Part shown: in pieces, positions 1-64,000 of the stretch
How positions within the stretch are numbered: position 1 is the stretch's first letter
Layout: every line of letters starts with the position of its first letter
Virus record (IMG/VR): IMGVR_UViG_3300003691_000001
Location: 1 to 64,000 of that record
Reading direction: 5' to 3' (one strand)
DNA length: 64,000 nucleotides
DNA from: a virus
Taxonomy: Duplodnaviria; Heunggongvirae; Uroviricota; Caudoviricetes
Notes under the pieces: generated by a model
Databases searched by the model: none
What the model saw: the letters and a program-made list of their open reading frames with translations, nothing else
Told to the model about the DNA's origin: nothing
Program-made: the position numbers and the translations under genes

Positions 1-2
1 AT

Positions 3-1352
3 GATGGTGACACTGTATCGGCCATCTGGGATGAGCAACAATATGGTAACTACGGTATATATACGAACGTAGTAATGGCCTTATCGGACCTAGCCTGGGG
101 TAGAGAAGTATCTGGTGAATTCCTTACAAAGGAAGAGACGTTAGGTGCAAGGTTCACTAATGGGTGGGAGCACTTCTCACTGGATGTACCGGTTGAAGCG
201 CGATTGAAAGGTACAAAGACAGCTTACCAAGCTATGTGTGCAAAGAAAGAAGATTATCGTATCCTCAATGATGCAATGACCAAGTATAGTCGTAAACATG
301 TGCAGACTGTACTCACCCTGTGTAAGACTGAAAGCGTTGTTCGTAATCAAAAGATAAAGGACCGTACAGCATGGCTTTTGGAAGCATATGATATCAGGGA
401 GAATGCTAGGGGCTTATCTCGATGTTCAAGAGACAACCTCCTCTGGAAGATGATTGCAAGCGCTCCTGCAGGATGGCCAAATGTAAGCTCTAGTGTACTG
501 GGTAGCCTCCTTGATGACTTGGTGAAAGGTATCCCGTTGAAGGTCATCTTAAAGCGCTTTGCAGATAAAATGGACGCGTTGAAGTATATGCGTCCTACTA
601 AAGAAGCCTCTAGCCAAGCTATTGATAAGGCTGAAGAGATCTTTGCAGAAATGGGGTATGGTCCATCACTGCCGCGCCGTTTTGCACGGCCTGAAGAGGT
701 GAATTGCATATGGTACCCTAAGCCACAATGTGTTAGTCGTGATCAAGGATTGTTCTCCAGCCTACGAACCGATAATGTGGATAAACCTCTTAAAGATGGT
801 ACCCTGGTTAGTATAACTCTTGAGAAATTTATACAAAAGGTTGTACCACTTGCACAAGCTATGCGAGCTAAGGTCACAAGTGGTCACCAGAACTTCCAAG
901 CATTCTGTACAGCAGATAACCCAGATGCAAAGAGTATGTTTCAATGGAATAACCAGTTCTCAACCTTTGTATATTCAGGTGGAAGTCCTGGCAGTGCTTG
1001 GTCACTAGATACCGGGTGGATTGATGTTACAGGGATGTCTTACAAGCCTTCTCACTGGGATACTAATATTGATGCACCTATAGGTAACCAAGCTAATGCA
1101 GTATCCTTCCTTTTGAAAGATGCAACACCTACTCGTAACGCAGGCTTAGCTTTGTTTCCTGAGACTTTGAAAGCTGACCTGCATGAAGTACGTAGAGTCA
1201 TTGAACAGTTCTCAAACAAAGGTGTAATGGGTGGTAAGGGTAGTCCTGCAGCTGTTGGATTGACCATAGGCCAATCAGGCAGTGATATTATCTATGTTGA
1301 TGTTGACATGGGTACAATTACTAAATCATATTGCATATCTGGTTGGGAATAG
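3..1352 (+). CDS. Hypothetical protein, 5'-partial. The reading frame is open all the way to the left window edge.
   Basis: Frame 0 is open from nt 3 with no upstream stop. The ATG at 75 is only the first Met inside the window. No motif recognised. Confidence 0.45.
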
Positions 1353-1353
1353 T

Positions 1354-1794
1354 ATGCAAAAGGTTGAAATGTTCACAGATGGAGCCTGTAAGGGTGACAA
1401 ATCAGGTGGATGGGGTGTTCTCTTGGTGTGTAGAGGGGTGGAGAAGGAACTCTATGGTGGTAAAGTAGATACTACTAACAATGCAATGGAACTTACAGCG
1501 GTTCTTGAGGGTCTAAGAGCCCTTAAGAAACCCTGTGATGTGCACCTGGTCACAGATTCACTGTACGTCCTTAAAGGTGCTACTGAATGGTTCCCAAACT
1601 GGGTGAAGAACGGTTGGAAGACTTCAGGCGGAAAGCAGGTGAAGAATAAAGATTTGTGGATAGTGCTGGATGAAGAGGTAGGTAATCATGATATCACCTG
1701 GGATTGGGTACAAGGTCATACAGGCCATGAAGGTAATGAAAGGGCAGATGCCTTGGCTAATAAAGGTGTGGAGGAGATAAGATGCAAACAGTGA
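1354..1794 (+). CDS. rnhA: Ribonuclease HI
   Basis: Translation contains [25 protein letters not shown] and [15 protein letters not shown], the RNase H catalytic D-E-D-D core. The likely start is the ATG at 1354, inside the track ORF 1282..1794. Confidence 0.8.
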
Positions 1795-2197
1795 ATGTTT
1801 TAAAACAAGACCTTGAACGTGCACGGTACCTTATGAAGGTTGCTGCAGAGTTCATCATGGAACATGCAGAATATGAAACTAAGTTTTATGACGGAACTAC
1901 ATGCGATGGTGGTTGTCTAAATGATGAACTTATGGTGCAGTCAGAGATGATAGGTGTATATGATGAATAAGAAGTTAATATCTGAAAGGCTTACAGGAAA
2001 GATACAGGCTGTCGCATACCACTCATTCTTTGGAAAGCCTTCTATGGTTGTAGAGGTTGAATATATGCAAACATGGGAGAGGCAGCGCTCTTCACAAGAA
2101 GCACATCTACACGTCGAATGGGACACATGGGAGAAACGCGTATGGAAGAAGGCTACGTGTAGACAGGTGAAGCGTATGGATATAGGGTTTAAAGGAA

Positions 2198-2740
2198 ATG
2201 TCTAAACTTTGGATAGGTAGTGACCTTCATTGGGCACATAAAAACATACACAAGTTCAGGTGTAAGGATAAAGGCTTCTACAGAGACTTTGAAGATGAAA
2301 CAGAACACCGTGAATGGATTAAAGACTGGTGGAAAGCTCATATCCGTAAAAGGGATACAGTCATCTTACTAGGCGATGTAGCCTTTAAAGAGGAAGCATT
2401 ATTGGAGATAGGTACAATGCCTGGAAGGAAAGTACTTGTGAAGGGTAATCATGACCTTAAGAAATCGTGTTACTATGATAAAGTGTTTGATCAAGTACAT
2501 GGGTTATTGAGATATAAACATTGCTGGTTATCTCATGCACCGGTACATCCACAAGAGCTTAGAGAGAAGTTTAATATACACGGACATACACACCACTATG
2601 ATATACCAGATAGCCGGTACACGAATGTATGCGTTGAATCATTGATGAAAATCTTTGGAACCCCTTTCATTGGATGGACGGATCTGGTAGAGTACAGATC
2701 TACACTAGAGACTGAATGTAAGGAGTGCGAGTATGACTGA
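2198..2740 (+). CDS. Calcineurin-like metallophosphoesterase
   Basis: Motifs SDLH, LLGDV, GNHD and HGHTH. Its start overlaps the stop of the upstream ORF. Confidence 0.7.
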   Translation: MSKLWIGSDLHWAHKNIHKFRCKDKGFYRDFEDETEHREWIKDWWKAHIRKRDTVILLGDVAFKEEALLEIGTMPGRKVLVKGNHDLKKSCYYDKVFDQVHGLLRYKHCWLSHAPVHPQELREKFNIHGHTHHYDIPDSRYTNVCVESLMKIFGTPFIGWTDLVEYRSTLETECKECEYD

Positions 2741-3200
2741 TTACTTGTTTCATGCAAAAACAACAGCAAGAGATGGAAGTGTTTATGATACACAAGCTAC
2801 CTGGGCTACGGATAAGCGCCCAACCCTGGAGGACATCGAAGGTATTCAGGAAGAACTTAAGGAGAGGAATAACTCCATTAGCGTAGTTATACTAGGATTT
2901 ACTGAATTAGGACCTAAAGATGCAGAGTGAAAATAAGAAGGTTGTCATCATAACAGGAGGCGGTCATGGGATAATCGGTGCAGAGGTAGTACTTGCAATG
3001 CAGAGGTGTATGGACATGTACATTATCCCCGCAGAAGATATTGAAGAGGAAATGTTTGACTGCACATCTCTAGAAGCACAAATACTTGCAATGGAAACTG
3101 CAGCACTCACAATGAATGACCCTGAGCCTGTGCATTGTAAATCGTGGCATGGTAGACAGGGCAAATCCAAAGATAAGAAAGCAAGACGACAAGATAGGGG

Positions 3201-4220
3201 ATGGGATTGATGAGTAAATTAAAGATTACGATGGTTCGGATAAATACCGGTGCATATCTTACAGCAGGAAGCTATTCAAACGGATTCTCCAGTCACTATA
3301 GAATTAATAAGGGAGTGAATGGTGAAGGTGAGAAGACCCCACTATCCAAATGGGAGTACTTCCCAGGCCTTTTGGATGTTATTAGCATAGAAAGAAAGAC
3401 TGCAGATAAGCGTGAGTACACGCACTGGACCCTTGTGGACCCAGAGTTAATGTCAGAGAAGATTCCTGCAACTCTCGAAACTGAGCAGCTTCACTATGAT
3501 AGTGATTATTACTGGGGTGATATGAAGCACCTTGGATCGCTGTACGAGAAGGCGTATGATGTCACACCTGGTGGGTGGGTGGATGAGGAGTTTGAAGTTG
3601 TTCAACAGACTAGTTATGATGTGGATGTTGTTGATCCCCCAGTAGACTTTAAAGTCTACAAAATTGGTAATAACAGTTATATTGGGAAAGATGTTTATGG
3701 AGCGCATCCTAAGACAGACACTATTGAACAACTCTTGTACCCTGACATTATACAGCAGTACCGGCCTTGCCACCTAACATCGCAAGAGACATATAATATT
3801 ATACGGCACTGTATTAAGAATAATATTGATCCCACAAGGGCTGAAATCACTTCAGACTATGACTTCTGTTTCACAGTGAAGAAGAAAGTTGCATTAAAAC
3901 CTTTCACTATCACCACTGAAGTTAAGAAGAAGGGTGGCGGAAGCTATGTACGTCCAAGGTTTAGTAGTAAAACTACATCCCATAAGACAGTAGACCTCTT
4001 CGAGATGACCCATGGGGGGAAGAAGTACGGGGGATATACTGTAGTAAAAGGTTTTAAAGGCGAGAATCAAGAAGACCTTAAAAACAACATAGATGCATAC
4101 CTTACAGATCTTATGGTATACATCAACATGCCTATACACGAATGTGAAAACTGTAAAGGCCTTGGAAGCATTGTTGTGAAAGGTTATAAACTGAACGGGG
4201 GTGAAGGGCGTGAAGAATGA
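3201..4220 (+). CDS. Hypothetical protein, 339 aa
   Basis: Long ORF packed tightly with overlapping neighbours. No motif recognised. C-terminal CENC pair. Confidence 0.5.
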   Translation: MGLMSKLKITMVRINTGAYLTAGSYSNGFSSHYRINKGVNGEGEKTPLSKWEYFPGLLDVISIERKTADKREYTHWTLVDPELMSEKIPATLETEQLHYDSDYYWGDMKHLGSLYEKAYDVTPGGWVDEEFEVVQQTSYDVDVVDPPVDFKVYKIGNNSYIGKDVYGAHPKTDTIEQLLYPDIIQQYRPCHLTSQETYNIIRHCIKNNIDPTRAEITSDYDFCFTVKKKVALKPFTITTEVKKKGGGSYVRPRFSSKTTSHKTVDLFEMTHGGKKYGGYTVVKGFKGENQEDLKNNIDAYLTDLMVYINMPIHECENCKGLGSIVVKGYKLNGGEGREE

Positions 4221-4860
4221 TTTAGTAGTTATACTGCACGGATTAGAATCTAATGCACTTGTGATGAAAGGCTTTGAAAGATCCTACAAAAGAGCAGGAT
4301 TTGATGTGTACAATAGCACATATAGATGTGGTAGGCGTAGGTTTAAAACGGTTGCGGAGGATGTCCGTAAAGAGATTGACCATGTTACACGTGGGTATAA
4401 TAAAGTGCACTTTGTATGCCACAGCCTTGGCGGATTGATTGTAAGATACTACATTGGAAACCGTAGAAATAAAGAGTATTACATTGGAAAGATCATCACC
4501 ATGTCTACACCACACAGAGGTGCATTCTGGGCAGATGATGTGCCGTACGGGCTACAGATAGGTTACACACTCTTTGGGAAGAAGATGGTGAACAGCCTAC
4601 AAGACTATGGGATGATTAATAACTTACCGAAATTGTCACCGTACCAAACGCTGTGTATAACCACGGATAAGAACTTTACACTTGCTAACCCCCTTAGTTG
4701 GATTATCAACAAATACGTTACTGAACCCAATGATGGGTTTGTAACTAAAAGGGGTATGACTCTTGTAGGAAGCGATACTAAGAACTTCCATCTAGACCAC
4801 CTATATATGTGTTTGGATAAAGAGCTTATCAAATATACTACAAAGTACCTTCTGAAATGA
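4201..4860 (+). CDS. Alpha/beta-hydrolase, lipase/esterase-like (DUF676/PGAP1-like)
   Basis: N-terminal VVILHGL, nucleophile elbow CHSLGG, and downstream D/H candidates. Confidence 0.6.
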   Translation: MKGVKNDLVVILHGLESNALVMKGFERSYKRAGFDVYNSTYRCGRRRFKTVAEDVRKEIDHVTRGYNKVHFVCHSLGGLIVRYYIGNRRNKEYYIGKIITMSTPHRGAFWADDVPYGLQIGYTLFGKKMVNSLQDYGMINNLPKLSPYQTLCITTDKNFTLANPLSWIINKYVTEPNDGFVTKRGMTLVGSDTKNFHLDHLYMCLDKELIKYTTKYLLK

Positions 4861-5220
4861 AGGTGCCACGCAAGATCTTCACAGACTTTATAGAGGACTT
4901 AAAGGATAAGAGCCCTTCTATAGCCCTACGATACCAGGTGCACTTGAATCCTGTGAAGAAGATTGAGTACATCTGCTACAAGGATCATGTAGGGACTTTC
5001 TACATTGAATCAGAGGAATGTTATATATGGAGCTAATAGTTGAAAGGTCTAGTGAGGTAAGGATGTATACTTTCTGGGTACGTTTTAATGAAAGTCCTCC
5101 TATAAAGTTCGTCAGAAACTATGAAGAGCGGTGGATAATGTATACCATATCAGGAGCGAACTATGTTACTGATACTGATCTTATATTTAAGCTTGAGAAG
5201 TTCTACATAGAAGAGTACAC

Positions 5221-5310
5221 GTAGGAGCCCCTATAAGCCTCTGTGAGAGGTTTTAACGGGCAACCTATACCATTACTAGGGGTAGAGTCTACACCCCTCA
5301 CAGAGCAAGG
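5221..5310. repeat. Structured intergenic element, copy A. Shares conserved blocks with 47894..47986.
   Basis: Blocks gtaggagc, ctctgtgagagg..cccctcacagagcaa (long-range inverted repeat) and taggggtag(agtctac)acccc hairpin. Sits in a 94-nt gap between ORFs. Confidence 0.4.
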
Positions 5311-5318
5311 GGAGAAGG

Positions 5319-5570
5319 ATGAAGATATATGTATGCGATGCATGTGGTGCACAAAGTGAAAAGGGTATTAATAGGGTAGAGATTCCATGCCACCATTGGT
5401 CGTTTAATAATCAAACAGGATTCGTGGATAATGAGTTTAACCGTGTAAGCGGTAGACTTGATGTAGTAGATCTGTGTAACTCTTGTTACAACCTCGCATG
5501 GGCTCCATTGGCGAATACCATTAGAGAGATACGGTCACAAGTTCAGGGTGATAAAGATGCAGCCGTATGA
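5319..5570 (+). CDS. Small Cys-rich, zinc-ribbon-like protein
   Basis: CDAC...CHHW...CNSC cysteine pairs. Confidence 0.4.
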   Translation: MKIYVCDACGAQSEKGINRVEIPCHHWSFNNQTGFVDNEFNRVSGRLDVVDLCNSCYNLAWAPLANTIREIRSQVQGDKDAAV

Positions 5571-6009
5571 AGAAGTGTTTAGGGAGGTTATGTTCTACAT
5601 GGGATGCTCATGCTCCGGAGCTATAATTTTAATGGTGATAGGAATCATGTTCTCAGAGATCTTTAGGAAGGGTACCGTACAAAACCGTATACCCAGAGTA
5701 GTAGGTACCCATAGTAACACATGGAAGGATGGGTTTTGCTGGGAGTACGTGTGGAGTAGGCACCAATACCATGGAAAGAATGTAGATTATTTAGAGTGGC
5801 TAGATGACATGCTGGAAAGTAGTCATAATGCACCTCCTTTATGGCATCCAAGCTTTAAATGGGGGTTGACACACAACAAGAGTAATAAAACCTTACACCT
5901 GTCTTGGAGTAGAATCATCAGTGAGCCGGTATCGAATACAGAGACGAAGGAAACGACTTCGTACTGGAAAGAAATTAGAGACAAAGATTATAGGAGTCAT
6001 GTTCAATGA
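5548..6009 (+). CDS. Hypothetical membrane protein
   Basis: N-terminal hydrophobic helix GAIILMVIGIMFSEIF. Confidence 0.35.
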   Translation: MIKMQPYEEVFREVMFYMGCSCSGAIILMVIGIMFSEIFRKGTVQNRIPRVVGTHSNTWKDGFCWEYVWSRHQYHGKNVDYLEWLDDMLESSHNAPPLWHPSFKWGLTHNKSNKTLHLSWSRIISEPVSNTETKETTSYWKEIRDKDYRSHVQ

Positions 6010-6249
6010 GTGAAAAATTCATAGTTGAAAGTGTTGAGCAGTGCATATTTAGCAGAGTAGAGATAAAGGGCGAGACTTATGAGCGCCATGGGAAAGATAA
6101 ATGGCTACAGGATATGGACTGTTCACTAGAGTGTGTGCCTTTTCATATGGAGAAGCCTCTTGAAGAGGCTTATCAGAAGTATATACTAGAAGAGTTCAAT
6201 GATTATAGGACTCATGAACAAAATACATTCTTAGGTATCAAGGGGCTAT

Positions 6250-6720
6250 ATGAATAACACGTACCGAGTTATTGTAGCAGGAGGTAGGAAGTTCTGTTCT
6301 ATGCCAACCAACCCTAATAGTAAGAAGCGTAAGATGATGCGGTTCATGGGTGAAGAGATCCAAACAGCTCTTGCAAAAATCTCTGCAATCCTTACACCTG
6401 AGAGAGTGGCAGGTAGGAAGGTGGAGATTATATGCGGAATGGCCATGGGTGCAGACACTGTAGGCCGGTACTGGGCAGAGTTCAACCAGGACGTAACAAT
6501 CTCCTACTGGGAGCCAGATTGGTACCCTAAGGGACAATATTTCAAAGGTGCAGGCCACCTTCGTAACTGCGAGATGGGTGATCATGCTAGTGAAGAGGAT
6601 GGACTACTTATCGATTTTTATGATGGTGAAAGCCCTGGAAGTAAACAGATGATTAACTACGCTGCACAGATCGGCCTTGAAACAATTATTGTGCCATACG
6701 ATGCAGAGGATTATCCATGA
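6250..6720 (+). CDS. SLOG-superfamily protein (DUF2493/YspA-like)
   Basis: VIVAGGRKF and ICGMAMGADTVGRYWA, the GGR..GxxxGAD Rossmann signature of the SMF/DprA-LOG class. Confidence 0.55.
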   Translation: MNNTYRVIVAGGRKFCSMPTNPNSKKRKMMRFMGEEIQTALAKISAILTPERVAGRKVEIICGMAMGADTVGRYWAEFNQDVTISYWEPDWYPKGQYFKGAGHLRNCEMGDHASEEDGLLIDFYDGESPGSKQMINYAAQIGLETIIVPYDAEDYP

Positions 6721-6886
6721 AGTCTATACCATTAAGTGATGATTTTGTAGATGAGATCGTGACAGAACAGATGAAGTGGGTACACCTGGACGCAGAGGAT
6801 GTTAAGACCAGGGAAGCAGCACTGGTAGTACTTAGGTACTATATGCTTGAAGCGGATTTCCTTAAATGGCTGAAGGATAGAGAGTA

Positions 6887-9661
6887 ATGGCTGATGGACA
6901 TACAGGCTATAAAGGCAACAAGCCTAGCTATACAAGAAAGACTACTGCAAGATTTAAGGGGATACCTTTGCAAACCGTTGAAGATGTATTACAATTTAAA
7001 ATAGTTTCAATACCTGAACGAGGTATTACAACGAAGACAGCACAGCACTTTGGTGTTAGAACAGAAATGAGTAAAGCAGATGGACATACACCTGTTGCAC
7101 ATTACTTTCCATATACCGAAGATAGTAAGGTTGAAGGGAAAATTGAAAAGAAGGTTGTAGGGTATAAGAAGAGAGATCTTACAAAGCATAAGAAAGAGGA
7201 CGGCCACTTCACCACCATAGGGATTATGAAGCCTGAAGTAGTTGACCTGTTTGGTACAGACTGTGGAAACGTATCTGGAGGTAAGAAGGTGTGGACTACA
7301 GAAGGTGAGTATGATTCAATGATATGCTATCAAGCTATCAAGGCTGAACACTCATCAGGAAACCCCACTGTACTTTCCATAGGATTCGGTGCACCTAATG
7401 CTGTGAAGCATATTGGCCAGAAGCACTGTATGAAGTATCTGAACAAGTTTAAAGAGAAAGTCTTTGCATTCGATAATGACAAGGCTTCAATAGATGAACG
7501 TGCTAAAGGGATCATGCGCGGTAATGAAGCCACTGCAGCAGTGTATGGTCTTATTCCAGACTGTACCGTAGCTATGCTTCCAGACGGCAAAGACCCTTCA
7601 GAGATGTTTAATGATGACCCCTCCTCCTCTGAACTGTTCTGGGCACTGATGAAACCAATCAAATATAAGCCTGAAGGCTTCATCATGTATAGTGAAATAC
7701 GTGATAAAGCTGTTGAAATGCCTTACTTAGGTAAAGGCTGGCCATGGCCTACACTGTTCAAGAAGACTCTTGGACGCAGGCTTGGCGAAGGGTACTACAT
7801 CGGGGCAGGGGTTAAAGCGGGGAAGTGCTTCTTAAAAGGTACGGAAGTCCGTATGTTCGATGGAAGTGTCAAGAACGTTGAAGATGTTGTAACTGGTGAT
7901 GAAGTGATGGGATGGGACAGTACAAAACGTACTGTACTCTCTACTCACTCTGGCCGCGATGAGATGTACGAAGTAAAGCAAGCTCAAGGGAAGAACTATA
8001 TTGTTAACTCTCAGCACACTCTTGTACTGAGGGATTCGGGGAAGAAAGGTCAACTGGTTGAAAGATCTGTAGAGGATTTATATAATGCCTATGGAGACTC
8101 CAACCCTTTACGAGATTTGAAGGGATTTCATTCACCTATTGAATACCCTGAGAAACCTACTGGACTAGATCCTTACACCCTTGGCGTGTGGATGGGTGAT
8201 GGAAGTAGATGCGATAATAGACTTCATCTTGAAAAACAGGATAGTGAATACATCCTGCCGCGATGTTTACCGGTGTCACTGTTTGAAAGTAGCAAAGAGG
8301 GTATGCATGAAGGTGTTATAACAGGTCAGAAAGCGTACTTCTCTTCTTTCAAAGGAAGGAAGTACATTCCTGAGGATATCTTAACAAACTCCAGAAGAGT
8401 TCGTATGGAGGCACTTGCAGGATGGATAGATACAGATGGGCATAAAGATACTCGTAAAGGGTGTAGTTATGAGATTATAACTAAGGACTATTCGCTTGCT
8501 CTAACAGGACAAGAGTTGATGAGATCCCTTGGCTTAAGAGTATCGGTTCGACAGGTAGAGAAAGGTATTAAAGAAACTGGCTTCGTAGGGAAATACTATC
8601 GAATGCTCTTTTCAGGAGACCTGAGAGAAGTACCTATACAGGTGCCTCGTAAAAAATGTACAGAACCTCCTAAGAAAGACCCAACAGTTTCGGCAGTTAA
8701 GCTCTTTCACTTGAAAGAATGCCAATACTACGGATTTGAGACAGACGGAGATCACAAGTTTGTATTGAAGGATTATACTGTTGTACACAATAGTGAATTC
8801 GCTAACAAGCTCATCCAATACATCATCGAGAATGAAAAAGATGTAGACGGTAACGCGCAGAAGGTTGCAGTGTTCAAGTTTGAAGAGGAACCCGACTACA
8901 CTGTGAAGAAAGTTGCAGGGAAGTTCTACAAGAAAGACTTCACCAACCCTGAAAAGATTATCTTCATAGGTGATGAGGGAAAGGAAAAGGATATCTATGG
9001 CTATAACATTATCGATAAGTCAAGCTTCTTCACGCAAGAGGAGATGGAGTATGCTGTTGACACTGTAGGCCCTAACTTGGTAATGTACAATGCCTATGGC
9101 AGTTGTAGATGGGCAGAATTAAAAGGTGCTATCCGACACGCTGTACTGGTTGAACATATTGTAGATATTATTATAGATCCAATATCACGGTTGACATCTG
9201 GTATGACAGCCTCTGAAGCGAATCAAGAGCTTGAAATGTTTGCAGATGAAATTAGCAAGATGAGTAAAGACCTTGGGTTCACTTATTACTGCTTCTCTCA
9301 CCTTAAGCAGCCTACACATGGACCACTCCATGAATTTGGTGGTAAGGTGCAATCTGGACAGTTCACGGGTAGCCGTGCAATGACTCGATGCACCTACTAC
9401 ACTTTTGGTATAGAGCGTAATAAAGATCCTGAACTGGGTGAAAAGGTATTTAACACTAGTTACCTTGTAATACTTGATGACCGTAAGCATGGGAGGACTG
9501 CAAAGATTCCAATGTGGTATGACTCAGACACTGGAGATTACATTGAATCTAGCATGGAGTTCATTGAGGATGAAAGCTGTGCAACGTGGAAAGAGTGGAT
9601 AAACAGGCAAGCAGAGATTGCTGAATATGCCGATGTTCCTGGAGCAGATGAAGAATTTTAG
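6887..9661 (+). CDS. Primase-helicase (toprim plus DnaB-like helicase) containing an intein
   Basis: Toprim TEGEYDSMICYQAIK. Walker A GAGVKAGK | intein | SEFANK. Helicase motifs follow (LVEHIVDIIIDPIS, arginine-finger region). Confidence 0.8.
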   Translation: MADGHTGYKGNKPSYTRKTTARFKGIPLQTVEDVLQFKIVSIPERGITTKTAQHFGVRTEMSKADGHTPVAHYFPYTEDSKVEGKIEKKVVGYKKRDLTKHKKEDGHFTTIGIMKPEVVDLFGTDCGNVSGGKKVWTTEGEYDSMICYQAIKAEHSSGNPTVLSIGFGAPNAVKHIGQKHCMKYLNKFKEKVFAFDNDKASIDERAKGIMRGNEATAAVYGLIPDCTVAMLPDGKDPSEMFNDDPSSSELFWALMKPIKYKPEGFIMYSEIRDKAVEMPYLGKGWPWPTLFKKTLGRRLGEGYYIGAGVKAGKCFLKGTEVRMFDGSVKNVEDVVTGDEVMGWDSTKRTVLSTHSGRDEMYEVKQAQGKNYIVNSQHTLVLRDSGKKGQLVERSVEDLYNAYGDSNPLRDLKGFHSPIEYPEKPTGLDPYTLGVWMGDGSRCDNRLHLEKQDSEYILPRCLPVSLFESSKEGMHEGVITGQKAYFSSFKGRKYIPEDILTNSRRVRMEALAGWIDTDGHKDTRKGCSYEIITKDYSLALTGQELMRSLGLRVSVRQVEKGIKETGFVGKYYRMLFSGDLREVPIQVPRKKCTEPPKKDPTVSAVKLFHLKECQYYGFETDGDHKFVLKDYTVVHNSEFANKLIQYIIENEKDVDGNAQKVAVFKFEEEPDYTVKKVAGKFYKKDFTNPEKIIFIGDEGKEKDIYGYNIIDKSSFFTQEEMEYAVDTVGPNLVMYNAYGSCRWAELKGAIRHAVLVEHIVDIIIDPISRLTSGMTASEANQELEMFADEISKMSKDLGFTYYCFSHLKQPTHGPLHEFGGKVQSGQFTGSRAMTRCTYYTFGIERNKDPELGEKVFNTSYLVILDDRKHGRTAKIPMWYDSDTGDYIESSMEFIEDESCATWKEWINRQAEIAEYADVPGADEEF
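7826..8791 (+). mobile_element. Intein (322 aa) with a LAGLIDADG homing-endonuclease domain, inserted in the helicase P-loop
   Basis: N-terminal splice block CFLKGTEVRMFDG. LAGLIDADG motifs LGVWMGDGS and LAGWIDTDG. C-terminal TVVHN followed by +1 Ser. In frame with the host protein. Confidence 0.8.
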
Positions 9662-9664
9662 GAG

Positions 9665-10243
9665 ATGAGTATGAGTAACACAGATAACACATACAGCCAA
9701 GACTTCAGCGATGCAGAGTACAGACGGGCTCCTGTACCATACGAAGAGTTTGTAAGTACATCGGGTGAAACCATGTGCAGGCTTGAATGGGGGCAGGTAC
9801 AGAAAGTCTCCAACAGAGGCCTGACTACTCGCATTCTTAATCAAAAAGATGAGATAGAGCACATCTCAGAGACGTATATCAAGTTGAAAAGGGAGAAAGA
9901 AGGGGCTGTACATAGCCTTAAGCACTGTAGAGGACGACTCAGAGAGGAGTTGCAGCGGGGGGAAACCCTTCGTACAGCCCTCAAGCAAAGGTCTGAATGC
10001 CTTGAGAAAAGTCAAGGAGACCTGCATCAGGCTCTTGTACGAGTTGGAGACCTTGAAGATCAGGCACAGGCGATGCAAAAGGAGATCAAGGCTCAGATGC
10101 ATAAAGTAAACCTAAGTGAAACACTAATTTACGCCCAAAAAGATAAGATAGAAGTACTGGAACAGGACAAATCTGATGCATCTTGGGCTGCAGAGAATCA
10201 GAGGATTAGTGACATGAATCGAGAGGCAGGAGTATGGAGGTAA
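9665..10243 (+). CDS. Coiled-coil hypothetical protein
   Basis: Heptad-rich, E/Q/L-rich translation. Lies between the helicase and the polymerase. Confidence 0.4.
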   Translation: MSMSNTDNTYSQDFSDAEYRRAPVPYEEFVSTSGETMCRLEWGQVQKVSNRGLTTRILNQKDEIEHISETYIKLKREKEGAVHSLKHCRGRLREELQRGETLRTALKQRSECLEKSQGDLHQALVRVGDLEDQAQAMQKEIKAQMHKVNLSETLIYAQKDKIEVLEQDKSDASWAAENQRISDMNREAGVWR

Positions 10244-12807
10244 TAAAGATAGTAAGTAAACGTGTATGGTTAGGTGATATTGAAACAGATGGGTTGCTTG
10301 ATGAGTGCACGAAAGCTCACTGTTTTGTATTTACTGATGCCAAGAAAGAACATATACGGATCTTTGCAAGACTCAAAGACCTCACAGAAGAGTTCATTAA
10401 AAGTTTAAATGCATCATACAATATTGTATGGTATGCGCTAGAACAGTTTGGTGAATGGCTGCGGAGTGGTGAAGTATCTGGAATAGGTATTCATAACCTA
10501 TTCGGATTCGATGCACCTGCTATGGAGATGCTTGGATACATATCAGGGTACGATATAAGCCCTGAAGGTATTGACGGGTTAGACATAAAACTGTACGATA
10601 CACTGGCAATGTCTCGTACACTCTGGCCTGATCGTCCAATGCCTGCAGGATGCCCTGTTAAAGTGTGGAACCCTGTGAACAAGGTGTACAACACGATTGG
10701 TGCACATGGACTTATGGCCTGGGCATACCGTACAGCGGGTACAAAACCTGCAGTACACGATTGGAGAGACCAAGAAGCCTGGGTATACCTTGACCGGTGT
10801 GTAGAGGATACACTCAATACATCAGATACGTGGGGAATGCTACTTAAAGAGGCTACTAAGAAGGCCATAGGTGCTAAAAATGGATGGACAGATGCCCTGC
10901 GGCTATCAAACCAGTCATACTTTGGGATGTGTGAGCAGGAACGTACCGGCGTACCGTTCAGGATTGAAGAGGCTAAGAAGCTTGTAGTACATATTGATAA
11001 CCTTATGAAATCCATAGAAGATTTTGTAGAACCTAGGCTACCTGAACGTACCCTACCAGCCGGTGAACAGCTTAAATTCCCTGCAGAACCCTTTAAAGGT
11101 GATGGAGAGATAAGCTCTTATGGATGGGGTTACCTACGTAAGATAGGGTACGAGCTTGAAGAGAAGGCTTTTGAAAAGATAAAGTTCCCTGCTAACCCTT
11201 TCAAAGGGGATGGAGGTGTCAGTGCCTATGGAGCTAAATTCATGGAGTCTGAGGGACTTTCCACAGCAGATGAACTACGTGCCAGGGGTGAAGAGATCGC
11301 CGCTCACAACGCAATACAGCCCCTCTCAGGGGACTTATTGACACAGGGCAGGTTGGATCTTGAAAACAAGAAGACAATCGTCCTGAAAGCCGCTATGAAG
11401 CTGTCCAACCAGGCAGACATAAAGGAGTGGCTGTTCACAGCTGGGAACTGGAAGCCTCAACACTGGGGTACCAAGAACGTAACTGTAGACGGTAACAAGA
11501 AGGCTCGTAAAAAGGACGAGATTGCAGAGAAGCTGGGTGAATACTATGATAAGACTCGAGAGAGTGTATTCAAGTATGCCATCTATAAAGAACTTAAAAT
11601 GAACTTTCAGACTATGGACCGGTCTAAAGCTATTCAGAAGCTTGAACGGAAGGCTAGGTTCTTACCTACTACTCCAAAGTTTAAGGATCAAACGGGACAG
11701 TTATGCACAAACCTTGAGCATGTAGAGGGAGATCTTGCAGCAAGGATTGTAAAGTGGTTAAGTATGCGTAATCGACGCACAACATTGCTACCATTAGATG
11801 AGAAGAAGACCACAGGTTGGTTAAACCATCCACGACTTGCAATAGATGGCCGATTACCAGCTGGATCAAGTGGACTGGCTAACACGACTAGACAAAAACA
11901 CAGAACGGTCGTTAACGTGCCTAAGGCTGATCCAACAGTTCTCCTTGGAAGGGAGATGAGAGCCCTATACTATGCACCAGAGGGATGGATGTTCCAAGGG
12001 GTGGATGCCGATGCATTAGAGGCACGTGTAGGTGGTTGGTATGCATGGGTTACAGGAGGAGATGGAGGGCTATACGCTAAAAAGGTATTAGCTCCTAAAG
12101 GTCCTAATGAATTTCATACAGCTAACGCCAGAGATTACTCCAATGCAGCTGGGTTTGAGATAACCCGAAGCAAAGGTAAGAATATTACATATGGTGTAAT
12201 GTACGGAGCCGGTGCAGCGAAGGTTGCAGCCATGCTTGGAATCTCTGTAGTACTTGCACAGAGGGTAATTGATGCGCTATGGGATAACAACCCAGGGTTG
12301 AAAAAGTGTAAAGAGAAGCTAGAGAAACATTGGGAAGCAACAGGTAAGCGATACATACGTGGCATAGATGGCCGTAAGATCTATACACGTTCAAAGCACA
12401 GCTTGTTAAACTGCTTGTTCCAATCAACGGGTGCAATAGTAATGGACTTAGCAGGTGTTATCACTCGTGAAAAGATTGCAGAAGAGGGTTTACAAGACTC
12501 TTATCAACGTGTAATATATATGCATGATGAATACCAGAACCTAATCAGAGAGGATATGGTGGAGGTTAAAAAGTTTTCAACTAAAACACTTGCAGAAGCT
12601 TTTGATGATAGCAAGATGTGGTCAGGGATTAAGGAAGATAATAATCCTGACCATGATGAAGAGTACGATGGACCATGTACTATTTACTACTCAAGAGCAG
12701 CTGAGATCAGTGCATGGGCTATTGAAGAAGCTGGAAAGCGACTTGGATCACCTGTACCCATCACAGGTGGATATGATTTTGGTATGGACTGGAGTGAAAC
12801 GCATTGA
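10234..12807 (+). CDS. DNA polymerase, family A, T7 gp5-like
   Basis: Exo I DIETDGL. Motif B RSKGKNITYGVMYGAGAAK. Motif C YMHDEYQ. Motif A region LYYAPEGWMFQGVDADALEAR. Confidence 0.85.
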   Translation: MEVIKIVSKRVWLGDIETDGLLDECTKAHCFVFTDAKKEHIRIFARLKDLTEEFIKSLNASYNIVWYALEQFGEWLRSGEVSGIGIHNLFGFDAPAMEMLGYISGYDISPEGIDGLDIKLYDTLAMSRTLWPDRPMPAGCPVKVWNPVNKVYNTIGAHGLMAWAYRTAGTKPAVHDWRDQEAWVYLDRCVEDTLNTSDTWGMLLKEATKKAIGAKNGWTDALRLSNQSYFGMCEQERTGVPFRIEEAKKLVVHIDNLMKSIEDFVEPRLPERTLPAGEQLKFPAEPFKGDGEISSYGWGYLRKIGYELEEKAFEKIKFPANPFKGDGGVSAYGAKFMESEGLSTADELRARGEEIAAHNAIQPLSGDLLTQGRLDLENKKTIVLKAAMKLSNQADIKEWLFTAGNWKPQHWGTKNVTVDGNKKARKKDEIAEKLGEYYDKTRESVFKYAIYKELKMNFQTMDRSKAIQKLERKARFLPTTPKFKDQTGQLCTNLEHVEGDLAARIVKWLSMRNRRTTLLPLDEKKTTGWLNHPRLAIDGRLPAGSSGLANTTRQKHRTVVNVPKADPTVLLGREMRALYYAPEGWMFQGVDADALEARVGGWYAWVTGGDGGLYAKKVLAPKGPNEFHTANARDYSNAAGFEITRSKGKNITYGVMYGAGAAKVAAMLGISVVLAQRVIDALWDNNPGLKKCKEKLEKHWEATGKRYIRGIDGRKIYTRSKHSLLNCLFQSTGAIVMDLAGVITREKIAEEGLQDSYQRVIYMHDEYQNLIREDMVEVKKFSTKTLAEAFDDSKMWSGIKEDNNPDHDEEYDGPCTIYYSRAAEISAWAIEEAGKRLGSPVPITGGYDFGMDWSETH

Positions 12808-12821
12808 TAACTTTACACCGT

Positions 12822-12845
12822 AAAGGGGATGGAACCCCTTTTGTA
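12822..12845 (+). terminator. Intrinsic terminator-like hairpin after the polymerase gene
   Basis: aaaggggATGGAAcccctttt, i.e. a GC stem plus a T run. Confidence 0.5.
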
Positions 12846-13936
12846 AACTTACAGGGACAGTGCGTGTTCAAGAAGGAGGGTGTGAACTTTGCACTCACCA
12901 TTGAACAGATGAAGGAAATGCAAGCAATACTTCAGAAGACTTTAGAGGAGGTGAAAGAGGATGGAAGATCCATTTAAGATTAAAGTTCTCATAGACACAG
13001 ATTCAGAGTTAGTACCATCTGATCATATCGCTATGAGACATATGAGGAAGTGGGTTCAGGCATGGAGAGATGATCCAGGTGGGGACCCTTACGTTAAAGT
13101 ACGTACAGGGGCAATGCTGACATGTATGCAGACTCTTCACTTTCTTAAGGAGGTAGAGATCACAGGAATATACTATAGAGGTAAGGTAATCCAAGTAGAT
13201 GAGCAAGGCTTCCTAATGGAAACTCTTTACGTATTTAACGAAGGACTTCAACTTTGTAAGAATCTAGTTATAATGCGAGGGGCGGGTGGTTGAAAACATG
13301 AAGATAGGTCTTAAATGTTTTAATCAAAGATCATATGAAGGTCACTGCTGCTGTAATTGCAGTGCACAGATTGAAATACGGTGTCACCCTGGTAACACAG
13401 GGGATGCAAAGGGTCTAACAAGTGAAACATTTGCATGGGCGTGTCAACGTACACACTATAACCATGCAATATTCTTCACGGGTAAACACGGTATGTGCGA
13501 AATGCACACAACAGAAAGGAGAAAACCATGGAGTTATGGGTAATAGGAGTAGTATCGTTTGTAATTGTAACCATCATATTTTGGCCAGTAATTAAAGGAT
13601 CACCTGGTCCAAGGTTATCAGGGTTTGATGCTTCCAATGCAGCTATAGCAGGGAGTGTATGCTTTGACTGATAAGATAACGGTTACACAGCTCACCCCTT
13701 TACATGAAGATAGCGAATGCTACTGGGATGAACAACAGGAGTATGTCAGAATCCTATTTAACGGAGATGACCAGATGTATGTGGGTGAAGGTGAGCCCGA
13801 AGATATGACTCTGGGCAGAAATCTCAGTGATCTATATAATGTCATGGGCATGCTAGAAGAGATGTATGAAGCCGGTAAAGCCGGTAAAGAAGTTATATTT
13901 AAGTGTGAACAACCCGTTAAAGGATAGGAGAGATGT

Positions 13937-14875
13937 ATGTGGTTTAAGAATGCAAGGTTTTATCAATTTACAAAACCTTTTACAACAAGTACAGAAGAAC
14001 TGGAAGAGCTTCTAGAAGAGGATGCCTTCACACCCTGTGGTAAGAGTGACATGTCACAGTATGGTTGGGTATCCCCCTTACAAAGCCAAGGGGAAATGTT
14101 CACACACTGTCAAAGTGATTACATCATGATCTGTGCAAAGAAGCAGGAGAGATTACTACCTTCTTCTGTAATAAATCAAGAGGTGCAGCGCATTGTATCT
14201 GATATTGAAGCTCGTGATGGACGTAAGATGTTCCGTAAAGAACGTATGCAGATTAAAGATGAAGCTACTTTGAACCTTATCCCAAAGGCATTCACTAGAG
14301 ATCGTCTAACATATGCATATATCTCTTTACGAGACCATATGATTGTTGTAGACTCTGCAGCGCCTAAAGAGGCTGAAGAATTACTATCCAAGTTACGTGG
14401 TACACTAGGAACATTACCTGTGGTACTGCCTCGTACAAAGGGGATACCTTCTGATATCATGACAACATGGTTGCAATCTCAGGATGCAACTGATAATCTA
14501 CACATCGGAACAGACTGTAAGCTGACTAACCCTTCTATAGTAGGTAATACAATTACCTGTAAGCTACAAGAGCTTGAGTCAGATGAAGTGAACTCTCATG
14601 TATGTGCAGGGAAGGTTGTTGAACAGCTCAACCTTATATGGGATGGGAGTATTGATTGTAAGGTGTCAAGTGACTTAGTAATCAAGTCTGTGAAATTCTC
14701 AGATATGATTAAAGAGAAAGCTTATGATACAGATGCTGAAGACTATGCAATGCAGTTTGATCAAGATTTTGCAGTGATGACTTTAACCTTCTCTGCATTC
14801 TTTGAAGACTTGCTGAAAGCTTTTGGTGGGTATGCAAAGAAATATGAAGTAGAGGAAGAAGTATGTGCTGGCTAG
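13937..14875 (+). CDS. rdgC: Recombination-associated protein RdgC
   Basis: MWFKNARFY, AFTPCGKSDMSQYGWV, MICAKKQERLLPSSVI and LPVVLPRTKG parallel the E. coli RdgC N-terminus. Length 312 aa. Confidence 0.7.
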   Translation: MWFKNARFYQFTKPFTTSTEELEELLEEDAFTPCGKSDMSQYGWVSPLQSQGEMFTHCQSDYIMICAKKQERLLPSSVINQEVQRIVSDIEARDGRKMFRKERMQIKDEATLNLIPKAFTRDRLTYAYISLRDHMIVVDSAAPKEAEELLSKLRGTLGTLPVVLPRTKGIPSDIMTTWLQSQDATDNLHIGTDCKLTNPSIVGNTITCKLQELESDEVNSHVCAGKVVEQLNLIWDGSIDCKVSSDLVIKSVKFSDMIKEKAYDTDAEDYAMQFDQDFAVMTLTFSAFFEDLLKAFGGYAKKYEVEEEVCAG

Positions 14876-15099
14876 GGTTCTTCATAGGTCTCTTAGTAGC
14901 CGTATTCTTCACTATCATGAGTGAATTTGAATAATGGTTAGAACAATTAATTGGTGGGTAACACCACCTATAGGAGGTGAAGTGGAAACCGATGATACAG
15001 ATGTAACAGGTGCCGGTGCATGGGCTGTATGTTTAGTATTCTTAATCCTATCACTAAGTGCTATCATGCTTCAACAAATAGCAGCAGGGACATACTAAA

Positions 15100-15444
15100 A
15101 TGGCCCTTCGTAAAGGTAGAAGAGCTACCCCTGCAGACTTGGAGTTTAACAAAGGTGTCACAATTAAAGTAGTTAATGCAGAGATGAAGATATCTGGCTA
15201 CATAATGAAGTTTGCAGGTTACGATGAAGACTATGACTGGCCTGTGTATCGGATAGACCGTTTACCAGGTACAAAGTATGCTATAAAAGATCCTTTTGTA
15301 CGAGTGTACGCCATTGGTGACTACACTGTTGCTGAATGGATACACATACTGAATGTAAGGCTCATAGGAACCTGTGTACAGGCTAGTAGGGCAGCAGTCA
15401 GAAGGCGTTACAGGGCTAAGAAGAGGAGAGAGAAGAATGGATAG
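15100..15444 (+). CDS. Hypothetical protein with a basic C-terminus
   Basis: RRRYRAKKRREKNG tail. Confidence 0.35.
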   Translation: MALRKGRRATPADLEFNKGVTIKVVNAEMKISGYIMKFAGYDEDYDWPVYRIDRLPGTKYAIKDPFVRVYAIGDYTVAEWIHILNVRLIGTCVQASRAAVRRRYRAKKRREKNG

Positions 15445-15585
15445 AGTAAGAACTGTCGCTGTAATCTGTGTAAATACGTCTCCATATACTGATATATCAT
15501 TAGGAAAGGGATATTTTGCAGTGGATAATATGGATGGGACATATACCTTGGAAGATGATAATGGTACCCAGGCAACATACCCTGA

Positions 15586-16836
15586 ATGGAGGTTTGTAGA
15601 ATGTTAGAACAGTTACAAAAGCTATACGGCCATGATAAGAAAGGTGGTGTAAAGGTTTGGTGGGTTGAAGTGGATGGCGCTGTAATCACTACACACTATG
15701 GAGCCCTGGACGGTGCAATCACCACAGAGACAAGCCCTCCTTGCATAGGTAAACAGAAGCGGAATAATGAAGAGCAGGCTGAATTCGAAGCCCTTAGTAA
15801 GTGGAACAAGAAGAAGGATGATTCCTATGCAATCACTGTAGAAAGTATCCCTACATCTCGTAAACCTCCGCTAGCTAAAAAATACTATGAACATGTGAAT
15901 AAGTTCAAGCCTGGATACCTTGCAAGTGCAAAGTTGAATGGTGTAAACTGTTCAATATACCTAGATCAAGATGAATCAGTGTTCTTCCAATCAAGGGGTG
16001 ACAAACCTTACCCAGTGATAGGAGCTATCGCCAGGGAATTAGATCTGAAACTTTTCACCAAGTATCCAGACGCTACTGTTGTAGGGGAGATGTACGTACA
16101 TGGTACATGGCTTGAAGATATTACAAGTTATACAAAGCGTACCCAGGAAGGTAGTAATGACTTACAGTTCCACATATTTGAGGTATGCTTCCCGCATGCA
16201 CCTGATATGCCATTTAAAGCGCGCATGGAGCTTCTAGAGGAGTTATGGGAGTCTAGTCCATATGATGCGAATGATAGGACTTTCCTTCTAAACCAGAATA
16301 GAATGGAGTCTGAAGAGCAGTTTGATGAATTCCATGTATACTGTAAAGACGAAGGTTATGAAGGTTCTGTAATACGTGACCCTGAAAGTGTATTCACATT
16401 CAAAAGCCGAGATGTGAACTACCTTAAGCGTAAGGATGAATTGGATGCAGAGTTCCAGGTCATAGGTTTTGAACAGGATAAGAAGGGAGGAGGTGTACCA
16501 GTATGCTTGTTACCCGATGTACGTCCTACAAACAGTATGACCACAGACTTTGATGCGTGTAACACCGAGAACAGGAAGAAGGCACTAGCCTACTTCAATG
16601 AACATGGTAACTGGGCAAAGGCTACAGAGAAGCACGGAGTGTTTAAAGCTAATAAGAAAGGTAGCTCTAAGACCGGTGCACGTGATGAACAGAAGTACAT
16701 GTGGGAGCATCAAGGCGAATTTATTGGAAAATGGTTGAACGTTGAGTTTGAATCATTTTCTAAGAAAGGGGTACCAATGAAACCAATCGGGAAATATTTC
16801 AGGGAGTGTAGCGTATTCGGGGAACCACTTGAGTAA
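15586..16836 (+). CDS. ATP-dependent polynucleotide ligase (DNA ligase-like)
   Basis: Motif I KLNGVN (KxNG, not the usual KxDG). Motif III VVGEMYVHG. Motif IV EGSVIRD. Motif V YLKRKDE. Confidence 0.65.
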   Translation: MEVCRMLEQLQKLYGHDKKGGVKVWWVEVDGAVITTHYGALDGAITTETSPPCIGKQKRNNEEQAEFEALSKWNKKKDDSYAITVESIPTSRKPPLAKKYYEHVNKFKPGYLASAKLNGVNCSIYLDQDESVFFQSRGDKPYPVIGAIARELDLKLFTKYPDATVVGEMYVHGTWLEDITSYTKRTQEGSNDLQFHIFEVCFPHAPDMPFKARMELLEELWESSPYDANDRTFLLNQNRMESEEQFDEFHVYCKDEGYEGSVIRDPESVFTFKSRDVNYLKRKDELDAEFQVIGFEQDKKGGGVPVCLLPDVRPTNSMTTDFDACNTENRKKALAYFNEHGNWAKATEKHGVFKANKKGSSKTGARDEQKYMWEHQGEFIGKWLNVEFESFSKKGVPMKPIGKYFRECSVFGEPLE

Positions 16837-17434
16837 ATTAGTATATGGTATAGGGGTTAATGACGCAGACTACAAGGTGACACATAGGGAGAAAATAGAC
16901 GGTAAATGGAAGACAACCTGGATCTGCCCTTTCTATAGGAAGTGGATCGATAGGATGACACTAGCTTACTCTGATAAGTGCCATGCAGAGCATCCTACTT
17001 ACATAGGATGCTCTGTAGCCCCTGAATGGCATAGCTTCATGACCTTTCGGTCTTGGATGATGAAACAGGATTGGGAAGGCATGCATCTGGATAAAGATAT
17101 CCTTGTCCCAGGGAACAAGGTCTATGGACCAGAGACGTGTGTATTCGTTGATCAAGCTACGAATAATCTCTTAGTTAATCATCCTGCAAAAAGAGGTGAG
17201 TACCTTATAGGAGTGTCTTGGCAGAAGGGTGCAGGGAAGTTTGAGGCACGGGTGAACAATGGAAAAGGAAAGAAAACATACCTCGGTCTGTTCTCTACCG
17301 AGGAGAAGGCCCATGCAGCATATCGTAAGTCTAAAGCAGCTGTCCTAAGAGCTGCTGCTAAAGAGCAGAAGGATGAAAGAGTAAAAGAGGCGCTCTTAAA
17401 GAGGGCTGATGAACTGGAGGTGTTACTTGAATAA
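16829..17434 (+). CDS. AP2-domain homing-endonuclease-like protein (HNH/NUMOD4-type N-terminus)
   Basis: KLVYGIGVNDADYKV..CPFYRKW N-terminal block. AP2 domain GVSWQKGAGKFEARVNNGKGKKTYLGLFSTEEKAHAAYRK. Confidence 0.6.
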   Translation: MSKLVYGIGVNDADYKVTHREKIDGKWKTTWICPFYRKWIDRMTLAYSDKCHAEHPTYIGCSVAPEWHSFMTFRSWMMKQDWEGMHLDKDILVPGNKVYGPETCVFVDQATNNLLVNHPAKRGEYLIGVSWQKGAGKFEARVNNGKGKKTYLGLFSTEEKAHAAYRKSKAAVLRAAAKEQKDERVKEALLKRADELEVLLE

Positions 17435-18197
17435 TGTACACTTAGAACTACCTGAAAATGTTAAAGGGGATGATTACATCGTTTCAGATATACACGGGAT
17501 GGTAGGCTTACTGGAAAGTGAGCTACAGGATGTAAACTTTAACTATGAAAACGACCGGTGCATTAGTGTCGGAGACTTAATAGATAGGGGTCCAGACTCG
17601 AAAAGGATGCTGGATATAGCAAAAGAACCTTGGTTCTATGCCGTGTATGGTAATCATGAAGAGTTATTTGTGAAAGCATATGAAGAGGATCTGAGTTACG
17701 GTGGACATAGTGATGCTGCACCATATAGTTTAAATACCCGTGAAGATAGCATGGTAATGTGGACTATGAACGGAGGTGGATGGACTTATGGCCTGGACGA
17801 TAAGGCAGTTAGGTCTTACGTTAACCAGTGTAAAGCGTTACCTAGATTTATCACCCTGCACCACAGAGGTGGTAAAATAGGTATTTGTCATGCACAACCT
17901 CCTACAGATGACTGGAATGATGTGTACAACCATGACATTATCACAGATAGGGAGATGCACGATTCTCTCTGGGGAAGAGATCTGGCATATCATAAGGGCA
18001 TGCAGACTTTACACTGGGTACATAACATAGAAATAACAGTACATGGGCATACACCGATGACAGATCTATGCATAAACCAAGTAGGGAATAGCTTCTTTAT
18101 TGATACAGGAGCCTTCGCCAGCCTACCTAAATTTGGTGGTAGAGGTAAACTCATGATGGCAAAAGTGGATTATCTTCTTAAAGAGTGTTATTCATGA
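17409..18197 (+). CDS. Ser/Thr protein phosphatase (PPP family, lambda-PPase-like)
   Basis: VSDIHGM, GDLIDRGPDS, GNHE, GHTP. Confidence 0.8.
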   Translation: MNWRCYLNNVHLELPENVKGDDYIVSDIHGMVGLLESELQDVNFNYENDRCISVGDLIDRGPDSKRMLDIAKEPWFYAVYGNHEELFVKAYEEDLSYGGHSDAAPYSLNTREDSMVMWTMNGGGWTYGLDDKAVRSYVNQCKALPRFITLHHRGGKIGICHAQPPTDDWNDVYNHDIITDREMHDSLWGRDLAYHKGMQTLHWVHNIEITVHGHTPMTDLCINQVGNSFFIDTGAFASLPKFGGRGKLMMAKVDYLLKECYS

Positions 18198-18888
18198 TAC
18201 AACCACTTAACTAGACATCACCGATGAGAGTATATGGTAATGAAAGAATATAAATGGCCTGAGAACCCCTATGGCCAGGAAGACTGGCCCCTATGGGAAT
18301 ACACAGAAGGTGTTGAAAACAAGCTGGATGAATTCAAGACACTATACCTATGTGAATGGAGACCTGAACAACTACATGAACTGTTCACCCGGATGAAGGT
18401 GTATTACGACACTGCACCTGGGCCCGTGTTCAGTCCTGAATGTAGAGAGAATTATAAGGTGTTCAGGGATTGGTTGAATGACCGTGAGTATACTCAAGAT
18501 GAAATTAACCAAGTTAAAAAGGAGGTGGAGAGATGCATCAGATGAATCAAGCTTGGATTGCACTGGAGAGGTTCAGAGGAAAGCCTGCACTTACTGTAGT
18601 AGAGATTAAAGATCTTGAAAACGAAGTTAACAACCTTATGGAGAAATGGCGTAAAGAGGATGACTATCCTATGTACACTCTACCTCCGCAGCTTTCATTA
18701 ATGGGTGTGCAACCTAGTCCAGAGCACTTCATAACAAGGATGCAGTTCAGGTTTGAAACATTACCAGGTAATCCTTTATTGGTTGATCATTCAACCATTA
18801 AGTATGATTTATTTAAGTAATAGGTTTCAAGGATCACCTAGTATCAAGATCCTTATATCGTTAGATCACAGAGAGAGAATATATAAAT

Positions 18889-19716
18889 ATGGCATATGTA
18901 AAAATTGCAAATGTGTTTAACCAAGGTACAGTATTAATCACTAAACACGAGGTGGATGTAAAACGTGGTCAAAGTGACGGTACATACAAAGGTTCTACCA
19001 TTATGTATGAGGACAAGGCTACAGGAGAAGCTAAGAATGCAAATATTGCATCCTTCTGGCTTGACAAGGAACAACAAGCAGGCCTTAAAGCTGCTTTCTT
19101 GGAACTTAAACCTGGAGATGATTTCACTGTATACAAGACAAAGGAAGTTCCTGAAGAGGATGTAGAGGGTAAAACATCTAGTCAGATTAGAGATGCGAAG
19201 ATAGGTTACTTTGGTATCAAGTCTATCTACCCAGGCCATATTCGACCACCAGGTATGGATGAACCTTGTTATGGTGCACCTGCACCAGCTGCAAAGGTTT
19301 CCTCCGATAAAGATAAGAAAGGATATGCAGAGGGTAACGTACTGAACGCTGTTTCTTTACTTCTTACTCCTGCAAAGTTCTTGGATGATAGTGTACTTAC
19401 TAAGGCTATAACAGCAGTAGCTGAGCTGAAGTTTCGTAAAGAAGCTGAGTACAAAGAAAAGACTAAATCTAATGACTACATCACCAGTGTAAAGGTAAGC
19501 GATGCATTGAAGTACGGTGCAACTGCTGCTAAAAAGCTGTCAGACATGGAACAGTATGTGGATCAGTTCCTCTATAAAGGGTATGAATTGGCTGAAGAGC
19601 TTGTACAGTTGCCTAAGGTAGAGAAGAAGACTACTCCTAAGCCTGAACCTGAGAAGGTAGATGAACCGGCAGTAGAGGAAGAGCCTATAATCGATGAGGA
19701 AGAAGTACCGTTTTAA
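18889..19716 (+). CDS. Candidate ssDNA-binding protein (T7 gp2.5-like)
   Basis: Acidic C-terminal tail EEEPIIDEEEVPF ending in Phe. Strong upstream RBS. Flanking hairpins. No OB-fold motif could be verified by eye. Confidence 0.4.
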   Translation: MAYVKIANVFNQGTVLITKHEVDVKRGQSDGTYKGSTIMYEDKATGEAKNANIASFWLDKEQQAGLKAAFLELKPGDDFTVYKTKEVPEEDVEGKTSSQIRDAKIGYFGIKSIYPGHIRPPGMDEPCYGAPAPAAKVSSDKDKKGYAEGNVLNAVSLLLTPAKFLDDSVLTKAITAVAELKFRKEAEYKEKTKSNDYITSVKVSDALKYGATAAKKLSDMEQYVDQFLYKGYELAEELVQLPKVEKKTTPKPEPEKVDEPAVEEEPIIDEEEVPF

Positions 19717-19725
19717 GGCTTAACA

Positions 19726-19749
19726 GTGCAGGGGTGAAAGCCCTTGCAC
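19726..19749 (+). other. Intergenic hairpin without a T tract, a possible RNase III or stability site
   Basis: gtgcagggGTGAAAGcccttgcac. Confidence 0.3.
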
Positions 19750-19992
19750 ATCACTAAGGAGGTAAGATGATAGGTGTAATAGGAGCTGTAATCCTACTAA
19801 CCATTGCATGGAAACTCAATAAGGTTCGACGGAAGTGGAACAAAAGAGTGGAGGATGGAGTGAGTGTAGGAGAAGAGTTAATCGACACGATGTTTGAAAA
19901 TGACACAGAGGATCTTAAGATCATACTGGAAAACAAACAAAAGAATTTAAACAAAAAGAGAGACCGATAGGTCTTGCATAGGAGAGATATAG

Positions 19993-21240
19993 ATGAGTCT
20001 AAAGAATATTGGAGCAGGTAAGGCCGTGGGTATCGCTATCACAGTAGTGATGACAATGATTATAATCATTGTATTAGCCACAGGAGTGAGTGTAAACGAT
20101 AACGGTTACCGTACAGTGGTACAGTATCCGAATGGTACAACTTTTGTGAAGTTTGATCCAGGTTGGTATTTGACCCTGTGGGGCACTGAAACAGTGTATC
20201 CTGATAATATTACATTCGACTTTCAAAATGGATTAGGAGTCCGTTATCAAGATGGTGGTAGAGGTACTGTAGAAGGAATCGCTAGATTTGGCTTACCAGG
20301 TGACCAACCAACCATGATGGACCTGCATAAGGCCTTCCGTAGTGAAAATGGCCTACGTACAAAGATGTTGAACACAACCGTACAAGAGAGTTTAAACCTG
20401 TCTGCCGGTTTGATGACATCTGAAGAAGCATATGCAGAGAAACGATCACTCTTTGGAGACCTGGCTAAAGATCAGGTGGCAAATGGGAAGTTGAAAACAC
20501 AACTTGAAGCTAAGAACGTGATCCTAGCAGATGGTACTGTGCAGAAGACTAACATACCTGTAGTAATCATTGGTGAAGATGGTCTACCTGAACACTATCC
20601 ATCAGATCTTTCAAGCTATGGTATCCGTACTACAAGCTTCCAAGTGAAAGAGTGGAACTTTGAACCTAAGACAGTAGACTTTATCAACTCTAAACGAGAT
20701 GCCAACATGGCTATCATTACTGCACAGGCTGACACTAAAAAGTCAGAGCAGGAGAAGTTAAAGGTAATTGCAGAGGGTGAGAAAGATGTTGCAGCTGCTA
20801 AGTATAAAGAAGAGCAACTTAAAATCACTGCAGAAGTACAGGCAGAACGTGTTAAGTCTGTTGCCCTGATTAAAGCTTCTCAGGAGAAAGAGAAAGCAGC
20901 AGAGATGACTCTTGCAGCTATTGAAGAGACTAAGCGGCAACGGCAACTGGCATTGGCAGCAGTTCAACAAGCTAAAGCCATTAAAACTCTTGCAGCAGCA
21001 GAGGCATTCAAGCGCAGAGAGTTGATTAAATCAGATAATGGTTTCAAACTGCAACTTGCTAACGACCTTGCCATTGCACGTGCATATGCTAAAGGTATGT
21101 CTGAGATGAATATGCCTGCAACCATGATCATTGGAGCAGGTGGTTCAGGTGGTAGTAGTGAGTTACAGAATCTTCTGCAGTTTCAAGTGATTGAATCAGC
21201 TAAGAAGGCTGCTAAGGTATCATCTAATACTAAACGGTAA
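19993..21240 (+). CDS. Membrane-anchored SPFH/band-7-like coiled-coil protein
   Basis: N-terminal TM AVGIAITVVMTMIIIIVLA. Long Ala/Glu/Lys heptads in the C-terminal half. Confidence 0.45.
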   Translation: MSLKNIGAGKAVGIAITVVMTMIIIIVLATGVSVNDNGYRTVVQYPNGTTFVKFDPGWYLTLWGTETVYPDNITFDFQNGLGVRYQDGGRGTVEGIARFGLPGDQPTMMDLHKAFRSENGLRTKMLNTTVQESLNLSAGLMTSEEAYAEKRSLFGDLAKDQVANGKLKTQLEAKNVILADGTVQKTNIPVVIIGEDGLPEHYPSDLSSYGIRTTSFQVKEWNFEPKTVDFINSKRDANMAIITAQADTKKSEQEKLKVIAEGEKDVAAAKYKEEQLKITAEVQAERVKSVALIKASQEKEKAAEMTLAAIEETKRQRQLALAAVQQAKAIKTLAAAEAFKRRELIKSDNGFKLQLANDLAIARAYAKGMSEMNMPATMIIGAGGSGGSSELQNLLQFQVIESAKKAAKVSSNTKR

Positions 21241-21245
21241 GTAAA

Positions 21246-21273
21246 CACCCCTCCTCGAAAGGGGAGGTATTTA
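21246..21273 (+). terminator. Terminator-like hairpin
   Basis: cacccCTCCtcgaaaggGGAGGtattt. Confidence 0.4.
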
Positions 21274-21282
21274 GGAGAGAGC

Positions 21283-22365
21283 ATGGATTATAGTGATTGC
21301 ACCTTAATTATAGATGCAGATACAATCGTGTTTAAAGCCGCTAAGGGATTGCAAGAAAGCTACTTAGAGGTTACACACAATGATTATCCACCTGAGAAGT
21401 GGAAACGTGAGTTTAAGAATGTAACTGCATTCTACGGCAGAAAACGATCCAGAGACGGTGGGTGGATTGCTCAAGAGAATGCAACGCGAGATGAAGATAA
21501 GCAAATCAAGTTCGAAGATTTCAAAGTGACGGAGATGGATAGGTTGGTTAACCCTGATAACTACGGCTTCTCTGATATTAAGAAGAAAATCGAATCCATT
21601 ATGACTTCAACAGGGTGCAAGGATTTCAGAGTTATCATAGGAGGTGATGAGAATTACCGCTACGAAGCTGCACATATTAAACCCTATAAAGGAGAGCGTA
21701 AGGCAAAGCCTATACGGTTCCCTGAGATGATAGAGTGGACTAATAGACACTTTGATGACAAAGTTATAGTTGCAGATGGTGAAGAGGCAGATGATGTGGT
21801 TGCACAATTTGCACACGAAGACTACCTACATCATAAGAAGACCGGTGAACACCTGTATGTGATCTCATATATTGATAAAGACATTGATATGTGTATTGCA
21901 CCTCACTGCAACTACGATAAGCTTAGCATCGGTATAAAAGAGAGAGATCCTTATGATGCTGCAAGATGCTTTTGCTCACAGATGTTAACAGGTGATAGCA
22001 CGGATAACATCCCAGGCTTACCCAACTTAACAGATGAACTACGTAAGAAATATGACTTAAAGAAGTCTAAGGGAATAGGGCCTGCAGCAGTTGAAGGGGT
22101 CTTTGCTATGGCTACAACCATTCCAAAGCTGTTTCAGAGCGTTGCACTGTGCTACAGAGAGTTCTACGGTGAAGAGGAGTTTGACTTCACATCCCATCGT
22201 GGAGTAAAGATGAAGCGTAAGTGGTATGACATGCTTGACGAGAATTGTCAACTATTGTTCATGAGGCGTGAGAAGGGTGTACCATATGATACACTTGCAG
22301 TACTTAAACGAATGGGAGTGGATATCAACCCACCTAAACCGGCTGAAGAGCCTGAAAGTGTGTGA
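21283..22365 (+). CDS. 5'-3' exonuclease / flap endonuclease (T7 gp6-like)
   Basis: N-terminal LIIDADTIVFKAA. H3TH motif GDSTDNIPGLP. Acidic metal-site clusters. Confidence 0.7.
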   Translation: MDYSDCTLIIDADTIVFKAAKGLQESYLEVTHNDYPPEKWKREFKNVTAFYGRKRSRDGGWIAQENATRDEDKQIKFEDFKVTEMDRLVNPDNYGFSDIKKKIESIMTSTGCKDFRVIIGGDENYRYEAAHIKPYKGERKAKPIRFPEMIEWTNRHFDDKVIVADGEEADDVVAQFAHEDYLHHKKTGEHLYVISYIDKDIDMCIAPHCNYDKLSIGIKERDPYDAARCFCSQMLTGDSTDNIPGLPNLTDELRKKYDLKKSKGIGPAAVEGVFAMATTIPKLFQSVALCYREFYGEEEFDFTSHRGVKMKRKWYDMLDENCQLLFMRREKGVPYDTLAVLKRMGVDINPPKPAEEPESV

Positions 22366-22378
22366 AAGAGGAGATAGC

Positions 22379-22696
22379 ATGACACCACTTGAACAGCAGT
22401 TAGATTTCATGAATGACAGTGACTTTATGGATATTGTTAGATATGTAAAGAAAAGGATTGCAAAACTCGATCCACTTGTAGGACCACCCCACCCTTTAGA
22501 TATGAATATGATCATAGGTCCAGGTCTTAAGCCATATATACCCAATCCTCTTCTATGCAATGAAGCCCTCCGAGAGGCAGATGAATTCAAGAAGATATCT
22601 CAAGCAGCATGGGATTCGTTAAGAGGAGGTGAAAATGGCAGCGAAGAAGAAAGCACCTGTAAAGAAGACTGTGAAGGCTGCGACTGTAAAGGTTAG
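22379..22696 (+). CDS. Hypothetical protein
   Basis: ATG at 22379 with RBS. Cys-rich C-terminus CKEDCEGCDCKG. Confidence 0.4.
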   Translation: MTPLEQQLDFMNDSDFMDIVRYVKKRIAKLDPLVGPPHPLDMNMIIGPGLKPYIPNPLLCNEALREADEFKKISQAAWDSLRGGENGSEEESTCKEDCEGCDCKG

Positions 22697-22856
22697 GAAG
22701 CCTACAGATGCAGCTATTGTAAGGCTTCTTAAAGCTCAGAAGCAATTCGAAGCAGTTCAGGAGAAGCACCAGGGAGTTATTAATGCATTCAAGCTTAAGT
22801 ATAATCTAAGCGATGGGTACATAAGAGGCTTACTAAAGAAACCAACTAAAGGTTAA
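22629..22856 (+). CDS. Small lysine-rich, probably DNA-binding protein
   Basis: AAKKKAPVKKTVKAATVKVRK N-terminus. Confidence 0.35.
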   Translation: MKMAAKKKAPVKKTVKAATVKVRKPTDAAIVRLLKAQKQFEAVQEKHQGVINAFKLKYNLSDGYIRGLLKKPTKG

Positions 22857-22859
22857 TAC

Positions 22860-23942
22860 ATGGCACATTCAGAAGACACCATCGCAAAGATTATACAGAT
22901 GGATAAGGAAGGGTACACGTACAGAAAGATATCGCAATCTGTACTAGGTAGAAGCTCTGCAAGTAGTTCTATTAGTGATATCCTTAAACGGGCTAAACCT
23001 CAAGATAAAACTGATAATGAGGTGTTAAACGAGGATATACAGAGATCCACATATCCAGAGGTCCCTGCACCTGTAGAGATCTCTCCGAGAGAGTTTAAGC
23101 CTAAGAATAAAGAGGGATTTAGACGGTGGCAGGAGAACACAGAGTACAAAACTGCAGCACAAAGTACTGAACCAGTGGTAAATGAGGATATCATTGTAAT
23201 AGCAGATACGCAGATTGATGAACACTCTCCAACAGATCATCTGGTTTCACTCTCTAAGTATATTTGGGATCACCAGCCAGGTCGTATAGTACACATAGGT
23301 GATCACTGGGACTTTCCAAGCCTAAGTAGTTACTCGACTGCAATGGAGAATGAAGGACGCAGGCTCTACATTGATTTAGAGTCAGGATTTAAAGCCTTTA
23401 AAATCATCATGGGGTACAGTGAATATATGAACGCTACTGCAGGGAATAAGGTATACAAGCCTAGGAAGCACTTCCTTATGGGAAACCATGAGGACCGGTT
23501 GAAGAGGTTTGTATCTGCACATCCTGTATTGGAAGGATGCTTTAATTTACCTCAGTTCATTCTTGATCAGGGTTGGACAGTAAACAATACATGCGATCCA
23601 TTGTGGATTAACGAGATCTGCTTCAACCATTACATGGAGAACCCTATGAGTGGAAGAGCTGTAGGCGGGGGTATTGAAAACAAGCTGAATAAGTTCCCTC
23701 ATAGCTTCATACATGGTCACCAACAGCAGTTCCAGTATGCGCGTAGACAGAACATGAAAGGTATCCCACACTTTGGAGCATGCGCTGGAGCCTTTTATAT
23801 GCATGATGAAAGTTACCGTGGTGCAAATAATACAGAGATACGTGGATTTCTACACCTGAAATCTTTTACAAATCGATATGGATATCTCGACTACGATGTT
23901 GAATTCATATCACTAGAACGATTACTTAGGGATTGGAAATAA
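22860..23942 (+). CDS. Metallophosphoesterase with an N-terminal HTH-like region
   Basis: HTH-like DKEGYTYRKISQSV. Phosphoesterase motifs IVHIGDHWDFP, GNHEDR, HGHQQQ. Confidence 0.6.
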   Translation: MAHSEDTIAKIIQMDKEGYTYRKISQSVLGRSSASSSISDILKRAKPQDKTDNEVLNEDIQRSTYPEVPAPVEISPREFKPKNKEGFRRWQENTEYKTAAQSTEPVVNEDIIVIADTQIDEHSPTDHLVSLSKYIWDHQPGRIVHIGDHWDFPSLSSYSTAMENEGRRLYIDLESGFKAFKIIMGYSEYMNATAGNKVYKPRKHFLMGNHEDRLKRFVSAHPVLEGCFNLPQFILDQGWTVNNTCDPLWINEICFNHYMENPMSGRAVGGGIENKLNKFPHSFIHGHQQQFQYARRQNMKGIPHFGACAGAFYMHDESYRGANNTEIRGFLHLKSFTNRYGYLDYDVEFISLERLLRDWK

Positions 23943-24278
23943 AATGACAAAAGATGATCAAGCAGAGATAGAGGCTCTTGAAGAAGAGTTCAGAGATGAT
24001 GAAGCCTCTTACGATGCAATGCAGGAACAGAACCGTACACAGGGGTTAAGTGGTGTTGTAGCCACTGCTACTGCAACTAATGAACCTGGTGCAATTGATG
24101 TAGGTACTATCGCATTGAACTACCGTGTAGATCCTCTTAAGCTTCGTACTTTAGAAGATGTGGTATACTTCATAGGTCTTGCAGGATTCCACATGAATGA
24201 TCAGGACCCTAACTACCCAGAGTGTAAGCAGTTCCTGAAGGACGAGTCAATAGAAGTAAGTGAGTACGGGGCTAAGGT

Positions 24279-24752
24279 GTGAGTAAGACTAACTTTGAAA
24301 AGGTTGTAGAGTTTCACGAGCTAGGGGGATTCACCTCCCCTGTTAAATCTATACTCCCTGATGTATCAGAGATGCGACTAGGCTTCCGACTTATCGATGA
24401 AGAGCGCGAAGAACTTGAAGAGGGGTACTTGAATGAAGACTTGGAAAACTTTGCTAAAGAACTTGCTGATCTCTTGTATGTTGTTTACCGTGTTGCCTTT
24501 AGTGCTAGTATTGATATTGATAGGGTGTTTAATGAGGTTCATAGATCGAATATGAGTAAGTTCTGTAGTAAGCAGGATGCTCTCGATACAAAAGAAGCTC
24601 ACTTAGATAAAGGTGTCCCTTGTTATATAGAAGGATTGCAGGATGGATGTTCTACAGAGATACTTCATGCGGTTAAGCGCACAGAGGATGGAAAGATCTT
24701 AAAGAACATTTACATGAGTGAGGCAGTAGTTGAACCTTTGTTAACTAAATAG
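24279..24752 (+). CDS. MazG-like nucleoside triphosphate pyrophosphohydrolase
   Basis: EFHELGG and EEREELEEG..EDLENFAKELADLLYVVYR, the EExxE/D metal-binding helix pair. GTG start. Confidence 0.6.
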   Translation: MSKTNFEKVVEFHELGGFTSPVKSILPDVSEMRLGFRLIDEEREELEEGYLNEDLENFAKELADLLYVVYRVAFSASIDIDRVFNEVHRSNMSKFCSKQDALDTKEAHLDKGVPCYIEGLQDGCSTEILHAVKRTEDGKILKNIYMSEAVVEPLLTK

Positions 24753-25247
24753 GAGAAAGAAGAATGGCAGTAATTCATCGTACACATCCGAAGCGTATGA
24801 AAGTAGGAGATAAACTCTTCACAGTGCAGGGTAAGAAATGTACAGTAGAGTTTATTGTAGAAGTAGCTGGGCAATTTGAATGGATAGTTCAACATGTGGA
24901 TGGATCTGTAGAATCTTTCTCCTATGATTCACATGATTATGGCAACGATGAAGAGCTGCCAAGACTCTTTAGACAGAATCCTGTTAAAAGGATAAGGAAG
25001 AAAAAGAAATGAAGCAAAGATGGGATACACCAGGCATCGTAGGAAACCCATGCTGTAAGATTGACCACCTTGAACTGGATGACATTAAATACGCAATCAT
25101 TACAGGCGATGGGAAGATGGCATGGTGCGTAAACAAACCTGCAACTTATAAAACTGAAAAGGGTGCAGATAACAAACTTGAACAGTTGAAGCGATATAAG
25201 CATGATGGGTACCGCAAGGTTAAAGTATATTACGAGGAGATTGAATA

Positions 25248-25475
25248 ATGCCTTTATATGGATTTCGTTGCACTTGGTGCGATCACACTGAGGATCGTAT
25301 TCGTAAGCACGATGTGAAAGAGATTGAATGTGAGATGTGCAGTGCAGTAAGTGAAAGACAGCTTAGTGCACCTGGATACATTCATGGTGGGTCTTACGAT
25401 AAGAATAGAGACCTTGCAAATCAGAATGTGGAGGCTTTTGAAAAGAAGACTGGGATGACATTAGGAGGCGCTTAG
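25248..25475 (+). CDS. Zinc-ribbon protein (FmdB-like)
   Basis: FRCTWCDH...CEMC. Confidence 0.4.
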   Translation: MPLYGFRCTWCDHTEDRIRKHDVKEIECEMCSAVSERQLSAPGYIHGGSYDKNRDLANQNVEAFEKKTGMTLGGA

Positions 25476-26506
25476 GAATGCACACGACCTTTAATAAGGA
25501 TTTAGATCTTTATGTAGTAGTGATTATTCCATACAAAGGGTACTTGATACAGGATGATGGGTACAAACTCAATTACACAATTTACAAAGGGGACTGCGCA
25601 GTGTATCAGGCGAAAAGTGTACAAGAGAGTATAAGCTATCTATCGGAGGCAATATGAGTAATATGAGGAATATATATACTACAAAGGGTATATTATTCGA
25701 GTACACGATCAGGAGGGTACAGTCTGGGAGGTAGAGATCTTGTCCAACCCCGATGAGGACTTAGTAGATGCAGGCTTTGATAATATACACCATGCGAAGA
25801 CGTATATTGATCAACTGTGGCAAGGACCTACACCCGTTTCACCATTCTTTGGAGGAGGGGCTTGGGTATGATAATACAATTAAAGGAAACTCGTGCTGAG
25901 GAGAGTGAAAGACTTTACAACTGGCATGATTGGTTTGCATGGCACCCCGTAACCATAGATGGTGGACAAATCCTCTGGTTAGAACACATACAAAGAGTTT
26001 TAATATCCGGGTATATGGATATAAGAGCTGAGTATAGGATGATTAAGACATGTTAGATAGAACTATTATGAAGAGAACCACTGATAACTGGTACCCTAAT
26101 TTTGATGGAGATGAGGTTCAAGTCTCACTTATAAAACTAGAGGGTAAACCTATTACATATAGAGTTTGTGTATGGGGAGCAGATGATTGTGGAATGGAGA
26201 AGGACTTCTTATCAAATGATCCAAGGGATGCACTCCTAACCTTTGAAGCTATTGAACGGATGGGTACAGTTACGATGGATAGGTTGAAGAACATGGGGTT
26301 TATAGGAGCGTAGTGGATGGGAAAGATGAAAGAGGTACATCAGTTAAGGCAGGTTGCAATAGAGCTTAATGAAGGCTTAAAGGCTATAGCCGGTAACGAA
26401 GTAAGGGCTACAATCTTAAACGTAGCTAGTGAAGATATATGCACTAAGTGCGGTAACGTCTATGTAACACGTTGCCATTGTCAAGAATGATCATTAGGGG
26501 TTTAGA

Positions 26507-26740
26507 ATGGAAGAAGTACTAACAGTTTACACAGGTAACGGGTGTGCAGGGTGCGTAGAGGTTAAGAGATACCTGAAGCAAGAGGGTTACAAAATCCAAG
26601 AGCGGAATGTACACACAGACCAGGATGCCATGGACTTCCTAGTTAACAGTGGTTTACGTGGTGTACCACATATCTTCAACATAGCAGGTAAGTGGGTTGG
26701 GGATGGTAACAACTATAAACATTTTGGGAATGTTTCATGA
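26507..26740 (+). CDS. nrdH: Glutaredoxin-like NrdH redoxin
   Basis: VYTGNGCAGCVEVKRYL CxxC thioredoxin fold. Lies immediately upstream of the RNR. Confidence 0.65.
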   Translation: MEEVLTVYTGNGCAGCVEVKRYLKQEGYKIQERNVHTDQDAMDFLVNSGLRGVPHIFNIAGKWVGDGNNYKHFGNVS

Positions 26741-26937
26741 TAAGGTATCTGGTGGAGCTAGAAGCCATGGACTACTACGATGGAGACGTACAGCGTTACA
26801 TCGTAACAGCTAGTAATGCTGTAGTAGCAGAAGAAAAGGCAGTAGATGCCCTTATATCCCGCACCAGTAATGGTGTGTATTATCAAGTACTAAGCTGTAC
26901 AGAAATAGACGACTAAGAATGAGGAGTTAAAGACCGT

Positions 26938-27936
26938 ATGCAAGTAAACGGTACACAAGCAGCAAGTGATATCAAGTTCTATATGGACTATAGTAAATAC
27001 GATGAAGAGCGACAGACTAAAGAGTCGTTTAAAGACAGTCTACAACGAGTGGAGGATATGCACCGTGGTAAATATGCTAAGAAAATGTCCAAAGAGCTTT
27101 CAGGATATATCGATTATGCTTTTGAGGCATATAACGATAAACTCATACTAGGGAGTCAGAGAGCCCTACAGTTCGGGGGCGATCCTATCTTACGTCACGA
27201 ATCGAGAATGTTCAACTGTTTAAGTTCTTATGCAGACCGTGAAGAAGTGTTTAGAGAATGTTTCTACCAACTCTTGTGCGGGTGCGGGGCAGGACTTAGT
27301 GTCCAAAAACAACACATCAAGAAATTACCTAGGCTATCTTGTAGGGATAAAGAAGCGAAAGTCTTTGTAATCCCTGATACTATTGAGGGGTGGTCAGACG
27401 CGCTGGGGGTACTGATATCTTCATACGTCTGCGCTGGACATGAGGCAGATTTTAAAGAGTACCAGGGGCATCATGTAGCTTTTGACTTCAGTAAGATACG
27501 CCCGAAGGGTGCATTCATCTCTGGAGGGTTCAAAGCTCCAGGTAGTGATGGACTCAGGATGTCTCTTGCAAAAATAGAAGAAATGCTAGACAGAAAGCTG
27601 AAGAGGAAGAAGAATGTTAAGTTCAACTCACTTTTAGCTTACGATATAATCTGTCATGCCTCTGATGCGGTTTTATCGGGAGGCCTTAGACGAAGTGCTT
27701 TGATTATTATGTTTAGTCAATCAGATCTGGACATGCTAGGAGCTAAAACAGGAAATTGGCATGCAGATAACCCACAAAGGGCGCGGAGTAATAACTCTGT
27801 AATGCTCCTTAGAGGAAAGGTGACAAGGGAGGAGTTCCTATTAATAATTGAATCAGTTAAACAGTCAGGAGAGCCAGGTTTTATTTGGACAGATGACCTA
27901 GAGATACTATTCAATCCGTTAAAACTAGCGGCATAA
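26938..27936 (+). CDS. nrdJ: Class II (adenosylcobalamin-dependent) ribonucleotide reductase, N-terminal part
   Basis: MFNCLSS, LLCGCGAGLSV, FSKIRPKGAFISGGFKAPGSDGLRMSL, RSNNSVML and GEPGF parallel L. leichmannii RTPR blocks. The ORF stops just after FNP. Confidence 0.75.
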   Translation: MQVNGTQAASDIKFYMDYSKYDEERQTKESFKDSLQRVEDMHRGKYAKKMSKELSGYIDYAFEAYNDKLILGSQRALQFGGDPILRHESRMFNCLSSYADREEVFRECFYQLLCGCGAGLSVQKQHIKKLPRLSCRDKEAKVFVIPDTIEGWSDALGVLISSYVCAGHEADFKEYQGHHVAFDFSKIRPKGAFISGGFKAPGSDGLRMSLAKIEEMLDRKLKRKKNVKFNSLLAYDIICHASDAVLSGGLRRSALIIMFSQSDLDMLGAKTGNWHADNPQRARSNNSVMLLRGKVTREEFLLIIESVKQSGEPGFIWTDDLEILFNPLKLAA

Positions 27937-28789
27937 GAGAGCAATCTCTTTTGAAAACTAACTTAAAAACAGGGGAAGTCCAGACCGGATAATCCTGTGC
28001 TAATCCAGTATTGGAGTGTGCAACGACTATGATTGACAAGAAAGAATTAACAAAATTATTAAGTTTTATGGCCACTTTTGATGGGGGGATTTACTACAGG
28101 AACCCCTCCGCAAAGAACCCAGCTTTTATCATGAACATGCGGGAAGAGAACCTAGATTATGTGGAATGGGTAAGAGATACCTTGCACAACATAACGGGTG
28201 CAGCGATTGCTGATAGGAAGGATTATAATACTGACGGTTATAGTAGGAAAACTCAAGTCAGGTTAGATTCTAACCAACATCCCTTTCTGAAGACATTACA
28301 TGATAGAATATACATAAACAAGCATAAAGTAATCGACCCTCATATGTTGAAACTATTAGATGCAGAAGCTCTCGCTATCATATTCATGGCAGATGGGTGT
28401 TCATCTTTAATAAAAGGGCATAAAAGCCCTAGCGCAACCATAAGGTTATTTACCTGCGGGTTTAGCTATGCAGATAATATGTCCCTAAGCAAGGCTATTT
28501 ATAATAAACTTAATATAATAACTACAGTAGGTAAGCACGGTAAGTATTGGAAACTCAATGTGAAGTCTAGTAGTATTGTAGACTTTGCAAGGATAGTGCA
28601 GCCCTATGTATGCGATTCTTTTCTTTACAAGATCGAACAGTTAGCCCCTTTCTTAGAACATAGAGAGGGTGGTGATATAGTCTGTTCTGTACGGGAACGT
28701 ATAGAGGCTGGGGGGAGACTTCCAGTCCCTGGAGAAGATTCCAGAGTAACAAGAAAGGTGTAGAAATAGGATTATGCCCTTACCTGGAG
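27937..28789 (+). mobile_element. Homing-endonuclease gene insertion (or ORF-containing intron) splitting the RNR gene
   Basis: Interrupts the RNR at the NPCGE active-site position. Contains the LAGLIDADG ORF in a third reading frame. Confidence 0.6.
28011..28763 (+). CDS. LAGLIDADG homing endonuclease (double-motif)
   Basis: LSFMATFDGG and IIFMADGCS motifs about 100 aa apart. Confidence 0.75.
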   Translation: MECATTMIDKKELTKLLSFMATFDGGIYYRNPSAKNPAFIMNMREENLDYVEWVRDTLHNITGAAIADRKDYNTDGYSRKTQVRLDSNQHPFLKTLHDRIYINKHKVIDPHMLKLLDAEALAIIFMADGCSSLIKGHKSPSATIRLFTCGFSYADNMSLSKAIYNKLNIITTVGKHGKYWKLNVKSSSIVDFARIVQPYVCDSFLYKIEQLAPFLEHREGGDIVCSVRERIEAGGRLPVPGEDSRVTRKV

Positions 28790-30004
28790 GTGGGGGAAGA
28801 ACGGATCAGTGGTTGGAGCGGTTGCAACCTTACAACAATGAATGGAGGGGCTTGTACAAATGAAGAAATATTCTTAAGAGCTTGTAAGGCTTCTGCCATA
28901 TTGGGTACACTCCAAGCAGGGTATACTAACTTCAAATATATTGGTAAACATAATAAGAAGATCTTTGACCAAGAGGCTTTACTAGGTTGCAGTATTACAG
29001 GTTGGACTAATAACCCTGAATTCCTCTTTAACCCAGAGGTACAAAGAAGAGGCGCTGAAGAAGTCCTTAAGTGGAATGCTATCGTAGCCGATTTAATAGG
29101 AATCAAGCATGCAGCACGTACTACATGTTGTAAGCCAGAAGGTAATGCTTCTGTACTATTACAGACTGCTTCAGGTATCCATGGGGAACATGCTGAACGA
29201 TATTTTAGAAGCATGCAGGTGAACAAGGAAAGTGAGATTGCTCAGGCATTCGCAGCCTTGAACCCACGTGCAACTGAAGACAGTGTATGGAGTGCAGCCG
29301 GTACAGATTATGTAGTGAGTGTACCAGTCATAGCTAAAGAGGGAAGCCTCTTTAAGAAAGACCTCTTGGGTGTTAAACAACTTGAACTGGTTAAGCTTAC
29401 ACAGAATAACTGGGTTGAGTATGGAACACGTCATGAGAACTGTGTGAACAAGAATGCACGGCATAACGTATCCAACACCATCCAGGTTGATGACTGGGAT
29501 GAAGTAGGTAATTACATCTTTGAAAACCGTGATCACTTTGCAGGCGTTAGCCTCTTAGCTGCAACGGGTGACAAAGACTATGTACAGGCCCCATTCTGTG
29601 AAGTCCTTACAGCTCAAGAGCTTCTGGATAAGTACGGAACAGCATCAATGTTTGCAGGTGGACTAGTGGTAGATGCACTCCATGCCTTTGACAACCTCTG
29701 GCAGGCCTGTGACACGTTTACAGGGGAAGGTATGTCTAGGGTTAACCTTGTTGTAGAAACCTCTGAGAACTGCTTACAGAGGGACCTGGTACGCCGTGTA
29801 CGGAAGTTCGCATCTAGGTACTGTGAAGGTGATATACTCCAAGTAACTTACATGCTTAAGGATGTGTACAACCTACACCGATGGGAAGGGATTGTACGTG
29901 AGTGGAAAGGTATTGATTGGGATACATTTGATTTCCAACCATCATATGTTGATGTGGATACTACAGGAAGTGCAGCTTGTGCTGGTGGAATGTGCGAGTA
30001 CTAA
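28790..30004 (+). CDS. nrdJ: Class II ribonucleotide reductase, C-terminal part
   Basis: GEERISGWSGCNL (RTPR GEISLANGEPCNL). LLGCSITGW. CKPEGNASVLLQTASGIHGEHAERYFRSMQV (RTPR VKPSGTVAKLAGASEGMHFHYGAYLIQRIRF). C-terminal CAGGMC redox pair. GTG start; true N-terminus uncertain. Confidence 0.75.
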   Translation: MGEERISGWSGCNLTTMNGGACTNEEIFLRACKASAILGTLQAGYTNFKYIGKHNKKIFDQEALLGCSITGWTNNPEFLFNPEVQRRGAEEVLKWNAIVADLIGIKHAARTTCCKPEGNASVLLQTASGIHGEHAERYFRSMQVNKESEIAQAFAALNPRATEDSVWSAAGTDYVVSVPVIAKEGSLFKKDLLGVKQLELVKLTQNNWVEYGTRHENCVNKNARHNVSNTIQVDDWDEVGNYIFENRDHFAGVSLLAATGDKDYVQAPFCEVLTAQELLDKYGTASMFAGGLVVDALHAFDNLWQACDTFTGEGMSRVNLVVETSENCLQRDLVRRVRKFASRYCEGDILQVTYMLKDVYNLHRWEGIVREWKGIDWDTFDFQPSYVDVDTTGSAACAGGMCEY

Positions 30005-30448
30005 TTATTATGGGTGCCATCCTGGCACCCCTTTATAGGAGAGTTACATGGGTTTACTAGACTACTTTAGAAATAAGAAGGCCACTAGAAGAGCAAAGAA
30101 GATTGCATCTAGGAGACGTACTAGTGGAGGACACAAACGGTACGTGGATGAAGGTAATCATGCTTTGAATGATCTAGTTATCGGAGATTTCCCCTTCGAA
30201 GGTGATGAGGACTTGAATACACTTTCACTACCTAAGTCACCATTGATGGAAGTGGATCACAGCATCTTGGACGTACCTACTACAACCAGTGTAGAGACTA
30301 CACCTTCATATGTACAACCCTATGTTGCACCAGCACCAGAGCCTACACCTGTTACATACAGTGACAATTCATCAAGCTCAAGATCTTCATACGGTGAAAG
30401 CTTTGGAAGTGATTATGGCAGCAGTGATTCAGGCGGGAGCTTCGATTA

Positions 30449-30967
30449 ATGTATCTTGAAATATCTGGAAGGGTCACAGGGAAGAGCACAAGGATGATTA
30501 AAGCATTCTTGCACCACCCTGCCGAAAATAAGAGGATAGTATGTTGCACTCACCGAATGGCAATGCAGGTGGCAATGGAATATGGGATTGATAACCGGTT
30601 TATTATCTGCGCTGAGCAGGTTAAGTACGGAGGATATTTAGGACAGTATATTCTTTTCTGGGATAATTTTGATTCACTGCCTACATCCTTCAACGGAGAA
30701 AGGTACATAAAGAAAGGAGACTATTATTCTACTACCCCTAGTTTCTTAAGAGGTCCTGAAGACTTCCAGAAGTGGATGAACGGGAAACCAGATATGCTTC
30801 TTACACTCATACATAAGTGCAACCACAAGTACAAGCACTTTTCATGGGGGAGTCATCCAGGCCTTGACGATGCTAAGCACTCTATGTGCAAGGGTCAACA
30901 GCTTGCACAAATAAAAGGTAAGTTTGAATGCACCTTTAAAGACTTTACAGAGGGGATGAACAAGTGA
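30449..30967 (+). CDS. Hypothetical protein with a P-loop-like GRVTGKST
   Basis: Degenerate Walker-A-like motif near the N-terminus. Confidence 0.3.
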   Translation: MYLEISGRVTGKSTRMIKAFLHHPAENKRIVCCTHRMAMQVAMEYGIDNRFIICAEQVKYGGYLGQYILFWDNFDSLPTSFNGERYIKKGDYYSTTPSFLRGPEDFQKWMNGKPDMLLTLIHKCNHKYKHFSWGSHPGLDDAKHSMCKGQQLAQIKGKFECTFKDFTEGMNK

Positions 30968-31329
30968 TAGCAGTATACGTAGCACACCCCTACACAGCTG
31001 ATAACTTGCTCCGTAAGAAGTTAAACATTGAATCAGCACGTTACCACGGTGTATTGGTTACAGAGGCAGGAGGTTTTCCTCTTATGCCTACAGTGAACAC
31101 AGCTCTATTCGATTCATATACAGATGAAGGGGATTGGGGTTATTATATAGAAGGTACCAATGACCAACTATTACGATGCGATGCTGCACTCTTCTGTGCA
31201 GGATGGCATAATAGTAAAGGCTGTGTATTAGAGATGAAGACATGTAAGGAGAGTGGAATACCATACTTCTTCGACATACAAAAACTTGAACAGTATATTA
31301 ATGATATTAAATCAGGAGAAATATTATGA
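30964..31329 (+). CDS. DUF4406 / nucleoside 2-deoxyribosyltransferase-like protein
   Basis: VYVAHPY and CDAALFCAGWHNSKGCVLEMKTCKESGIPYF match the NDT-like fold signature. Confidence 0.5.
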   Translation: MIAVYVAHPYTADNLLRKKLNIESARYHGVLVTEAGGFPLMPTVNTALFDSYTDEGDWGYYIEGTNDQLLRCDAALFCAGWHNSKGCVLEMKTCKESGIPYFFDIQKLEQYINDIKSGEIL

Positions 31330-31549
31330 TTGTTAAATTAACTTTAGAAAGTGTTACTAAAGGAATGCAGAAGCAGATTGAAAATCTAGGAAAGCTTCAA
31401 GAGCAAGATCAACTAAGGATTCAGAAGGAACAGGAGATCATTGATAAGCGTCAGGCAGAGGTGATCCGACTTACAGAATCTAATAAGATGGCTTCAATCT
31501 ATGCACACAACCTTACTAAGCTATTCACTACCAAGCTTGGAGACGATGC

Positions 31550-32110
31550 ATGAGTAGACCTACCAAGCTTTTAGTAGCAGGCTGGGGAAGGCATGGGAAA
31601 GACTCTTTTTCAGAGATGTTAGGATTACCTTTCGTCTCTTCATCTGAGTTTGCCAATGAAAAGGCTGTATGGCCTGGATGGGGTGAATTCCACTACCCTA
31701 CGTTACAGAGTTGTTTCGATGACAGACATGCTATGCAGAATAGATCTGTATGGTATAAGCGGATAAAGAATTATAATACTCCCGATAAAGCTAGATTAGC
31801 TGGAGAGCTTTTAGTAGACAATGATATCTACTGTGGAATGAGATGTAAGGATGAACTCAGAGCTTGCTATGAAAAAGGCCTATTTGATCTTACAATCTGG
31901 GTAGATAGGTCTAAACACCTTCCACCCGAACCGGATACAAGTTGTACAATCACTCAAGAGATGTGTGATATTGTAATCGATAATAATAATGATCTTATAG
32001 ATTTACAGCTACAAGCGGAAGGGTTAGCAGAACTAATTAAAGTAGGTGGATTACGTAAGATTCGCCGTAATTTAGATAGAATGTTCTCAGGAGAACAAAC
32101 ACATGAGTGA
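31550..32110 (+). CDS. Deoxynucleoside-monophosphate kinase-like (T4 gp1-like)
   Basis: LVAGWGRHGKDS P-loop (T4 gp1 SGVKRSGKDT). WYKRI block. Confidence 0.5.
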   Translation: MSRPTKLLVAGWGRHGKDSFSEMLGLPFVSSSEFANEKAVWPGWGEFHYPTLQSCFDDRHAMQNRSVWYKRIKNYNTPDKARLAGELLVDNDIYCGMRCKDELRACYEKGLFDLTIWVDRSKHLPPEPDTSCTITQEMCDIVIDNNNDLIDLQLQAEGLAELIKVGGLRKIRRNLDRMFSGEQTHE

Positions 32111-32312
32111 AGAAGCAGGAAAAGTAGGTAAAGGGTTTGCAGTACTTTTTATAATTATTGTATTACTCTTCTCAGGCCTTAGTAGTATGGGTTTAATAGA
32201 AGCTAGCTTATTAGCATTGATTGGAACCATTCTTACAAGCCTCTCAGCGATTTGCATTATTGCAATAGGTGTAGCAATAGGGTATCTATGCCTTAAAGAG
32301 CAAGGTGTATGA
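32103..32312 (+). CDS. Holin candidate (two TMDs)
   Basis: 69 aa with two hydrophobic helices and a charged C-terminus. Overlaps the start of the M15 peptidase gene. Confidence 0.45.
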   Translation: MSEEAGKVGKGFAVLFIIIVLLFSGLSSMGLIEASLLALIGTILTSLSAICIIAIGVAIGYLCLKEQGV

Positions 32313-32794
32313 TTACAAGGAATAGTCCAATCCTATTTACGGAGGGTGGTAAGTCTCAGTCTATAAAGGGTTGGACACCGATAGCATACGGGTTTAGGGC
32401 CTTTGAATTAGCAGACCGTGAGAGTGGCTATATGCGCTTTCACGGGACGTTCTTACCAGCCCTATCCATACTACGTAGGGAGTTCGGACACCCCTTACAA
32501 GTCAATTCCTGCTGCCGTACACCCTCCCATAATGCAAATGAAGGTGGGCATCCACGAAGCTTACACCTTACCAGTAACCCAGTACATCCTACAGACGGTG
32601 CAATGGCTATTGACTTTAAGGTGAGTGGATGGGATGGATCGGTCCTACAGGATCTTATAGATACTGCATGGGACCTTGGATGGTCTATAGGTCATGGATA
32701 CATGGAGGATAACGAGAAGGTTGTAGACGGTGGATTCTTACACCTTGATAGACGTGTAGACATAGGTTTACCACTACACGAATTTTATTATTAG
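32309..32794 (+). CDS. Peptidase M15 (VanY/DUF882-like) cell-wall hydrolase, an endolysin candidate
   Basis: SCCRTPSHNANEGGHPRSLH, DGAMAIDF, GHGYMEDN..HLD zinc-ligand pattern. Confidence 0.65.
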   Translation: MITRNSPILFTEGGKSQSIKGWTPIAYGFRAFELADRESGYMRFHGTFLPALSILRREFGHPLQVNSCCRTPSHNANEGGHPRSLHLTSNPVHPTDGAMAIDFKVSGWDGSVLQDLIDTAWDLGWSIGHGYMEDNEKVVDGGFLHLDRRVDIGLPLHEFYY

Positions 32795-32803
32795 GAGAAG
32801 TGA

Positions 32804-33019
32804 ATGTTAATATCATCAACAATAACATTGATAGTGCTTATTGGAGTATGCCATGGACTCAGGAAGTTGTGTAAGATTTCATATAAGATGTCTCCAACTG
32901 CCCAAGATAAACTGGAAATTGTGGAAGTTGGGAAGATTGTAGCAAAAGTTACAGGGGTGTTTAATATACTTGCATACCCTTCCCTTCTTGTTCTTATCAT
33001 AGTCTTAATATGGAGCTGA
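32804..33019 (+). CDS. Small two-TMD membrane protein (second holin/antiholin candidate)
   Basis: Hydrophobic helices at both ends of the 71-aa product. Confidence 0.35.
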   Translation: MLISSTITLIVLIGVCHGLRKLCKISYKMSPTAQDKLEIVEVGKIVAKVTGVFNILAYPSLLVLIIVLIWS

Positions 33020-33335
33020 TATGGAAGCGACTATACAGGTTAAACTTCAACCCTTCCAAGTACCCGATTATGCGCTAACAGTACAAATTGCAAAGAGTCG
33101 TATGGAGGGGTGGAGTGAAGCCCCTAAATATGAACTATCTGAATTGAGTGTTGAAACTCTTACTCATATGTGCGAGGAGTTTAAGAAGGGTGTCTTCAAG
33201 AAGGCTAATAAAGAATATCTAACAAGGAGTTGACTATGCAATACAGCTTGTATAAAATGGCCGGACTTTTAGCTAAACGGGTCTTACAAGATGGTACAAC
33301 TATTTACGGCTACATACGAGATGGCGAGTTCGCAT

Positions 33336-33848
33336 ATGAGAAAGGTGGTGAAGAGTATATCATCACTTTACCTGACGATGGTGATATGCGCGGGTTCAGC
33401 CTACTCTCAAACGACTGAAGAGTATATTAAGCTTAATGAAGGTCTGAGACTAAGCTCTTACATAGATAGAGATCACTACGCCATTGGCTATGGCCATAGA
33501 CTCGAGTACGGCACAAACCTAATCATTAGTAAAGCAACTGCCGAATTATGGCTGAAAGAAGATATCTCAGCATGTAAGGTTAATATAAGTAAACACTATC
33601 CATGGATGAGTACATTAAAACCCTCTGCGAAGAAAGTAATGGTTGACATGTGTATTAATCTAGGCTTTAATGGCCTTAGTAAATTCAAGTGGATGATTAA
33701 AGGATTATATGCCGAAGCATACCGAGAAGCTGCCATGGAATTGATGGATAGTAAGTATGCAAGGCAGTTGCCTGGAAGGGCTTCAAGAAACTTTGACCTA
33801 TTGGTCAGACAACATGACAATGTAATAGCCCTTGATGTAAACAAATAG
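33336..33848 (+). CDS. GH24 T4-lysozyme-like endolysin with an N-terminal signal/SAR segment
   Basis: EGLRLSSYIDRDHYAIGYGH catalytic block. N-terminal MRKVVKSISSLYLTMVICAGSAYSQ. The track ORF starts at 33291; the ATG at 33336 is preferred. Confidence 0.7.
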   Translation: MRKVVKSISSLYLTMVICAGSAYSQTTEEYIKLNEGLRLSSYIDRDHYAIGYGHRLEYGTNLIISKATAELWLKEDISACKVNISKHYPWMSTLKPSAKKVMVDMCINLGFNGLSKFKWMIKGLYAEAYREAAMELMDSKYARQLPGRASRNFDLLVRQHDNVIALDVNK

Positions 33849-33862
33849 AGATAGGAGGATGG

Positions 33863-34060
33863 ATGAAAGATAAGTTAATGGTTGTAGGGTACATATTGTT
33901 CATTCTGTGTATAGGCTCATTGGGCATGACACAGTTCAATAAGAACTCAAAGATGCAGGAGCAAGTAGACTTTATGTACCAGTATCAACTTAAACAGTCT
34001 AATGACTGTGGATCTATTCAACGTGTAAGGGAGTGTAGTTATGAGCACTCATGCGGGTAA
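33863..34060 (+). CDS. Small single-TM membrane protein
   Basis: MVVGYILFILCIGSLGM helix. Confidence 0.3.
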   Translation: MKDKLMVVGYILFILCIGSLGMTQFNKNSKMQEQVDFMYQYQLKQSNDCGSIQRVRECSYEHSCG

Positions 34061-34226
34061 TGAACCGATGGGGTTATTAATCCCTTTGATGATCTCTCTT
34101 GTTGTAGCCAGTATAGGGGTGGGGACGCTGTTCTACCACCTAAACCTATACCTTGAGTGCATGAATACAACCACTGATTCATGGAGATGCATTGTTAGCC
34201 TTATGATTTCCAAGGATTCATCATGA
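34041..34226 (+). CDS. Small membrane protein
   Basis: LLIPLMISLVVASIGVGTLFY helix. Confidence 0.3.
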   Translation: MSTHAGNEPMGLLIPLMISLVVASIGVGTLFYHLNLYLECMNTTTDSWRCIVSLMISKDSS

Positions 34227-34730
34227 TTGATGTAAGCGGTAAATTTCTATTCAAAGGTGACCAGGTTGCAATGGTTATACCTTATCACTCTGCCCTTGTA
34301 TTAGGCACGGTGGTGAAGATTACTCCTAAGGGGGCTACTGTGGAATATGAGTATGGTGATTACACCGACCTTAAAGTTAGTAGACTGAGCAGACAACTCT
34401 GCTTAGTACATCCGCTTGAACCATTAAATCATGCAAGTGGTCAAGGTGGAGACTTTGATCCTGAAACCGGTGAATGGGTACCACATGATTGTTACATTGA
34501 TCAGGAGACTAAGGAGGTAATGTATGCGGAGAGTGAACCTAGTGAAAGTACAGGCTGGACTAACTACGGCCTTTAAGCTCTGGTTCCTAGACCTTTGCTA
34601 TGCAATCATAATACTCACCTGCTTATTCTGTAAAGGGGATTCACTCCCTTACACAATTGATGCAGCGCCTGGTACTATACCCTCCTATAGTGGTCCTATA
34701 AAGAATTTATGTTGAGGATGAGAGGAATAG

Positions 34731-35291
34731 ATGAACAAAGGTAAATACGTGTACGTCATGGAAAAGCGTGATGGCTCACATAAGATAGGGATCTCAAAAG
34801 ATCCTACAAGACGTGCAAATGAGATACGACTTGCATCGGGGCAACCCGTGAAGGTGATATATAAACGGTATGCAGAAAATGCAAAGAAGGTTGAAAGCCT
34901 GTTACACATACTGTATGTGTCTAATAGACGAGAGGGAGAGTTCTTTAAAGGTCTTGACATCCCTGAACTGTTTATCGCAATCAATGAATTAATAGATAAC
35001 GGTATAGAGCAGGTTAAGATTGAAGAAGAAAAGATCACAAGGATGCACATGACTAATATAGACACATACAAGTATGACTTAGAGAATGATATCAACCCCT
35101 CATTCTACTTTGACAAATTATTCGATAGAATGGAATACGGTGGAGCATTACTTGGTGAAGCCTCTTATCCTAATTACGAGAGTGCAAGGAATGATGCTTT
35201 AACGTACCTTGATACAAAGATACAGAAGTCAACCATTGCGCGGCTTAAGCTTGAACAGTGTATTACCTTCGAGGAGTATTGTAATGAGTAG
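34731..35291 (+). CDS. GIY-YIG / T5orf172 (MUG113)-domain protein
   Basis: KYVYVMEKRDGSHKIGISKDPTRRANEI matches the GIY-YIG-like T5orf172 N-terminal signature. Confidence 0.55.
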   Translation: MNKGKYVYVMEKRDGSHKIGISKDPTRRANEIRLASGQPVKVIYKRYAENAKKVESLLHILYVSNRREGEFFKGLDIPELFIAINELIDNGIEQVKIEEEKITRMHMTNIDTYKYDLENDINPSFYFDKLFDRMEYGGALLGEASYPNYESARNDALTYLDTKIQKSTIARLKLEQCITFEEYCNE

Positions 35292-36016
35292 GACGATTGA
35301 AGACAGGCTTGAAGCTATTGAACAGAAGCTAGATACGATTATCTCAGGGGATGTGAAAGCACCTACTATTAGTGGTGCCCCCATATGGGCTACCCATGTG
35401 GCTAGGGATAAGGGTGGAGAGTGGAACTACTTCGATGCAGAGCCTATCTCAGACATTGAGCAGTGGGTAGTAGGTCCTGAATCTCCTGGAGCGATGTGGG
35501 AACAGGTTCCTAATCCACCACTAACCAAGAACATCTGGTTAGACACCCTTGCAAAGGTGAACTGTAATGCAGAGTAAAATAATTACAAAGGTTGAGGTAC
35601 ACGAGACATCCCGTGACACCTTCGATTGGATTGCCCCTAAGGCTATGACAGCAGTAGGCCCTTCAACCTGTGATCCTATTAATAGCGTTACAGATATTGA
35701 ATACATATGCCCTCAAGCGTTTTACCTTCCTAGCGGTAAGAAGGTTAGAATAGGATGGACTAAGGAGGTTGGAGAGGTGTTAGGTATACCCTTAGAGGTC
35801 TATAGGAACATGGATGAACGCCTTCAGGAGCAAGATAAAGACCTGTTCAACCTGAGACAGGAGCTGTGCATGGAGAGGATACAGTCTTCAGAACTTGAAT
35901 CTGAGATGAATGTCCACGCTGAAAAGGTACGTGACCTGAAGAAGATCATCTCTACAGCTACATTTAAAGAACGTGCAGCGTATGCACTAACTGGATATAT
36001 GAAAGGAGTATAGGAA

Positions 36017-36844
36017 ATGAATGAGTTTATAGATACAGATGCGTTCAGCGAGTCTGCACGGGAATATATTATACAAGAGTGTGATGCATTTAATAAAGCA
36101 GCAGGTGAAGGATTCAACATATCCATTACTGAAGAACCTCTACCAACTACCGGACTGCACAGTTCATTTTGGATTGGACCAGTCCTAAATCAAGTTAGGC
36201 ACTTTAAGAAGACTTCTAGAGAGGTTGGCACCACCATGGGTGGTTGGTGGGGAAAAGCTATCCTAGCTAGCGCCGTAGAGGTTGCAATAAATAATGCATT
36301 AGAGGCTAACACCACCATACTTAATGTTTCAGGCACGTGTGGAGGAATCACCAGGAAGGCATTAACCGATGCAAACGGTTGTATTGCACTCTGGGTCATG
36401 CACTCTAATACATACTGCCACATTATGGAGCATTCCAAACCCTTCTATAAAGACGGGGATATTCTACCTGACCGCGTAGTAGATGTTGCAGGTACTTGTA
36501 TTCACACTGGTGAAGCCTTGGAAGTGAAAGTGCCTATCCTTGTAACAGACAACCCATCACTCCTGCTTGAAGGTGGTTTGAAAGTGATAGGCCTGCAGAA
36601 GGATGCTATCAAAGTAACCTTCTCTGATCGAATACCTTTATGGGTTGAAACTGTTGATGGCTTGGACCAACCCAGCTTCCGATATCAAGGTGAATACGAT
36701 TTCACGGTACAGCTTGAAGGGTTTGACTCTGCCGCTGATAAGAATATTAAAACTGCAGCGTCTAGTAAGACCTTTGATAGACAATGGTACAACGTCCTTG
36801 AAAAGGAAGCCGGATACATCATATTAGAGGATGACTTAACGTGA
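36017..36844 (+). CDS. Hypothetical protein, 275 aa
   Basis: Long ORF in compact context. No motif recognised. Confidence 0.45.
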   Translation: MNEFIDTDAFSESAREYIIQECDAFNKAAGEGFNISITEEPLPTTGLHSSFWIGPVLNQVRHFKKTSREVGTTMGGWWGKAILASAVEVAINNALEANTTILNVSGTCGGITRKALTDANGCIALWVMHSNTYCHIMEHSKPFYKDGDILPDRVVDVAGTCIHTGEALEVKVPILVTDNPSLLLEGGLKVIGLQKDAIKVTFSDRIPLWVETVDGLDQPSFRYQGEYDFTVQLEGFDSAADKNIKTAASSKTFDRQWYNVLEKEAGYIILEDDLT

Positions 36845-37366
36845 TATTAGCCCTTGAACTTTAATTGGTTCAGGGGCTTTCTTTTGCCTGAGATTTATGT
36901 ATAATGGCTTCAACACTTAAAGGAGGTACAGGAATGAAAGTCATCAGTACAGAACAAATAATCAGGCATCACATTGAGTACGACAACAGTACTAGTAAAG
37001 GCCGTGAAGATGTGATAACCTGGCTTAATGAAACGTATGGAGAGTTTAACTGGCGTTCTGTAAGGCAAGGCCCTAAAGGGGATGGAAGCAGTACAGGACT
37101 TTACATAATTGAAGTTGACCCTGTAGGAGAAACAACATGAATATAGATATTATATTATTAATTTGGATAGTGTTTACAGTACTGACAGGCTGTATATTAA
37201 GTATAAAGAACTGGCTACTTTCAGTCTGGGCTTTCTTCAAAGGTGAGGCCTACATTCAGCATATAATCGGAAATATAATCGATTGGATATTCCTTGCATC
37301 TGTTGTATTCCTATCGTACAATCATGAAGCTAGTTTGAAAGCTATTAAGCTACTGGAGCTACCCTT

Positions 37367-37999
37367 ATGAAAATAGTATGCATATCTGATACACATGGTA
37401 AATGGAATTCACTAGACCTCCCTAAAGGGGATGTACTTATCCATGCAGGGGACATCTTTGCAGGTGGTAGGTACAACAGGGAAATGGAAGATTTTAATGA
37501 ATGGCTTGGGGTTCAAGATTTTGAACACAAGCTCATCATTGCAGGTAATCATGATTGGCTTTTTGAAACCAACCGTGAATACATGGAAGTACTTCTTACC
37601 AATGGTACATATCTGGAGAACAGTGGTGTAACCATTGAAGGAATAAACTTCTGGGGTTCACCCTATACACCTATGTTCTATAACTGGGCCTTCATGCTTC
37701 AACGTGGGACAGAGATACGATGTCAATGGGATAAAATCCCTGGAGATACAGATGTCCTTATTACACATGGCCCTTCAATGGGTACACTGGATTTAATAGA
37801 GGGAGAGAATGCAGGGTGTGAAGAATTAAGGTTTGCCATTGAAAGGGTTAAACCTTCCTATCATATCTTTGGACACATTCATGCAGCGCATGGTACAATA
37901 TATAAGGATGGGGTTAATTCAATAAATTCATCCATCTGTACAGAAGCGTACAAACCTGTTAATAAACCTTTTGTATTTACATATGGAGAGGATGTATGA
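37367..37999 (+). CDS. Metallophosphoesterase (MJ0936/YfcE-like, Metallophos_2)
   Basis: ISDTHGK, HAGDI, AGNHD, THGP, GHIH. Confidence 0.7.
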   Translation: MKIVCISDTHGKWNSLDLPKGDVLIHAGDIFAGGRYNREMEDFNEWLGVQDFEHKLIIAGNHDWLFETNREYMEVLLTNGTYLENSGVTIEGINFWGSPYTPMFYNWAFMLQRGTEIRCQWDKIPGDTDVLITHGPSMGTLDLIEGENAGCEELRFAIERVKPSYHIFGHIHAAHGTIYKDGVNSINSSICTEAYKPVNKPFVFTYGEDV

Positions 38000-39167
38000 C
38001 ACGTACACAATATTTCACTGCACTCAGTGTAATCGTTGTAGGACTTGTACTCCTTGAATCGAGGGACTTATGCAAGACGTTGAAGAGTACTTAATAGATT
38101 GCATAGCTGTTGACGGTGAGCTTCACGTCTGTTATCCTTGGAGCGATACAACACACTGTGAAGAGAAACTCAAGGTTGTAGATAAGAAGGTTAAACCAAA
38201 TCAACGTGTAGGTAGGTTCTCCTGCTATGAGTGCACATATTAGGAGAGTACAATGATTACAGTATTGATTATAATTTTAAACATAGCATCACTCATGTTA
38301 AATCTAGGAGCTATACTAGTCCCTAACAATGGTGTAGTGGTTCTTAATTACACAGCAGCTGCAGCTAACGTAGTAGTAATTGTAGCACTGTTATACGTTC
38401 TGCACCGAGATTCAAAGGGGGAGGACTATGTTTGAAGACATGCTGATCAGCCCCGCTACAAGGCCACAAGACATGACAGTCTGTACACAGCACTTCGGTG
38501 ATGTGATTTTACAATACCATTTTAAGTGGTACACGGGTGTTAGTGGTGTAGAGTCTGTACACAGGACTGGTTCACCATACCGACACACCTATCAAAGCCA
38601 AAGCGGCGATGAATGGGATGAACAAGTGCACGGAAGAAGATCTTTCTTTGAAGATATTTCTTGCATTATTCATGGGCCTCATCTAAGATGGCACGATAAA
38701 GAAGTACATGATTCCTTAAAGGAGCAGCAGCGATGTGGGATGACGTAGAGAGTATTACATTCCGTGCAGACGGTTGCACGTATAAGGCTAATCAACTACA
38801 CCCTGGCGTGTTAACCATTGGCATGGGAGGAGGGTACAGTAACATCAGTACAGATGAGCTGCATAGTTGGATTCGTAACGGGTCTGCAATCATTGTTTAT
38901 GTTACATCAAATATTACAGAGGATTTCAAAGCCCTCTTACAAGAGGAGTATACCGGATGACATGCGAAGAAGAAGTGGATAAGATTTTAAGGGCTCTACC
39001 TGCAGCGCATGTGCTACGCCACTGTACTAATGTCACCTGTTGGTGTATGGGGTGTGTAAACAGTACACTTCATAGTACAGACGTTACAAAGAATGAATGG
39101 AGTACATGGGTTGGGCAGAACCGTGAACGATTAGAGCAGGCTGTGGAAGGCGCTAAAGGAGGGTACT

Positions 39168-40250
39168 ATGTCAAGTAGATTTCAACAGCTTTTAGAAAAG
39201 GGTTTACTACCTACACCACCTAAGGTGTTAAAGAACAATGTATGCTATGAAGTCATTACAGGTAGTATGGCGTATGGTGTAGCCACTGACACCTCTGACA
39301 TGGATATTATAGGCTTTGCTATCCCGCCTAAAGAGACACTCTTCCCTCACCTAACGGGATACATAGACGGGTTCAGTACAAAGCAGAACAAGTTTGAACA
39401 GTATCAACAGCACCACATCATGGATAAGAGTGCACGGTCTGGAAAGGGTACAGAGTATGATATCACTATGTATAACATCGTGAAGTTCTTTAGGCTATGT
39501 ATGGAGAACAACCCTAATATGGTTGATGTACTCTTTGTACCTCGTAACTGCGTACTGCACAGTACCGGTGTAGGTGAGCTTGTACGTGAGAACCGTAAGC
39601 TGTTCTTGCATAAAGGTAGTTATCAAAAGTTCAAAGGGTACGCATACAGCCAGTTGAACAAGATGCAGAATAAGAACCTTAACACAGTGCTAAAGTTTGA
39701 ACGTGAATTCGATATATCCGATGAGGTTGCACATCAGTGCTATGCCTTTCCTAGGAATAAAGCTTTCATAGAGAATGTGTTCTGTGCTACACATCTACCC
39801 CTGCCTAATTATAGCGATGCTGAAAACTATGCCAACTTAATCCGTAAGTGCGGTACAATCAGTAAACGCCGTGACAGTATTAAAGAACACAAAATGGACG
39901 TAAAGTTCGCTTATCATATTGTACGCCTCCTTGGAGAGGTTGAACAGATTTTAACGTTACACGATTTAGACCTTCAACGTGATAAAGAGGTCTTAAAGTC
40001 TATACGTAGGGGTGAATGGTCTGTAGAGAAGATTACAGAGTACTTCGAGATGAAAGAAAAACATCTTGAAGAGCTTTACAACTCGAGTACACTCCGGTAT
40101 AGTCCTGACGAAGATGCAATAAGAGATCTCTTACTACAGTGCTTAGAACAGCACTACGGTAACCTGGAGAGCTGTGTTACTGTACTCGGTACAAGCGAGA
40201 AAGCGCTGCAAGAGATTGTAGCTACATTGAATAAATATAAGGTGATATAA
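39168..40250 (+). CDS. Pol-beta-superfamily nucleotidyltransferase
   Basis: GSMAYGVATDTSDMD (GS..G...SD.D) NTase signature near the N-terminus. About 250 aa of helical C-terminal domain. Confidence 0.55.
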   Translation: MSSRFQQLLEKGLLPTPPKVLKNNVCYEVITGSMAYGVATDTSDMDIIGFAIPPKETLFPHLTGYIDGFSTKQNKFEQYQQHHIMDKSARSGKGTEYDITMYNIVKFFRLCMENNPNMVDVLFVPRNCVLHSTGVGELVRENRKLFLHKGSYQKFKGYAYSQLNKMQNKNLNTVLKFEREFDISDEVAHQCYAFPRNKAFIENVFCATHLPLPNYSDAENYANLIRKCGTISKRRDSIKEHKMDVKFAYHIVRLLGEVEQILTLHDLDLQRDKEVLKSIRRGEWSVEKITEYFEMKEKHLEELYNSSTLRYSPDEDAIRDLLLQCLEQHYGNLESCVTVLGTSEKALQEIVATLNKYKVI

Positions 40251-41395
40251 AATGGAAATCGTACACAAAGAATATAAGAAGTATCAAATAGGTCATAGAG
40301 TGGGTATTGATGGTGAAATTGTTATTTATAAGTATATTGATCTAGAAGGGAACCTCATAAACCCCATGAAAGAATTCCTGGCGTTAGGTAAGGTTAAGGC
40401 AGAGGTTATTGAAGTGGCTATGGGATTTGTAGATTTCAACCATGCAATGGATTATATTGACACTGTGATCATTCCCGGTGTTACTCCTCCAACCATTAAG
40501 GTGGTATGATGAGAAAGAAATTTAAGATTATGTACCCAGAGGATCATGCAGATCCTAAGAAGGCAGGTAAGCCTTTTCACGGCGGTGGTAAGGATATGGT
40601 AGTGATGAATGGCAGTGGGATATTCTTCCTGTTTAACGGTGAACAGTATTACCCCTCCATCAGTAAGTTATCTAGTGTACTTCCTAAATACGATGTAGTT
40701 TGGAAATAGGAGAGTGAAGATGTTAAGAATTGAAGTGAGAAGTATTGATGATACCCAACAAGAGGTTGTATTCCAACGGGACAGATCGGGTCCACTGGAT
40801 GCTGTAGAGGCTGTAGCACTTGCACAGGTTATGATTGAAGCTGCCGCAGAGGTTTTATTAGTGGCAGAGGCATCGGGGTTGAAGAATGGAGAAGACTAAG
40901 GTTACAATAGGCCCGTACAAGGGATTTACAGCGAATATAACGGTACCTCTCACACGCCTTGAACTCTATGGTAAGGTTAATGATGCAGGGTCTGATCTGA
41001 TATTATTACATGGTGGTCACATCCTGGAGATCATTCAAGATTTTGAAAGCGCTATAGATGATTATATTAATACCAAAGAAGAACTGGGAGATGTAAAGGT
41101 GAGAAGGCTATGAATAAGATTCTAATAGGGCCTTATGATACTAACGGTGTAGCTGCAGGAGAGTACACACATAAAGAATATTTACAAGCAGTGCTTGACA
41201 AATGCCCTGAGGATGTTACAATTGACCTCCTTAGGCAATACACCGGTTCATGGGAATCATACGCTTACATGTGTGAACTGGACAGCAGCAATGCAGAGCT
41301 TTTAATAGACCTGACCCATCACAATAAGGGGTACAGTCAACTATGGTTAGGAGAGAGTTAATGGATAAGATTGTAGTAGTGGTAAGGAGTTACAA

Positions 41396-42004
41396 ATGAC
41401 ACCATCTACGTCCAACGCAGCAGAAATTAATACCCTTAGAAGAAGGATAAGTCACCTTGAAACAGTTGCAGAGAAGCAACAACGTATGCTGCATGACCTG
41501 TATGAGACAGGAGTGAAAACCCTTCAGCTGCAGAACCAGGTTCTTATAGAGGCGCTTGCAGAGCCTGCTATGAAAGTGGTTATAGAGGACCTTGCGCCAG
41601 GTGTATTGAAAGAGTTAGGATTAAACCCTGCAGGGTACCCGATTAAATCTCTGCAAGAGATCTTTACCACCTCGTATAACTGGTTAATGACCCAGGGTAA
41701 AGATTCTGTAGACAGTAATGGCACTCTAGTGTACCATGGTGTAGACGGGTTAAAGTGTTCCATAGGCATTTTAATGAAAGATGAATACAAAGACCGTATC
41801 GATGTGGCCAGTGGCAATATGAATGACATTGATGAAGGCGAGGTGTTAAGCATCCTTGAAGATAGTGGATGCCCCAGGGCTTATAAAGACTTCTATAAGC
41901 GTCTATTGAGGATACATGATGATTGCTCTGTAGAAGACTGGGACAGGCTCTATAAAGAGCTTGCAGAAGAATATGGGCTAGCGCCCTTTAAAGGAGGTGT
42001 ATGA
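41396..42004 (+). CDS. Hypothetical protein, 202 aa
   Basis: ORF with RBS. No motif recognised. Confidence 0.4.
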   Translation: MTPSTSNAAEINTLRRRISHLETVAEKQQRMLHDLYETGVKTLQLQNQVLIEALAEPAMKVVIEDLAPGVLKELGLNPAGYPIKSLQEIFTTSYNWLMTQGKDSVDSNGTLVYHGVDGLKCSIGILMKDEYKDRIDVASGNMNDIDEGEVLSILEDSGCPRAYKDFYKRLLRIHDDCSVEDWDRLYKELAEEYGLAPFKGGV

Positions 42005-43134
42005 TGGGTTTTCAAAAGCGAGTAGTAATAGAAAAAGTTGTGGATAGGATTATACTTATCACATTGAAGGCGGATTTCCACAGTGCTTGTCAGAAGGCTT
42101 ACTCCGATAACCTAGGGACAGAGGTTAGCAGGAGCACTGCTAAAGAGGTTTCCTATTATATCATCTGGGGTGCACCCCCTTCGAAGATCATGAAAGCGCT
42201 TGACATAGATAAAGATGCTGTTGAGAAGGTTATCGATTGCTTCTGGAAAGTATTCCAAGACCACCAAAGGTATTTAAGATGAAACGTATCTATGACAAGT
42301 CTATGTATGACACCCAAACAGCTATCTACAAGTCAATAGAAGACTTAGAAGAGGGGTTGGAAGAGTCTGTAGCCAGGGCTCAAGACCTTTACAATGAGTT
42401 CATTGCGGAGAGTAACCTACTTAACCATGATGATTATGACCTGTGGAATGCTGGGGATGTAAGCCGAGTAGATGAACACGGTGTAGAGATCTCTTGGGAA
42501 GTTACATGGAGGTATGGAGGCCATGCAGAGGGTGAGTATACTATCCCTTTGAAAGCTTTACTAGATGAAACATGGGAAGACGGTGTAAGGGAAGCAGCGC
42601 ATGCTTTCTTAAAATGGAGACGTGCAATATGAATCTGACAAGGTTAAAAAGAAAGCTCCGCCGACTGAAGGCCAAAAGAGATGGTGTGGAGGATAAACAT
42701 AAAGGGAATGAACGGAACTACACTTACTATGGCGGTTGGGATCTTGGGCACCTTCAAGGTCAGATATGCGTGTTTGAAGATTATATAGATGATATTGAAA
42801 CTCTTCAACTAAAGCTTGAAGCGATTGCAAGAAAGCTGGAAGAGTCTCATACAAGCATGGATGTGTGGACTGTAATTGAAGAAGCTCGTAACATAGCTTT
42901 AACGGAGGTGTGTGATGGAAATGCATGACGTAGTACGAAAGTTGATAGGGCCTGTAGAGCCGGTAGGGTGTTCAGCTACAGATAGTAAAAGGTATGATAA
43001 CCTGTCTGAACAGATGGATTTAGTTAGTGAACTCATAGCGGAAATCTACAGGATTTCAATACAGTGTTCAGATAGCTATCAGAGCAGTGTGCAGATTGCA
43101 GGTAAGCGCTCTACTGACTTCTTGAAAGAGATGG

Positions 43135-43731
43135 GTGATTACTGTGGATAAGCTAACATACTTAGAAAGGTTTGAATGGGCTATTGAACACCTTACAGCA
43201 GCCTCTGTACCTACACATCTGGTACAGGATTGGATCGATGAAACTAATGATAACCTGCAGGACTGGGTAGGCAGTCAAGAGATACCATGGTGGTGTCAGA
43301 ACATTGCAATCATTGAAGCAGCACTAGCTATGGCTAACAGCCCTGTAGAAGGTGCACACGATGAAATCGATTACTCAGTTCCATGGGACAATGTAGAAGA
43401 GGTGGTTGCACCCCCTGTGCTCAGTGTAACCTTTACAGAGGATGAGGCTGATACCATTCAGAACCATGCACGTTCTGTTGAAGAAGTTCTCATAGAAGAG
43501 CGTAAAGGAGCACCACAGGCTAAGTACGTGATGTGCGTTCCTACAGGCTGTGAAGAGTGGAACCCTCTTACAGAGAAGATTGAACCGGTTCCTGAACATC
43601 TCGTAGGGCACTGGATGATGGAGTATGCTGCAAACTTAAACTACCGGGGTTTCAGGGAGTGTATCAAAAGGGATTCCTGGGTACGGTGCCATGCAGAGGC
43701 TGTAACAGAAATGCAATGGGTGGAAGGATGA
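43135..43731 (+). CDS. Hypothetical protein, 198 aa
   Basis: ORF in dense small-gene array. Confidence 0.4.
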   Translation: MITVDKLTYLERFEWAIEHLTAASVPTHLVQDWIDETNDNLQDWVGSQEIPWWCQNIAIIEAALAMANSPVEGAHDEIDYSVPWDNVEEVVAPPVLSVTFTEDEADTIQNHARSVEEVLIEERKGAPQAKYVMCVPTGCEEWNPLTEKIEPVPEHLVGHWMMEYAANLNYRGFRECIKRDSWVRCHAEAVTEMQWVEG

Positions 43732-44654
43732 CCATTACCACATTTGAAGAGACACCGCTCAAGCGTAAACTCCTCCTGAAGATGTACCAGAAGAAAGTCA
43801 ATGAAGCGATAGAATGGAACTTTGGATACTGGGACCATAATAATCCAAGCCTGGACAAGTGGTTCAATGAAGTCTTAAGGCTAAGGCCTATAGTAGAGAA
43901 AGAAGACCCTGAATGGTATGAATACTATGGAAGGGCTATAGTAAATGACTAAAGGTAAGAGAATCTATATAGTATAACATAATTTCTAAAGGGAAGGATG
44001 AGAGGTGTGTATGAGGAATAGAATAAGCGATATCTACCAGTTGTTTGATGAAGTGGAAGATAAACTTGGTGAAGATAATCCCGTGTTAGAGGATCTAATA
44101 TACGATATGAATCTGGCTATGGAAGGGGTTGATTCTGTAGAAAGTAGTCTGAAGCGTATTCTTAATGATACCTCAGAGGTTAAATCTTAATGTGTAAAAA
44201 GAAGCCTACAGTACACAACGTGAAGCAAGGGCAGACCGTTTACATGATATCTGGTTGGCCTTGCTCATATGGTTACCACTTTACCATGGAGAAGTATTTT
44301 ATTTATGGTAAAAGGGTTGCACCTCCTGAAGAGGGGTGTATAATAGAGCAAATGTCAATCACGTTGCTTGAAGGCATCCTGGAACGGTTTGGCAATGAGG
44401 GGATACACTTCTCAAGGCGTAAAGCAGAAACAGAACTTAAAAGGAGAAGAGCAGAATGAACACATATATTATAAAGTATGAATCAGAAAGTTGTGACAGA
44501 TACACCTTTAAATGCAAAGGGTTCAGTAAACCCAGCTATGGAGATGTTGAAAAGATGCTCTTGGCTGCATCACCTGAAGAGGCTTTAGACGAGAATAGTA
44601 TGGGAGGAGAGTGGGATATTGTAAGCTTTGATAACTTAGAAGATATTACTTTAA

Positions 44655-45566
44655 ATGGAGGAGGGGACAAGTAGAATGTATAAAATAATCTTATTGTTAT
44701 CCTCTATACTATTATCAGGGTGCTTCAGTGCACCAGATGAACGGTATACATATCTAACAGCCACTGATGCACAATCAGGGGATACACAAACACTCGATGT
44801 AGATATCCTACTACCTCCAACCGGTAGTGATACACTGCCTAACGGTAAACGTGGAGCCATTGTATTCATCCATGGGGGAGCATGGGATTCAGGAAGTACA
44901 AATCAGGTGGCAACCTTTGCAGATACTGCACGTGAGATGGGATTCTTCACCATGGCCATGGATTACCGTCTAACCAGTGTAAGGGTCGAAGGCAGGGGTG
45001 AACGTGGGGTACTTTATCCATGGCCTACACAAGCACAGGATGTACGGTGTGCACTAGGATGGCTTGCAGAAAATGCAGATACCTATAACGTAGATGTGGA
45101 TGCTATAGCACTTATAGGTGAATCCTCTGGTGGACAGATGGCATTCATGGTTGCAGAGAATGATTACCTTACAGATGAGTGTCCTTATCAAGGGGATGTA
45201 GATATTGCATTAGCCGTGTCTCGTTCAGGACCTACAGATATTGAACATTGGTACAACCTTGGAGGATTCACTAATACGTGGGTACAAGACTTGTTAAACA
45301 AGGATAACCCTACGGTAGATGAACTTCGTAGTATTAGCCCTGTATTCAATATAGGTGATGATAGCACTACAAGTATTTTACAACAACATGGTGGAAAGGA
45401 TAGTATTGTAAAGGAAGAAGTTGTACTATCTTACCCTGATGCACTGGATGCACTTGGAAGACAAAATGAATACTTGCATTATCCTGATACAGGACATACA
45501 CTAGACACCTCTAGGCAAGATGCACTAGACTGGATAAATACACAATTAAAGGGGTACACAGAATGA
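44655..45566 (+). CDS. Secreted lipoprotein esterase/lipase (alpha/beta-hydrolase fold-3)
   Basis: Lipobox LLSGC. Oxyanion motif FIHGGAW. Nucleophile GESSGG. C-terminal D/H. Confidence 0.65.
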   Translation: MEEGTSRMYKIILLLSSILLSGCFSAPDERYTYLTATDAQSGDTQTLDVDILLPPTGSDTLPNGKRGAIVFIHGGAWDSGSTNQVATFADTAREMGFFTMAMDYRLTSVRVEGRGERGVLYPWPTQAQDVRCALGWLAENADTYNVDVDAIALIGESSGGQMAFMVAENDYLTDECPYQGDVDIALAVSRSGPTDIEHWYNLGGFTNTWVQDLLNKDNPTVDELRSISPVFNIGDDSTTSILQQHGGKDSIVKEEVVLSYPDALDALGRQNEYLHYPDTGHTLDTSRQDALDWINTQLKGYTE

Positions 45567-45856
45567 AGAATATTATAGCAGCAGCAGTATTATCAATCAT
45601 GAGCACAGGAGCTTTAGCAGCAGGGGTATGTCATATTCCAAAGGATTGTGAGTTCATCTCTAGCGAGTTCTCAACTGGTGGAGGGGATAGGGCTATGTAT
45701 ATCATGGAAGTGGATTGCAAGATCGATGGTGAAGTCACTAAGTACATAGATACTGAAGTATCCATAGGAGGATTCTTCGGGGTGGGACGTATCACAGCGC
45801 CTAAGAAGGTGATCTTTAAGCGTACAACTAATGACAGTATGTCGTGTGACTACTAG
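45563..45856 (+). CDS. Small secreted protein
   Basis: Signal peptide MKNIIAAAVLSIMSTGALAAG. Confidence 0.4.
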   Translation: MKNIIAAAVLSIMSTGALAAGVCHIPKDCEFISSEFSTGGGDRAMYIMEVDCKIDGEVTKYIDTEVSIGGFFGVGRITAPKKVIFKRTTNDSMSCDY

Positions 45857-47192
45857 AGATCGAAGAATGTAAAATACAGAGGTCTGTATGGTGCAGAGGC
45901 CTACACGAATGATTAAATCATTAAAGGAACTGGAGAAGACCAGCCCATTCATAGGAAGATATAGGTGGGAGTTGGCCGACAATAATAGAAAGATACACTT
46001 TAAGAAATTCAAGCGAGAACACCCTTCAACATTAAAATTAAGTAGTGAGTTCAGGTTCGGTCTGTACAACTAACTATAAGGAGAATAAAATGAGTATTAG
46101 AATCGAAAAGAGTATCCAGTGCGATAACTGTGAAGAGGAATTGATTGTGGATTCACCATATCCTGCAAAATACGTGCTTGAGTTGAAATCCGTGGATGTA
46201 GGTATTAATACATCTGGTGCAACATTCGCTGTCTGTGTACATCCAGCCATAAAAGATACCATGCATTTCTGTGGCTTTATATGCCTTGAAAATTGGATAG
46301 CAGATAGAAAGTCGCTTAGGTGATCAGCAGGGGGAGGTAGTTTTGAAAAAGATAGATGAACTCGAAAGATCTAAGACACTACTGACGTTTCTATGGCAAA
46401 AATATGATGCCGGTGGAATATCAATGGGGCGTAGCTATGAGGCTGTAGTCCTAGAGGCTGTTATGGAATTACTAGGCCCTTCATCGGAAGATTTGAGCCG
46501 AGATCATGGCGATATAATGGATGAAACAAGAAGTTACCTTTCATCAAAGAGGGCTGAAAAATTAGGACTTAAGTGTAGGGAGATAAAATATCATGAGGAT
46601 TGAAAAACAACTAATTGATTTAGATACATCTAAAGTCGATTTCGATAATAGACATTGGGGATGGTGTGAAGGAGGTCACCCCTTACGCAGCGGGGAGTAT
46701 GCAATTACCTATATTGCTGATGATGACTACCTCAATGAAACAAGGTACGCCCTTCCGAAATGCTTGAATGAGATGATGAATTTAAAAGACAAGTATGGTG
46801 CAGAAGAAGCCAAACGAAGAATTCGGCAAGCACTTGCATAGACTTGAAGAGAGGCTCTTAAAAGATGGTGAAGAGTGTAGCTTTGGTTGCAGTCACCATG
46901 TAACACATAGGTGTGAAAAATGCGGTCGCTTCTCCTCACGAGGAGAAGCAACTATTTTCACTAATGAAGAGTACTTGGTATCGGAGGAACTCAATATGGG
47001 TTTACGTGAAAAAGTTCAGGAAGCACTGGACAATGCAAAAGAAAATGGCTACAATTTCGAAGGTTGGTCACCAGGACAGATAGCCAGTGACATGATCCGA
47101 CATGATAAAGGCTTGGAAGATGAGAATTTTTGTGAGTTAGGATGCATTATCCTAGGATTGCAAAATGAAAACAAACAAGACGTGTAGATGTT

Positions 47193-47220
47193 GCAATAAC
47201 ACGGCTAAAATTGGAGAATA
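47193..47220 (+). promoter_or_regulatory. Repeated promoter/RBS-like motif, copy 1
   Basis: GCAATAACACGGCTAAAATTGGAGAATA immediately 5' of the ATG at 47224. Confidence 0.4.
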
Positions 47221-47223
47221 AAA

Positions 47224-47451
47224 ATGCCAAGAGTTAAAAGAAATACAGACGCAACTTTAAGGTTACGGTGTGATGACCCAGAAGACTCGTTCACCGTTAG
47301 TTATACAAATATGGGGGAGCCTTTTCGGGAGGGAATCGAAATCGGTATTGGAAATGCGGAATTCAATAAAGATGTAAGGGTGATGCTTGAGGATGGCGAG
47401 GCGAGGCAATTACTAGGCTTACTTTTAAAGCTCTATCCAATTAAATCGTAG
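47224..47451 (+). CDS. Small hypothetical protein
   Basis: Preceded by the conserved motif and a GGAG RBS. Confidence 0.4.
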   Translation: MPRVKRNTDATLRLRCDDPEDSFTVSYTNMGEPFREGIEIGIGNAEFNKDVRVMLEDGEARQLLGLLLKLYPIKS

Positions 47452-47458
47452 TTCTGTC

Positions 47459-47489
47459 GCAATAACGCGACTAAAAACTGGAGGATACT
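47459..47489 (+). promoter_or_regulatory. Repeated promoter/RBS-like motif, copy 2
   Basis: GCAATAACGCGACTAAAAACTGGAGGATACT, near-identical to copy 1, 5' of the ATG at 47490. A weaker third variant lies at 47745..47789. Confidence 0.4.
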
Positions 47490-47744
47490 ATGGAATTTTG
47501 GGTAAAGCTCCTTGTGGTTGAGGACACTAAAAACCAGGATGCTAGAGACGACTTACAGGCTAATTGTACTCACATCACGCACGATTATTGGCTGTTTGAA
47601 GGTGACGAAGAGGCCTTGGATGACGGCATTACATTTTCGATCATTGGCGAGGAAGCTATCAGCGGAACTGGAGATTTAACAAAATCACAGCTTAAGGTAA
47701 TGCTCCTGGACACATACGGGCTAACTGATGGCCTTCTAAGCTAA
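47490..47744 (+). CDS. Small acidic hypothetical protein
   Basis: Preceded by motif copy 2. Confidence 0.4.
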   Translation: MEFWVKLLVVEDTKNQDARDDLQANCTHITHDYWLFEGDEEALDDGITFSIIGEEAISGTGDLTKSQLKVMLLDTYGLTDGLLS

Positions 47745-47849
47745 AGAGCTTTGCTGTCGAAGAGGGAAATTCAAATATTGGAGGATAGAATGCAAAAATA
47801 TATAAAGAAACCAATAGTAATCGAGGCAATTGTAAATACTAGACAAAAT

Positions 47850-47887
47850 AAAGCCCCAACACTTTACAGTGCCAGGGCTTATTTATA
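47850..47887. terminator. Terminator-like hairpin at the convergent junction
   Basis: AAGCCC...GGGCTT stem followed by ATTTATAT. Confidence 0.45.
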
Positions 47888-47893
47888 TCTACA

Positions 47894-47986
47894 TCCGCTG
47901 TGAGGCTCTCAGTGCCTGTAGGAGCAGTGACCCAGGTACCCTTAGGGGTAGCCAGGGGTACATAGTGAAATCCTCTCACAGAGCAA
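47894..47986. repeat. Structured element, copy B. Shares blocks with 5221..5310.
   Basis: gctgtgagg...cctctcacagagcaa inverted repeat, gtaggagc and taggggtag blocks. Lies between convergent gene blocks. Confidence 0.4.
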
Positions 47987-48003
47987 TACAGGGCTTCTCA
48001 GCG

Positions 48004-48726
48004 CTATAAAGAGATCTTACGGATGTATTCTGATATCGAATGATCTCTTAAATAGTTCAAGAACAGGGTCCTAAGGTATAATAACCTAACCCATGAAGGG
48101 TTCTTGATTACAGTTCCTGAACTTGTTATGAGATTCAACACACCTCCGTGCCAATACCCTATCTTAGGTACCCGTGGAACTATGTCACTGGCATTCACAT
48201 ACCTAGTATAATCTACACACTTCAAATCGTTACTAAATTGAAGGCCTCCTACACGAGGGCTTCCAAAGGTTACAAGCCTGTGTGTATACTTCCTACCATA
48301 TACAGCATAGATTGTAGAGAGTGCACCTCCTAAACTATGACCGGTACATGTTAATGTATACTTCCTAGGAAGCTTCTTTATAGCGTTATCTATTTTAGTA
48401 GCTACGCTTTTAAATGCTTCCATGAATCCTGTGTGTATATTGTAATTAGTGTAATGGGTTTTCTTAAGGTTAATATCTGTAGCTACATCCTTTGGATCAT
48501 CTGCTTCAGTCCCCCTGAAAACCAGTACAGCCTGCTCAGAAGTGTCATGAAGACATAGGTACGCTTTAGTCCCTGTCCTCTTACTCCTAAACTTAAATAC
48601 CCTTTCGTACCCTAACTTCTTAAGGGAGGGGATTCCTTTGTATGCTGCACTGGATGTCTTGGCAAGAAGGACATCTGTAGGGTACCACAAGGGTATATCC
48701 TTACCCTCTCCCTTTAAGTCGTCCAT
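48004..48726 (-). CDS. Class-3 (fungal-type) lipase
   Basis: Nucleophile elbow CTGHSLGGAL. Upstream VFRGTE (oxyanion region). Typical spacing to later D/H. Confidence 0.7.
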   Translation of the reverse strand: MDDLKGEGKDIPLWYPTDVLLAKTSSAAYKGIPSLKKLGYERVFKFRSKRTGTKAYLCLHDTSEQAVLVFRGTEADDPKDVATDINLKKTHYTNYNIHTGFMEAFKSVATKIDNAIKKLPRKYTLTCTGHSLGGALSTIYAVYGRKYTHRLVTFGSPRVGGLQFSNDLKCVDYTRYVNASDIVPRVPKIGYWHGGVLNLITSSGTVIKNPSWVRLLYLRTLFLNYLRDHSISEYIRKISL

Positions 48727-49262
48727 TAAATAATCGCAGCCAGTTTAGCAGCAACAGCTACCATTTGCAGTATATTCTTAACAGCATCTGCATGGCTGAT
48801 ACCATCATCTGATGTAAGAAGCTCTTGCACTTTTGAATCAAGCTCTCGTGCATCTGCAATCTGCCTCTGCAATTGGTATTGCAGGGTAGTAGGCATATAT
48901 GCCATTCTCCTCTCGATAATCATGATGGAGAGTGTAAAAGCATCTTTCACTTCACCATATTGCATAATTAAGTCGGAGCCCTCTGCTAATGCAGTAACTA
49001 AATCCCTGTCCGAAGCTCTTGCATTTTTTAGTGCTGTACGAGCCTGTTCAATCCTTGACCCTTGATAGTTAAGAAGGGTTACTTCATCTTTATCAAACAC
49101 TTTTGAATTGTCTTTAATACCTTGTACTATCTGCGGGTGTCGCATTTCCATACGTTGATACGCGGCTATAACACTTGTAGCATTGATCATGTTCTGTGTA
49201 GTATTGGATGCGCAACCGAAAAGGAATGCAGCCATCACAAGAGATATAATAATTTTCTTCAT
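48726..49262 (-). CDS. Lipoprotein with a C-terminal hydrophobic helix. It could be a unimolecular spanin or an Llp-like exclusion lipoprotein.
   Basis: Lipobox AAFLFGC at the N-terminus. Central coiled-coil. C-terminal ILQMVAVAAKLAAII. Confidence 0.45.
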   Translation of the reverse strand: MKKIIISLVMAAFLFGCASNTTQNMINATSVIAAYQRMEMRHPQIVQGIKDNSKVFDKDEVTLLNYQGSRIEQARTALKNARASDRDLVTALAEGSDLIMQYGEVKDAFTLSIMIIERRMAYMPTTLQYQLQRQIADARELDSKVQELLTSDDGISHADAVKNILQMVAVAAKLAAII

Positions 49263-49266
49263 ACTA

Positions 49267-50112
49267 TTAGGCCTCTGCCATATTAAATGTTGTTTTGTAA
49301 AGATTGAATGCCCATAGATTACTATTAGGCATTGATGTGAATTTCACAATTGCATTGTAATCCCTTTCTTCTACTCCTCCAACTTCAGGAAATATACTTA
49401 AAAGGAAGTCTTTACGTAACCCAACTGTAGATGCTGCTGCATGGAAAGCCCCTCTTTCCTCCGGTGTAAGGTTTTCCAACTGAAGTTTAAAAGTTCTGTA
49501 CTGAGGTCTTGTATCGCTCCTCAGGGTACCCCCTTCACTACGTGTTTGTTTAGTACTTTCATCCCAAGAAGTGGTCATCCCATAAGAAGGGTTAATAGCA
49601 GGGGACATCTGGTCCCCTATGATCAACCTCCCTGCCTGCATGTATCCATCTGCATTAGATGCATCTGTTATTGTAATCTTTGCGCTTCGTCCCTGTACGC
49701 GTGTAAACCAATCAACCACCATCCTATCATCTTCATGTAGCTGATCATAGATACTGTTTCCTGCATTATCTACCCCCCACTCTATAGTGCTTAAAGGGAG
49801 TGAAGGCCTTACAACTATAGATGTACTGTCGTATAATAACGATCCTGTTTGATTTTCACCCCCGTAAATCTGTACTCTCCACGTTGCTGTTGCACTCAGA
49901 TTATGTCTATTTAGACATACTGCTGAAACAGGTTGTGTAGAGGAGAAATTTACAAGGATGTCAAACTGGTTAGTATCTGTTGTACGGACAACCTTAGTAC
50001 GTTGTGTTTCTTGTAGATTGGTTACAGGTAATGCTGTAGCCACGTTACCTGTAGATGATGTTACAACTGCTGTATCTGCAACATTATACATCACTAGCTT
50101 TATATTTGACAC
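49267..50112 (-). CDS. Tail-associated hypothetical protein
   Basis: Lies within the fibre operon. No motif recognised. Confidence 0.4.
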   Translation of the reverse strand: MSNIKLVMYNVADTAVVTSSTGNVATALPVTNLQETQRTKVVRTTDTNQFDILVNFSSTQPVSAVCLNRHNLSATATWRVQIYGGENQTGSLLYDSTSIVVRPSLPLSTIEWGVDNAGNSIYDQLHEDDRMVVDWFTRVQGRSAKITITDASNADGYMQAGRLIIGDQMSPAINPSYGMTTSWDESTKQTRSEGGTLRSDTRPQYRTFKLQLENLTPEERGAFHAAASTVGLRKDFLLSIFPEVGGVEERDYNAIVKFTSMPNSNLWAFNLYKTTFNMAEA

Positions 50113-50146
50113 TAGGCTCCCCTTATGTGTTCATCACTTATTGTGG

Positions 50147-52732
50147 TTATATGACCTCTGCCACCTGTTGTTGCAAAGATGTTATAGTTCCATCCGCTGA
50201 CTCTTTTAGCACATAATACCTTACACCAGCTGTAGCCTCGGATATTGTTACACTATAGTTCCCTGTAGCGTCTGTATTAAAAACACCTACTGTAGGGTTT
50301 ATAGCGCTACCACCAAATGTTTCACTTACAGATATCTTAATACCTATCCCATCCGCATATGCTGCACTAGTTGACCAGTTCTTCAACAACCCTGTGAACT
50401 TAGCACCCCCTGTAGGAGATGTAACTGACCAGTCGAAGGAATTAGATACTGCACTTCCACCTGCATTTGTTGCAGTTATTATCAGTCCTGTTAAGGATTG
50501 GACAGTAGTGGTTGTTCCACTTATAACACCTGTTGTGGTATTTAATGTAAGTCCTGTAGGTAATGTTCCAGATGTTAATACATATGATGTCGGTGAATTA
50601 GACCACAGAGACCCTACGTTTAACGAGATTACAGATCCATTAGGTGAAACCTGATCTGCAATCGTTCCAGAGAACACCGGAGGTGATGCACCTAAACTCT
50701 GTGTGGTTGCAGGTACTGCTCCTGAACTTCTTTCATTTCCAGAAGCATCGGCTAATGCAACATAAATATTATACGATGTACTAGCTGTTAACCCAGCTAA
50801 ATTAAGTGGATAACTCGTACCCGCATCCATCCCTGTTAAGGATATTGATGTACTAGGTACTGCTCCGCCACTGCCAGTCCCTGCTAATATCTCTGTAGAT
50901 GTGGGGGCTGGGGATGCTGTGGGTACAACCACTGCACGATATGTACCTGCTTCATCAGGAGTGAATGATGCATTAATAGCTGAAGATGTTGTAGATGAAA
51001 CATTAACAGCTACCGTAAAATCAGGGGCTGTTGTATCTGTTACAGCTGTAGTTGTTAAAGGCACTGCTGCTGAAACAGCAGAGTTATTCAACGCATCTTC
51101 AATTGCCGTATATGAATCAAATGCTGTATTAGAAGTAATCCCTGTAAAGTCATAGTTGACCTGGACACTTGTTGATAAAACATTTAGACCTGATGAGAAG
51201 AGTGGAGACCCACCTCCACTTGCTTGCCCAGCTAGTACTTCTGTTGCACTTGGTGACGCTGCACCTGCTGCAACTAGTACAATCCTGTAATGACCACCTT
51301 CATCTGTTGTAAACGTTATACGTCCACTATTAATTGATTGTAGACTGGCCACAGGTGTTTGTGTAAACGCAGGAGCAGTTGTATCAGGTAGTGCAGATGT
51401 CGTGAAGTTAGTTGCAGAGGATAATACTTTATTAGCATCTGCATCTGTGAGTGCAACATAGAACTTATAAGATGTATTGGCTGTTAGGCCTGTATTCATT
51501 GCAACCGATTCACCAACCGCTGCAGTCATTGCAAGCAATCCAGAATCGAATACAGCTGCTATAGCTCCTGACCCAGTTCCTGCAAGTACTTCATCCACTG
51601 TTGGAGCAGAATCTGCAGAAGGTATAAGTACAATCCTGTAGTTTCCATCCTTACTCGATGTGAAGGTTCCATTCGCAGAGGTTGTTGTAATAGTGTTTAC
51701 AGCGGGTCCTGCAGTGAATGTAGGAGGAACACTTGTCACCGTAATATCAAATGCATTACCAGCTGTTGAACCGGCTGCATTCGATGCACTCACTGTGATA
51801 CTGTTACTTACTTCAACTGTTGTAGGTGTCCCACTTATAACACCTGTGGTGGTGTTAAGGGATAATCCACCAGGGAAAGGTCCACCTGTAAAGGTGAATC
51901 CTGTCTCACCTGTCCAGAATGTGGATAGATCGACATTGAATGCAACATCTTTATTTGCTGTTTGATTAGGTATTGTACCAGTGAACTGTGGAGTGGCATC
52001 TGATGTACTCTCTGTAAACAGTGTACTTAATGTCTGATTACCACTTGAATCCTCTACTGCCACATACATATCGTAAGTGGTTAGTAGTGCCATCCCTGAC
52101 ATAGTTATTTCAGTGACTACATTGGCTGAATATGCTGTAATATTAGTCGAATCAACCACTGACCCACCAGGCCATGAACCTGACATGATGTTTGCAGCTG
52201 TTGGTACAGCAGCACCTGCCGCTGCTGCCATAGCTCTATAAGTACCACCCTCTCCTGCTGTAAAGTTGAAGGTTATAGTAGAGCTTGTCTTACTAACTAA
52301 AGCTGGTTGTACAGTGATTACAGGGGCTGTAACATCTGCTACGGCACCGGTCATTACAGGAGCTAATGTTTCCCCAGTAGCTGCATTGACTGCAGCTATG
52401 TAGAAATCATATGTAGTTCCTTGGACAAGGCCTGTAATTTCTATACTATCTAAACCCCCTGTAGCTACATAAGCTGTAAGAGTTGTCGATGATATGGCTG
52501 CTGCACTAGCTGAATTCTGACCTGCTAGTACTTGGGTTGAAGTAGGGGCCACATCACCTTGTGTTACAGCCACTACCCTTATGTTACAATCTTCTCCAAG
52601 CTCATATTGAATACCCCTACCGTTTAAAGGGGTTGTCGTGAGCGTGGGGCTTGTTAGGAAAGTAGGCCCTACTACGAGATCTGGACTCTCGTTAGCTGTA
52701 GATGAACCCGCTGGATAAAAGTTATTAGCCAT
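50147..52732 (-). CDS. Tail fibre protein with FN3/Ig-like and putative-Ig (He_PIG) repeats
   Basis: Repeated ..TYRAVVVP.. and LPTGLTLNTTTGVISGT modules. Thr/Ser/Ala/Gly-rich. Confidence 0.6.
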   Translation of the reverse strand: MANNFYPAGSSTANESPDLVVGPTFLTSPTLTTTPLNGRGIQYELGEDCNIRVVAVTQGDVAPTSTQVLAGQNSASAAAISSTTLTAYVATGGLDSIEITGLVQGTTYDFYIAAVNAATGETLAPVMTGAVADVTAPVITVQPALVSKTSSTITFNFTAGEGGTYRAMAAAAGAAVPTAANIMSGSWPGGSVVDSTNITAYSANVVTEITMSGMALLTTYDMYVAVEDSSGNQTLSTLFTESTSDATPQFTGTIPNQTANKDVAFNVDLSTFWTGETGFTFTGGPFPGGLSLNTTTGVISGTPTTVEVSNSITVSASNAAGSTAGNAFDITVTSVPPTFTAGPAVNTITTTSANGTFTSSKDGNYRIVLIPSADSAPTVDEVLAGTGSGAIAAVFDSGLLAMTAAVGESVAMNTGLTANTSYKFYVALTDADANKVLSSATNFTTSALPDTTAPAFTQTPVASLQSINSGRITFTTDEGGHYRIVLVAAGAASPSATEVLAGQASGGGSPLFSSGLNVLSTSVQVNYDFTGITSNTAFDSYTAIEDALNNSAVSAAVPLTTTAVTDTTAPDFTVAVNVSSTTSSAINASFTPDEAGTYRAVVVPTASPAPTSTEILAGTGSGGAVPSTSISLTGMDAGTSYPLNLAGLTASTSYNIYVALADASGNERSSGAVPATTQSLGASPPVFSGTIADQVSPNGSVISLNVGSLWSNSPTSYVLTSGTLPTGLTLNTTTGVISGTTTTVQSLTGLIITATNAGGSAVSNSFDWSVTSPTGGAKFTGLLKNWSTSAAYADGIGIKISVSETFGGSAINPTVGVFNTDATGNYSVTISEATAGVRYYVLKESADGTITSLQQQVAEVI

Positions 52733-55122
52733 TAGACAAATTCTCCTATGACTGCTGCAACGTCTGTATTACTTAATAAGCTATTAAACATTACAACATC
52801 GTATATTGTTCCATCGAAATCATTACTCGTGCTAGACGTGTAAGCTCCTAAGAATACCGCTGTTACAGTCGATGCACTCATTGCCATGGCTGTACCTGTT
52901 GAGTTCAAGGCTCCTAGGTTATCATACGCTTTCGTCTCGGATGTCCCTGAATTATAAGTAATACCGAAGGATACATCCACATCTGTTGGGAAGAAGTCCC
53001 CTACTGTGTTGTGAACATCACTAATACTACTGTTACCAGTGATACGTAATTCTTTAGATCCTGTACTTCCGACCTTAAGCCTATTCTCACCAGCTGTCTG
53101 TCCATACAATGTACGGTTAACACTATCAGTTACCTTCTTAACCCTCATACAAATAGTCCAATCCGTTTGAGGTATCTTACAGGTAGTAGGAATTTGTAAT
53201 CGTCCATCTCCACCTGTTGGGAACTCTGCACCACCAGCTACAATATTAACTTCTCTTGAAGTAACAGGGAATGCATGGTTTGCATTTCCAGATTGATCTA
53301 ACCAATCCATTGAAGTTCCATTCACAGATTGTCCAATACCCTTCTGCAACCATAGAGTTGGGCTTAATGCTGCTGTAGGAGATGCAGAGTGAGCTTGTGA
53401 AAGTATTGAAGACATTGTTCCATTACCTAAAGAGTTTACAGCATACATCTGGAATTCATATGTAGTGCCTTCAACTGCTGCAGAATATAATGAAGATGTC
53501 GTTGCTTGGTTGGCTATGACAGTATTGTCTCCAACATCAAATGAACCAGCTCCAAATATTCTCCTCTGAATAACATACCCTGTAACAACTGGATCATGTA
53601 CAAGTGCATCCCATGAAATTGTAATTCCGCTTGGCCCATCTGCTAATGCAAAGTTAGATACAGCCACTGGAAGTGTGTTTGTTATAGGGGTTATCTCCAC
53701 AGTATTGAAAACACCAGTTCCTGCTGCACTGGTTGCATACACTCTGAATGTGTAGCTTGTACCATCTGTAAGTCCTGTTTCATTGTGGCTAACTGCGCTG
53801 GTTCCTAGTGTTGCTACGGTGACATATGTACCATCCCCCGCAGCTGTTAATTTCTGTTGTACTACATAAGCTGTAATCACAGGGACTTGTGTTGGAAGTA
53901 AATCCCATGTCAAGAATGCAATAGTGGAATCCTGTGTAGCTGCTAAGTTAGATATCTGTGCAGGAACTGTTGGGAGTACTCCATGGTTATCTAGAGCAAC
54001 TTTATAAGCCTCATAAAATCTGTTACCCCATATTCGTAAACCTACGGAATCTACGTGTAAATCAAATTGTCCACCTTTTAGCCACGTAACATCATAATCA
54101 GATTGTGCAGTATGAGCGGTGGTAGATACAATTGTTACAATATCTGCATTGATTGTGGTGGAGTCTGGACCTACGGAGGTTACTTGTCCTATAATGAAAG
54201 GCACTTTAGTGAAGGTGGGTTGACGAACTGTAGGGTTCAAAACACCACCTGTCCGAAGGGTATTTATTACATTTAAAAGCCCATTACCCCATTGCATAGA
54301 TGATAAAGAGCCCCCTGCAAAAGCATCTGTCTCTCCTTGTTGATAACACATCATAACAATTCTATTATCTGGGTGGTCATCTAAGAACTCATTAGCAAGT
54401 GAAACCGCATGTAAAAACTCTGCACCACTTGGAGCCGCTTGAGTTGTTCCTCCTGCTACTAATCCTGTACTTCCTTTAGCAGCAGGAAGCAATACCACTT
54501 GTCTATTACCTAGCCGTGTATTACCTTCTATATACCTTTTACCTAGTGTAACTCCAAGTCCTACACTCTCTGCCCTTACTGCACCATTCCCAGTACCAAA
54601 ATCATTGGCGTGGTCTAATGGATCATCTGCAAGAACATAATTACCCGCTGCAACAGAATCTGTTGTAAATGTTAAATGATCATCTGTTACTCTATCTGTT
54701 CTACGTAGTTGTAGGAGTTGTGGATGAGTGCTATCTAGGGTAGCATTGTACCCTCTCATCCCTGCTTCCTCTACTTCACCATTATGTCCACACATATTGG
54801 ACTGGCCCATTAGAAGTATTCCATCCCTACCTTCACCTGTAGCTGCTGACCACTCACCTAGATCAGGTGTACTGTAGATAGTTGCACCCGATGTAAATGT
54901 CGGCATAGGATCTGCAGTGGTTTCCATGATCCTGTTAACAGTTATAGTATTACCCCCTGTAACAGTGGCTTCTACAATGGCATATACTGTAGTGTTTGTT
55001 GTTTGTTCTATTGTGAATATAGACCTTTCACCGTTAGGTGTTGCCAAGTACCCTGATTCCAAGGTTACAGAGAAAGGGCTTACTTGATCTGTTGTTGTAT
55101 ATTGGCTTCTATTTCTTATCAT
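52732..55122 (-). CDS. Tail fibre/spike with a SASA/SGNH-type carbohydrate esterase domain, FN3 repeats and a C-terminal LamG-like lectin
   Basis: ILLMGQSNMCGHNG (GQSNM esterase block). Two FN3-like units (YTFRVYAT, YEFQMYAV). DQSGNANHA LamG block. Shares its N-terminal roughly 90 aa with the next two genes. Confidence 0.65.
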   Translation of the reverse strand: MIRNRSQYTTTDQVSPFSVTLESGYLATPNGERSIFTIEQTTNTTVYAIVEATVTGGNTITVNRIMETTADPMPTFTSGATIYSTPDLGEWSAATGEGRDGILLMGQSNMCGHNGEVEEAGMRGYNATLDSTHPQLLQLRRTDRVTDDHLTFTTDSVAAGNYVLADDPLDHANDFGTGNGAVRAESVGLGVTLGKRYIEGNTRLGNRQVVLLPAAKGSTGLVAGGTTQAAPSGAEFLHAVSLANEFLDDHPDNRIVMMCYQQGETDAFAGGSLSSMQWGNGLLNVINTLRTGGVLNPTVRQPTFTKVPFIIGQVTSVGPDSTTINADIVTIVSTTAHTAQSDYDVTWLKGGQFDLHVDSVGLRIWGNRFYEAYKVALDNHGVLPTVPAQISNLAATQDSTIAFLTWDLLPTQVPVITAYVVQQKLTAAGDGTYVTVATLGTSAVSHNETGLTDGTSYTFRVYATSAAGTGVFNTVEITPITNTLPVAVSNFALADGPSGITISWDALVHDPVVTGYVIQRRIFGAGSFDVGDNTVIANQATTSSLYSAAVEGTTYEFQMYAVNSLGNGTMSSILSQAHSASPTAALSPTLWLQKGIGQSVNGTSMDWLDQSGNANHAFPVTSREVNIVAGGAEFPTGGDGRLQIPTTCKIPQTDWTICMRVKKVTDSVNRTLYGQTAGENRLKVGSTGSKELRITGNSSISDVHNTVGDFFPTDVDVSFGITYNSGTSETKAYDNLGALNSTGTAMAMSASTVTAVFLGAYTSSTSNDFDGTIYDVVMFNSLLSNTDVAAVIGEFV

Positions 55123-56219
55123 AACGTTACATTCTCAAAGCTTGCTACATATGCATCATATATTGTATTACTGAATGACCTTTGACTTGCAGCATTTGTG
55201 AATCTCAGTGTTGCATCTGATGTTGAAGTTGGATTAGCATACCCTACTCCTGTGAACCTGGTGGGCGCTGAAGAAATAGATGCGTTTATTGTCGTGGCTT
55301 CAGCACCTATATCTGTAATAGTATCTCCGTTCAGTCCACAAACTACGATAGGTACATCAGGGTATGTAACTCTATAGTTGGTTATGATAAGATCCAAGCC
55401 TGCCTCGAATCCTGCAGATGCTGCCAGGTCTGCATCTGTTACTCCCAGTGATATAATAATACCGGCTATTCTATTATCAGTATCAAGAGCTGTGAACTTA
55501 GCTGCATGAATCTCACTCTTTCCGAAATTGGTTCCTGCTGAATCAGCATAGTCACCTGCATTGATTGAAGAAGCTATATCTCCTGCAGGTATTAAGACTA
55601 CCTTCCTTGCACCTGGAAACCTATAAAAGTAATTCTTTGCAAATGGTATCCCAAAACCTATACTATCTACAGGACCTATATTACCGGTCGTCTGGTTATG
55701 CGGCATAGGATCTTCTGCCACTCGTACTTGATCCACCACTAAAGCATCTGCAGTAGTTGCAGAGTGTGCTGCATTAATCACGAGATTGTTTTCACTAAGC
55801 ATCAAGATATTAGAATCTGCATAGTCTAAACGAGTGTTCCACCCATTATTAGAGTACGTTGCTCCATTATATCCCACTGAGTTACCATCTCCTATGATAA
55901 TGAATCCATCCATCCCACCTTCAGTTTGATCACTATATTTAGAAATAGGTAGGGCACTGTATATATTAACTGTTCCAGTTAATGTCGGTAATCCACCTCC
56001 ACCATCTGTTGTGTACTCTATCGAGTCTACTGTCAACGTAGTACCTGTTGTTATGGTTGCAACAACATTAGCAAATGCCGCTTTGTTATCAGCATCTTCT
56101 ATGATGAAGTAACCTTTCACATCATCTGTAGCTGCTACAGCTCCTGCTGAAAGTGCTATCGTAAAAGGCGATGTTGTTGAACTGGTAGTATATGAAGCCC
56201 TGTTAAATATTGTCGGCAT
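55119..56219 (-). CDS. Paralogous tail fibre/spike, SGNH-like domain with altered block I
   Basis: N-terminal PTIFNRASYTT..KGYFIIEDADNKAAFANVVAT anchor. FIIIGDGNSVG where GQSNM would be. Confidence 0.6.
   Translation of the reverse strand: MPTIFNRASYTTSSTTSPFTIALSAGAVAATDDVKGYFIIEDADNKAAFANVVATITTGTTLTVDSIEYTTDGGGGLPTLTGTVNIYSALPISKYSDQTEGGMDGFIIIGDGNSVGYNGATYSNNGWNTRLDYADSNILMLSENNLVINAAHSATTADALVVDQVRVAEDPMPHNQTTGNIGPVDSIGFGIPFAKNYFYRFPGARKVVLIPAGDIASSINAGDYADSAGTNFGKSEIHAAKFTALDTDNRIAGIIISLGVTDADLAASAGFEAGLDLIITNYRVTYPDVPIVVCGLNGDTITDIGAEATTINASISSAPTRFTGVGYANPTSTSDATLRFTNAASQRSFSNTIYDAYVASFENVTL
55966..56120. repeat. 155-nt direct repeat shared with 57086..57240
   Basis: First 45 nt and last about 62 nt nearly identical (aacaacattagcaaatgccgctttgttatcagcatcttctatgatgaagtaacctttcac). 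Encodes the shared N-terminal anchor. Confidence 0.6.
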
Positions 56220-56241
56220 TTTAATCCCCTTATCCTAATTC

Positions 56242-57363
56242 TTATAATGTAACGTTTTCTGCTGCAACTTCAAAAGATGTGTAGATAACATCTCCGAAGG
56301 ATCTCAAGCCTGCACTATCCATTAATCTACTAGTCGCATCTAATCCATATCCAACAAGAGGTGTTGCAACAGCTAGGTTAGAAAACCTATTAGGAGCATC
56401 AAGAAGACTTGTATCGATTGTTGTAGCGTGTGCACCTATTGTGCTTACAGTGGTAGGATGCATAGTACACACCACTACTGTAGCATCTGGATATTGTGCT
56501 CTTTGACTTGTAATCATTGCATCGAACCCTGCTTCAAATCCTGCAGATGCTGCCAGGTCTGCATCTGTTATCCCTAATGATATAATAATACCTGTTATCC
56601 TATTTCCACTATTTAAGGCTAGGAATTCATCTGCTCTTGTTATTCCTCGCTCAGCATCTGTACTATAATTACTTGCATTAATAGAAGCTGTTGAACTAGC
56701 TAAAGGAATCAATACCGGTCTACGTGCAGCGGGGTAATGATTGAAGTAATTCTTTGCAAATGCCATTGCAAAACCTACACTATCTGCTCCTCCTAATGTA
56801 GTACCAGTTGAATGGTGATGAGGAAGCGGATCTTCTGCAGAGGTTATTTGATCTACGACCTCTGGATCATTAGAGGTTAGTGTATGACCCTCGTTGAAAA
56901 TTACATCAATTTCCCTGTACATAAGGACGTTGTAATCTACGTAGTCAAGACTCTTATTCCATCCTGCAGTAGATTGTGCAGTACCATTTATACCTACTGC
57001 ATTCTGATCACCTAGTAACAGTATCCCATCTTGCCCATCTTCCGCTGCTACTCCATACTTAGAGACAGGGAGGGAACTAAAGAGATTAACTGTTCCAGTT
57101 AATGTCGGTAATCCACCTCCACCGTCTGTTGTGAATTCAATAGAGTTCACTGTAAGGGTATTACCCCCTGTAACAGTTGCAACAACATTAGCAAATGCCG
57201 CTTTGTTATCAGCATCTTCTATGATGAAGTAACCTTTCACGCTATTAGGCGCTGCAGTGAAGCCTGTTCCCAATGATATAGTGAACGGTGATGTAACTTG
57301 TGCAGAGGTATAAAAAGCTCTGTTAAATATAGATGGCATATCGCCTATCCCCTTTAGTATCAA
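56242..57363 (-). CDS. Paralogous tail fibre/spike, SGNH-like domain lacking the block-I serine
   Basis: PSIFNRAFYTS..KGYFIIEDADNKAAFANVVAT anchor. ILLLGDQNAVG. Confidence 0.6.
   Translation of the reverse strand: MILKGIGDMPSIFNRAFYTSAQVTSPFTISLGTGFTAAPNSVKGYFIIEDADNKAAFANVVATVTGGNTLTVNSIEFTTDGGGGLPTLTGTVNLFSSLPVSKYGVAAEDGQDGILLLGDQNAVGINGTAQSTAGWNKSLDYVDYNVLMYREIDVIFNEGHTLTSNDPEVVDQITSAEDPLPHHHSTGTTLGGADSVGFAMAFAKNYFNHYPAARRPVLIPLASSTASINASNYSTDAERGITRADEFLALNSGNRITGIIISLGITDADLAASAGFEAGFDAMITSQRAQYPDATVVVCTMHPTTVSTIGAHATTIDTSLLDAPNRFSNLAVATPLVGYGLDATSRLMDSAGLRSFGDVIYTSFEVAAENVTL
57086..57240. repeat. 155-nt direct repeat, partner of 55966..56120
   Basis: See partner entry. A second shared stretch lies at 56520..56595 versus 55395..55470. 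Confidence 0.6.
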
Positions 57364-57372
57364 TTAATAACT

Positions 57373-60300
57373 TTACTTCCAAACTTCTAACTTTATCCTT
57401 GGAGGTGTCACAGATTCAGAATATCCTACTACTACGCATTTACCTCCTCCACTGAAGCCGAACCTTGGATGATCTATATCAATAACATCACCTAGTTCAA
57501 TGCTGAAAGGTGTTGCAAAAGCTTCTACATTGTAAACAGTACGGATTTCACTATTTAAAGATAATCTCCTGTTTGCTTCTGTACTAGCTTCTGTAGGATC
57601 TGTAAGAAGTGTCTGCACCAAGGGAGGCTCTGTAGCCAATAAGTGAGTTAATCCTGTGCTATCTGACACTCTCTTAGATTCTTGCCATTGGACACCTAGA
57701 GCCGTAACTTCATCCAATGTTGCACTACCTGCAATATCCGAAGGATTCATTACTGTGTAGTTTTTACTGTATCCAAGATTGATCTGCTTTTGAGGTAAGT
57801 ATCTTTTCTTTATAGAGATTCCTCCTTCAACAATATCATCCTGTGTAATACTAAGAGTTGGACTTTCCAGTGTAGGATCTATTAGTACACCTAGTACAAG
57901 TTTACCGTTTCTACCAAATCCCCACCAACCCCCTATACTTCCTACTAAGCTATCCAGTATAGATGATACAGTGGCAACCTGGTCTATATAGGTTCCAACT
58001 TTCTGCGGGAACGCTGTCCTGAAGGATTGGAAACTTGGAATATCAATATCACTTGATGTTAATGATGTCCTAGTCGTTACTACTTCATAGATGATACTAG
58101 CTACGTCATCTATATAACTTCCACCTCCGCCGCCTAATCCTGCCTCTGGTTTTACACCTTCTACATCGCAAGTTATCTTCCCTGCAGGAGCATTTTGTAA
58201 TTCGATATCGTTTATTGAACCGTTAACCCAGTCTGGTCCATTGTTCAATTGAATACCGCTGTCATACACCGCTGTAACTTCTTGCAGGTCTGTTGGGCAT
58301 ATTATGTAGTTAAGGTTGGTAGAGCTATATAGAGGTGGTGCTATATTAAGGACCCTCCCATATACTGTAGGTATAATCTTATTAGCATTAGGACCTGCAG
58401 GTATGTATTCCACCGACAAAGGCTTTTCAAGTTCAAGACCCTTATCTCCCACCTTAAGTACAAGGAAGTCTCTGCCTTTCGTTGTAAGCTCTAAGCTAGT
58501 ACCTTCCATTATTATTTCAAACTTACTATATTCCCAACTAGGGTCTCCCAGTTTTAAAGTAACACCTCTACCATTCCAAGACCTATTTAACCAATCATCC
58601 CTTACTCCATCTAAGTTTTCTATAACAATGTCACCGAAACTTTGTGTCGTTTTCTTTTCTAAGGCTTCCGACATACTTCTTCTAAATAATGGAAAAGATG
58701 TGATTATATCTGGATAGTCAACATTGGGTTGTGGATCTGTAGGAGAGGTAATGAATCCTAGTGTTGACATTCTCTCTGTCAATTCTACTGTTCCACCCGT
58801 TATCATTGGACCAAACACTTCATCTGTTGTTATTAGATTATCTCCGAAGACTTCCTCTATGGAAACCCCTGCACCATCCACATATACAGCCTCTACAAGT
58901 AATACCCGCTGTGCATCTTCATCTGCTAACCAAGCTCTATATTCCTTTTGCTGCTGTGTTAGATTCCCTTCGATAAACCAGAGAAATGTATTAGCATCTA
59001 TAAAACCTGCATCATTCGTTGCACGTATTATAACGTTATATCCAAAGTCAATAGTATCAGTGATTATTCCTGATATAACACCTGCTGAAGATATCGTTAA
59101 TCCATCTGGCGCTGCAGTTCTGAACTCATAGTTAGAAGGTTCATTAGCAAAAGCAGATGTTACATCTATGGATATTACACCTCCTGATCTACTGTTTAAA
59201 TCAGGAAGTATTACTCCTGATAAGGTCGGTGTCTTATCACCGTTAACCGTCCAACTGAATGTCAAAGATGTTGCACTTCCTAGTGAATTCTGTGCGCGTA
59301 TTGAAATACCTGCGTGGGCTGCATATACTTGAGAAGATACTGTTCCGCTTATAACACCTGTTAAAGAGTTAAGCGCTAATCCTGCAGGTAGTGTTCCAGA
59401 CTGTAGAATGAACAGTGTTGGATCATTACCAAAGTGAACTGATATATTCAGATTAACACCTGTATTGGGTACAGTGGATTGATCTGGTATCGCTGTAAGG
59501 ACTACTGGAGAAGTTCCTATTGTCCAATTGAAAGCGTTACTCTCTGCTGAACCGTCTGTGTTAACACCTGTAATCTGTATGCTAGGGAACTGTGTAGCAG
59601 CTGCAGGAGTCGATCCTGAAGCCACCCCTGTTGCAGTGTCAAAAGTCACTCCTGTAGGAAATGATCCGCCTGAAAGAACGTAGCTTGTTGCACTCGTAAA
59701 GTATGAAGAGAAGTCTTCACTTACTGTCGCGCTTTGTCCACTAGTTATATTAGGTATCGTACCTGTTGTTGCTACTGGTGCAAAGACAGTCCAATTAAAT
59801 GTTAAACTTGTTACATCTCCAAAACTGTTTATAGCTTTTATAGCTATTCCTGAATATAGTGTAGGGAATGTATCTGCTATAGTACCCGATAACAACCCTG
59901 TTGAACCATTAAATGTTAATCCTACAGGCAGGGGATTTCCTACGGATTGATAAGAAGTTGGAGACCTACTGAAATAGGGTACTACAGAGAAAGATACCAC
60001 TTCTGCCGGAGAAACCTGTCTTCCAGGTATGCTTCCATTTAATACCGGAGGTTGTCCCACAACCCAATCAAACCCTGTTGCATTAACCGATCCTTCGCTA
60101 TTAGTACCTGTTATAACAATACTAGGGTAGGTTACCGTCTCATTGACTAGTGTTCCTGATATAACCCCTGTACTTGTTGAAAGAATTAATCCAGAGGGGA
60201 GTCTACCATCATCTGAGTAAGATGATACACCCGTAAAGAAGGATGATACATCTAAAGTAGGGGATGTTAATGCCACATCTTCCTGATCTGGGATAGTTCC

Positions 60301-61743
60301 TGAGAAGATGGGAAGAGCTTTCTTAACATCCCAGTCAAAGGTCTCACCATCATTATTCCCTGTACTATTAGTAGCTCTTATCTGTATACCATTGAAAGAT
60401 GAATCTGTTAAGTTTGATGCTGTAGTACCTGATGCCACCCCAGTAGAAGTATTTAATGTTATATTTGTCGGCAGTGCACCAGCTAGTACTGAGTAAGATG
60501 TAGCCCCTGTCCAGAATACTGAAAAGTCTACACTGATGACTTCCCCTGCAGAGCTTACTATGTCATTAAAGACTTGGTTTGCCTGCGGATTACCAGGTTG
60601 TTTTGTTCTCTCTGGAGCCCCTAACACTGTCCATGTAAACGGATCATGCAAAACAGTTCTAAGTGTTCCTCCGAATGTGTTGCTGAGTTGTATTACAATG
60701 TTCTCGTAAGTACCAACACCACTAGGCAGAGTTCCTCCAAAAGCTCCTGTAGAGCTGTTTAATGTCACTCCTAGCGGTAATGATCCTGAGTATAATGAAT
60801 AAGTTTCCACGCCCTCAGAGAAACTTGCAATACTAGAACTAACTGCATCTCCAGTCTCTCCAACCTGATCCGGTATAGGGGACAATATAACAGGGGGTCC
60901 CTGTACAGTCCATGTAAAGGCCTGGAACATCAACCCACCTGCAGGATTGGTAGGTCTTAATGTAATACCACTATGTATCCCTGCTTCACCTGTGATTGTC
61001 CCGTTAATATACCAAGGATTATTAGGTGTACTTGGAATAATTGTCAATCCATCAGGCAACGTTCCTGCTACTATATCAACAGATGTTAGGTTAAAAGGGT
61101 CTGTAGGGATGATAATATTAACAGTATCGCCAAGAGCATTCGATTGGTCTCCCAGGGGAGGGAGTATTGAACTTGGAGCTGGTATACGATAGTGTTCTAT
61201 TTTAAACGCGTTGGATCTCTCTCCTAATATAGAGGGGAAGGCAAATAGTTTAAACTGTGATCCAAATACCCCTTCTGCAGCTGGAACCCCTGATATGACA
61301 CCCGCTGCAGATAATGTAAGTCCCTCAGGAAGGGGGTTTAGGTAATATCCGTATCCTGATATAGTACCTGTGAATTCCGTAGAGATATCTATATTTTGTG
61401 GTACATCACTTATATATTGAATATCTGCAATATTACCAGTGAACCTAGGGGTTGACGGTAAGTATTTACTTATGGTAAATAAATTACTCTGAGTAATACC
61501 ATCGGAATTTACTGCAGCTATACTAAACTGTGTACCAAGTGTTCCTACCCCGTCTGGAGTCCCTGTTATAACCCCTGTACTTTGGTTTATCACCATACCA
61601 GGTGGTATTACATTTACAAAGAAATTGTAATTAACTGCAGGTGGTGAACTAGTACTGAAATAAGTAGACACATCCACATTTATAGAATTATTATCAGTCA
61701 TCTCTATATCTGGAATAGTACCTATGAAAATTGGTGCTGCCAT
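57373..61743 (-). CDS. Giant tail or host-specificity protein (1456 aa) with about ten putative-Ig (He_PIG/CADG-like) repeats and a C-terminal fibre domain
   Basis: Reiterated ..LP.GLT.N.STGVISGT.. units through the N-terminal roughly 900 aa. The C-terminal roughly 550 aa is non-repetitive. Confidence 0.6.
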   Translation of the reverse strand: MAAPIFIGTIPDIEMTDNNSINVDVSTYFSTSSPPAVNYNFFVNVIPPGMVINQSTGVITGTPDGVGTLGTQFSIAAVNSDGITQSNLFTISKYLPSTPRFTGNIADIQYISDVPQNIDISTEFTGTISGYGYYLNPLPEGLTLSAAGVISGVPAAEGVFGSQFKLFAFPSILGERSNAFKIEHYRIPAPSSILPPLGDQSNALGDTVNIIIPTDPFNLTSVDIVAGTLPDGLTIIPSTPNNPWYINGTITGEAGIHSGITLRPTNPAGGLMFQAFTWTVQGPPVILSPIPDQVGETGDAVSSSIASFSEGVETYSLYSGSLPLGVTLNSSTGAFGGTLPSGVGTYENIVIQLSNTFGGTLRTVLHDPFTWTVLGAPERTKQPGNPQANQVFNDIVSSAGEVISVDFSVFWTGATSYSVLAGALPTNITLNTSTGVASGTTASNLTDSSFNGIQIRATNSTGNNDGETFDWDVKKALPIFSGTIPDQEDVALTSPTLDVSSFFTGVSSYSDDGRLPSGLILSTSTGVISGTLVNETVTYPSIVITGTNSEGSVNATGFDWVVGQPPVLNGSIPGRQVSPAEVVSFSVVPYFSRSPTSYQSVGNPLPVGLTFNGSTGLLSGTIADTFPTLYSGIAIKAINSFGDVTSLTFNWTVFAPVATTGTIPNITSGQSATVSEDFSSYFTSATSYVLSGGSFPTGVTFDTATGVASGSTPAAATQFPSIQITGVNTDGSAESNAFNWTIGTSPVVLTAIPDQSTVPNTGVNLNISVHFGNDPTLFILQSGTLPAGLALNSLTGVISGTVSSQVYAAHAGISIRAQNSLGSATSLTFSWTVNGDKTPTLSGVILPDLNSRSGGVISIDVTSAFANEPSNYEFRTAAPDGLTISSAGVISGIITDTIDFGYNVIIRATNDAGFIDANTFLWFIEGNLTQQQKEYRAWLADEDAQRVLLVEAVYVDGAGVSIEEVFGDNLITTDEVFGPMITGGTVELTERMSTLGFITSPTDPQPNVDYPDIITSFPLFRRSMSEALEKKTTQSFGDIVIENLDGVRDDWLNRSWNGRGVTLKLGDPSWEYSKFEIIMEGTSLELTTKGRDFLVLKVGDKGLELEKPLSVEYIPAGPNANKIIPTVYGRVLNIAPPLYSSTNLNYIICPTDLQEVTAVYDSGIQLNNGPDWVNGSINDIELQNAPAGKITCDVEGVKPEAGLGGGGGSYIDDVASIIYEVVTTRTSLTSSDIDIPSFQSFRTAFPQKVGTYIDQVATVSSILDSLVGSIGGWWGFGRNGKLVLGVLIDPTLESPTLSITQDDIVEGGISIKKRYLPQKQINLGYSKNYTVMNPSDIAGSATLDEVTALGVQWQESKRVSDSTGLTHLLATEPPLVQTLLTDPTEASTEANRRLSLNSEIRTVYNVEAFATPFSIELGDVIDIDHPRFGFSGGGKCVVVGYSESVTPPRIKLEVWK

Positions 61744-61798
61744 TACTACGTCCCCCTTTATGAATTAGTAGGGGCTCTTTCAGCCCCTGTTGTATTAC

Positions 61799-63991
61799 TT
61801 ATAATGAACTGATACCGTCACTTCCTCCTTGAGTAACAATACCACCTCCACCTCCTTGAGCAATCTCTACGAAGCTTCTCATAACTTTAATGAGTTCATT
61901 ATTTTGTGCTTGAAGTGCAGCTGTTGAAGTATCCCTAGCTTCAACCTCTTCTGCTTGCAAGGCGTAATATTGATCATAATATGCCTGTGCATTAGAAGTG
62001 TACTCATCTATTGCAACGATAGTACGATCTGTGTTAAAGGAATCTATTCCAGATTGCTCTATGAAGATATCCCTCATGTTCTGCTCTGTAGAATCTGACT
62101 GGGCTTCTAAATGTGCTCTGAGATCCTCTAAGGTTTGTATCGTCTCCCCGGTTAAGATGTTAGACTGTGTTTGCAACTCTATAAGAGTTTCTTGATATCC
62201 TGCTAAATCTGTATCTAAGCTTTCACCAAGTGTTGCTGCAGTCTCATTCAGATAACTCAATTGCTCTAGAGTTAATAACCTTAATGCCTCAAGTGCATCC
62301 AAGTTTGCCTGTTCAGCAACTTCCATTTGAATAGCTAATTGATCAGAGGTAAATCCATCTTGTAAAACACTAACCAAGTCTAATATTGATGCATCTATCT
62401 CTGCTAAGTTCTCATTAGCTTGATCCAATGCAGATACAACAGCTTCATCTCCTACAGATAATAATTCAGGAGCTTGCATTCCTGCTGCTATCTCAGCTAC
62501 ACCTGATACAGATGCCTTGACCAAGTTAAAGATGGATGTATAATCATCCGAACTTGCAAAGAATGCTCGAGCTTCTTCTAAATACCCTTGTGAAGCCTCT
62601 GCAAGCCTTCCTGCAGCGTCTGCATCACCACCTTGAGCTGCGGCTAAGGTGGATTCAAACGTTGCCTGTGAAGCAGCTAATCGCTCCTCAGGGGTAAGTA
62701 TTGAAACACTACTTAAGTCTAAACCTCCTAGGAAGTCATTCAACGACTGAGAAGCTTCGTTCCATGCTTCAAACAACAACATGGTTGAATCGAATGCTTC
62801 TTGGAATACAGCATTCTGAGCTGCAGCCTGTTCAGCAGCTAATGCTTCTGTAACTGCAATCTGCGCAGAAACCCTATCTTCATAAAGATCTGCAAGATCT
62901 TGCTCTTGATCCAGTCTTGTGCTATGAGCCTCTTCAAGTGCAATCATATTAACTGAATGAAGATCTTCAATAGCTGACTTCTGTGCGCTATAGTTTTTCA
63001 TTATAGCGTCGTGCGTATCATCTATCAGATCTATCTGCTCTTGTGTACTAAGAGTAAACATGTTAAACATCTGTAGAAGAAGTGAATCCAGTTCAGAAGC
63101 TCTGGCAGCTGCTACATCAAAGTTTGGAGCAGATTCTTCAAGGGATTGTATCTCTTTTGCAATAGTGGATAGAACATTGCCAACTTTATCTCGTAGCTGT
63201 TGCGCGATATCTATTTGACTCTGAGTCTCTTCTATAGACTCTGCAATAGCTTGAGATTGTATTGTAAAAGCATCTCTTACAGCATCGGCGTAATTCTTTG
63301 CAAGGCCTGTTAAAATCTCCACATCCCCTGCTGTTGAAGCCAGTTCAAGGGATGCCCTAACATATGCAAGTGATGCCACTTCAACGCCTATAATAGACTC
63401 TTCAACAGAATCATTCGCTGATCCAAGCTTGTCAATATCTTTTGTAAGGATATCTATTAAATCCGTATACGGTTGGATAACCTCTGTTACCATTTTCTCG
63501 AATTCTTCCACAACCTTATTCAAGTCCGAAAGGGCATTACCTGCTTCTACCCACTGCACTACTTGTTCAGGTGATAGAAAGTCCTTGAAAACTTCAAATA
63601 CATCAACAAACTCTTGAAGAGTACCGCCATCGAAACCTTCACCTAATATACTATGAGCTATCCCACGGCCTATGTCATCCATTTCCATAAGCATAATATC
63701 TCTTAGATTTCCTGCACTTACTCCAAGTAAACCCTCTAGGCCTACCACTTCTGTTGCGAACTTCTCCACCTGTGCCAGGAATGCATCCAATCCTCCTGCA
63801 GCCTCTAAAGCTCTCTGAGTGAAAGTTACAAAGTAGTCCCTTGCAGTGGTTTCACTTCCTAGTTCCTCTGTGAACCTTGCTACAACATCTATTCCTAAAG
63901 CTAGAAGAGCATTTTCAAAAACAACTGTCTCTTGAACAACCCTGGAAAGAGTCTCAAATAGAGCCTCTCCAACCCTTTGGAATTCCAACAT
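61799..63991 (-). CDS. Acidic alpha-helical structural protein (tape-measure-like or internal virion protein). The N-terminus may lie beyond the window.
   Basis: 730 aa, Ala/Glu/Leu/Gln-rich heptads, C-terminal Gly-rich tail. The first Met is 9 nt from the window edge. Confidence 0.4.
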   Translation of the reverse strand: MLEFQRVGEALFETLSRVVQETVVFENALLALGIDVVARFTEELGSETTARDYFVTFTQRALEAAGGLDAFLAQVEKFATEVVGLEGLLGVSAGNLRDIMLMEMDDIGRGIAHSILGEGFDGGTLQEFVDVFEVFKDFLSPEQVVQWVEAGNALSDLNKVVEEFEKMVTEVIQPYTDLIDILTKDIDKLGSANDSVEESIIGVEVASLAYVRASLELASTAGDVEILTGLAKNYADAVRDAFTIQSQAIAESIEETQSQIDIAQQLRDKVGNVLSTIAKEIQSLEESAPNFDVAAARASELDSLLLQMFNMFTLSTQEQIDLIDDTHDAIMKNYSAQKSAIEDLHSVNMIALEEAHSTRLDQEQDLADLYEDRVSAQIAVTEALAAEQAAAQNAVFQEAFDSTMLLFEAWNEASQSLNDFLGGLDLSSVSILTPEERLAASQATFESTLAAAQGGDADAAGRLAEASQGYLEEARAFFASSDDYTSIFNLVKASVSGVAEIAAGMQAPELLSVGDEAVVSALDQANENLAEIDASILDLVSVLQDGFTSDQLAIQMEVAEQANLDALEALRLLTLEQLSYLNETAATLGESLDTDLAGYQETLIELQTQSNILTGETIQTLEDLRAHLEAQSDSTEQNMRDIFIEQSGIDSFNTDRTIVAIDEYTSNAQAYYDQYYALQAEEVEARDTSTAALQAQNNELIKVMRSFVEIAQGGGGGIVTQGGSDGISSL

Positions 63992-64000
63992 AGATGGAAG

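Follow-up and report, generated by a model that had tools for sequence, protein, structure and literature searches.

The locus considered here raises the question of whether two intergenic stretches of one phage genome, referred to as copies A and B, are related to each other and, if so, what kind of element they represent. The window, the whole stretch of 64,000 nucleotides that was analysed, belongs to a metagenomic phage contig of 152 kb. A sequence-only reading of this DNA had reported two roughly 90-nt copies of a conserved structured element and had considered a small structured RNA, a processing or termination module, or a homing or recombination site. Two copies do exist, but their limits are better set at 5219-5312 and 47896-48003 than at the originally proposed 5221..5310 and 47894..47986. 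Their placement had been described correctly, with A in a plus-strand gap and B at a convergent junction beside a terminator. Copy A takes up the 94 nt that separate genes 5027-5224 and 5319-5570, between the stop codon of the former (TAG, 5222-5224) and the ribosome-binding site of the latter. Copy B is located between the terminator and the stop codon (TAG; plus-strand CTA 48004-48006) of a lipase gene on the minus strand (48004-48726). There is no credible open reading frame inside A or B; a peptide encoded within the elements was considered and dropped, with only short open reading frames and no family match. Judged by sequence comparison, A and B are real, related copies of a hairpin-forming element of ~95-110 bases with a putative function.

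Table 1. Coordinates of copies A and B, their parts and the adjacent terminator, counted from the first nucleotide of the window
Feature	Position	Strand	Basis or remark
Copy A, whole element	5219..5312	+	gene calls; R2 match 5219-5309(+), 19.1 bits; R1 match 5220-5312
Copy A, conserved 5' block GTAGGAGCCCC-TATAAGC-CTCTGTGAGAGG-TTTTAAC	5220..5257	+	aligns to B(-), L014, L093, L057
Copy A, P1 5' arm CTCTGTGAG	5239..5247	+	partner 5297-5305
Copy A, P1 3' arm CTCACAGAG	5297..5305	+	partner 5239-5247
Copy A, inner hairpin GGGGTAG-agt-CTACaCCCC, with ArGGGTA box	5279..5297	+	read from sequence; box column in alignment
Copy A, outer stem P0 5' strand CCCCU	5228..5232	+	pairs with AGGGG 5308-5312; minimum-free-energy fold
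Copy A, outer stem P0 3' strand AGGGG	5308..5312	+	minimum-free-energy fold
Copy B, whole element	47896..48003	-	R2 match 47895-48002(-), 20.2 bits; B(+) unlisted by R2
Copy B, conserved 5' block, minus strand CGCTGAGAAGCCC-TGTATTG-CTCTGTGAGAGG-ATTTCAC	47965..48003	-	match to L014, L057
Copy B, distal arm, CTCACAG (-) / CTGTGAG (+)	47898..47904	-	pairs with 47975-47981
Copy B, second, degenerate arm, (+) CCTGTAGGAGC, (-) GCTCCTACAGG	47915..47925	-	family alignments
Copy B, inner palindrome GGTACCC-tta-GGGGTAgCC, ArGGGTA box both ways	47935..47953	.	folds, alignment
Intrinsic terminator hairpin, 13 pairs, then TATTTTGT on minus strand	47851..47880	-	outside the element

How well is the relatedness of the two copies supported? 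The words named in the sequence-only reading are all present: CTCACAGAGCAA at 5297 and 47975, TAGGGGTAG at 5277 and 47943 (and once more, on the minus strand, at 30732), and GTAGGAGC at 5221 and 47918, an occurrence that is by itself at chance level. In both copies, CTGTGAG lies upstream of CTCACAG. As evidence of common origin, however, the three shared words proved to be at chance level by Markov shuffles, a 12-mer accompanied by a 9-mer and an 8-mer over no more than 100 nt being found at 24 position pairs in the window, compared to a mean of 9.5 in the shuffles. It could therefore be argued that A and B are unrelated intergenic hairpins that happen to have in common a 7-9 bp arm and a few words, an argument to which the blastn comparison of A and B (E = 0.05-0.4 only), the lack of compensatory changes and a rough estimate of ~2 pairs of 7-bp inverted repeats with identical arms expected in 64 kb also lend themselves. 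Against such a coincidence, four of the seven CTGTGAG/CTCACAG sites in the 64 kb are gathered in the two element gaps, out of roughly 20 gaps in the window. Local alignment of A and B yielded a z of ~4.6, a score reached by 1 of 500 shuffles (p ~0.002, in either orientation), and A(+) and B(-) are identical at 23 of 29 bases in the core of the 5' block and at 26 of 37 ungapped positions (counted by hand) across it. Both copies, moreover, match elements outside the window beyond the patterns used to search for them, and the model R2, built from outside copies only and without A and B, ranked B(-) first and A(+) second in the window. We thus regard a chance resemblance as decidedly improbable.

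The comparison also settles, at the level of the alignments, how the copies are to be superimposed: they are homologous in inverted orientation, A(+) to B(-), and not in direct orientation, as had been assumed. The 72% mean column identity of a MAFFT alignment in direct orientation is misleading. The counterpart of GTAGGAGC of A is CTGAGAAGCCC on B's minus strand (47993-48003), rather than the GTAGGAGC of B, which is included in the degenerate arm that replaces the 3' arm in the family alignment. The differing order of blocks, from which a structure family had been deduced rather than a plain duplication, turned out to be a by-product of palindromy, while the notion of a family was upheld. Common to A and B are a ~35-nt block, CTrRGArGCCC-TrTAw-nGC-CTCTGTGAGAGG-wTTT, the ArGGGTA box and the distal CTCACAG arm; their interiors barely align. 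The element is defined by its ends, with the ~35-nt block containing CTCTGTGAGAGG at one and the complementary CTCACAG at the other, rather than by its interior, which is variable and usually has its own small hairpin. Copy B has a terminal inverted repeat of its own, CGCTGTGAGGCTCT / AGGGCTTCTCAGCG. Given the A(+)-B(-) homology, each copy runs in the direction of its local genes.

Elements akin to A and B were found between genes in at least three phage lineages that are unrelated to one another. The loci L014/L093, L057 and L006 are all intergenic, and the loci have no proteins in common with the window. B(-) has 23 of 24 bases in common with L014/L093 and 28 of 31 with L057, an agreement that extends well past the 10 bases on which the first pattern search relied. 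A(+) aligns with L014(+) over the 5' block and the interior ATACCAT..AGGGGTA, and shares the exact 15-mer AAGCCTCTGTGAGAG with L006. Because patterns derived from A and B were used to find the outside members, any agreement in the arms is circular. Links from A to the family have a p of ~0.01 after rough correction, itself a rough estimate from alignments, and those of the L046 group are weaker still. The arm-based scans returned ~50 matches each, close to a rough chance estimate, and similarity beyond the pattern was seen only for L006, L014 and the L034/L045/L046/L050 group; matches of the 15-mer scan were for the most part due to chance, and the 5'-block scan added only L145, an L014-like locus. 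Most of the pattern matches in metagenomes, located in coding or G+C-rich sequence, were discarded. Among 185,579 genomes of bacteria and archaea, the B-type block had three matches, all coding and chance-looking. Nothing was found in GenBank phages by blastn with both flanks, nor in IMG/VR with the flanking proteins or with TAGGGGTAG..CTCACAGAGCAA, and a model scan of the window plus 4.7 kb of flank (69 kb) revealed no third copy.

Relatives of the window provide a hint of how the copies came to lie where they are. Two loci, L143 and L144, with lipases 60% and 49% identical, show synteny with the B locus, and in each of them the lipase stop codon directly precedes the terminator (AAAAGCCCC..GGGGCTTTTT), to which the terminator next to B is orthologous, whereas in the window ~108 nt lie in between; neither locus has a match to the element model. 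Since stop codon and terminator are directly adjacent in two relatives and B separates them here, B looks inserted. Homologues of the gene downstream of A, in L002 and L003, overlap their upstream gene without any gap, but this comparison does not amount to a clean empty site, as the upstream genes are not homologous. In terms of sequence context, A and B thus both look like insertions, which makes a homing or recombination site the best fit among the functions originally envisaged. No convincing direct repeat that would represent a target-site duplication was seen at the ends of A, B and the L006 copies, ends which are themselves uncertain. Neither the window nor the related loci showed a transposase; a recombinase was not identified either, and the loci have no such enzyme in common.

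The expectation of a conserved structured RNA fared less well. The long-range inverted repeat can indeed close a stem, via the CTGTGAG/CTCACAG arms of 7-9 bp, and this closing stem is the sole consensus structure. However, compensatory changes were found at none of its nine pairs, single-sequence folding was not significant (z -0.6 to -1.8, and -0.6 to -1.9 over all folds considered), and A and B fall outside all Rfam families, so that a conserved RNA structure is not borne out. The GGGGTAG hairpin, taken to be a conserved part, has its partner downstream in A and upstream in B and is consequently not a homologous hairpin; the inner hairpin of A is also absent from the minimum-free-energy fold. 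With Rfam 15, used at gathering and at permissive thresholds, no match was obtained at gathering thresholds across the whole window, only noise at E ~1 or higher around A and B (mir-6129, NsiR1, sar; the latter two on the neighbouring terminator), and nothing relevant in eight related loci. ARAGORN detected no tRNA or tmRNA genes in the window, and a terminator scan no intrinsic terminator inside A or B.

It is nevertheless conceivable that the element was selected as a cis-acting RNA, a stem-loop in the polycistronic mRNA that would be a processing site (comparable to those of RNase III in T7), a stabiliser or a device for translational coupling, with its 5' block bound by a host or phage factor. 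Both copies are sense to their operon and start at a stop codon or immediately behind it, the stem base of A would overlap the ribosome-binding site of gene 5319, the only consensus structure is the closing stem, and compensatory changes do occur between the two L006 copies of another phage, where four pair changes are compensatory and three half-compensatory. The L006 hairpin is possibly related to the A/B element; its stem comprises ~40 bp and folds with a z of -6 to -7, compared to closing stems of only 7-9 bp in A and B. We still consider a selected RNA rather unlikely: besides the missing covariation, the weak folding and the lack of an Rfam match, the antisense strand pairs both stems better (for A, -35.2 vs -31.2 kcal/mol), L145 carries an uncompensated change in its closing stem, the element is missing at orthologous junctions, and in other phages its orientation to the genes is mixed, as in L057, where it is antisense to its neighbour genes, and in L045 and L050, which are located on the same contig in opposite orientations.

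This free orientation would suit a site on double-stranded DNA, such as an operator, an origin iteron or a partition site, as would the invariant arms between freely varying interiors and the dyad symmetry within each arm, a CTCT-NNN-AGAG near-palindrome that a dimer might bind. In L057, in addition, a near-consensus promoter (TTGACA-17-GATAAT) has its -35 box right next to the block. But arm invariance stems in part from how the members were found, the spacing of the arms ranges from 43 to ~70 nt, no DNA-binding protein is common to the loci, unrelated phages would need to have one regulator, and L006, with its compensatory changes, speaks for pairing rather than for sequence read-out. Protein binding, at two to four such sites per element, is an improbable explanation to us. 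More improbable still is that the 5' block is a promoter for a phage or alternative polymerase, from which B(-) would yield an RNA of ~110-130 nt extending to the terminator. Such a function could account for a conserved block of ~30 nt followed by variable sequence, for the good terminator ~85 nt past B(-) and for the direction of both copies, which is that of the local genes; yet no sigma-70-like promoter was called at either copy, the block is unlike the sigma-54, T7, SP6 and T4 late consensus sequences (compared by eye), unrelated phages would have to share one polymerase, and no RNA polymerase gene was noticed among the proteins of the window, which are annotated in part. By eye and against consensus sequences, a T7 class II terminator, an N4 hairpin promoter, P1 parS, a CRISPR-repeat mimic and the template or variable repeats of a DGR did not fit either. 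The lambda nut site (boxA CGCTCTTTAACAA plus a short boxB hairpin, downstream of an early promoter) has only GCTCT in common with the element (CGCTCTGTGAGAC in L014), and B is placed where its operon ends, immediately ahead of the terminator.

The explanation that we tentatively favour, at somewhat less than even confidence, is that A and B are two diverged, oppositely oriented copies of a small, non-coding palindromic insertion element of ~95-110 nt. Low in copy number, it resembles MITE or REP elements and may have side effects on mRNA. The sequence comparisons show that it belongs to a family, that its copies are inverted and that their context is insertion-like; its mobility and all of its RNA effects are deduced. 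That the hairpin is maintained is suggested by the pair changes between the L006 copies and by the exchanged apex of L014 and L093; the variable orientation to genes and the scarcity of matches in cellular genomes also agree with such an element. Such an element would have been acquired by insertion into intergenic DNA. The similar elements in unrelated phages suggest that it spread horizontally or was mobilised by an enzyme that recognises its ends or its folded hairpin. As the copies run in the direction of the local genes, each would be transcribed as a stem-loop within an mRNA. For A, the 3' strand of P0 at the stem base probably overlaps the Shine-Dalgarno region (AAGGGGAG) of gene 5319-5570, and the stem could thereby couple translation of this gene to ribosomes ending the upstream gene. 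For B, the stem-loop would reside in the 3' untranslated region, just ahead of the terminator. Recently active MITEs usually come in many near-identical copies; the presence of only two copies in 69 kb, with interiors that can barely be aligned, counts against this explanation.

Small non-coding elements of the mobile or palindromic kind have been well characterised in bacteria, but only poorly in phages. If confirmed, the family would mark the exchange of DNA among uncultured phages that are not related, and would exemplify how an inserted hairpin can alter spacing and translation signals between tightly packed phage genes. For annotation, it illustrates that a gap of this kind may have arisen by insertion and does not have to encode a regulatory RNA. 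At present the finding is small and descriptive, with a putative function only.

Among known systems, MITEs are likewise small and non-coding, with inverted repeats of ~9-20 bp, an intergenic location, absence from an orthologous site and occurrence in unrelated genomes. Terminal inverted repeats are formed by CTCTGTGAG / CTCACAGAG plus CCCCT / AGGGG in A and by CGCTGTGAGGCTCT / AGGGCTTCTCAGCG plus CTGTGAG / CTCACAG in B, and presence versus absence at an orthologous site was seen for B (L143, L144) and, more weakly, for A (L002, L003). The elements differ from MITEs in the conservation of their ends alone and in their divergence, near-identical copies being absent from the window and its 4.7-kb flank, where there are just these two; no convincing target-site duplication was seen at their putative ends, and no parent insertion sequence or transposase was recognised. 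With REPs and BIMEs they share an intergenic position and an imperfect palindrome able to form hairpins in mRNA or single-stranded DNA, and REP elements have been proposed to stabilise or terminate mRNA (PMC3733652). However, REPs are high-copy sequences of 20-40 bp with a GTAG/CGTC tag, found in bacterial chromosomes with a RAYT gene, whereas the elements described here measure 57-110 nt, are low in copy number and were seen in phages only. Of the copies, A alone starts with GTAG in its 5' end region, the corresponding bases being CTGAG in B and CTAG in L014.

Intergenic stem-loops without a U run, few per genome and within polycistronic transcripts, are also seen in the RNase III hairpins of T7-like phages, from which A and B appear to differ by their branched folds, their mixed orientation elsewhere and their absence at orthologous junctions. 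The mycobacteriophage elements MPME1/2, which Sampson and colleagues reportedly described in 2009 as ~440 bp long, with a small open reading frame and near-identical copies, are similarly small mobile elements with short inverted repeats that occur sporadically in phage genomes; their size and open reading frame set them apart, and they have no sequence similarity to A and B. Integron attC sites, ~57-141 bp in length, act as a folded single strand. They resemble the present elements in length, in the conservation of the ends alone as an imperfect inverted repeat, and in the variable centre. This resemblance is one of architecture only, as the RYYYAAC / GTTRRRY boxes are absent and there is no integrase or cassette array; the ends read CTCTGTGAG ... 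CTCACAGAG, and no GTTRRRY was found.

One could go further and suppose that the elements belong to an undescribed class of mobile hairpins defined by structure, which would move among unrelated phages by means of a recombinase or nuclease that reads the folded single strand and inserts the element just after stop codons, although we think this a doubtful extension. Recognition would then take place through conserved ends with a free interior, by analogy to attC sites and the ends of IS200/IS605. Across the family, element length ranges from 57 to 110 nt, and L014 and L093 are nearly identical but for a 25-nt apex, which is swapped for another small palindrome.

The sequence-only reading had placed two copies of a conserved structured element in the window, A in a plus-strand gap and B by a terminator at the convergent junction of the two gene blocks; both placements were confirmed, and all shared words lie where claimed. 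By itself, however, this word sharing is no evidence: a 12-mer, a 9-mer and an 8-mer shared within 100 nt occur at 24 position pairs in the window, compared to a mean of 9.5 in second-order Markov shuffles, and blastn aligned A and B only with E = 0.05-0.4. Core-site clustering and the gap alignment, in turn, exceed chance. Of the seven CTGTGAG/CTCACAG sites in the 64 kb, four fall in the gaps of A and B, and the local alignment score of both gaps was equalled in 1 of 500 dinucleotide shuffles in direct and in 0 of 500 in inverted orientation. We give lower weight to a chance resemblance, with which the shared words alone would be compatible. The original observation is partly confirmed. The neighbourhood of B also contains a 37-codon plus-strand ORF (47790-47903), whose ribosome-binding site, GGAGG at 47781, is strong. 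This ORF crosses the terminator hairpin, and its TGA (47901-47903) lies inside the distal arm of B; as it matches no family, its status as a gene is doubtful.

Positions and layout of the element copies and the adjoining terminator
Feature	Position	Strand	Description	Basis
Copy A	5219-5312	+	fills the 94 nt that separate gene 5027-5224 from gene 5319-5570	gene calls
Copy B	47896-48003	-	between terminator and stop of lipase gene 48004-48726	terminator scan, gene calls
Terminator hairpin	47851-47880		13-bp stem, adjoins B	
Layout, part 1			CTrRGArGCCC, TrTAw, nGC, CTCTGTGAGAGG, wTTT	multiple alignment
Layout, part 2			~25 variable bases	multiple alignment
Layout, part 3			ArGGGTA box	multiple alignment
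Layout, part 4			distal CTCACAG arm	multiple alignment
57-nt element copies	L034 8953-9009; L045 692-748; L046 832-888; L050 38-94			

The arms are near-palindromes (CTCT-GTG-AGAG versus CTCT-CAC-AGAG), so that A and B align about equally well either way round, which explains the "different block order" previously ascribed to them. Their relative orientation had to be decided by outside sequences, sought by scanning IMG/VR and the JGI metagenomes for patterns; the scans returned mostly chance matches and a few intergenic elements alike beyond the pattern. The right end of B matches locus L014, which recurs unchanged in L096 and L104 and has the variants L093 and L145, at 23 of 24 bases, and L057/L056 at 28 of 31; in the opposite reading, A(+) aligned with L014(+) through CCCT.TA..GCTCTGTGAGA, ATACCAT and AGGGGTA. 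A common layout emerged in A(+), B(-), L014(+), L093(-) and L057(+). R2, a covariance model built from outside copies only, ranked B(-) (20.2 bits) and A(+) (19.1 bits) as its top two matches in the window, with A(-) at 15.0 bits and B(+) unlisted. Since arm-derived patterns were used to find the outside copies, agreement in the arms is circular; the strand preference is free of that circularity. The outside alignments and the R2 ranking together indicate that A and B are inverted relative to each other on the DNA, each oriented with its local genes.

In other phages, gene-relative orientation is mixed, and L045 and L050 lie on the same jumbo-phage contig in opposite orientations. Scanning the window and the additional 4.7 kb of L001, the window plus flank, with R1, the model including A and B, gave no third copy. 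The window and the element-bearing loci have no proteins in common, and across 185,579 genomes of bacteria and archaea the B-type block gave only three matches, all in coding sequence, which look like chance. A 57-nt element (CTGTGAGCGATCGAAATT..AAGATGGAT..ATCCATCTT..CTCACAGAGCG) is present on jumbo-phage contigs of 95-289 kb; in its L045 copy, the inner hairpin has two changes that are not compensated. Another phage contig has two hairpins ~300 nt apart (L028 2808-2909 and 3095-3206), both with CTGTGAG / CTCACAG arms, which may form a further subfamily.

The window belongs to a 152,036-bp metagenomic contig (ENA ERZ27335247 k119_43701) with phage features; it has no close relative among GenBank phages or IMG/VR, and its DNA polymerase has nearest relatives of 62% identity, followed by others at <=46%. 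Small genes and replication genes (primase/helicase, family A DNA polymerase, ligase, exonuclease, ribonucleotide reductase) make up the plus-strand block; the minus-strand block, beginning at 48004, encodes large proteins with Ig-like and fibronectin-like repeats. The lipase gene beside B has homologues in loci L143 (60% identity) and L144 (49%), where it, too, comes last at a convergent junction; in L143 a 178-residue gene lies directly upstream, a possible counterpart of the one so placed in the window. Both loci have a terminator, AAAAGCCCC...GGGGCTTTTT, within a few bases of the lipase stop codon. The window has a terminator of this kind too, but ~108 nt away from the stop codon; the intervening stretch is B, which carries a terminal inverted repeat of its own, CGCTGTGAGGCTCT / AGGGCTTCTCAGCG. 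Neither L143 nor L144 gave a model match to the element. Gene 5319-5570, downstream of A, has two detectable homologues, both overlapping their upstream gene with zero gap; this comparison is weaker than that for B, since neither upstream gene there is a homologue of the window's.

The best fit is that A and B represent a low-copy palindromic insertion element, in kind like MITE or REP elements, which would be defined by its ends, with a free interior, and would spread among unrelated phages. It would differ from a classical MITE in that the copies, whose exact ends are uncertain, have no convincing target-site duplication, that no transposase was found with them, and that only two, diverged copies are present here. 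Effects on RNA are plausible: the stem base of A (CCCCU 5228-5232 / AGGGG 5308-5312) would overlap the ribosome-binding site of gene 5319, in reach of a ribosome halting at UAG 5222-5224, and B would place a predicted stem-loop upstream of the terminator.

A selected RNA element carries lower weight than such an insertion. The evidence for structured RNA is weak. Rfam has no match for the elements, the folding z-scores of A, B, L014, L093 and L057 are -0.6 to -1.9, and in the closing stem, the only consensus helix, the compensatory changes proposed as a check did not appear, no pair being changed on both sides. The partner of GGGGTAG lies on its downstream side in A and on its upstream side in B; as hairpins, the inner ones are therefore not homologous. 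The L014-like L145 has one uncompensated stem change. Some evidence indicates that at least part of the family has kept its pairing. L014 and L093 are almost identical, with a 25-nt apex swapped for a different small palindrome. Further evidence comes from L006, a 28-kb phage contig unrelated to the window that has a 15-mer arm in common with A. Its two copies (1795-1888 and 4177-4284), between minus-strand genes, are nearly perfect ~40-bp hairpins of ~90 nt (z from -6 to -7) with a common arm AAGsCTCTGTrAG; between them there are four compensatory and three half-compensatory changes. Of the earlier interpretation, long-range pairing that can close a stem and a sequence family remain; direct orientation and homologous inner hairpins do not. 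Lower weight also goes to a promoter or small-RNA gene, and to protein-binding sites on double-stranded DNA, with which near-palindromic arms would be compatible. The B-like element of L057 (425-565, minus strand) lies antisense, with an intrinsic terminator on one side and a near-consensus promoter (TTGACA-17-GATAAT) on the other; the conserved block stops nine bases short of the -35 box.

Elsewhere in the window, the primase/helicase gene 6887-9661 (+) contains an intein at residues about 309-566, whose Pfam Hint domain (Hom_end_hint, E = 1e-19) and LAGLIDADG-type homing endonuclease domain lie between the primase and helicase parts. A 93-residue ORF (42001-42282, +), 30 kb from the full polymerase gene 10234-12807, resembles a family A DNA polymerase fragment (PF00476, E = 6.5e-5, below cut-off) and is 36-38% identical to the polymerases of loci L004 and L005. 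The neighbouring genes 55119-56219 and 56242-57363 (-) are tandem paralogues without a Pfam match, with two repeats in common, 300 nt and 168 nt long (71-72% identity, offset ~1,120 nt). Copies of a 77-nt repeat family (50502, 51816, 59330, 60719) sit inside two large He_PIG (Ig-like) proteins (genes 50147-52732 and 57373-61743, -); the 1456-residue one has eight He_PIG domains. Gene 3201-4220 (+) encodes a match to the Gad1 family (PF25705), which is linked to phage counter-defence, and is followed by a gene for a lipase or thioesterase-like hydrolase (4201-4860). Four short gaps (19717-19766, 19955-19992, 21241-21282, 30005-30047) have one common layout, a G+C-rich hairpin, a few bases on (T)TAGGAGAG, then the start codon; their hairpins may act as a weak terminator or processing hairpin beside the ribosome-binding site.

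Follow-up and report, generated by a model that had tools for sequence, protein, structure and literature searches.

By sequence and by predicted fold, the best solved relative of the intein described here is PI-SceI, the VMA1 intein of S. cerevisiae (PDB 1vde, 1ef0, 1lws), in which, as in its phage counterpart, a double-motif LAGLIDADG endonuclease is nested in a Hint domain. PI-SceI also splits a P-loop, in its case in the A subunit of the V-ATPase, where it is inserted three residues further upstream (G-CGK rather than GK-S; the hyphen marks the point of insertion), and its +1 residue is a cysteine; its splicing block B has the N-x-x-H form (NATH), and its lysine at residue 301 is catalytic. 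P-loop insertions are on record in DnaB, MCM and RFC as well (PMC4760082, PMC5050341). Point b of DnaB is located in the P-loop, in a host which belongs to the same superfamily as T7 gp4 (SF4) and is interrupted in the same functional motif (PMC4760082), although DnaB and the gp4-like primase-helicases are distant paralogues; the Lys-Thr position has been termed the "classic" P-loop intein insertion (PMC5050341). The helicase P-loop had been called a known intein hotspot in DnaB by the preliminary description of the locus treated here, and these reports bear that out. Among phage ATPases, "classic" inteins are found in mycobacteriophage TerL1-a and in helicases of Salmonella Jerseyvirus phages, Klebsiella phage JD001, Bacteroides phage BS162P1 and Vibrio phage 1.101.O; they are inserted, like the intein considered below, directly after the invariant Lys of GxxxxGK[ST] and before its Ser/Thr (PMC5050341). 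Some of these phage relatives already carry the annotation "intein containing helicase precursor". No earlier report of an intein in a phage primase-helicase of the gp4 type came up in a search of the literature, which is not to say that none exists.

The interrupted primase-helicase gene and its insert

The window analysed is a stretch of 64,000 nucleotides from a tailed phage (Caudoviricetes; positions 1 to 64,000 of IMG/VR record IMGVR_UViG_3300003691_000001). Its precursor gene (6887..9661, plus strand, stop codon included) is a frame of 924 aa which is open throughout. The N-extein (aa 1-313; 6887..7825, plus strand) comprises a Toprim primase domain, a linker and Walker A through the invariant Lys (GAGVKAGK), the C-extein (aa 636-924; 8792..9661, plus strand) the rest of an SF4 (RecA-like) helicase domain; both are delimited by an alignment of the extein with its orthologues (A1) and by an alignment with T7 gp4, which extends across aa 100-319 on the side of the N-extein and across extein aa 439-584 in the part of the C-extein, and in which GAGVKAGKS falls on GSGMGKS, the Walker A of T7. 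With PHROG 239 "DNA primase/helicase" the spliced extein has a match at 6.8e-120, and with the T7 gp4 structure 6n7i one at 9e-13 that takes in both halves of the protein; the individual host-domain Pfam matches of the extein all stay below threshold, the weak ones being Toprim_2 in the N-extein, and AAA_25 and DnaB_C (0.062) in the C-extein. The architecture found is an N-terminal Toprim primase with a C-terminal RecA-like helicase bearing Walker A GxxxxGK[ST], and the earlier designation of the host as a primase-helicase, more precisely a T7 gp4-like one of SF4, is supported. When the whole gene was compared by megablast with 50,697 phage records there was no match; the phage is without a close cultured relative, and protein-level searches were necessary; no contig on record encodes the exact precursor protein.

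The insert, which is in frame, separates Lys313 from the Ser that follows it in Walker A (GAGVKAGK-S), and the translation across the junctions reads ...GYYIGAGVKAGK, then CFLKGTEVRM ... VLKDYTVVHN, then SEFANKLIQYII. Anatomy, homology, predicted fold, precise absence from orthologues and a sporadic distribution that includes an occupied/empty pair together make it highly probable that this insert (322 aa; 7826..8791, plus strand) is a bona fide class 1, PI-SceI-type (Hom_end_hint) intein with a nested double-motif LAGLIDADG endonuclease, which would splice and home as proposed below; the position first assigned to it proved correct to the base. A Hint-block HMM search had been named as a check, and Pfam Hom_end_hint matches the insert with an E-value of 7.6e-21 and 75.6 bits (cut-off 32.1), Hom_end with 3.3e-7 and 30.8 bits (cut-off 21.1) over aa 181-252, so that the intein signal is far beyond chance; NCBIfam returned sub-threshold matches only. 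Nothing contrary to the intein assignment came to light. An intein-family HMM run against the six-frame translation found no second copy in the window, and a Hint domain was absent from the ten other large ORFs examined.

The N-terminal Cys block, the C-terminal HN and the +1 Ser were all found as described. Cys1 (7826-7828), the nucleophile, opens splicing block A (CFLKGTEVRMFDG; 7826..7864, plus strand), which aligns residue for residue with PI-SceI CFAKGTNVLMADG. Block B (8006..8017, plus strand) can be read from the sequence as Asn61-Ser-Gln-His64, an N-x-x-H whose Asn and His recur in each of the nine related inteins of the alignment. Blocks F and G (QYYGFETDGDHKFVLKDYTVVHN; 8723..8791, plus strand) align with PI-SceI YYGITLSDDSDHQFLLANQVVVHN and end in His321-Asn322, with Asn322 (8789-8791) nearly invariant in the alignment of inteins (A2). 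The C-terminus, ...DGDHKFVLKDYTVVHN and then S, shows the His-Asn and +1 Ser that class 1 inteins require; this Ser (AGT; 8792..8794, plus strand), residue 636 of the precursor and invariant in A1, is the C-extein nucleophile and after splicing becomes the Ser of GxxxxGKS. Several cysteines besides Cys1 are present within the intein.

The AF2 model of the intein (pLDDT 93.6, pTM 0.90) superposes on PI-SceI over both domains. In Foldseek the top 11 matches are all PI-SceI chains (E-values 1.6e-25 to 4.3e-20, TMq 0.75-0.81; best 1ef0_A, 1.6e-25, TMq 0.81), followed by the archaeal VMA inteins and PI-PfuI; the predicted Hint fold, which the intein would thus have according to its model, also matches Hint structures of Prp8, gp41-1, DnaB and Hedgehog, the DnaB mini-inteins over the Hint part only (TMq ~0.22-0.26). 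PI-SceI is likewise retrieved by phmmer against PDB chains (7.5e-18). The two inteins have a similar N-terminus (CFxKGT) and an identical C-terminus (VVHN); the Asp of each LAGLIDADG motif and, at PI-SceI position 301, the Lys align as well. They differ in size (322 versus 454 aa). Most of the extra region that separates block B from the first LAGLIDADG motif in PI-SceI is missing from the phage intein, whose first endonuclease half is also the shorter one. The structural alignment gives a sequence identity of only ~22%, and the phage intein has a +1 Ser and a phage helicase as host, that of PI-SceI being a eukaryotic ATPase.

Occupied and empty P-loops among orthologues

Removal of 7826-8791 leaves a 602-aa protein with GAGVKAGKS, as the preliminary description had predicted, and the fused junction of this intein-less form reads TACATCGGGGCAGGGGTTAAAGCGGGGAAG directly followed by AGTGAATTCGCTAACAAGCTCATCCAATAC. 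Intein-less orthologues have the same nine-residue pattern (GAGVKxGKS) unbroken, and dozens of them, Vibrio phage 11895-B1 and a sister allele included, run without a gap across GK-S; the gap in A1 sits precisely there. The spliced extein aligns as a single piece, with Vibrio phage 11895-B1 at 100% coverage and with 901 phage records at a coverage of at least 80%, and GK-S is contiguous in 31 IMG/VR orthologues among those where the motif was found. The possibility that the segment is an accessory domain native to this helicase, which had been named in advance as the refuting case, or else a Hint-like (BIL-type) insertion that does not splice, finds no support and is ruled out by the orthologues, which lack the segment exactly at GK-S. 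The complete set of class 1 splicing residues, HN and Ser+1 included, also argues against it, as does the splitting of an invariant catalytic motif that would be non-functional with 322 aa retained in it, so that this reading can hardly be given any credence.

Homologous inteins of 321-322 aa occupy the same site in four other orthologues (L003, L005, L004 and L010). In the extein tree (simple neighbour-joining, without support values) the occupied alleles are spread out, each beside intein-less relatives, and one pair, L003 (occupied) and L053 (empty), differs by a clean 963-bp presence/absence with exteins of 95.9% DNA identity, which shows that members of the family have recently gained the intein or precisely lost it. 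The similarities of intein and extein are incongruent: for L004, identity to the others is 38-40% in the intein and 49-60% in the extein, and for L010, identity to the window, L003 and L005 is ~52% in the intein, with an extein at 44-50%. Among the window, L003 and L005 the inteins share 59-62% and the exteins 55-57%. The nearest intein found to the window copy is only 60% identical, and with a GC content of 0.419 the latter does not differ from the exteins or from the window as a whole; this copy is therefore old in its lineage rather than a recent arrival. An exact search with the 45 nt of the intein start had no match in GTDB genome contigs or IMG/VR; a word-index based protein search with the intein alone yielded 12 relatives only, and tblastn against phages told more. 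The codon of Ser+1 is AGY in 5/5 intein-bearing and 10/31 empty alleles; its use as an intein-borne signature was largely dropped because of these empty alleles and because L053, the empty twin of L003, also has AGY, which leaves a weak bias at most.

The same intein family also occurs at GK-S/T of four other phage helicases, with ~35% identity over the full length. Three of these hosts have no significant similarity to the extein of the window, and that of Vibrio 1.101.O is a primase-helicase only remotely related to it, with 26% identity over the primase domain; the intein of this phage appears to begin with Ser, not Cys. The four cousin inteins are larger (341-353 aa), with a longer first endonuclease half than that of the window intein.

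Endonuclease, mobility and splicing

The endonuclease domain (approx. aa 106-275; 8141..8650, plus strand) is delimited by the secondary structure of the model, by Pfam Hom_end and by the fold match with PI-SceI. Both motifs stand where they had been reported: LGVWMGDGS (aa 119-127 with Asp125; 8180..8206, plus strand), aligned with PI-SceI LGLWIGDGL, and LAGWIDTDG (aa 197-205 with Asp204; 8414..8440, plus strand), aligned with LAGLIDSDG. Lys179 (GRKYIP; 8360..8362, plus strand) aligns with PI-SceI residue 301 (GVKNIP). In A2, Asp125, Gly126, Asp204, Gly205 and Pro182 are nearly invariant and Ile181 is invariant; the position of Lys179 is Lys in eight of the nine aligned inteins and Glu in L004. 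Compared to the cousins in other helicases, the five primase-helicase inteins have a common deletion of 20-25 residues in the first endonuclease half, which in the AF2 model has three strands rather than the four expected in the pseudo-dimeric alpha-beta-beta-alpha-beta-beta-alpha saddle with which LAGLIDADG enzymes bind DNA, although the overall fold matches PI-SceI; to judge from that model, the shortening could weaken DNA binding.

It is possible, if doubtful, that the endonuclease is dead and the intein, still competent in splicing, an immobile passenger which is handed down by vertical descent and persists only because the P-loop would not survive its imprecise loss. The shortened first half would fit such a history, as would the lack of any close copy elsewhere (the best relative being 60% identical), a composition which is the same as that of the host gene, and the nearness of intein and extein identities in the window, L003 and L005, expected from long co-residence. 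Decaying endonucleases, however, usually gather deletions and lose metal-binding Asp or Lys residues; here the metal-binding Asp pair is kept in all five divergent primase-helicase inteins and the Lys in four of them (L004 with Glu), the endonuclease domain is conserved no less than the Hint domain, and the distribution is patchy over the extein tree, down to the 96%-identical pair of alleles that differs by the intein alone. The chance that the endonuclease is active today is little better than even. As for the preliminary description, which had called the helicase essential and the element mobile, we infer both.

For the intein, the following course of events is envisaged, with steps taken from established class 1 chemistry. 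The gene would give rise to a 924-aa precursor unable to bind ATP, its P-loop being split; after an N-S acyl shift at Cys1, Ser+1 would attack the thioester, Asn322 would cyclise with the assistance of His321, and an O-N shift would yield the 602-aa helicase with intact GAGVKAGKS and a free intein of 322 aa. That the precursor is spliced in this manner is very likely. In co-infection, intein-less alleles are probably cut in their P-loop-coding DNA, whether by the released intein or by the precursor, and repair off the intein-bearing copy would spread the element (homing); the patchy distribution, the incongruence of intein and extein similarities and the occupied/empty pair in the family lend this indirect support.

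Insertion in the catalytic P-loop implies a precursor which is inactive until spliced, and it is conceivable that the intein was co-opted as a post-translational switch, with a redox, temperature or host cue timing helicase activation and phage replication through conditional splicing. Cys1 and the internal cysteines would permit redox control, and three reports document conditional splicing in other helicase and recombinase inteins (PMC6195587, PMC5790916, PMC8557812). Yet there is no sequence feature specific to regulation, and most orthologues are without the intein, a patchiness more in keeping with a selfish element than with a recruited regulator; such a role is quite improbable.

Probable introns nearby and implications for the family

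The P-loop DNA of this family is also the site of other insertions. The orthologue L015 is interrupted at G^K by what is probably a group I intron, with an ORF for an HNH endonuclease, and a second probable intron of this kind stands at GAG^VK in L017 and L052 as well as in E. coli phage A5-4; the two intron sites and the K-S site of the intein all lie within 15 nt. Rfam at the gathering threshold detected no intron in the interrupted orthologues, and a permissive search of them gave sub-threshold group I matches only. In the intron-bearing L015 allele the Ser codon is AGY as well. If the targets of the elements overlap, each would shield its host allele from the others. It might even be that the P-loop DNA is a shared battleground of unrelated mobile elements, the intein acting in part as a target-site "vaccine" against the introns, or the reverse, and flanking synonymous changes (e.g., AGY) being scars of co-conversion or immunity; this is an unlikely scenario.

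Taken by itself, the element is an ordinary, fresh example of a well-known kind, and current understanding is unchanged: P-loop inteins of replication ATPases are textbook cases. For annotation, the gene is that of an intein-containing primase-helicase precursor, and 322 aa of its product are not helicase domain. The intein is compact, its endonuclease nonetheless complete-looking; this compactness, the Lys-Ser junction and the several divergent homologues may make it of interest for intein collections in protein engineering and for studies of P-loop extein context. The L003/L053 pair, together with the neighbouring introns in cultured E. coli phages (e.g., A5-4), would offer a tractable system of homing elements competing at one site.

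A two-domain intein in the primase-helicase

The primase-helicase gene of the window is a single 924-aa open reading frame (6887–9661, + strand) with no interruption, and its translation runs from ...GYYIGAGVKAGK into CFLKGTEVRM and, at the far end of the insert, from VLKDYTVVHN into SEFANKLIQYII. The inserted segment, 7826–8791, spans 322 codons (exactly 966 nt), begins with Cys, ends with Asn and is followed by AGT (Ser); within it, translation gave the LAGLIDADG-like motifs LGVWMGDGS (8180–8206, +) and LAGWIDTDG (8414–8440, +). The preliminary description had named this segment, its Cys and Asn ends, the Ser at +1 and both LAGLIDADG strings, and all of these details were correct. Its claim of an intein with a LAGLIDADG endonuclease was borne out by Pfam, where Hom_end_hint (E 7.6e-21; 75.6 bits, cut-off 32.1) and Hom_end (3.3e-7; 30.8 bits, cut-off 21.1) both exceeded the cut-offs; LAGLIDADG_3 and Hint scored slightly under theirs.

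Among all PDB chains, the top relative of the insert is PI-SceI, the yeast VMA1 intein (7.5e-18). Block A of the insert (CFLKGTEVRMFDG) aligns with CFAKGTNVLMADG of PI-SceI, motif 1 (LGVWMGDGS) with LGLWIGDGL, motif 2 (LAGWIDTDG) with LAGLIDSDG, the Lys of GRKYIP with GVKNIP, and blocks F/G (YYGFETDGDHKFVLKDYTVVHN) with YYGITLSDDSDHQFLLANQVVVHN. Block B is Asn61-x-x-His64, the same variant as the NATH of PI-SceI. The AlphaFold2 model, computed from an alignment of 15 sequences, is of high confidence (mean pLDDT 93.6, pTM 0.90) and has no disordered segments; when it was compared with the PDB by Foldseek, hits 1–11 were all PI-SceI chains (E 1.6e-25 to 4.3e-20, TMq 0.75–0.81), followed by the archaeal TliVMA and PhoVMA inteins and PI-PfuI and, further down, by mini-inteins and Hedgehog Hint domains covering the splicing half only. 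Taken together, the Pfam, PI-SceI and structural matches therefore identify 7826–8791 as an intein of two domains, in which a double-motif LAGLIDADG endonuclease is nested inside a Hint domain.

The host protein and P-loop inteins elsewhere

The 602-aa extein matches PHROG 239, “DNA primase/helicase” (6.8e-120), and T7 gp4 structures (6n7i, 9e-13), its GAGVKAGKS lying over the T7 Walker A motif GSGMGKS; the Pfam matches to Toprim_2, AAA_25 and DnaB_C are all sub-threshold. An identical protein is on record in an NCBI WGS entry (prefix JQIA01), encoded on a contig of 152 kb. No nucleotide-level relative of the gene was found among 50,697 phage records, and Vibrio phage 11895-B1 and large myoviruses (Vequintavirinae, phiTE/CR3 type) are the nearest cultured relatives, with ~50% protein identity. 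Adjoining genes encode a family A DNA polymerase, RdgC, a ligase and a 5′-3′ exonuclease; the RdgC homologue within this replication module is full-length (13937–14875, +; E 9.8e-101). A counter-defence gene of the phage lies some 3 kb upstream of the module, a 339-aa ORF (3201–4220, +) that strongly matches Pfam Gad1 (Gabija anti-defence 1; E 5.8e-62), and an RlaP family protein (RNA repair pathway, DNA polymerase beta family; 2.4e-17) is encoded at 39168–40250 (+).

The extein aligns in one piece to intein-less orthologues, with 100% coverage on Vibrio phage 11895-B1 and at least 80% in 901 phage records; 7 of 11 orthologues in a multiple alignment lack the segment, the gap opening directly after GK and closing directly before S, and GxGVKxGK-S is contiguous in 31 IMG/VR orthologues among those where the motif could be located. 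Since the segment is missing precisely at GK/S, it is not a native helicase domain, and this alternative, named in the preliminary description, is ruled out.

That the helicase P-loop (Walker A motif, GxxxxGK[ST]) is a known intein site, as had also been proposed, agrees with documented insertions in DnaB (site b), MCM and RFC; T7 gp4 and DnaB share the SF4 superfamily (Novikova et al., PMC4760082). Inteins ~35% identical over their full length are found in 621 phage records, where several of the proteins already carry an annotation as intein-containing helicase precursors. Four examples were looked at: in Salmonella Jerseyvirus S10, Klebsiella JD001 and Bacteroides BS162P1 the intein lies between GK and T of Walker A, in Vibrio 1.101.O between GK and S. 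The host proteins of the first three show no significant similarity to the window extein, and that of Vibrio 1.101.O is only a remote relative. In the latter phage, the intein apparently starts with Ser (GK/SFCAGTP...), not Cys, and lies in a CDS (1370–4429) labelled “hedgehog/hint domain protein”, an annotation that misses the remote homology of the protein to primase-helicases. A literature search found no description of an intein in this gp4-like phage primase-helicase lineage; the element type, its insertion site and its intein family were all well known before. The intein is real and was correctly interpreted, and it is ordinary for the field.

Patchy distribution and mobility

Homologous inteins of 321–322 aa occupy the same site in four more orthologues (P0002 of locus L003, P0003 of L005, P0005 of L004, and L010). 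The five intein-bearing alleles fall at scattered positions in a neighbour-joining tree of 70 exteins, each beside intein-less close relatives; L002, the sister of the window allele, has no intein. The exteins of L003 (607–3303) and L053 (3001–4734), an occupied/empty pair with genome flanks 94–97% identical, share 95.9% DNA identity, and a precise 963-bp segment at GK/S is present in the former and absent from the latter; this shows recent gain or precise loss of the intein within the family. Inteins and exteins do not track each other in similarity: at 38–40% identity to the others, the L004 intein stands furthest apart, but its extein (49–60%) does not, and the L010 intein is ~52% identical to those of the window, L003 and L005, its extein being the most distant from theirs (44–50%).

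In the aligned inteins, the endonuclease domain is about as conserved as the Hint domain, with Asp125 and Asp204 retained in 9 of 9 and Lys179 in 8 (Glu in L004). Against current mobility of the window copy count its nearest intein relative, only 60% identical, and its GC content, which equals that of the extein. Further, the first endonuclease half is 20–25 residues shorter, which is common to the primase-helicase intein subgroup, and has three strands, not four, in the AlphaFold2 model. Splicing of the window intein is very likely; with these points set against conservation and patchiness, present-day endonuclease activity is rated lower, as only somewhat more probable than inactivity.

The Ser+1 codon (window 8792–8794) is AGY in all five intein-bearing alleles and in L015, an orthologue with a putative intron; among intein-less alleles it is AGY in 10 of 31 and TCN in the remainder. 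The 9 nt directly 3′ of the insertion hold 5 differences between L015 and its empty counterpart L012, against 93% identity in the background. Both observations may be a signature of co-conversion or target preference, though the samples are not independent.

Other insertions in primase-helicase orthologues

In L015, a 716-bp insert (3847–4562) separates the Gly and Lys codons (G^KS), 3 nt upstream of the intein site. The break in L017 (3810–4688), L052 (3838–5150) and Escherichia phage A5-4 falls at GAG^VKMGKS, 15 nt upstream of that site. The inserts of L015, L017 and L052 measure 0.7–1.3 kb and contain HNH-type ORFs, that of L052 also a LAGLIDADG-type ORF; sub-threshold Rfam group I intron matches lie on the coding strand in L015 (32.8 bits, E 1.9e-6) and L017 (35.4 bits, E 3.7e-7). 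These three are probably homing group I introns sharing a hotspot with the intein. In the cultured Vequintavirinae phage A5-4 (OP744025.1; locus L054, 1141–1886), interrupted at the same point as L017, the annotation divides the primase-helicase into two CDS, the first ending in ...GAGKH and a stop, the second starting MGKSELL with VK in frame before the start, and an HNH homing endonuclease is annotated between them; the group I intron match is weak (24.6 bits, E 6e-4). The gene has probably been mis-annotated as split; in phages A7_1 and UPEC06 the primase-helicase match is likewise in two pieces.

Insertions are also found elsewhere in the gene. L021 carries 715 bp (4453–5166) near the C terminus, following ...FTGSRSMMR (window aa 834/835); an HNH-type ORF (4574–5005) lies in it in a different frame, and the insert is probably another intron or a free-standing endonuclease within the helicase domain. 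The distant orthologue L047 has a ~310-aa in-frame insert in the Toprim motif (about 3376–4302; ...VVITEGE/CFHPDTEV...SISVSGN/CDAGSF), apparently marking a second intein site, within the primase domain and unrelated to the one in the P-loop. Outside this gene, the family A DNA polymerase ORF of L003 (4206–6845, with ambiguous bases (N) near its start) contains a ~1-kb in-frame insert (about 5158–6167), absent from L053, with intein-like boundaries (...SVKYA/CLPMHTKV...GITGN/CTYGA).

That different elements interrupt the same few codons in orthologues supports the view that the primase-helicase gene, and notably its P-loop codons, is a hotspot for homing elements, a pattern which is itself familiar.

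Follow-up and report, generated by a model that had tools for sequence, protein, structure and literature searches.

We conclude, with a probability of roughly 0.93, that positions 26938-30004 of the window (the 64,000-nucleotide stretch of a Caudoviricetes genome, IMG/VR record IMGVR_UViG_3300003691_000001, that was analysed as a whole) hold one RTPR-like class II (B12-type) ribonucleotide reductase (RNR) gene with a mobile group I intron at positions 27920-28757. As a selfish element it is of an ordinary kind, and a simple splice restores the catalytic cysteine that had seemed to be missing from this gene.

The RNR Gene and Its Splice Junction

The locus comprises two outer ORFs (26938..27936, 332 aa, and 28790..30004, 404 aa) and a middle ORF (28011..28763) in three different frames, all of which exist, as the original prediction had held. 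It was also right in taking the outer ORFs as two parts, N- and C-terminal, of a single RTPR-like RNR of class II, and in placing the interruption at the thiyl-radical cysteine, whose codon (Cys328) is split T/GT between the following exons, all on the + strand:

26938..27919, +: exon 1, RNR residues 1-327 plus T, the first base of the Cys328 codon; colinear with the uninterrupted protein of Rhizobium phage RHph_I1_18
after U27919, +: 5' splice site; U27919 and G27928 form a pair of P1
27920..28757, +: group I intron, 838 nt; starts UAAAACUAGCGG.., ends ..GUAACAAGAAAG; omega-G is G28757
27934..27936, +: TAA stop, 15 nt into the intron; ends the exon-1 read-through and yields the ..NPLKLAA tail
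28029..28763, +: LAGLIDADG ORF, 244 aa from ATG 28029 (250 aa from 28011); I-SceI-like, two-motif
28758..30004, +: exon 2, the last two bases (GT) of the Cys328 codon followed by VEIGLCPYLEVGEERISGWSGCNL..., stop at 30002-30004

When T27919 is joined to G28758, an in-frame ORF of 2229 nt and 742 aa results (..ILFNP-C-VEIGLCPYLEVGEERISGWSGCNL...), in which T27919 together with G28758-T28759 makes TGT (Cys) and gives NPCVEIG, and which stays open through the stop at 30004. The predicted junction reads ..TTCAATCCGT/GTGTAGAAATAGG.. and, in the ligated-exon RNA, AAUCCGU/GUGUAGAAAUAGG, with ILFNPCVEIGLCPYLEVGEER as the predicted junction-spanning protein sequence and ..GAGATACTATTCAATCCGTGTGTAGAAATAGGATTATGCC.. 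as the predicted intron-less site of the joined exons. Aligned with the uninterrupted RHph_I1_18 homolog, the spliced product is colinear throughout, N326, P327, C328, E330, I331 and G332 being invariant over the junction, and the thiyl-radical loop N-x-C-x-E is found after splicing as N326-P-C328-V-E330. The uninterrupted homolog carries the motif NPCVEIG(K/L)..(13-17 aa)..SGWQGCNL, and the C-terminal Cys pair of the window enzyme, ..ACAGGMCEY, is kept in the homologs as AC(S/A)GGxCE.

The original prediction had placed the break exactly within an NPCGE motif. ORF 1 does reach ..ILFNP, with a C-terminal end that reads ..ILFNPLKLAA, but the uninterrupted homolog reads NPCVEIG, and the active-site motif in this phage clade is NPC-V-E and not NPCGE. 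Neither is the GEE of ORF 2 the G-E of the motif: frame 2 of the window upstream of GTG 28790 translates as ..G-VEIGLCPYLEV-GEE.., with VEIG preceding GEE, which puts the start of exon 2 at 28758, 32 nt before the mechanical start of the ORF. This misplacing of the exon-2 boundary by 32 nt explains why the catalytic Cys had seemed lost and had been taken to be unrecoverable by any simple join. Since exon 2 begins at 28758, the joins of T27919 to 28791 (Leu) and of 27918 to 28790 (Val) were rejected, as was a join to the TGC at 28775 (NPCPYLEV..), which lacks an omega-G and disagrees with the spacing in the homolog. The idea that the G5 run at 28792-28796 holds a sequencing error (T/GT GGG GAA) was also considered and is needless given the NPCVE homologs.

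As for the enzyme class, the best NCBIfam match is TIGR02505, the RTPR equivalog (E 3e-33), whose 114.9 bits lie below the cut-off of 340 for membership, and the RTPR of PDB 1L1L matches at 2.6e-10; the RNR belongs to a divergent clade of phage enzymes with a relationship to RTPR, and not to the equivalog itself.

The Group I Ribozyme

Thirteen homologous introns (the window copy, KLEP7, L164, L203, L205, L206, L207, L209, L211, L212, L213, L214 and L216) share one splice rule, ..AAYCCGU / intron ..G / G[UC]NNNGAR, which leads to NPC[V/A/S]E. The U27919•G27928 wobble of P1 at the 5' splice site is present in 13/13 sequences, and G28757 occupies the omega-G position, with 13/13 homologs ending in ..G / G[UC]. 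The helices of the window copy are the following:

27916..27931, +: P1, exon CCGU plus intron UA (27916-27921) with UAGCGG (27926-27931)
27935..27950, +: P2 hairpin, AAGAGA/UCUCUU with a GCAA (GNRA) loop; 6/6 pairs show compensatory double changes
27958..27963, +: P3 5' strand CUAACU, pairs with 28639-28644
27969-74/27993-98, +: P4; covariation; recovered in the MFE fold; Rfam match 27965-28047
27978-81/27987-90, +: P5; same three lines of support as P4
27999-28019, +: P6/P6a; same three lines of support as P4
28025..28029, +: P7 5' strand GACUA, pairs with 28678-28682
28639..28644, +: P3 3' strand AGUUAG, within the endonuclease ORF
28646..28669, +: P8 hairpin, CCCUUUCU/AGAGAGGG
28670..28682, +: J8/7 (UGGUGAUA) and P7 3' strand UAGUC, alignment-invariant
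28687-93/28698-704, +: P9, GGAA loop
28706-14/28719-27, +: P9.1, GAGA loop
28729-33/28740-44, +: P9.2, then the conserved tail AGAGUAACAAGAAAG ending in omega-G (28757)

In the window copy, pairing is complete in P1-P5 and P7-P9.2 and P6 has at most one mismatch, while inspection by eye gave no convincing P10 pairing with the first exon-2 bases. A hand-built covariation model of 62 pairs in nine homologous introns, including the P3/P7 pseudoknot, P6 and P8, has 96.4% of its cells paired and changes on both sides in 33 of the 62 pairs; 0/500 shuffles reach it, slid controls are only 36-47% paired, and its covariation score is 0.397 vs. at most 0.085 in the controls. P3 covaries (UUUAUC/GAUAAA in the L203 type; CUAACC/GGUUAG in L207 and L213), and so does P7 (GACUG/CAGUC in L209 and L211; GACCA/UGGUC in L164). 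RNAalifold, unaided, predicts P1 with the U•G at the splice site, P2, P4, P5, P7, P9 and P9.1, in a structure with compensatory double changes in 26/45 pairs, and the window intron with its ORF deleted folds with z = -5.1 into an MFE structure that shows the same helices.

In the covariance-model scan that the original prediction had proposed, Rfam RF00028 (Intron_gpI) makes partial matches in the window to both halves of the core, of 20.9 and 23.9 bits, both of them below the threshold of 50; some 600 nt of the ORF separate the two halves. The match at 27965-28047 covers model positions 56-151, and the conserved GAUAUAGUC block at J8/7 and the P7 3' strand agrees with the Rfam consensus. The same model matches the homologous ORF-less L164 intron, at the same site, over its full length and above threshold (62.9 bits, E 5e-14); the ORF-less KLEP7, L209 and L211 introns gave no Rfam match at E<=1. 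Additional hairpins lie between P7 and P3' in L164, in the place of the ORF of the other copies, and we take this to be where IA introns have P7.1/P7.2. Covariation supports a conserved group I core, P3 to P9, in which P3 and P7 form a pseudoknot and the helices fall into two domains (P4-P6 and P3-P8-P7-P9).

The LAGLIDADG Endonuclease ORF

The middle ORF had been called LAGLIDADG, and Pfam assigns it to PF03161, LAGLIDADG_2, with 77.7 bits (cut-off 25) and E 1.3e-21. It has two LAGLIDADG helices, ..LLSFMATFDGGIY.. and ..ALAIIFMADGCSS.., both kept in relatives, and its translation contains the motifs ATFDGG and FMADGC, with the acidic residues kept in both. We found 344 homologs of the endonuclease, and its best match among solved structures, a weak one, is I-SceI (E about 0.01).

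The original prediction described this gene as free-standing; it is instead intron-encoded and lies inside the group I ribozyme, between the P7 5' strand and P3'. Its ATG overlaps the P7 5' strand (GACUAUG), its last ~40 codons span P3', P8, P7' and P9-P9.2, and its TAG stands 6 nt inside exon 2, with the 3' half of the ribozyme core (28639-28757) falling within the ORF. Because the endonuclease frame runs through the ribozyme 3' half into exon 2, the non-ORF flanks had looked too short for a group I core, and an intron overlapped by the ORF, which had been listed as one open possibility, is the arrangement that we find. Similarity to the relatives stops at residue ~202-205, which corresponds to P3'; the endonucleases of the relatives stop in P3' or P8, and the window copy lacks that stop and continues into exon 2. 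We also observe that such an overlap of the whole 3' core by the ORF could in principle disturb folding.

Homologous Introns and Other Elements at the Same Site

ORF-less introns of 220-230 nt occupy the identical site in Pseudaeromonas phage KLEP7, L209 and L211, which makes the ribozyme and the ORF separable modules, and the three-ORF layout is seen again on independent phage contigs. The same intron is present in many environmental phage contigs. In the metagenome contigs, a 15-base pattern matched at least 120 stretches, with an RNR gene in 3 among the matches listed, and the matches without an RNR gene are probably chance. The exact intron pattern had no match in IMG/VR, megablast against phage genomes gave none either, and 0/80 of the loci kept for the IMG/VR relatives show an interruption at this site, in a ranking that favours uninterrupted genes.

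The motif is also the target of a second intron and of an intein. Inteins are found at the same Cys, since 12 of the 120 database homologs listed read NPC(V/L)TGDTLV.. and carry PF14890, and 41 of the 120 have a read-through tail of the ..NPLKLAA type; these counts come from a hit list perhaps biased to short proteins and are not frequencies. We propose that there is a large, essentially unannotated environmental family in which the thiyl-radical Cys codon of phage RTPR genes is contested by an intein and by two different group I introns with insertion sites separated by 4 nt, a proposal that we regard as better supported than the translational switch or maturase considered below.

Alternative Explanations

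That the intron or its host gene has decayed in this genome, such that no RNR is made from it, is improbable. There is nothing positive to recommend decay, though the lost endonuclease stop and the read-through into exon 2 could suggest drift; against it, all core helices of the window copy are intact, the exons are open over 742 codons with every family-invariant residue kept, and the acidic residues are retained in both LAGLIDADG motifs.

Very improbable, too, is a gene in pieces of the Aeromonas phage Aeh1 nrdA-a/nrdA-b type, an arrangement that the original prediction had entertained and in which two polypeptides would reassemble without RNA splicing. The three ORFs in three frames, the two CDSs that GenBank records for the KLEP7 homolog, and the precedent in the literature (PMC3045599, PMC3653736) are all compatible with it. 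However, the Cys328 codon itself is divided and C328-V329 is encoded in neither ORF, which excludes an Aeh1-type reading, where two ORFs with their own starts encode all the catalytic residues. Moreover, the exon-2 frame has no ATG, GTG or TTG from the stop at 28673 to GTG 28790, such that a separate C-terminal half would also be without V329-E330..V339, and the GGAGG directly adjoins GTG 28790 with zero spacer. The covariation-backed ribozyme fold would be needless for the insertion of a free-standing gene, and introns of 220 nt that occupy the same site without an ORF would be senseless as gene insertions.

An intein or a group II intron in place of the group I intron is refuted by the reading frames and stops of the sequence itself. 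Although LAGLIDADG inteins occupy exactly this Cys in the 12 related genes mentioned above, the insert shares its frame with neither exon, a TAA follows 15 nt past the junction, and neither an in-frame insertion nor the splicing blocks of a Hint domain (Pfam search) were found, while the Rfam scans showed no group II intron family and the insert is without a reverse-transcriptase or maturase ORF.

Proposed Mechanism

On the analogy of group I introns that have been characterised, the pre-mRNA would fold into P1-P9.2, an external guanosine would attack after U27919, and the released 3'-OH of exon 1 would then attack after G28757, with ligation of the exons giving ..AAU CCG U/GU GUA GAA AUA.. 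and hence an enzyme of 742 aa whose N-P-C-V-E loop is intact. With both the ribozyme present and the codon split, RNA splicing is needed for the catalytic Cys. As with other intron-encoded LAGLIDADG enzymes, the endonuclease would be expected to cut intron-less alleles around the NPCVEIG coding sequence, and repair templated by the intron-containing allele would spread the intron (homing). We infer self-splicing, the endonuclease activity and its target site from these analogies.

The ORF starts in P7 and is read through P3', P8, P7', P9-P9.2 and the 3' splice site, and therefore ribosomes translating it would unfold the ribozyme, in which case synthesis of the endonuclease and that of the RNR would exclude each other. 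It is nevertheless doubtful that this constitutes a translational switch on splicing, or that the protein doubles as a maturase.

Significance and Comparison with Known Systems

The locus should be annotated as a single spliced CDS, join(26938..27919,28758..30004), in place of the two truncated "reductases" that at least the KLEP7 deposit and many metagenome gene calls record. No new mechanism is involved and no known mechanism is overturned. A class II RNR and a LAGLIDADG enzyme now extend what was classically known of RNR introns in phages, and the locus clearly illustrates the convergence of several selfish elements on a single catalytic codon. With hundreds of members that show 50-65% identity and a defined, conserved target, the endonuclease family could supply new LAGLIDADG specificities.

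RNR is the phage gene most often interrupted by introns (PMC3653736), and the present intron resembles the known group I introns of phage RNR genes in its position at a conserved catalytic-motif codon, in its optional endonuclease ORF, and in its in-frame stop shortly after the 5' splice site. It differs from them in that the host gene is a class II RNR (RTPR-like, single-chain) and not class I or III; a survey from 2013 gave just two phage nrdJ genes as split and described neither case as an intron (PMC3653736), and we found no analysis of RNA structure or insertion site for an RTPR intron in the literature searched. It also differs in having a LAGLIDADG endonuclease, whose counterparts in phage group I introns are, according to reviews, mostly enzymes of the GIY-YIG, HNH, EDxHD or PD-(D/E)xK types (PMC3984707, PMC3943268), and in the location of the ORF between P7 and P3', from where it extends over all of the 3' core and across the 3' splice site.

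With Aeh1 nrdA-a/nrdA-b, interrupted by the free-standing mobE, the present locus shares an RNR large-subunit gene that a homing-endonuclease gene breaks near active-site residues and that is annotated as two CDSs, but Aeh1 has no ribozyme and both of its halves are translated and reassemble, in contrast to the ribozyme and split codon found here. LAGLIDADG_2 intron-encoded endonucleases occur in organellar and in bacterial rRNA group I introns, among them the LAGLIDADG protein of the Thermotoga 23S intron, which has maturase activity. Like I-SceI and the LAGLIDADG_2 enzymes, the window protein is a single-chain, two-motif protein encoded within a group I intron, with the differences that the relationship is very distant and that the host here is a phage protein-coding gene. 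Lastly, LAGLIDADG-encoding group I introns have been described in crAss-like phages, as have inteins in their core genes (Yutin et al. 2021, PMC7886860); those are also metagenomic phages with group I introns that encode LAGLIDADG proteins, although they belong to another phage group and the introns lie in other target genes.

The interrupted ribonucleotide reductase gene

An ORF scan of the + strand found three ORFs in three different frames.

Open reading frames
26938..27936, +, ORF 1, N-terminal RNR part, 332 aa
28011..28763, +, ORF 2, LAGLIDADG, 250 aa from TTG or 244 aa from ATG 28029
28790..30004, +, ORF 3, C-terminal RNR part, 404 aa from GTG

Pfam identifies the middle ORF as a LAGLIDADG_2 endonuclease (E 1.3e-21; 344 database family members at E<1e-5), whose 244-aa form is the version in public protein sets. 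In protein searches the outer ORFs align with opposite halves of one set of phage proteins, which carry the annotation ribonucleoside-triphosphate reductase (RTPR). The anatomy described in the original prediction, a class II reductase gene interrupted by a LAGLIDADG gene, is therefore real.

The break had been placed in an NPCGE motif, with a cysteine codon that no simple join could recover. The closest uninterrupted relative, that of Rhizobium phage RHph_I1_18, reads ..HTYNPCVEIGKFPQLDGVSGWQGCNL.. at the active site, and the thiyl-radical loop in this RNR clade is N-P-C-V-E, followed after ~15 residues by an SGW.GCNL block; the supposed GEE lies 11 residues downstream of the true C-x-E, and the lost cysteine was an artefact because NPCGE had been assumed. 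The third-ORF frame stays open 5' of its mechanical GTG start, as far as a stop at 28673, reading ..K-G-VEIGLCPYLEV-GEERISGWSGCNL, and joining T27919 (exon 1 end ..AAT CCG T) to G28758 (GT GTA GAA ATA GGA..) yields TGT, the cysteine, within a single 2229-nt frame of 742 codons. Over its full length the spliced product can be aligned with the RHph_I1_18 protein and with the spliced protein of Pseudaeromonas phage KLEP7 (53% and 52% identity), and N326, P327, C328, E330, I331 and G332 are invariant over the junction. Its nearest solved structure is L. leichmannii RTPR (1L1L, 2.6e-10) and its top NCBIfam model is RTPR TIGR02505 (3e-33, yet under the equivalog cut-off); it belongs to a phage clade of class II enzymes that are RTPR-like but divergent. 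Directly upstream of the RNR, a small ORF (26507-26740, +) with the CxxC motif GNGCAGC resembles a glutaredoxin or thioredoxin on inspection by eye; thioredoxin or glutaredoxin genes adjoin RTPR in relatives.

A group I intron at the cysteine codon

The 838 nt between the exons (26938..27919 and 28758..30004) are, as modelled from sequence and predicted fold, a group I intron. The one group I model in Rfam (Intron_gpI, threshold 50 bits) gives two sub-threshold matches, at 27965-28047 (the P3-P6/J6-7 part, 20.9 bits) and at 28369-28704 (including the hallmark GAUAUAGUC of J8/7-P7' and P9, 23.9 bits), and thus the core halves flank, and partly fall inside, the endonuclease ORF. No tRNA genes, and no Rfam families at gathering score, were found within the 64-kb window.

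KLEP7 carries a 230-nt insert at the identical nucleotide position, with a nearly identical start sequence; GenBank splits its RTPR into two CDSs (gp198, gp197), the gp197 start falling within the intron. Further introns were collected from contigs encoding truncated N-halves.

Homologous introns
KLEP7 (L002, OM654377), RTPR 176-2610, intron 1146-1375: ORF-less group I intron, unannotated
L203, L205, L206, L207, L212, L213, L214, L216: ORF-bearing (LAGLIDADG), 813-857 nt
L209, L211: ORF-less, 220-221 nt
L164, intron ~8570-8850: 281 nt, found by metagenome pattern scan

One splice rule (..AAY CCG U / intron ..G / G[UC] NNN GAR) is kept in 13/13 introns, the window's included, and restores NPC(V/A/S)E in every one; with copies bearing and lacking the ORF at one site, ribozyme and ORF are modular. 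Only the L164 intron exceeds the Rfam threshold, matching the full model (62.9 bits vs 50, E 5e-14); the ORF-less introns of KLEP7, L209 and L211 have no Rfam match at E<=1.

Given an unedited MAFFT alignment of the sequences without their ORFs, RNAalifold predicts P1 (CCGUUA/UAGCGG), whose U•G wobble coincides with the proposed 5' splice site, P2 and P9 (both with GNRA loops), P4, P5, P7 (GACUA/UAGUC) and P9.1, with compensatory double changes in 26/45 pairs. The full hand model, which adds the pseudoknotted P3, P6/P6a, P8 and P9.2, was counted on the nine-sequence alignment A3: 96.4% of its cells are paired, vs 36-47% when partners are slid 1-3 columns, 33/62 pairs changed on both sides (shuffled mean 15; 0/500 shuffles reach 33), and the covariation score is 0.397 vs 0.085 or less when slid. 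Covariation is clearest in P3 (CUAACU/AGUUAG in the window, CUAACC/GGUUAG in L207 and L213, UUUAUC/GAUAAA in the L203 group), while P7, unchanged in all nine A3 sequences, covaries among ORF-less members (GACUG/CAGUC in L209 and L211, GACCA/UGGUC in L164). The window's ORF-deleted intron folds on its own with z = -5.1 and the same helices in its MFE structure. A search by eye found no convincing P10 pairing.

Intron anatomy (window, +; hand model mapped onto the window, P6 and P9 worked out again by hand on the sequence)
27916-21 / 27926-31, P1
27934-36, in-frame TAA stopping exon-1 read-through
27935-40 / 27945-50, P2
27958-63 / 28639-44, P3
27969-74 / 27993-98, P4
27978-81 / 27987-90, P5
27999-28019, P6/P6a
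28025-29 / 28678-82, P7
28646-53 / 28662-69, P8
28670-77, J8/7
28687-93 / 28698-704, P9
28706-14 / 28719-27, P9.1
28729-33 / 28740-44, P9.2
to 28757, tail AGAGUAACAAGAAAG, last base omega-G

That the window holds a decayed, non-splicing copy is very improbable, every helix and both exons being intact. Genes in pieces of the Aeh1 type are excluded by the split Cys codon and by a C-half frame without a start upstream of 28790, an intein by the frames, the early stop codon and the lack of a Hint domain; a group II intron finds neither an RT/maturase ORF nor an Rfam signal.

The endonuclease ORF within the ribozyme

The endonuclease ATG (28029-31) begins on the final base of the 5' strand of P7 (GACUAUG), an overlap kept in all ORF-bearing relatives examined, and the ORF, previously taken as free-standing, therefore occupies the P7-P3' junction of the ribozyme; L164 has extra hairpins there (GUGG-AUAA-CCAC and others). 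Homology to relatives stops at residue ~202-205, that is, at P3', and the relatives' ORFs end in P3' (TAA within GAUAAA, L203 group), P8 (L207) or P9 (L213). The window's P3' is changed to AGUUAG, and the frame is then open over the whole 3' core to TAG 28761-63, 6 nt into exon 2. Because of this run-through only ~26 nt had seemed non-ORF on the 3' side, and the flanks had been judged too short for a group I core; of the options entertained, the ORF-overlapping intron proved correct, the overlap covering 3' core and splice site.

Mobile elements at and near the same codon

The N-half's top 120 database matches were sorted by C-terminal tail.

Tail classes (the list may favour short proteins, and counts are therefore not frequencies)
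NPL(x)[LV]AA end, read-through signature of the window's intron: 41/120
..TSGL end, fitting the same 5' sequence in another frame, as inferred from protein tails alone: 6/120
Stop after NPCV (NPCV[N/S/T]..): 24/120
Intein continuation NPC[V/L]TGDTLV.. (PF14890): 12/120
Uninterrupted continuation: 19/120

By tblastn, none of the 80 best IMG/VR loci is interrupted at the window's site. The NPCV-type contig L218 (logan SRR28248347_273, ~4019-4194) harbours another kind of group I-like intron, small and ORF-less (AGACUA ... GAUAGUCC), inserted 4 nt downstream (..TGC GU / ..G / C GAA ATT), and introns of this type explain the 24 homologs ending NPCV[N/S/T].. In related RTPR genes an intein starts at the same catalytic Cys (P0011, P0013, P0021, P0027, P0041, P0080, P0096, P0101, P0103, P0107, P0111 and others), and thus intron and intein lineages target the same codon. 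The RTPR homolog at L081 1639-2531 (IMGVR_UViG_3300047457_001115) has an in-frame ~890-nt interruption where window residue ~94 (N-C-x-S motif Cys) would lie; this second active-site cysteine probably harbours an intein.

The window is phage DNA, encoding a family-A DNA polymerase (10234-12807), RdgC, ligase, Gad1, a capsid protein and Ig-domain tail proteins. A second mobile element of this genome lies just upstream of the polymerase: residues ~309-564 of a 924-aa ORF (6887-9661, +) match Hom_end_hint (9.8e-20), Hom_end (1.3e-6) and Hint, marking an intein that bears a homing-endonuclease domain and interrupts a host protein. A 339-aa ORF (3201-4220, +) strongly matches the anti-Gabija protein Gad1 (PF25705, 5.8e-62).

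Proposed mechanism and comparison with known introns

Structure, junction and endonuclease family are shown here, and the element most likely works as group I introns with LAGLIDADG homing endonucleases are established to do: guanosine-initiated two-step splicing would restore the RNR mRNA, the endonuclease would cut alleles lacking the intron, across the stretch that codes for NPCVEIG, and recombinational repair would then copy the intron in. Speculatively, with translation beginning in P7 and the ORF running over the core, endonuclease synthesis may compete with folding of the ribozyme.

RNR genes are the phage genes most often interrupted by introns, and for split nrdJ genes in phages a 2013 survey had just two entries, neither given as an intron (PMC3653736); we found no description of this RTPR intron family in the open-access papers searched. 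Phage intron endonucleases belong mainly to the GIY-YIG, HNH, EDxHD and PD-(D/E)xK families according to reviews (PMC3984707, PMC3943268), and LAGLIDADG enzymes have been noted in introns of crAss-like phages (PMC7886860) and in inteins of phage nrdA (PMC7344957). The element is of a known kind, an ordinary mobile group I intron carrying a homing endonuclease gene, and three of its features are mildly unusual: the host gene is a class II RNR, the phage-borne endonuclease is a LAGLIDADG enzyme, and the ORF extends over the 3' core and splice site.
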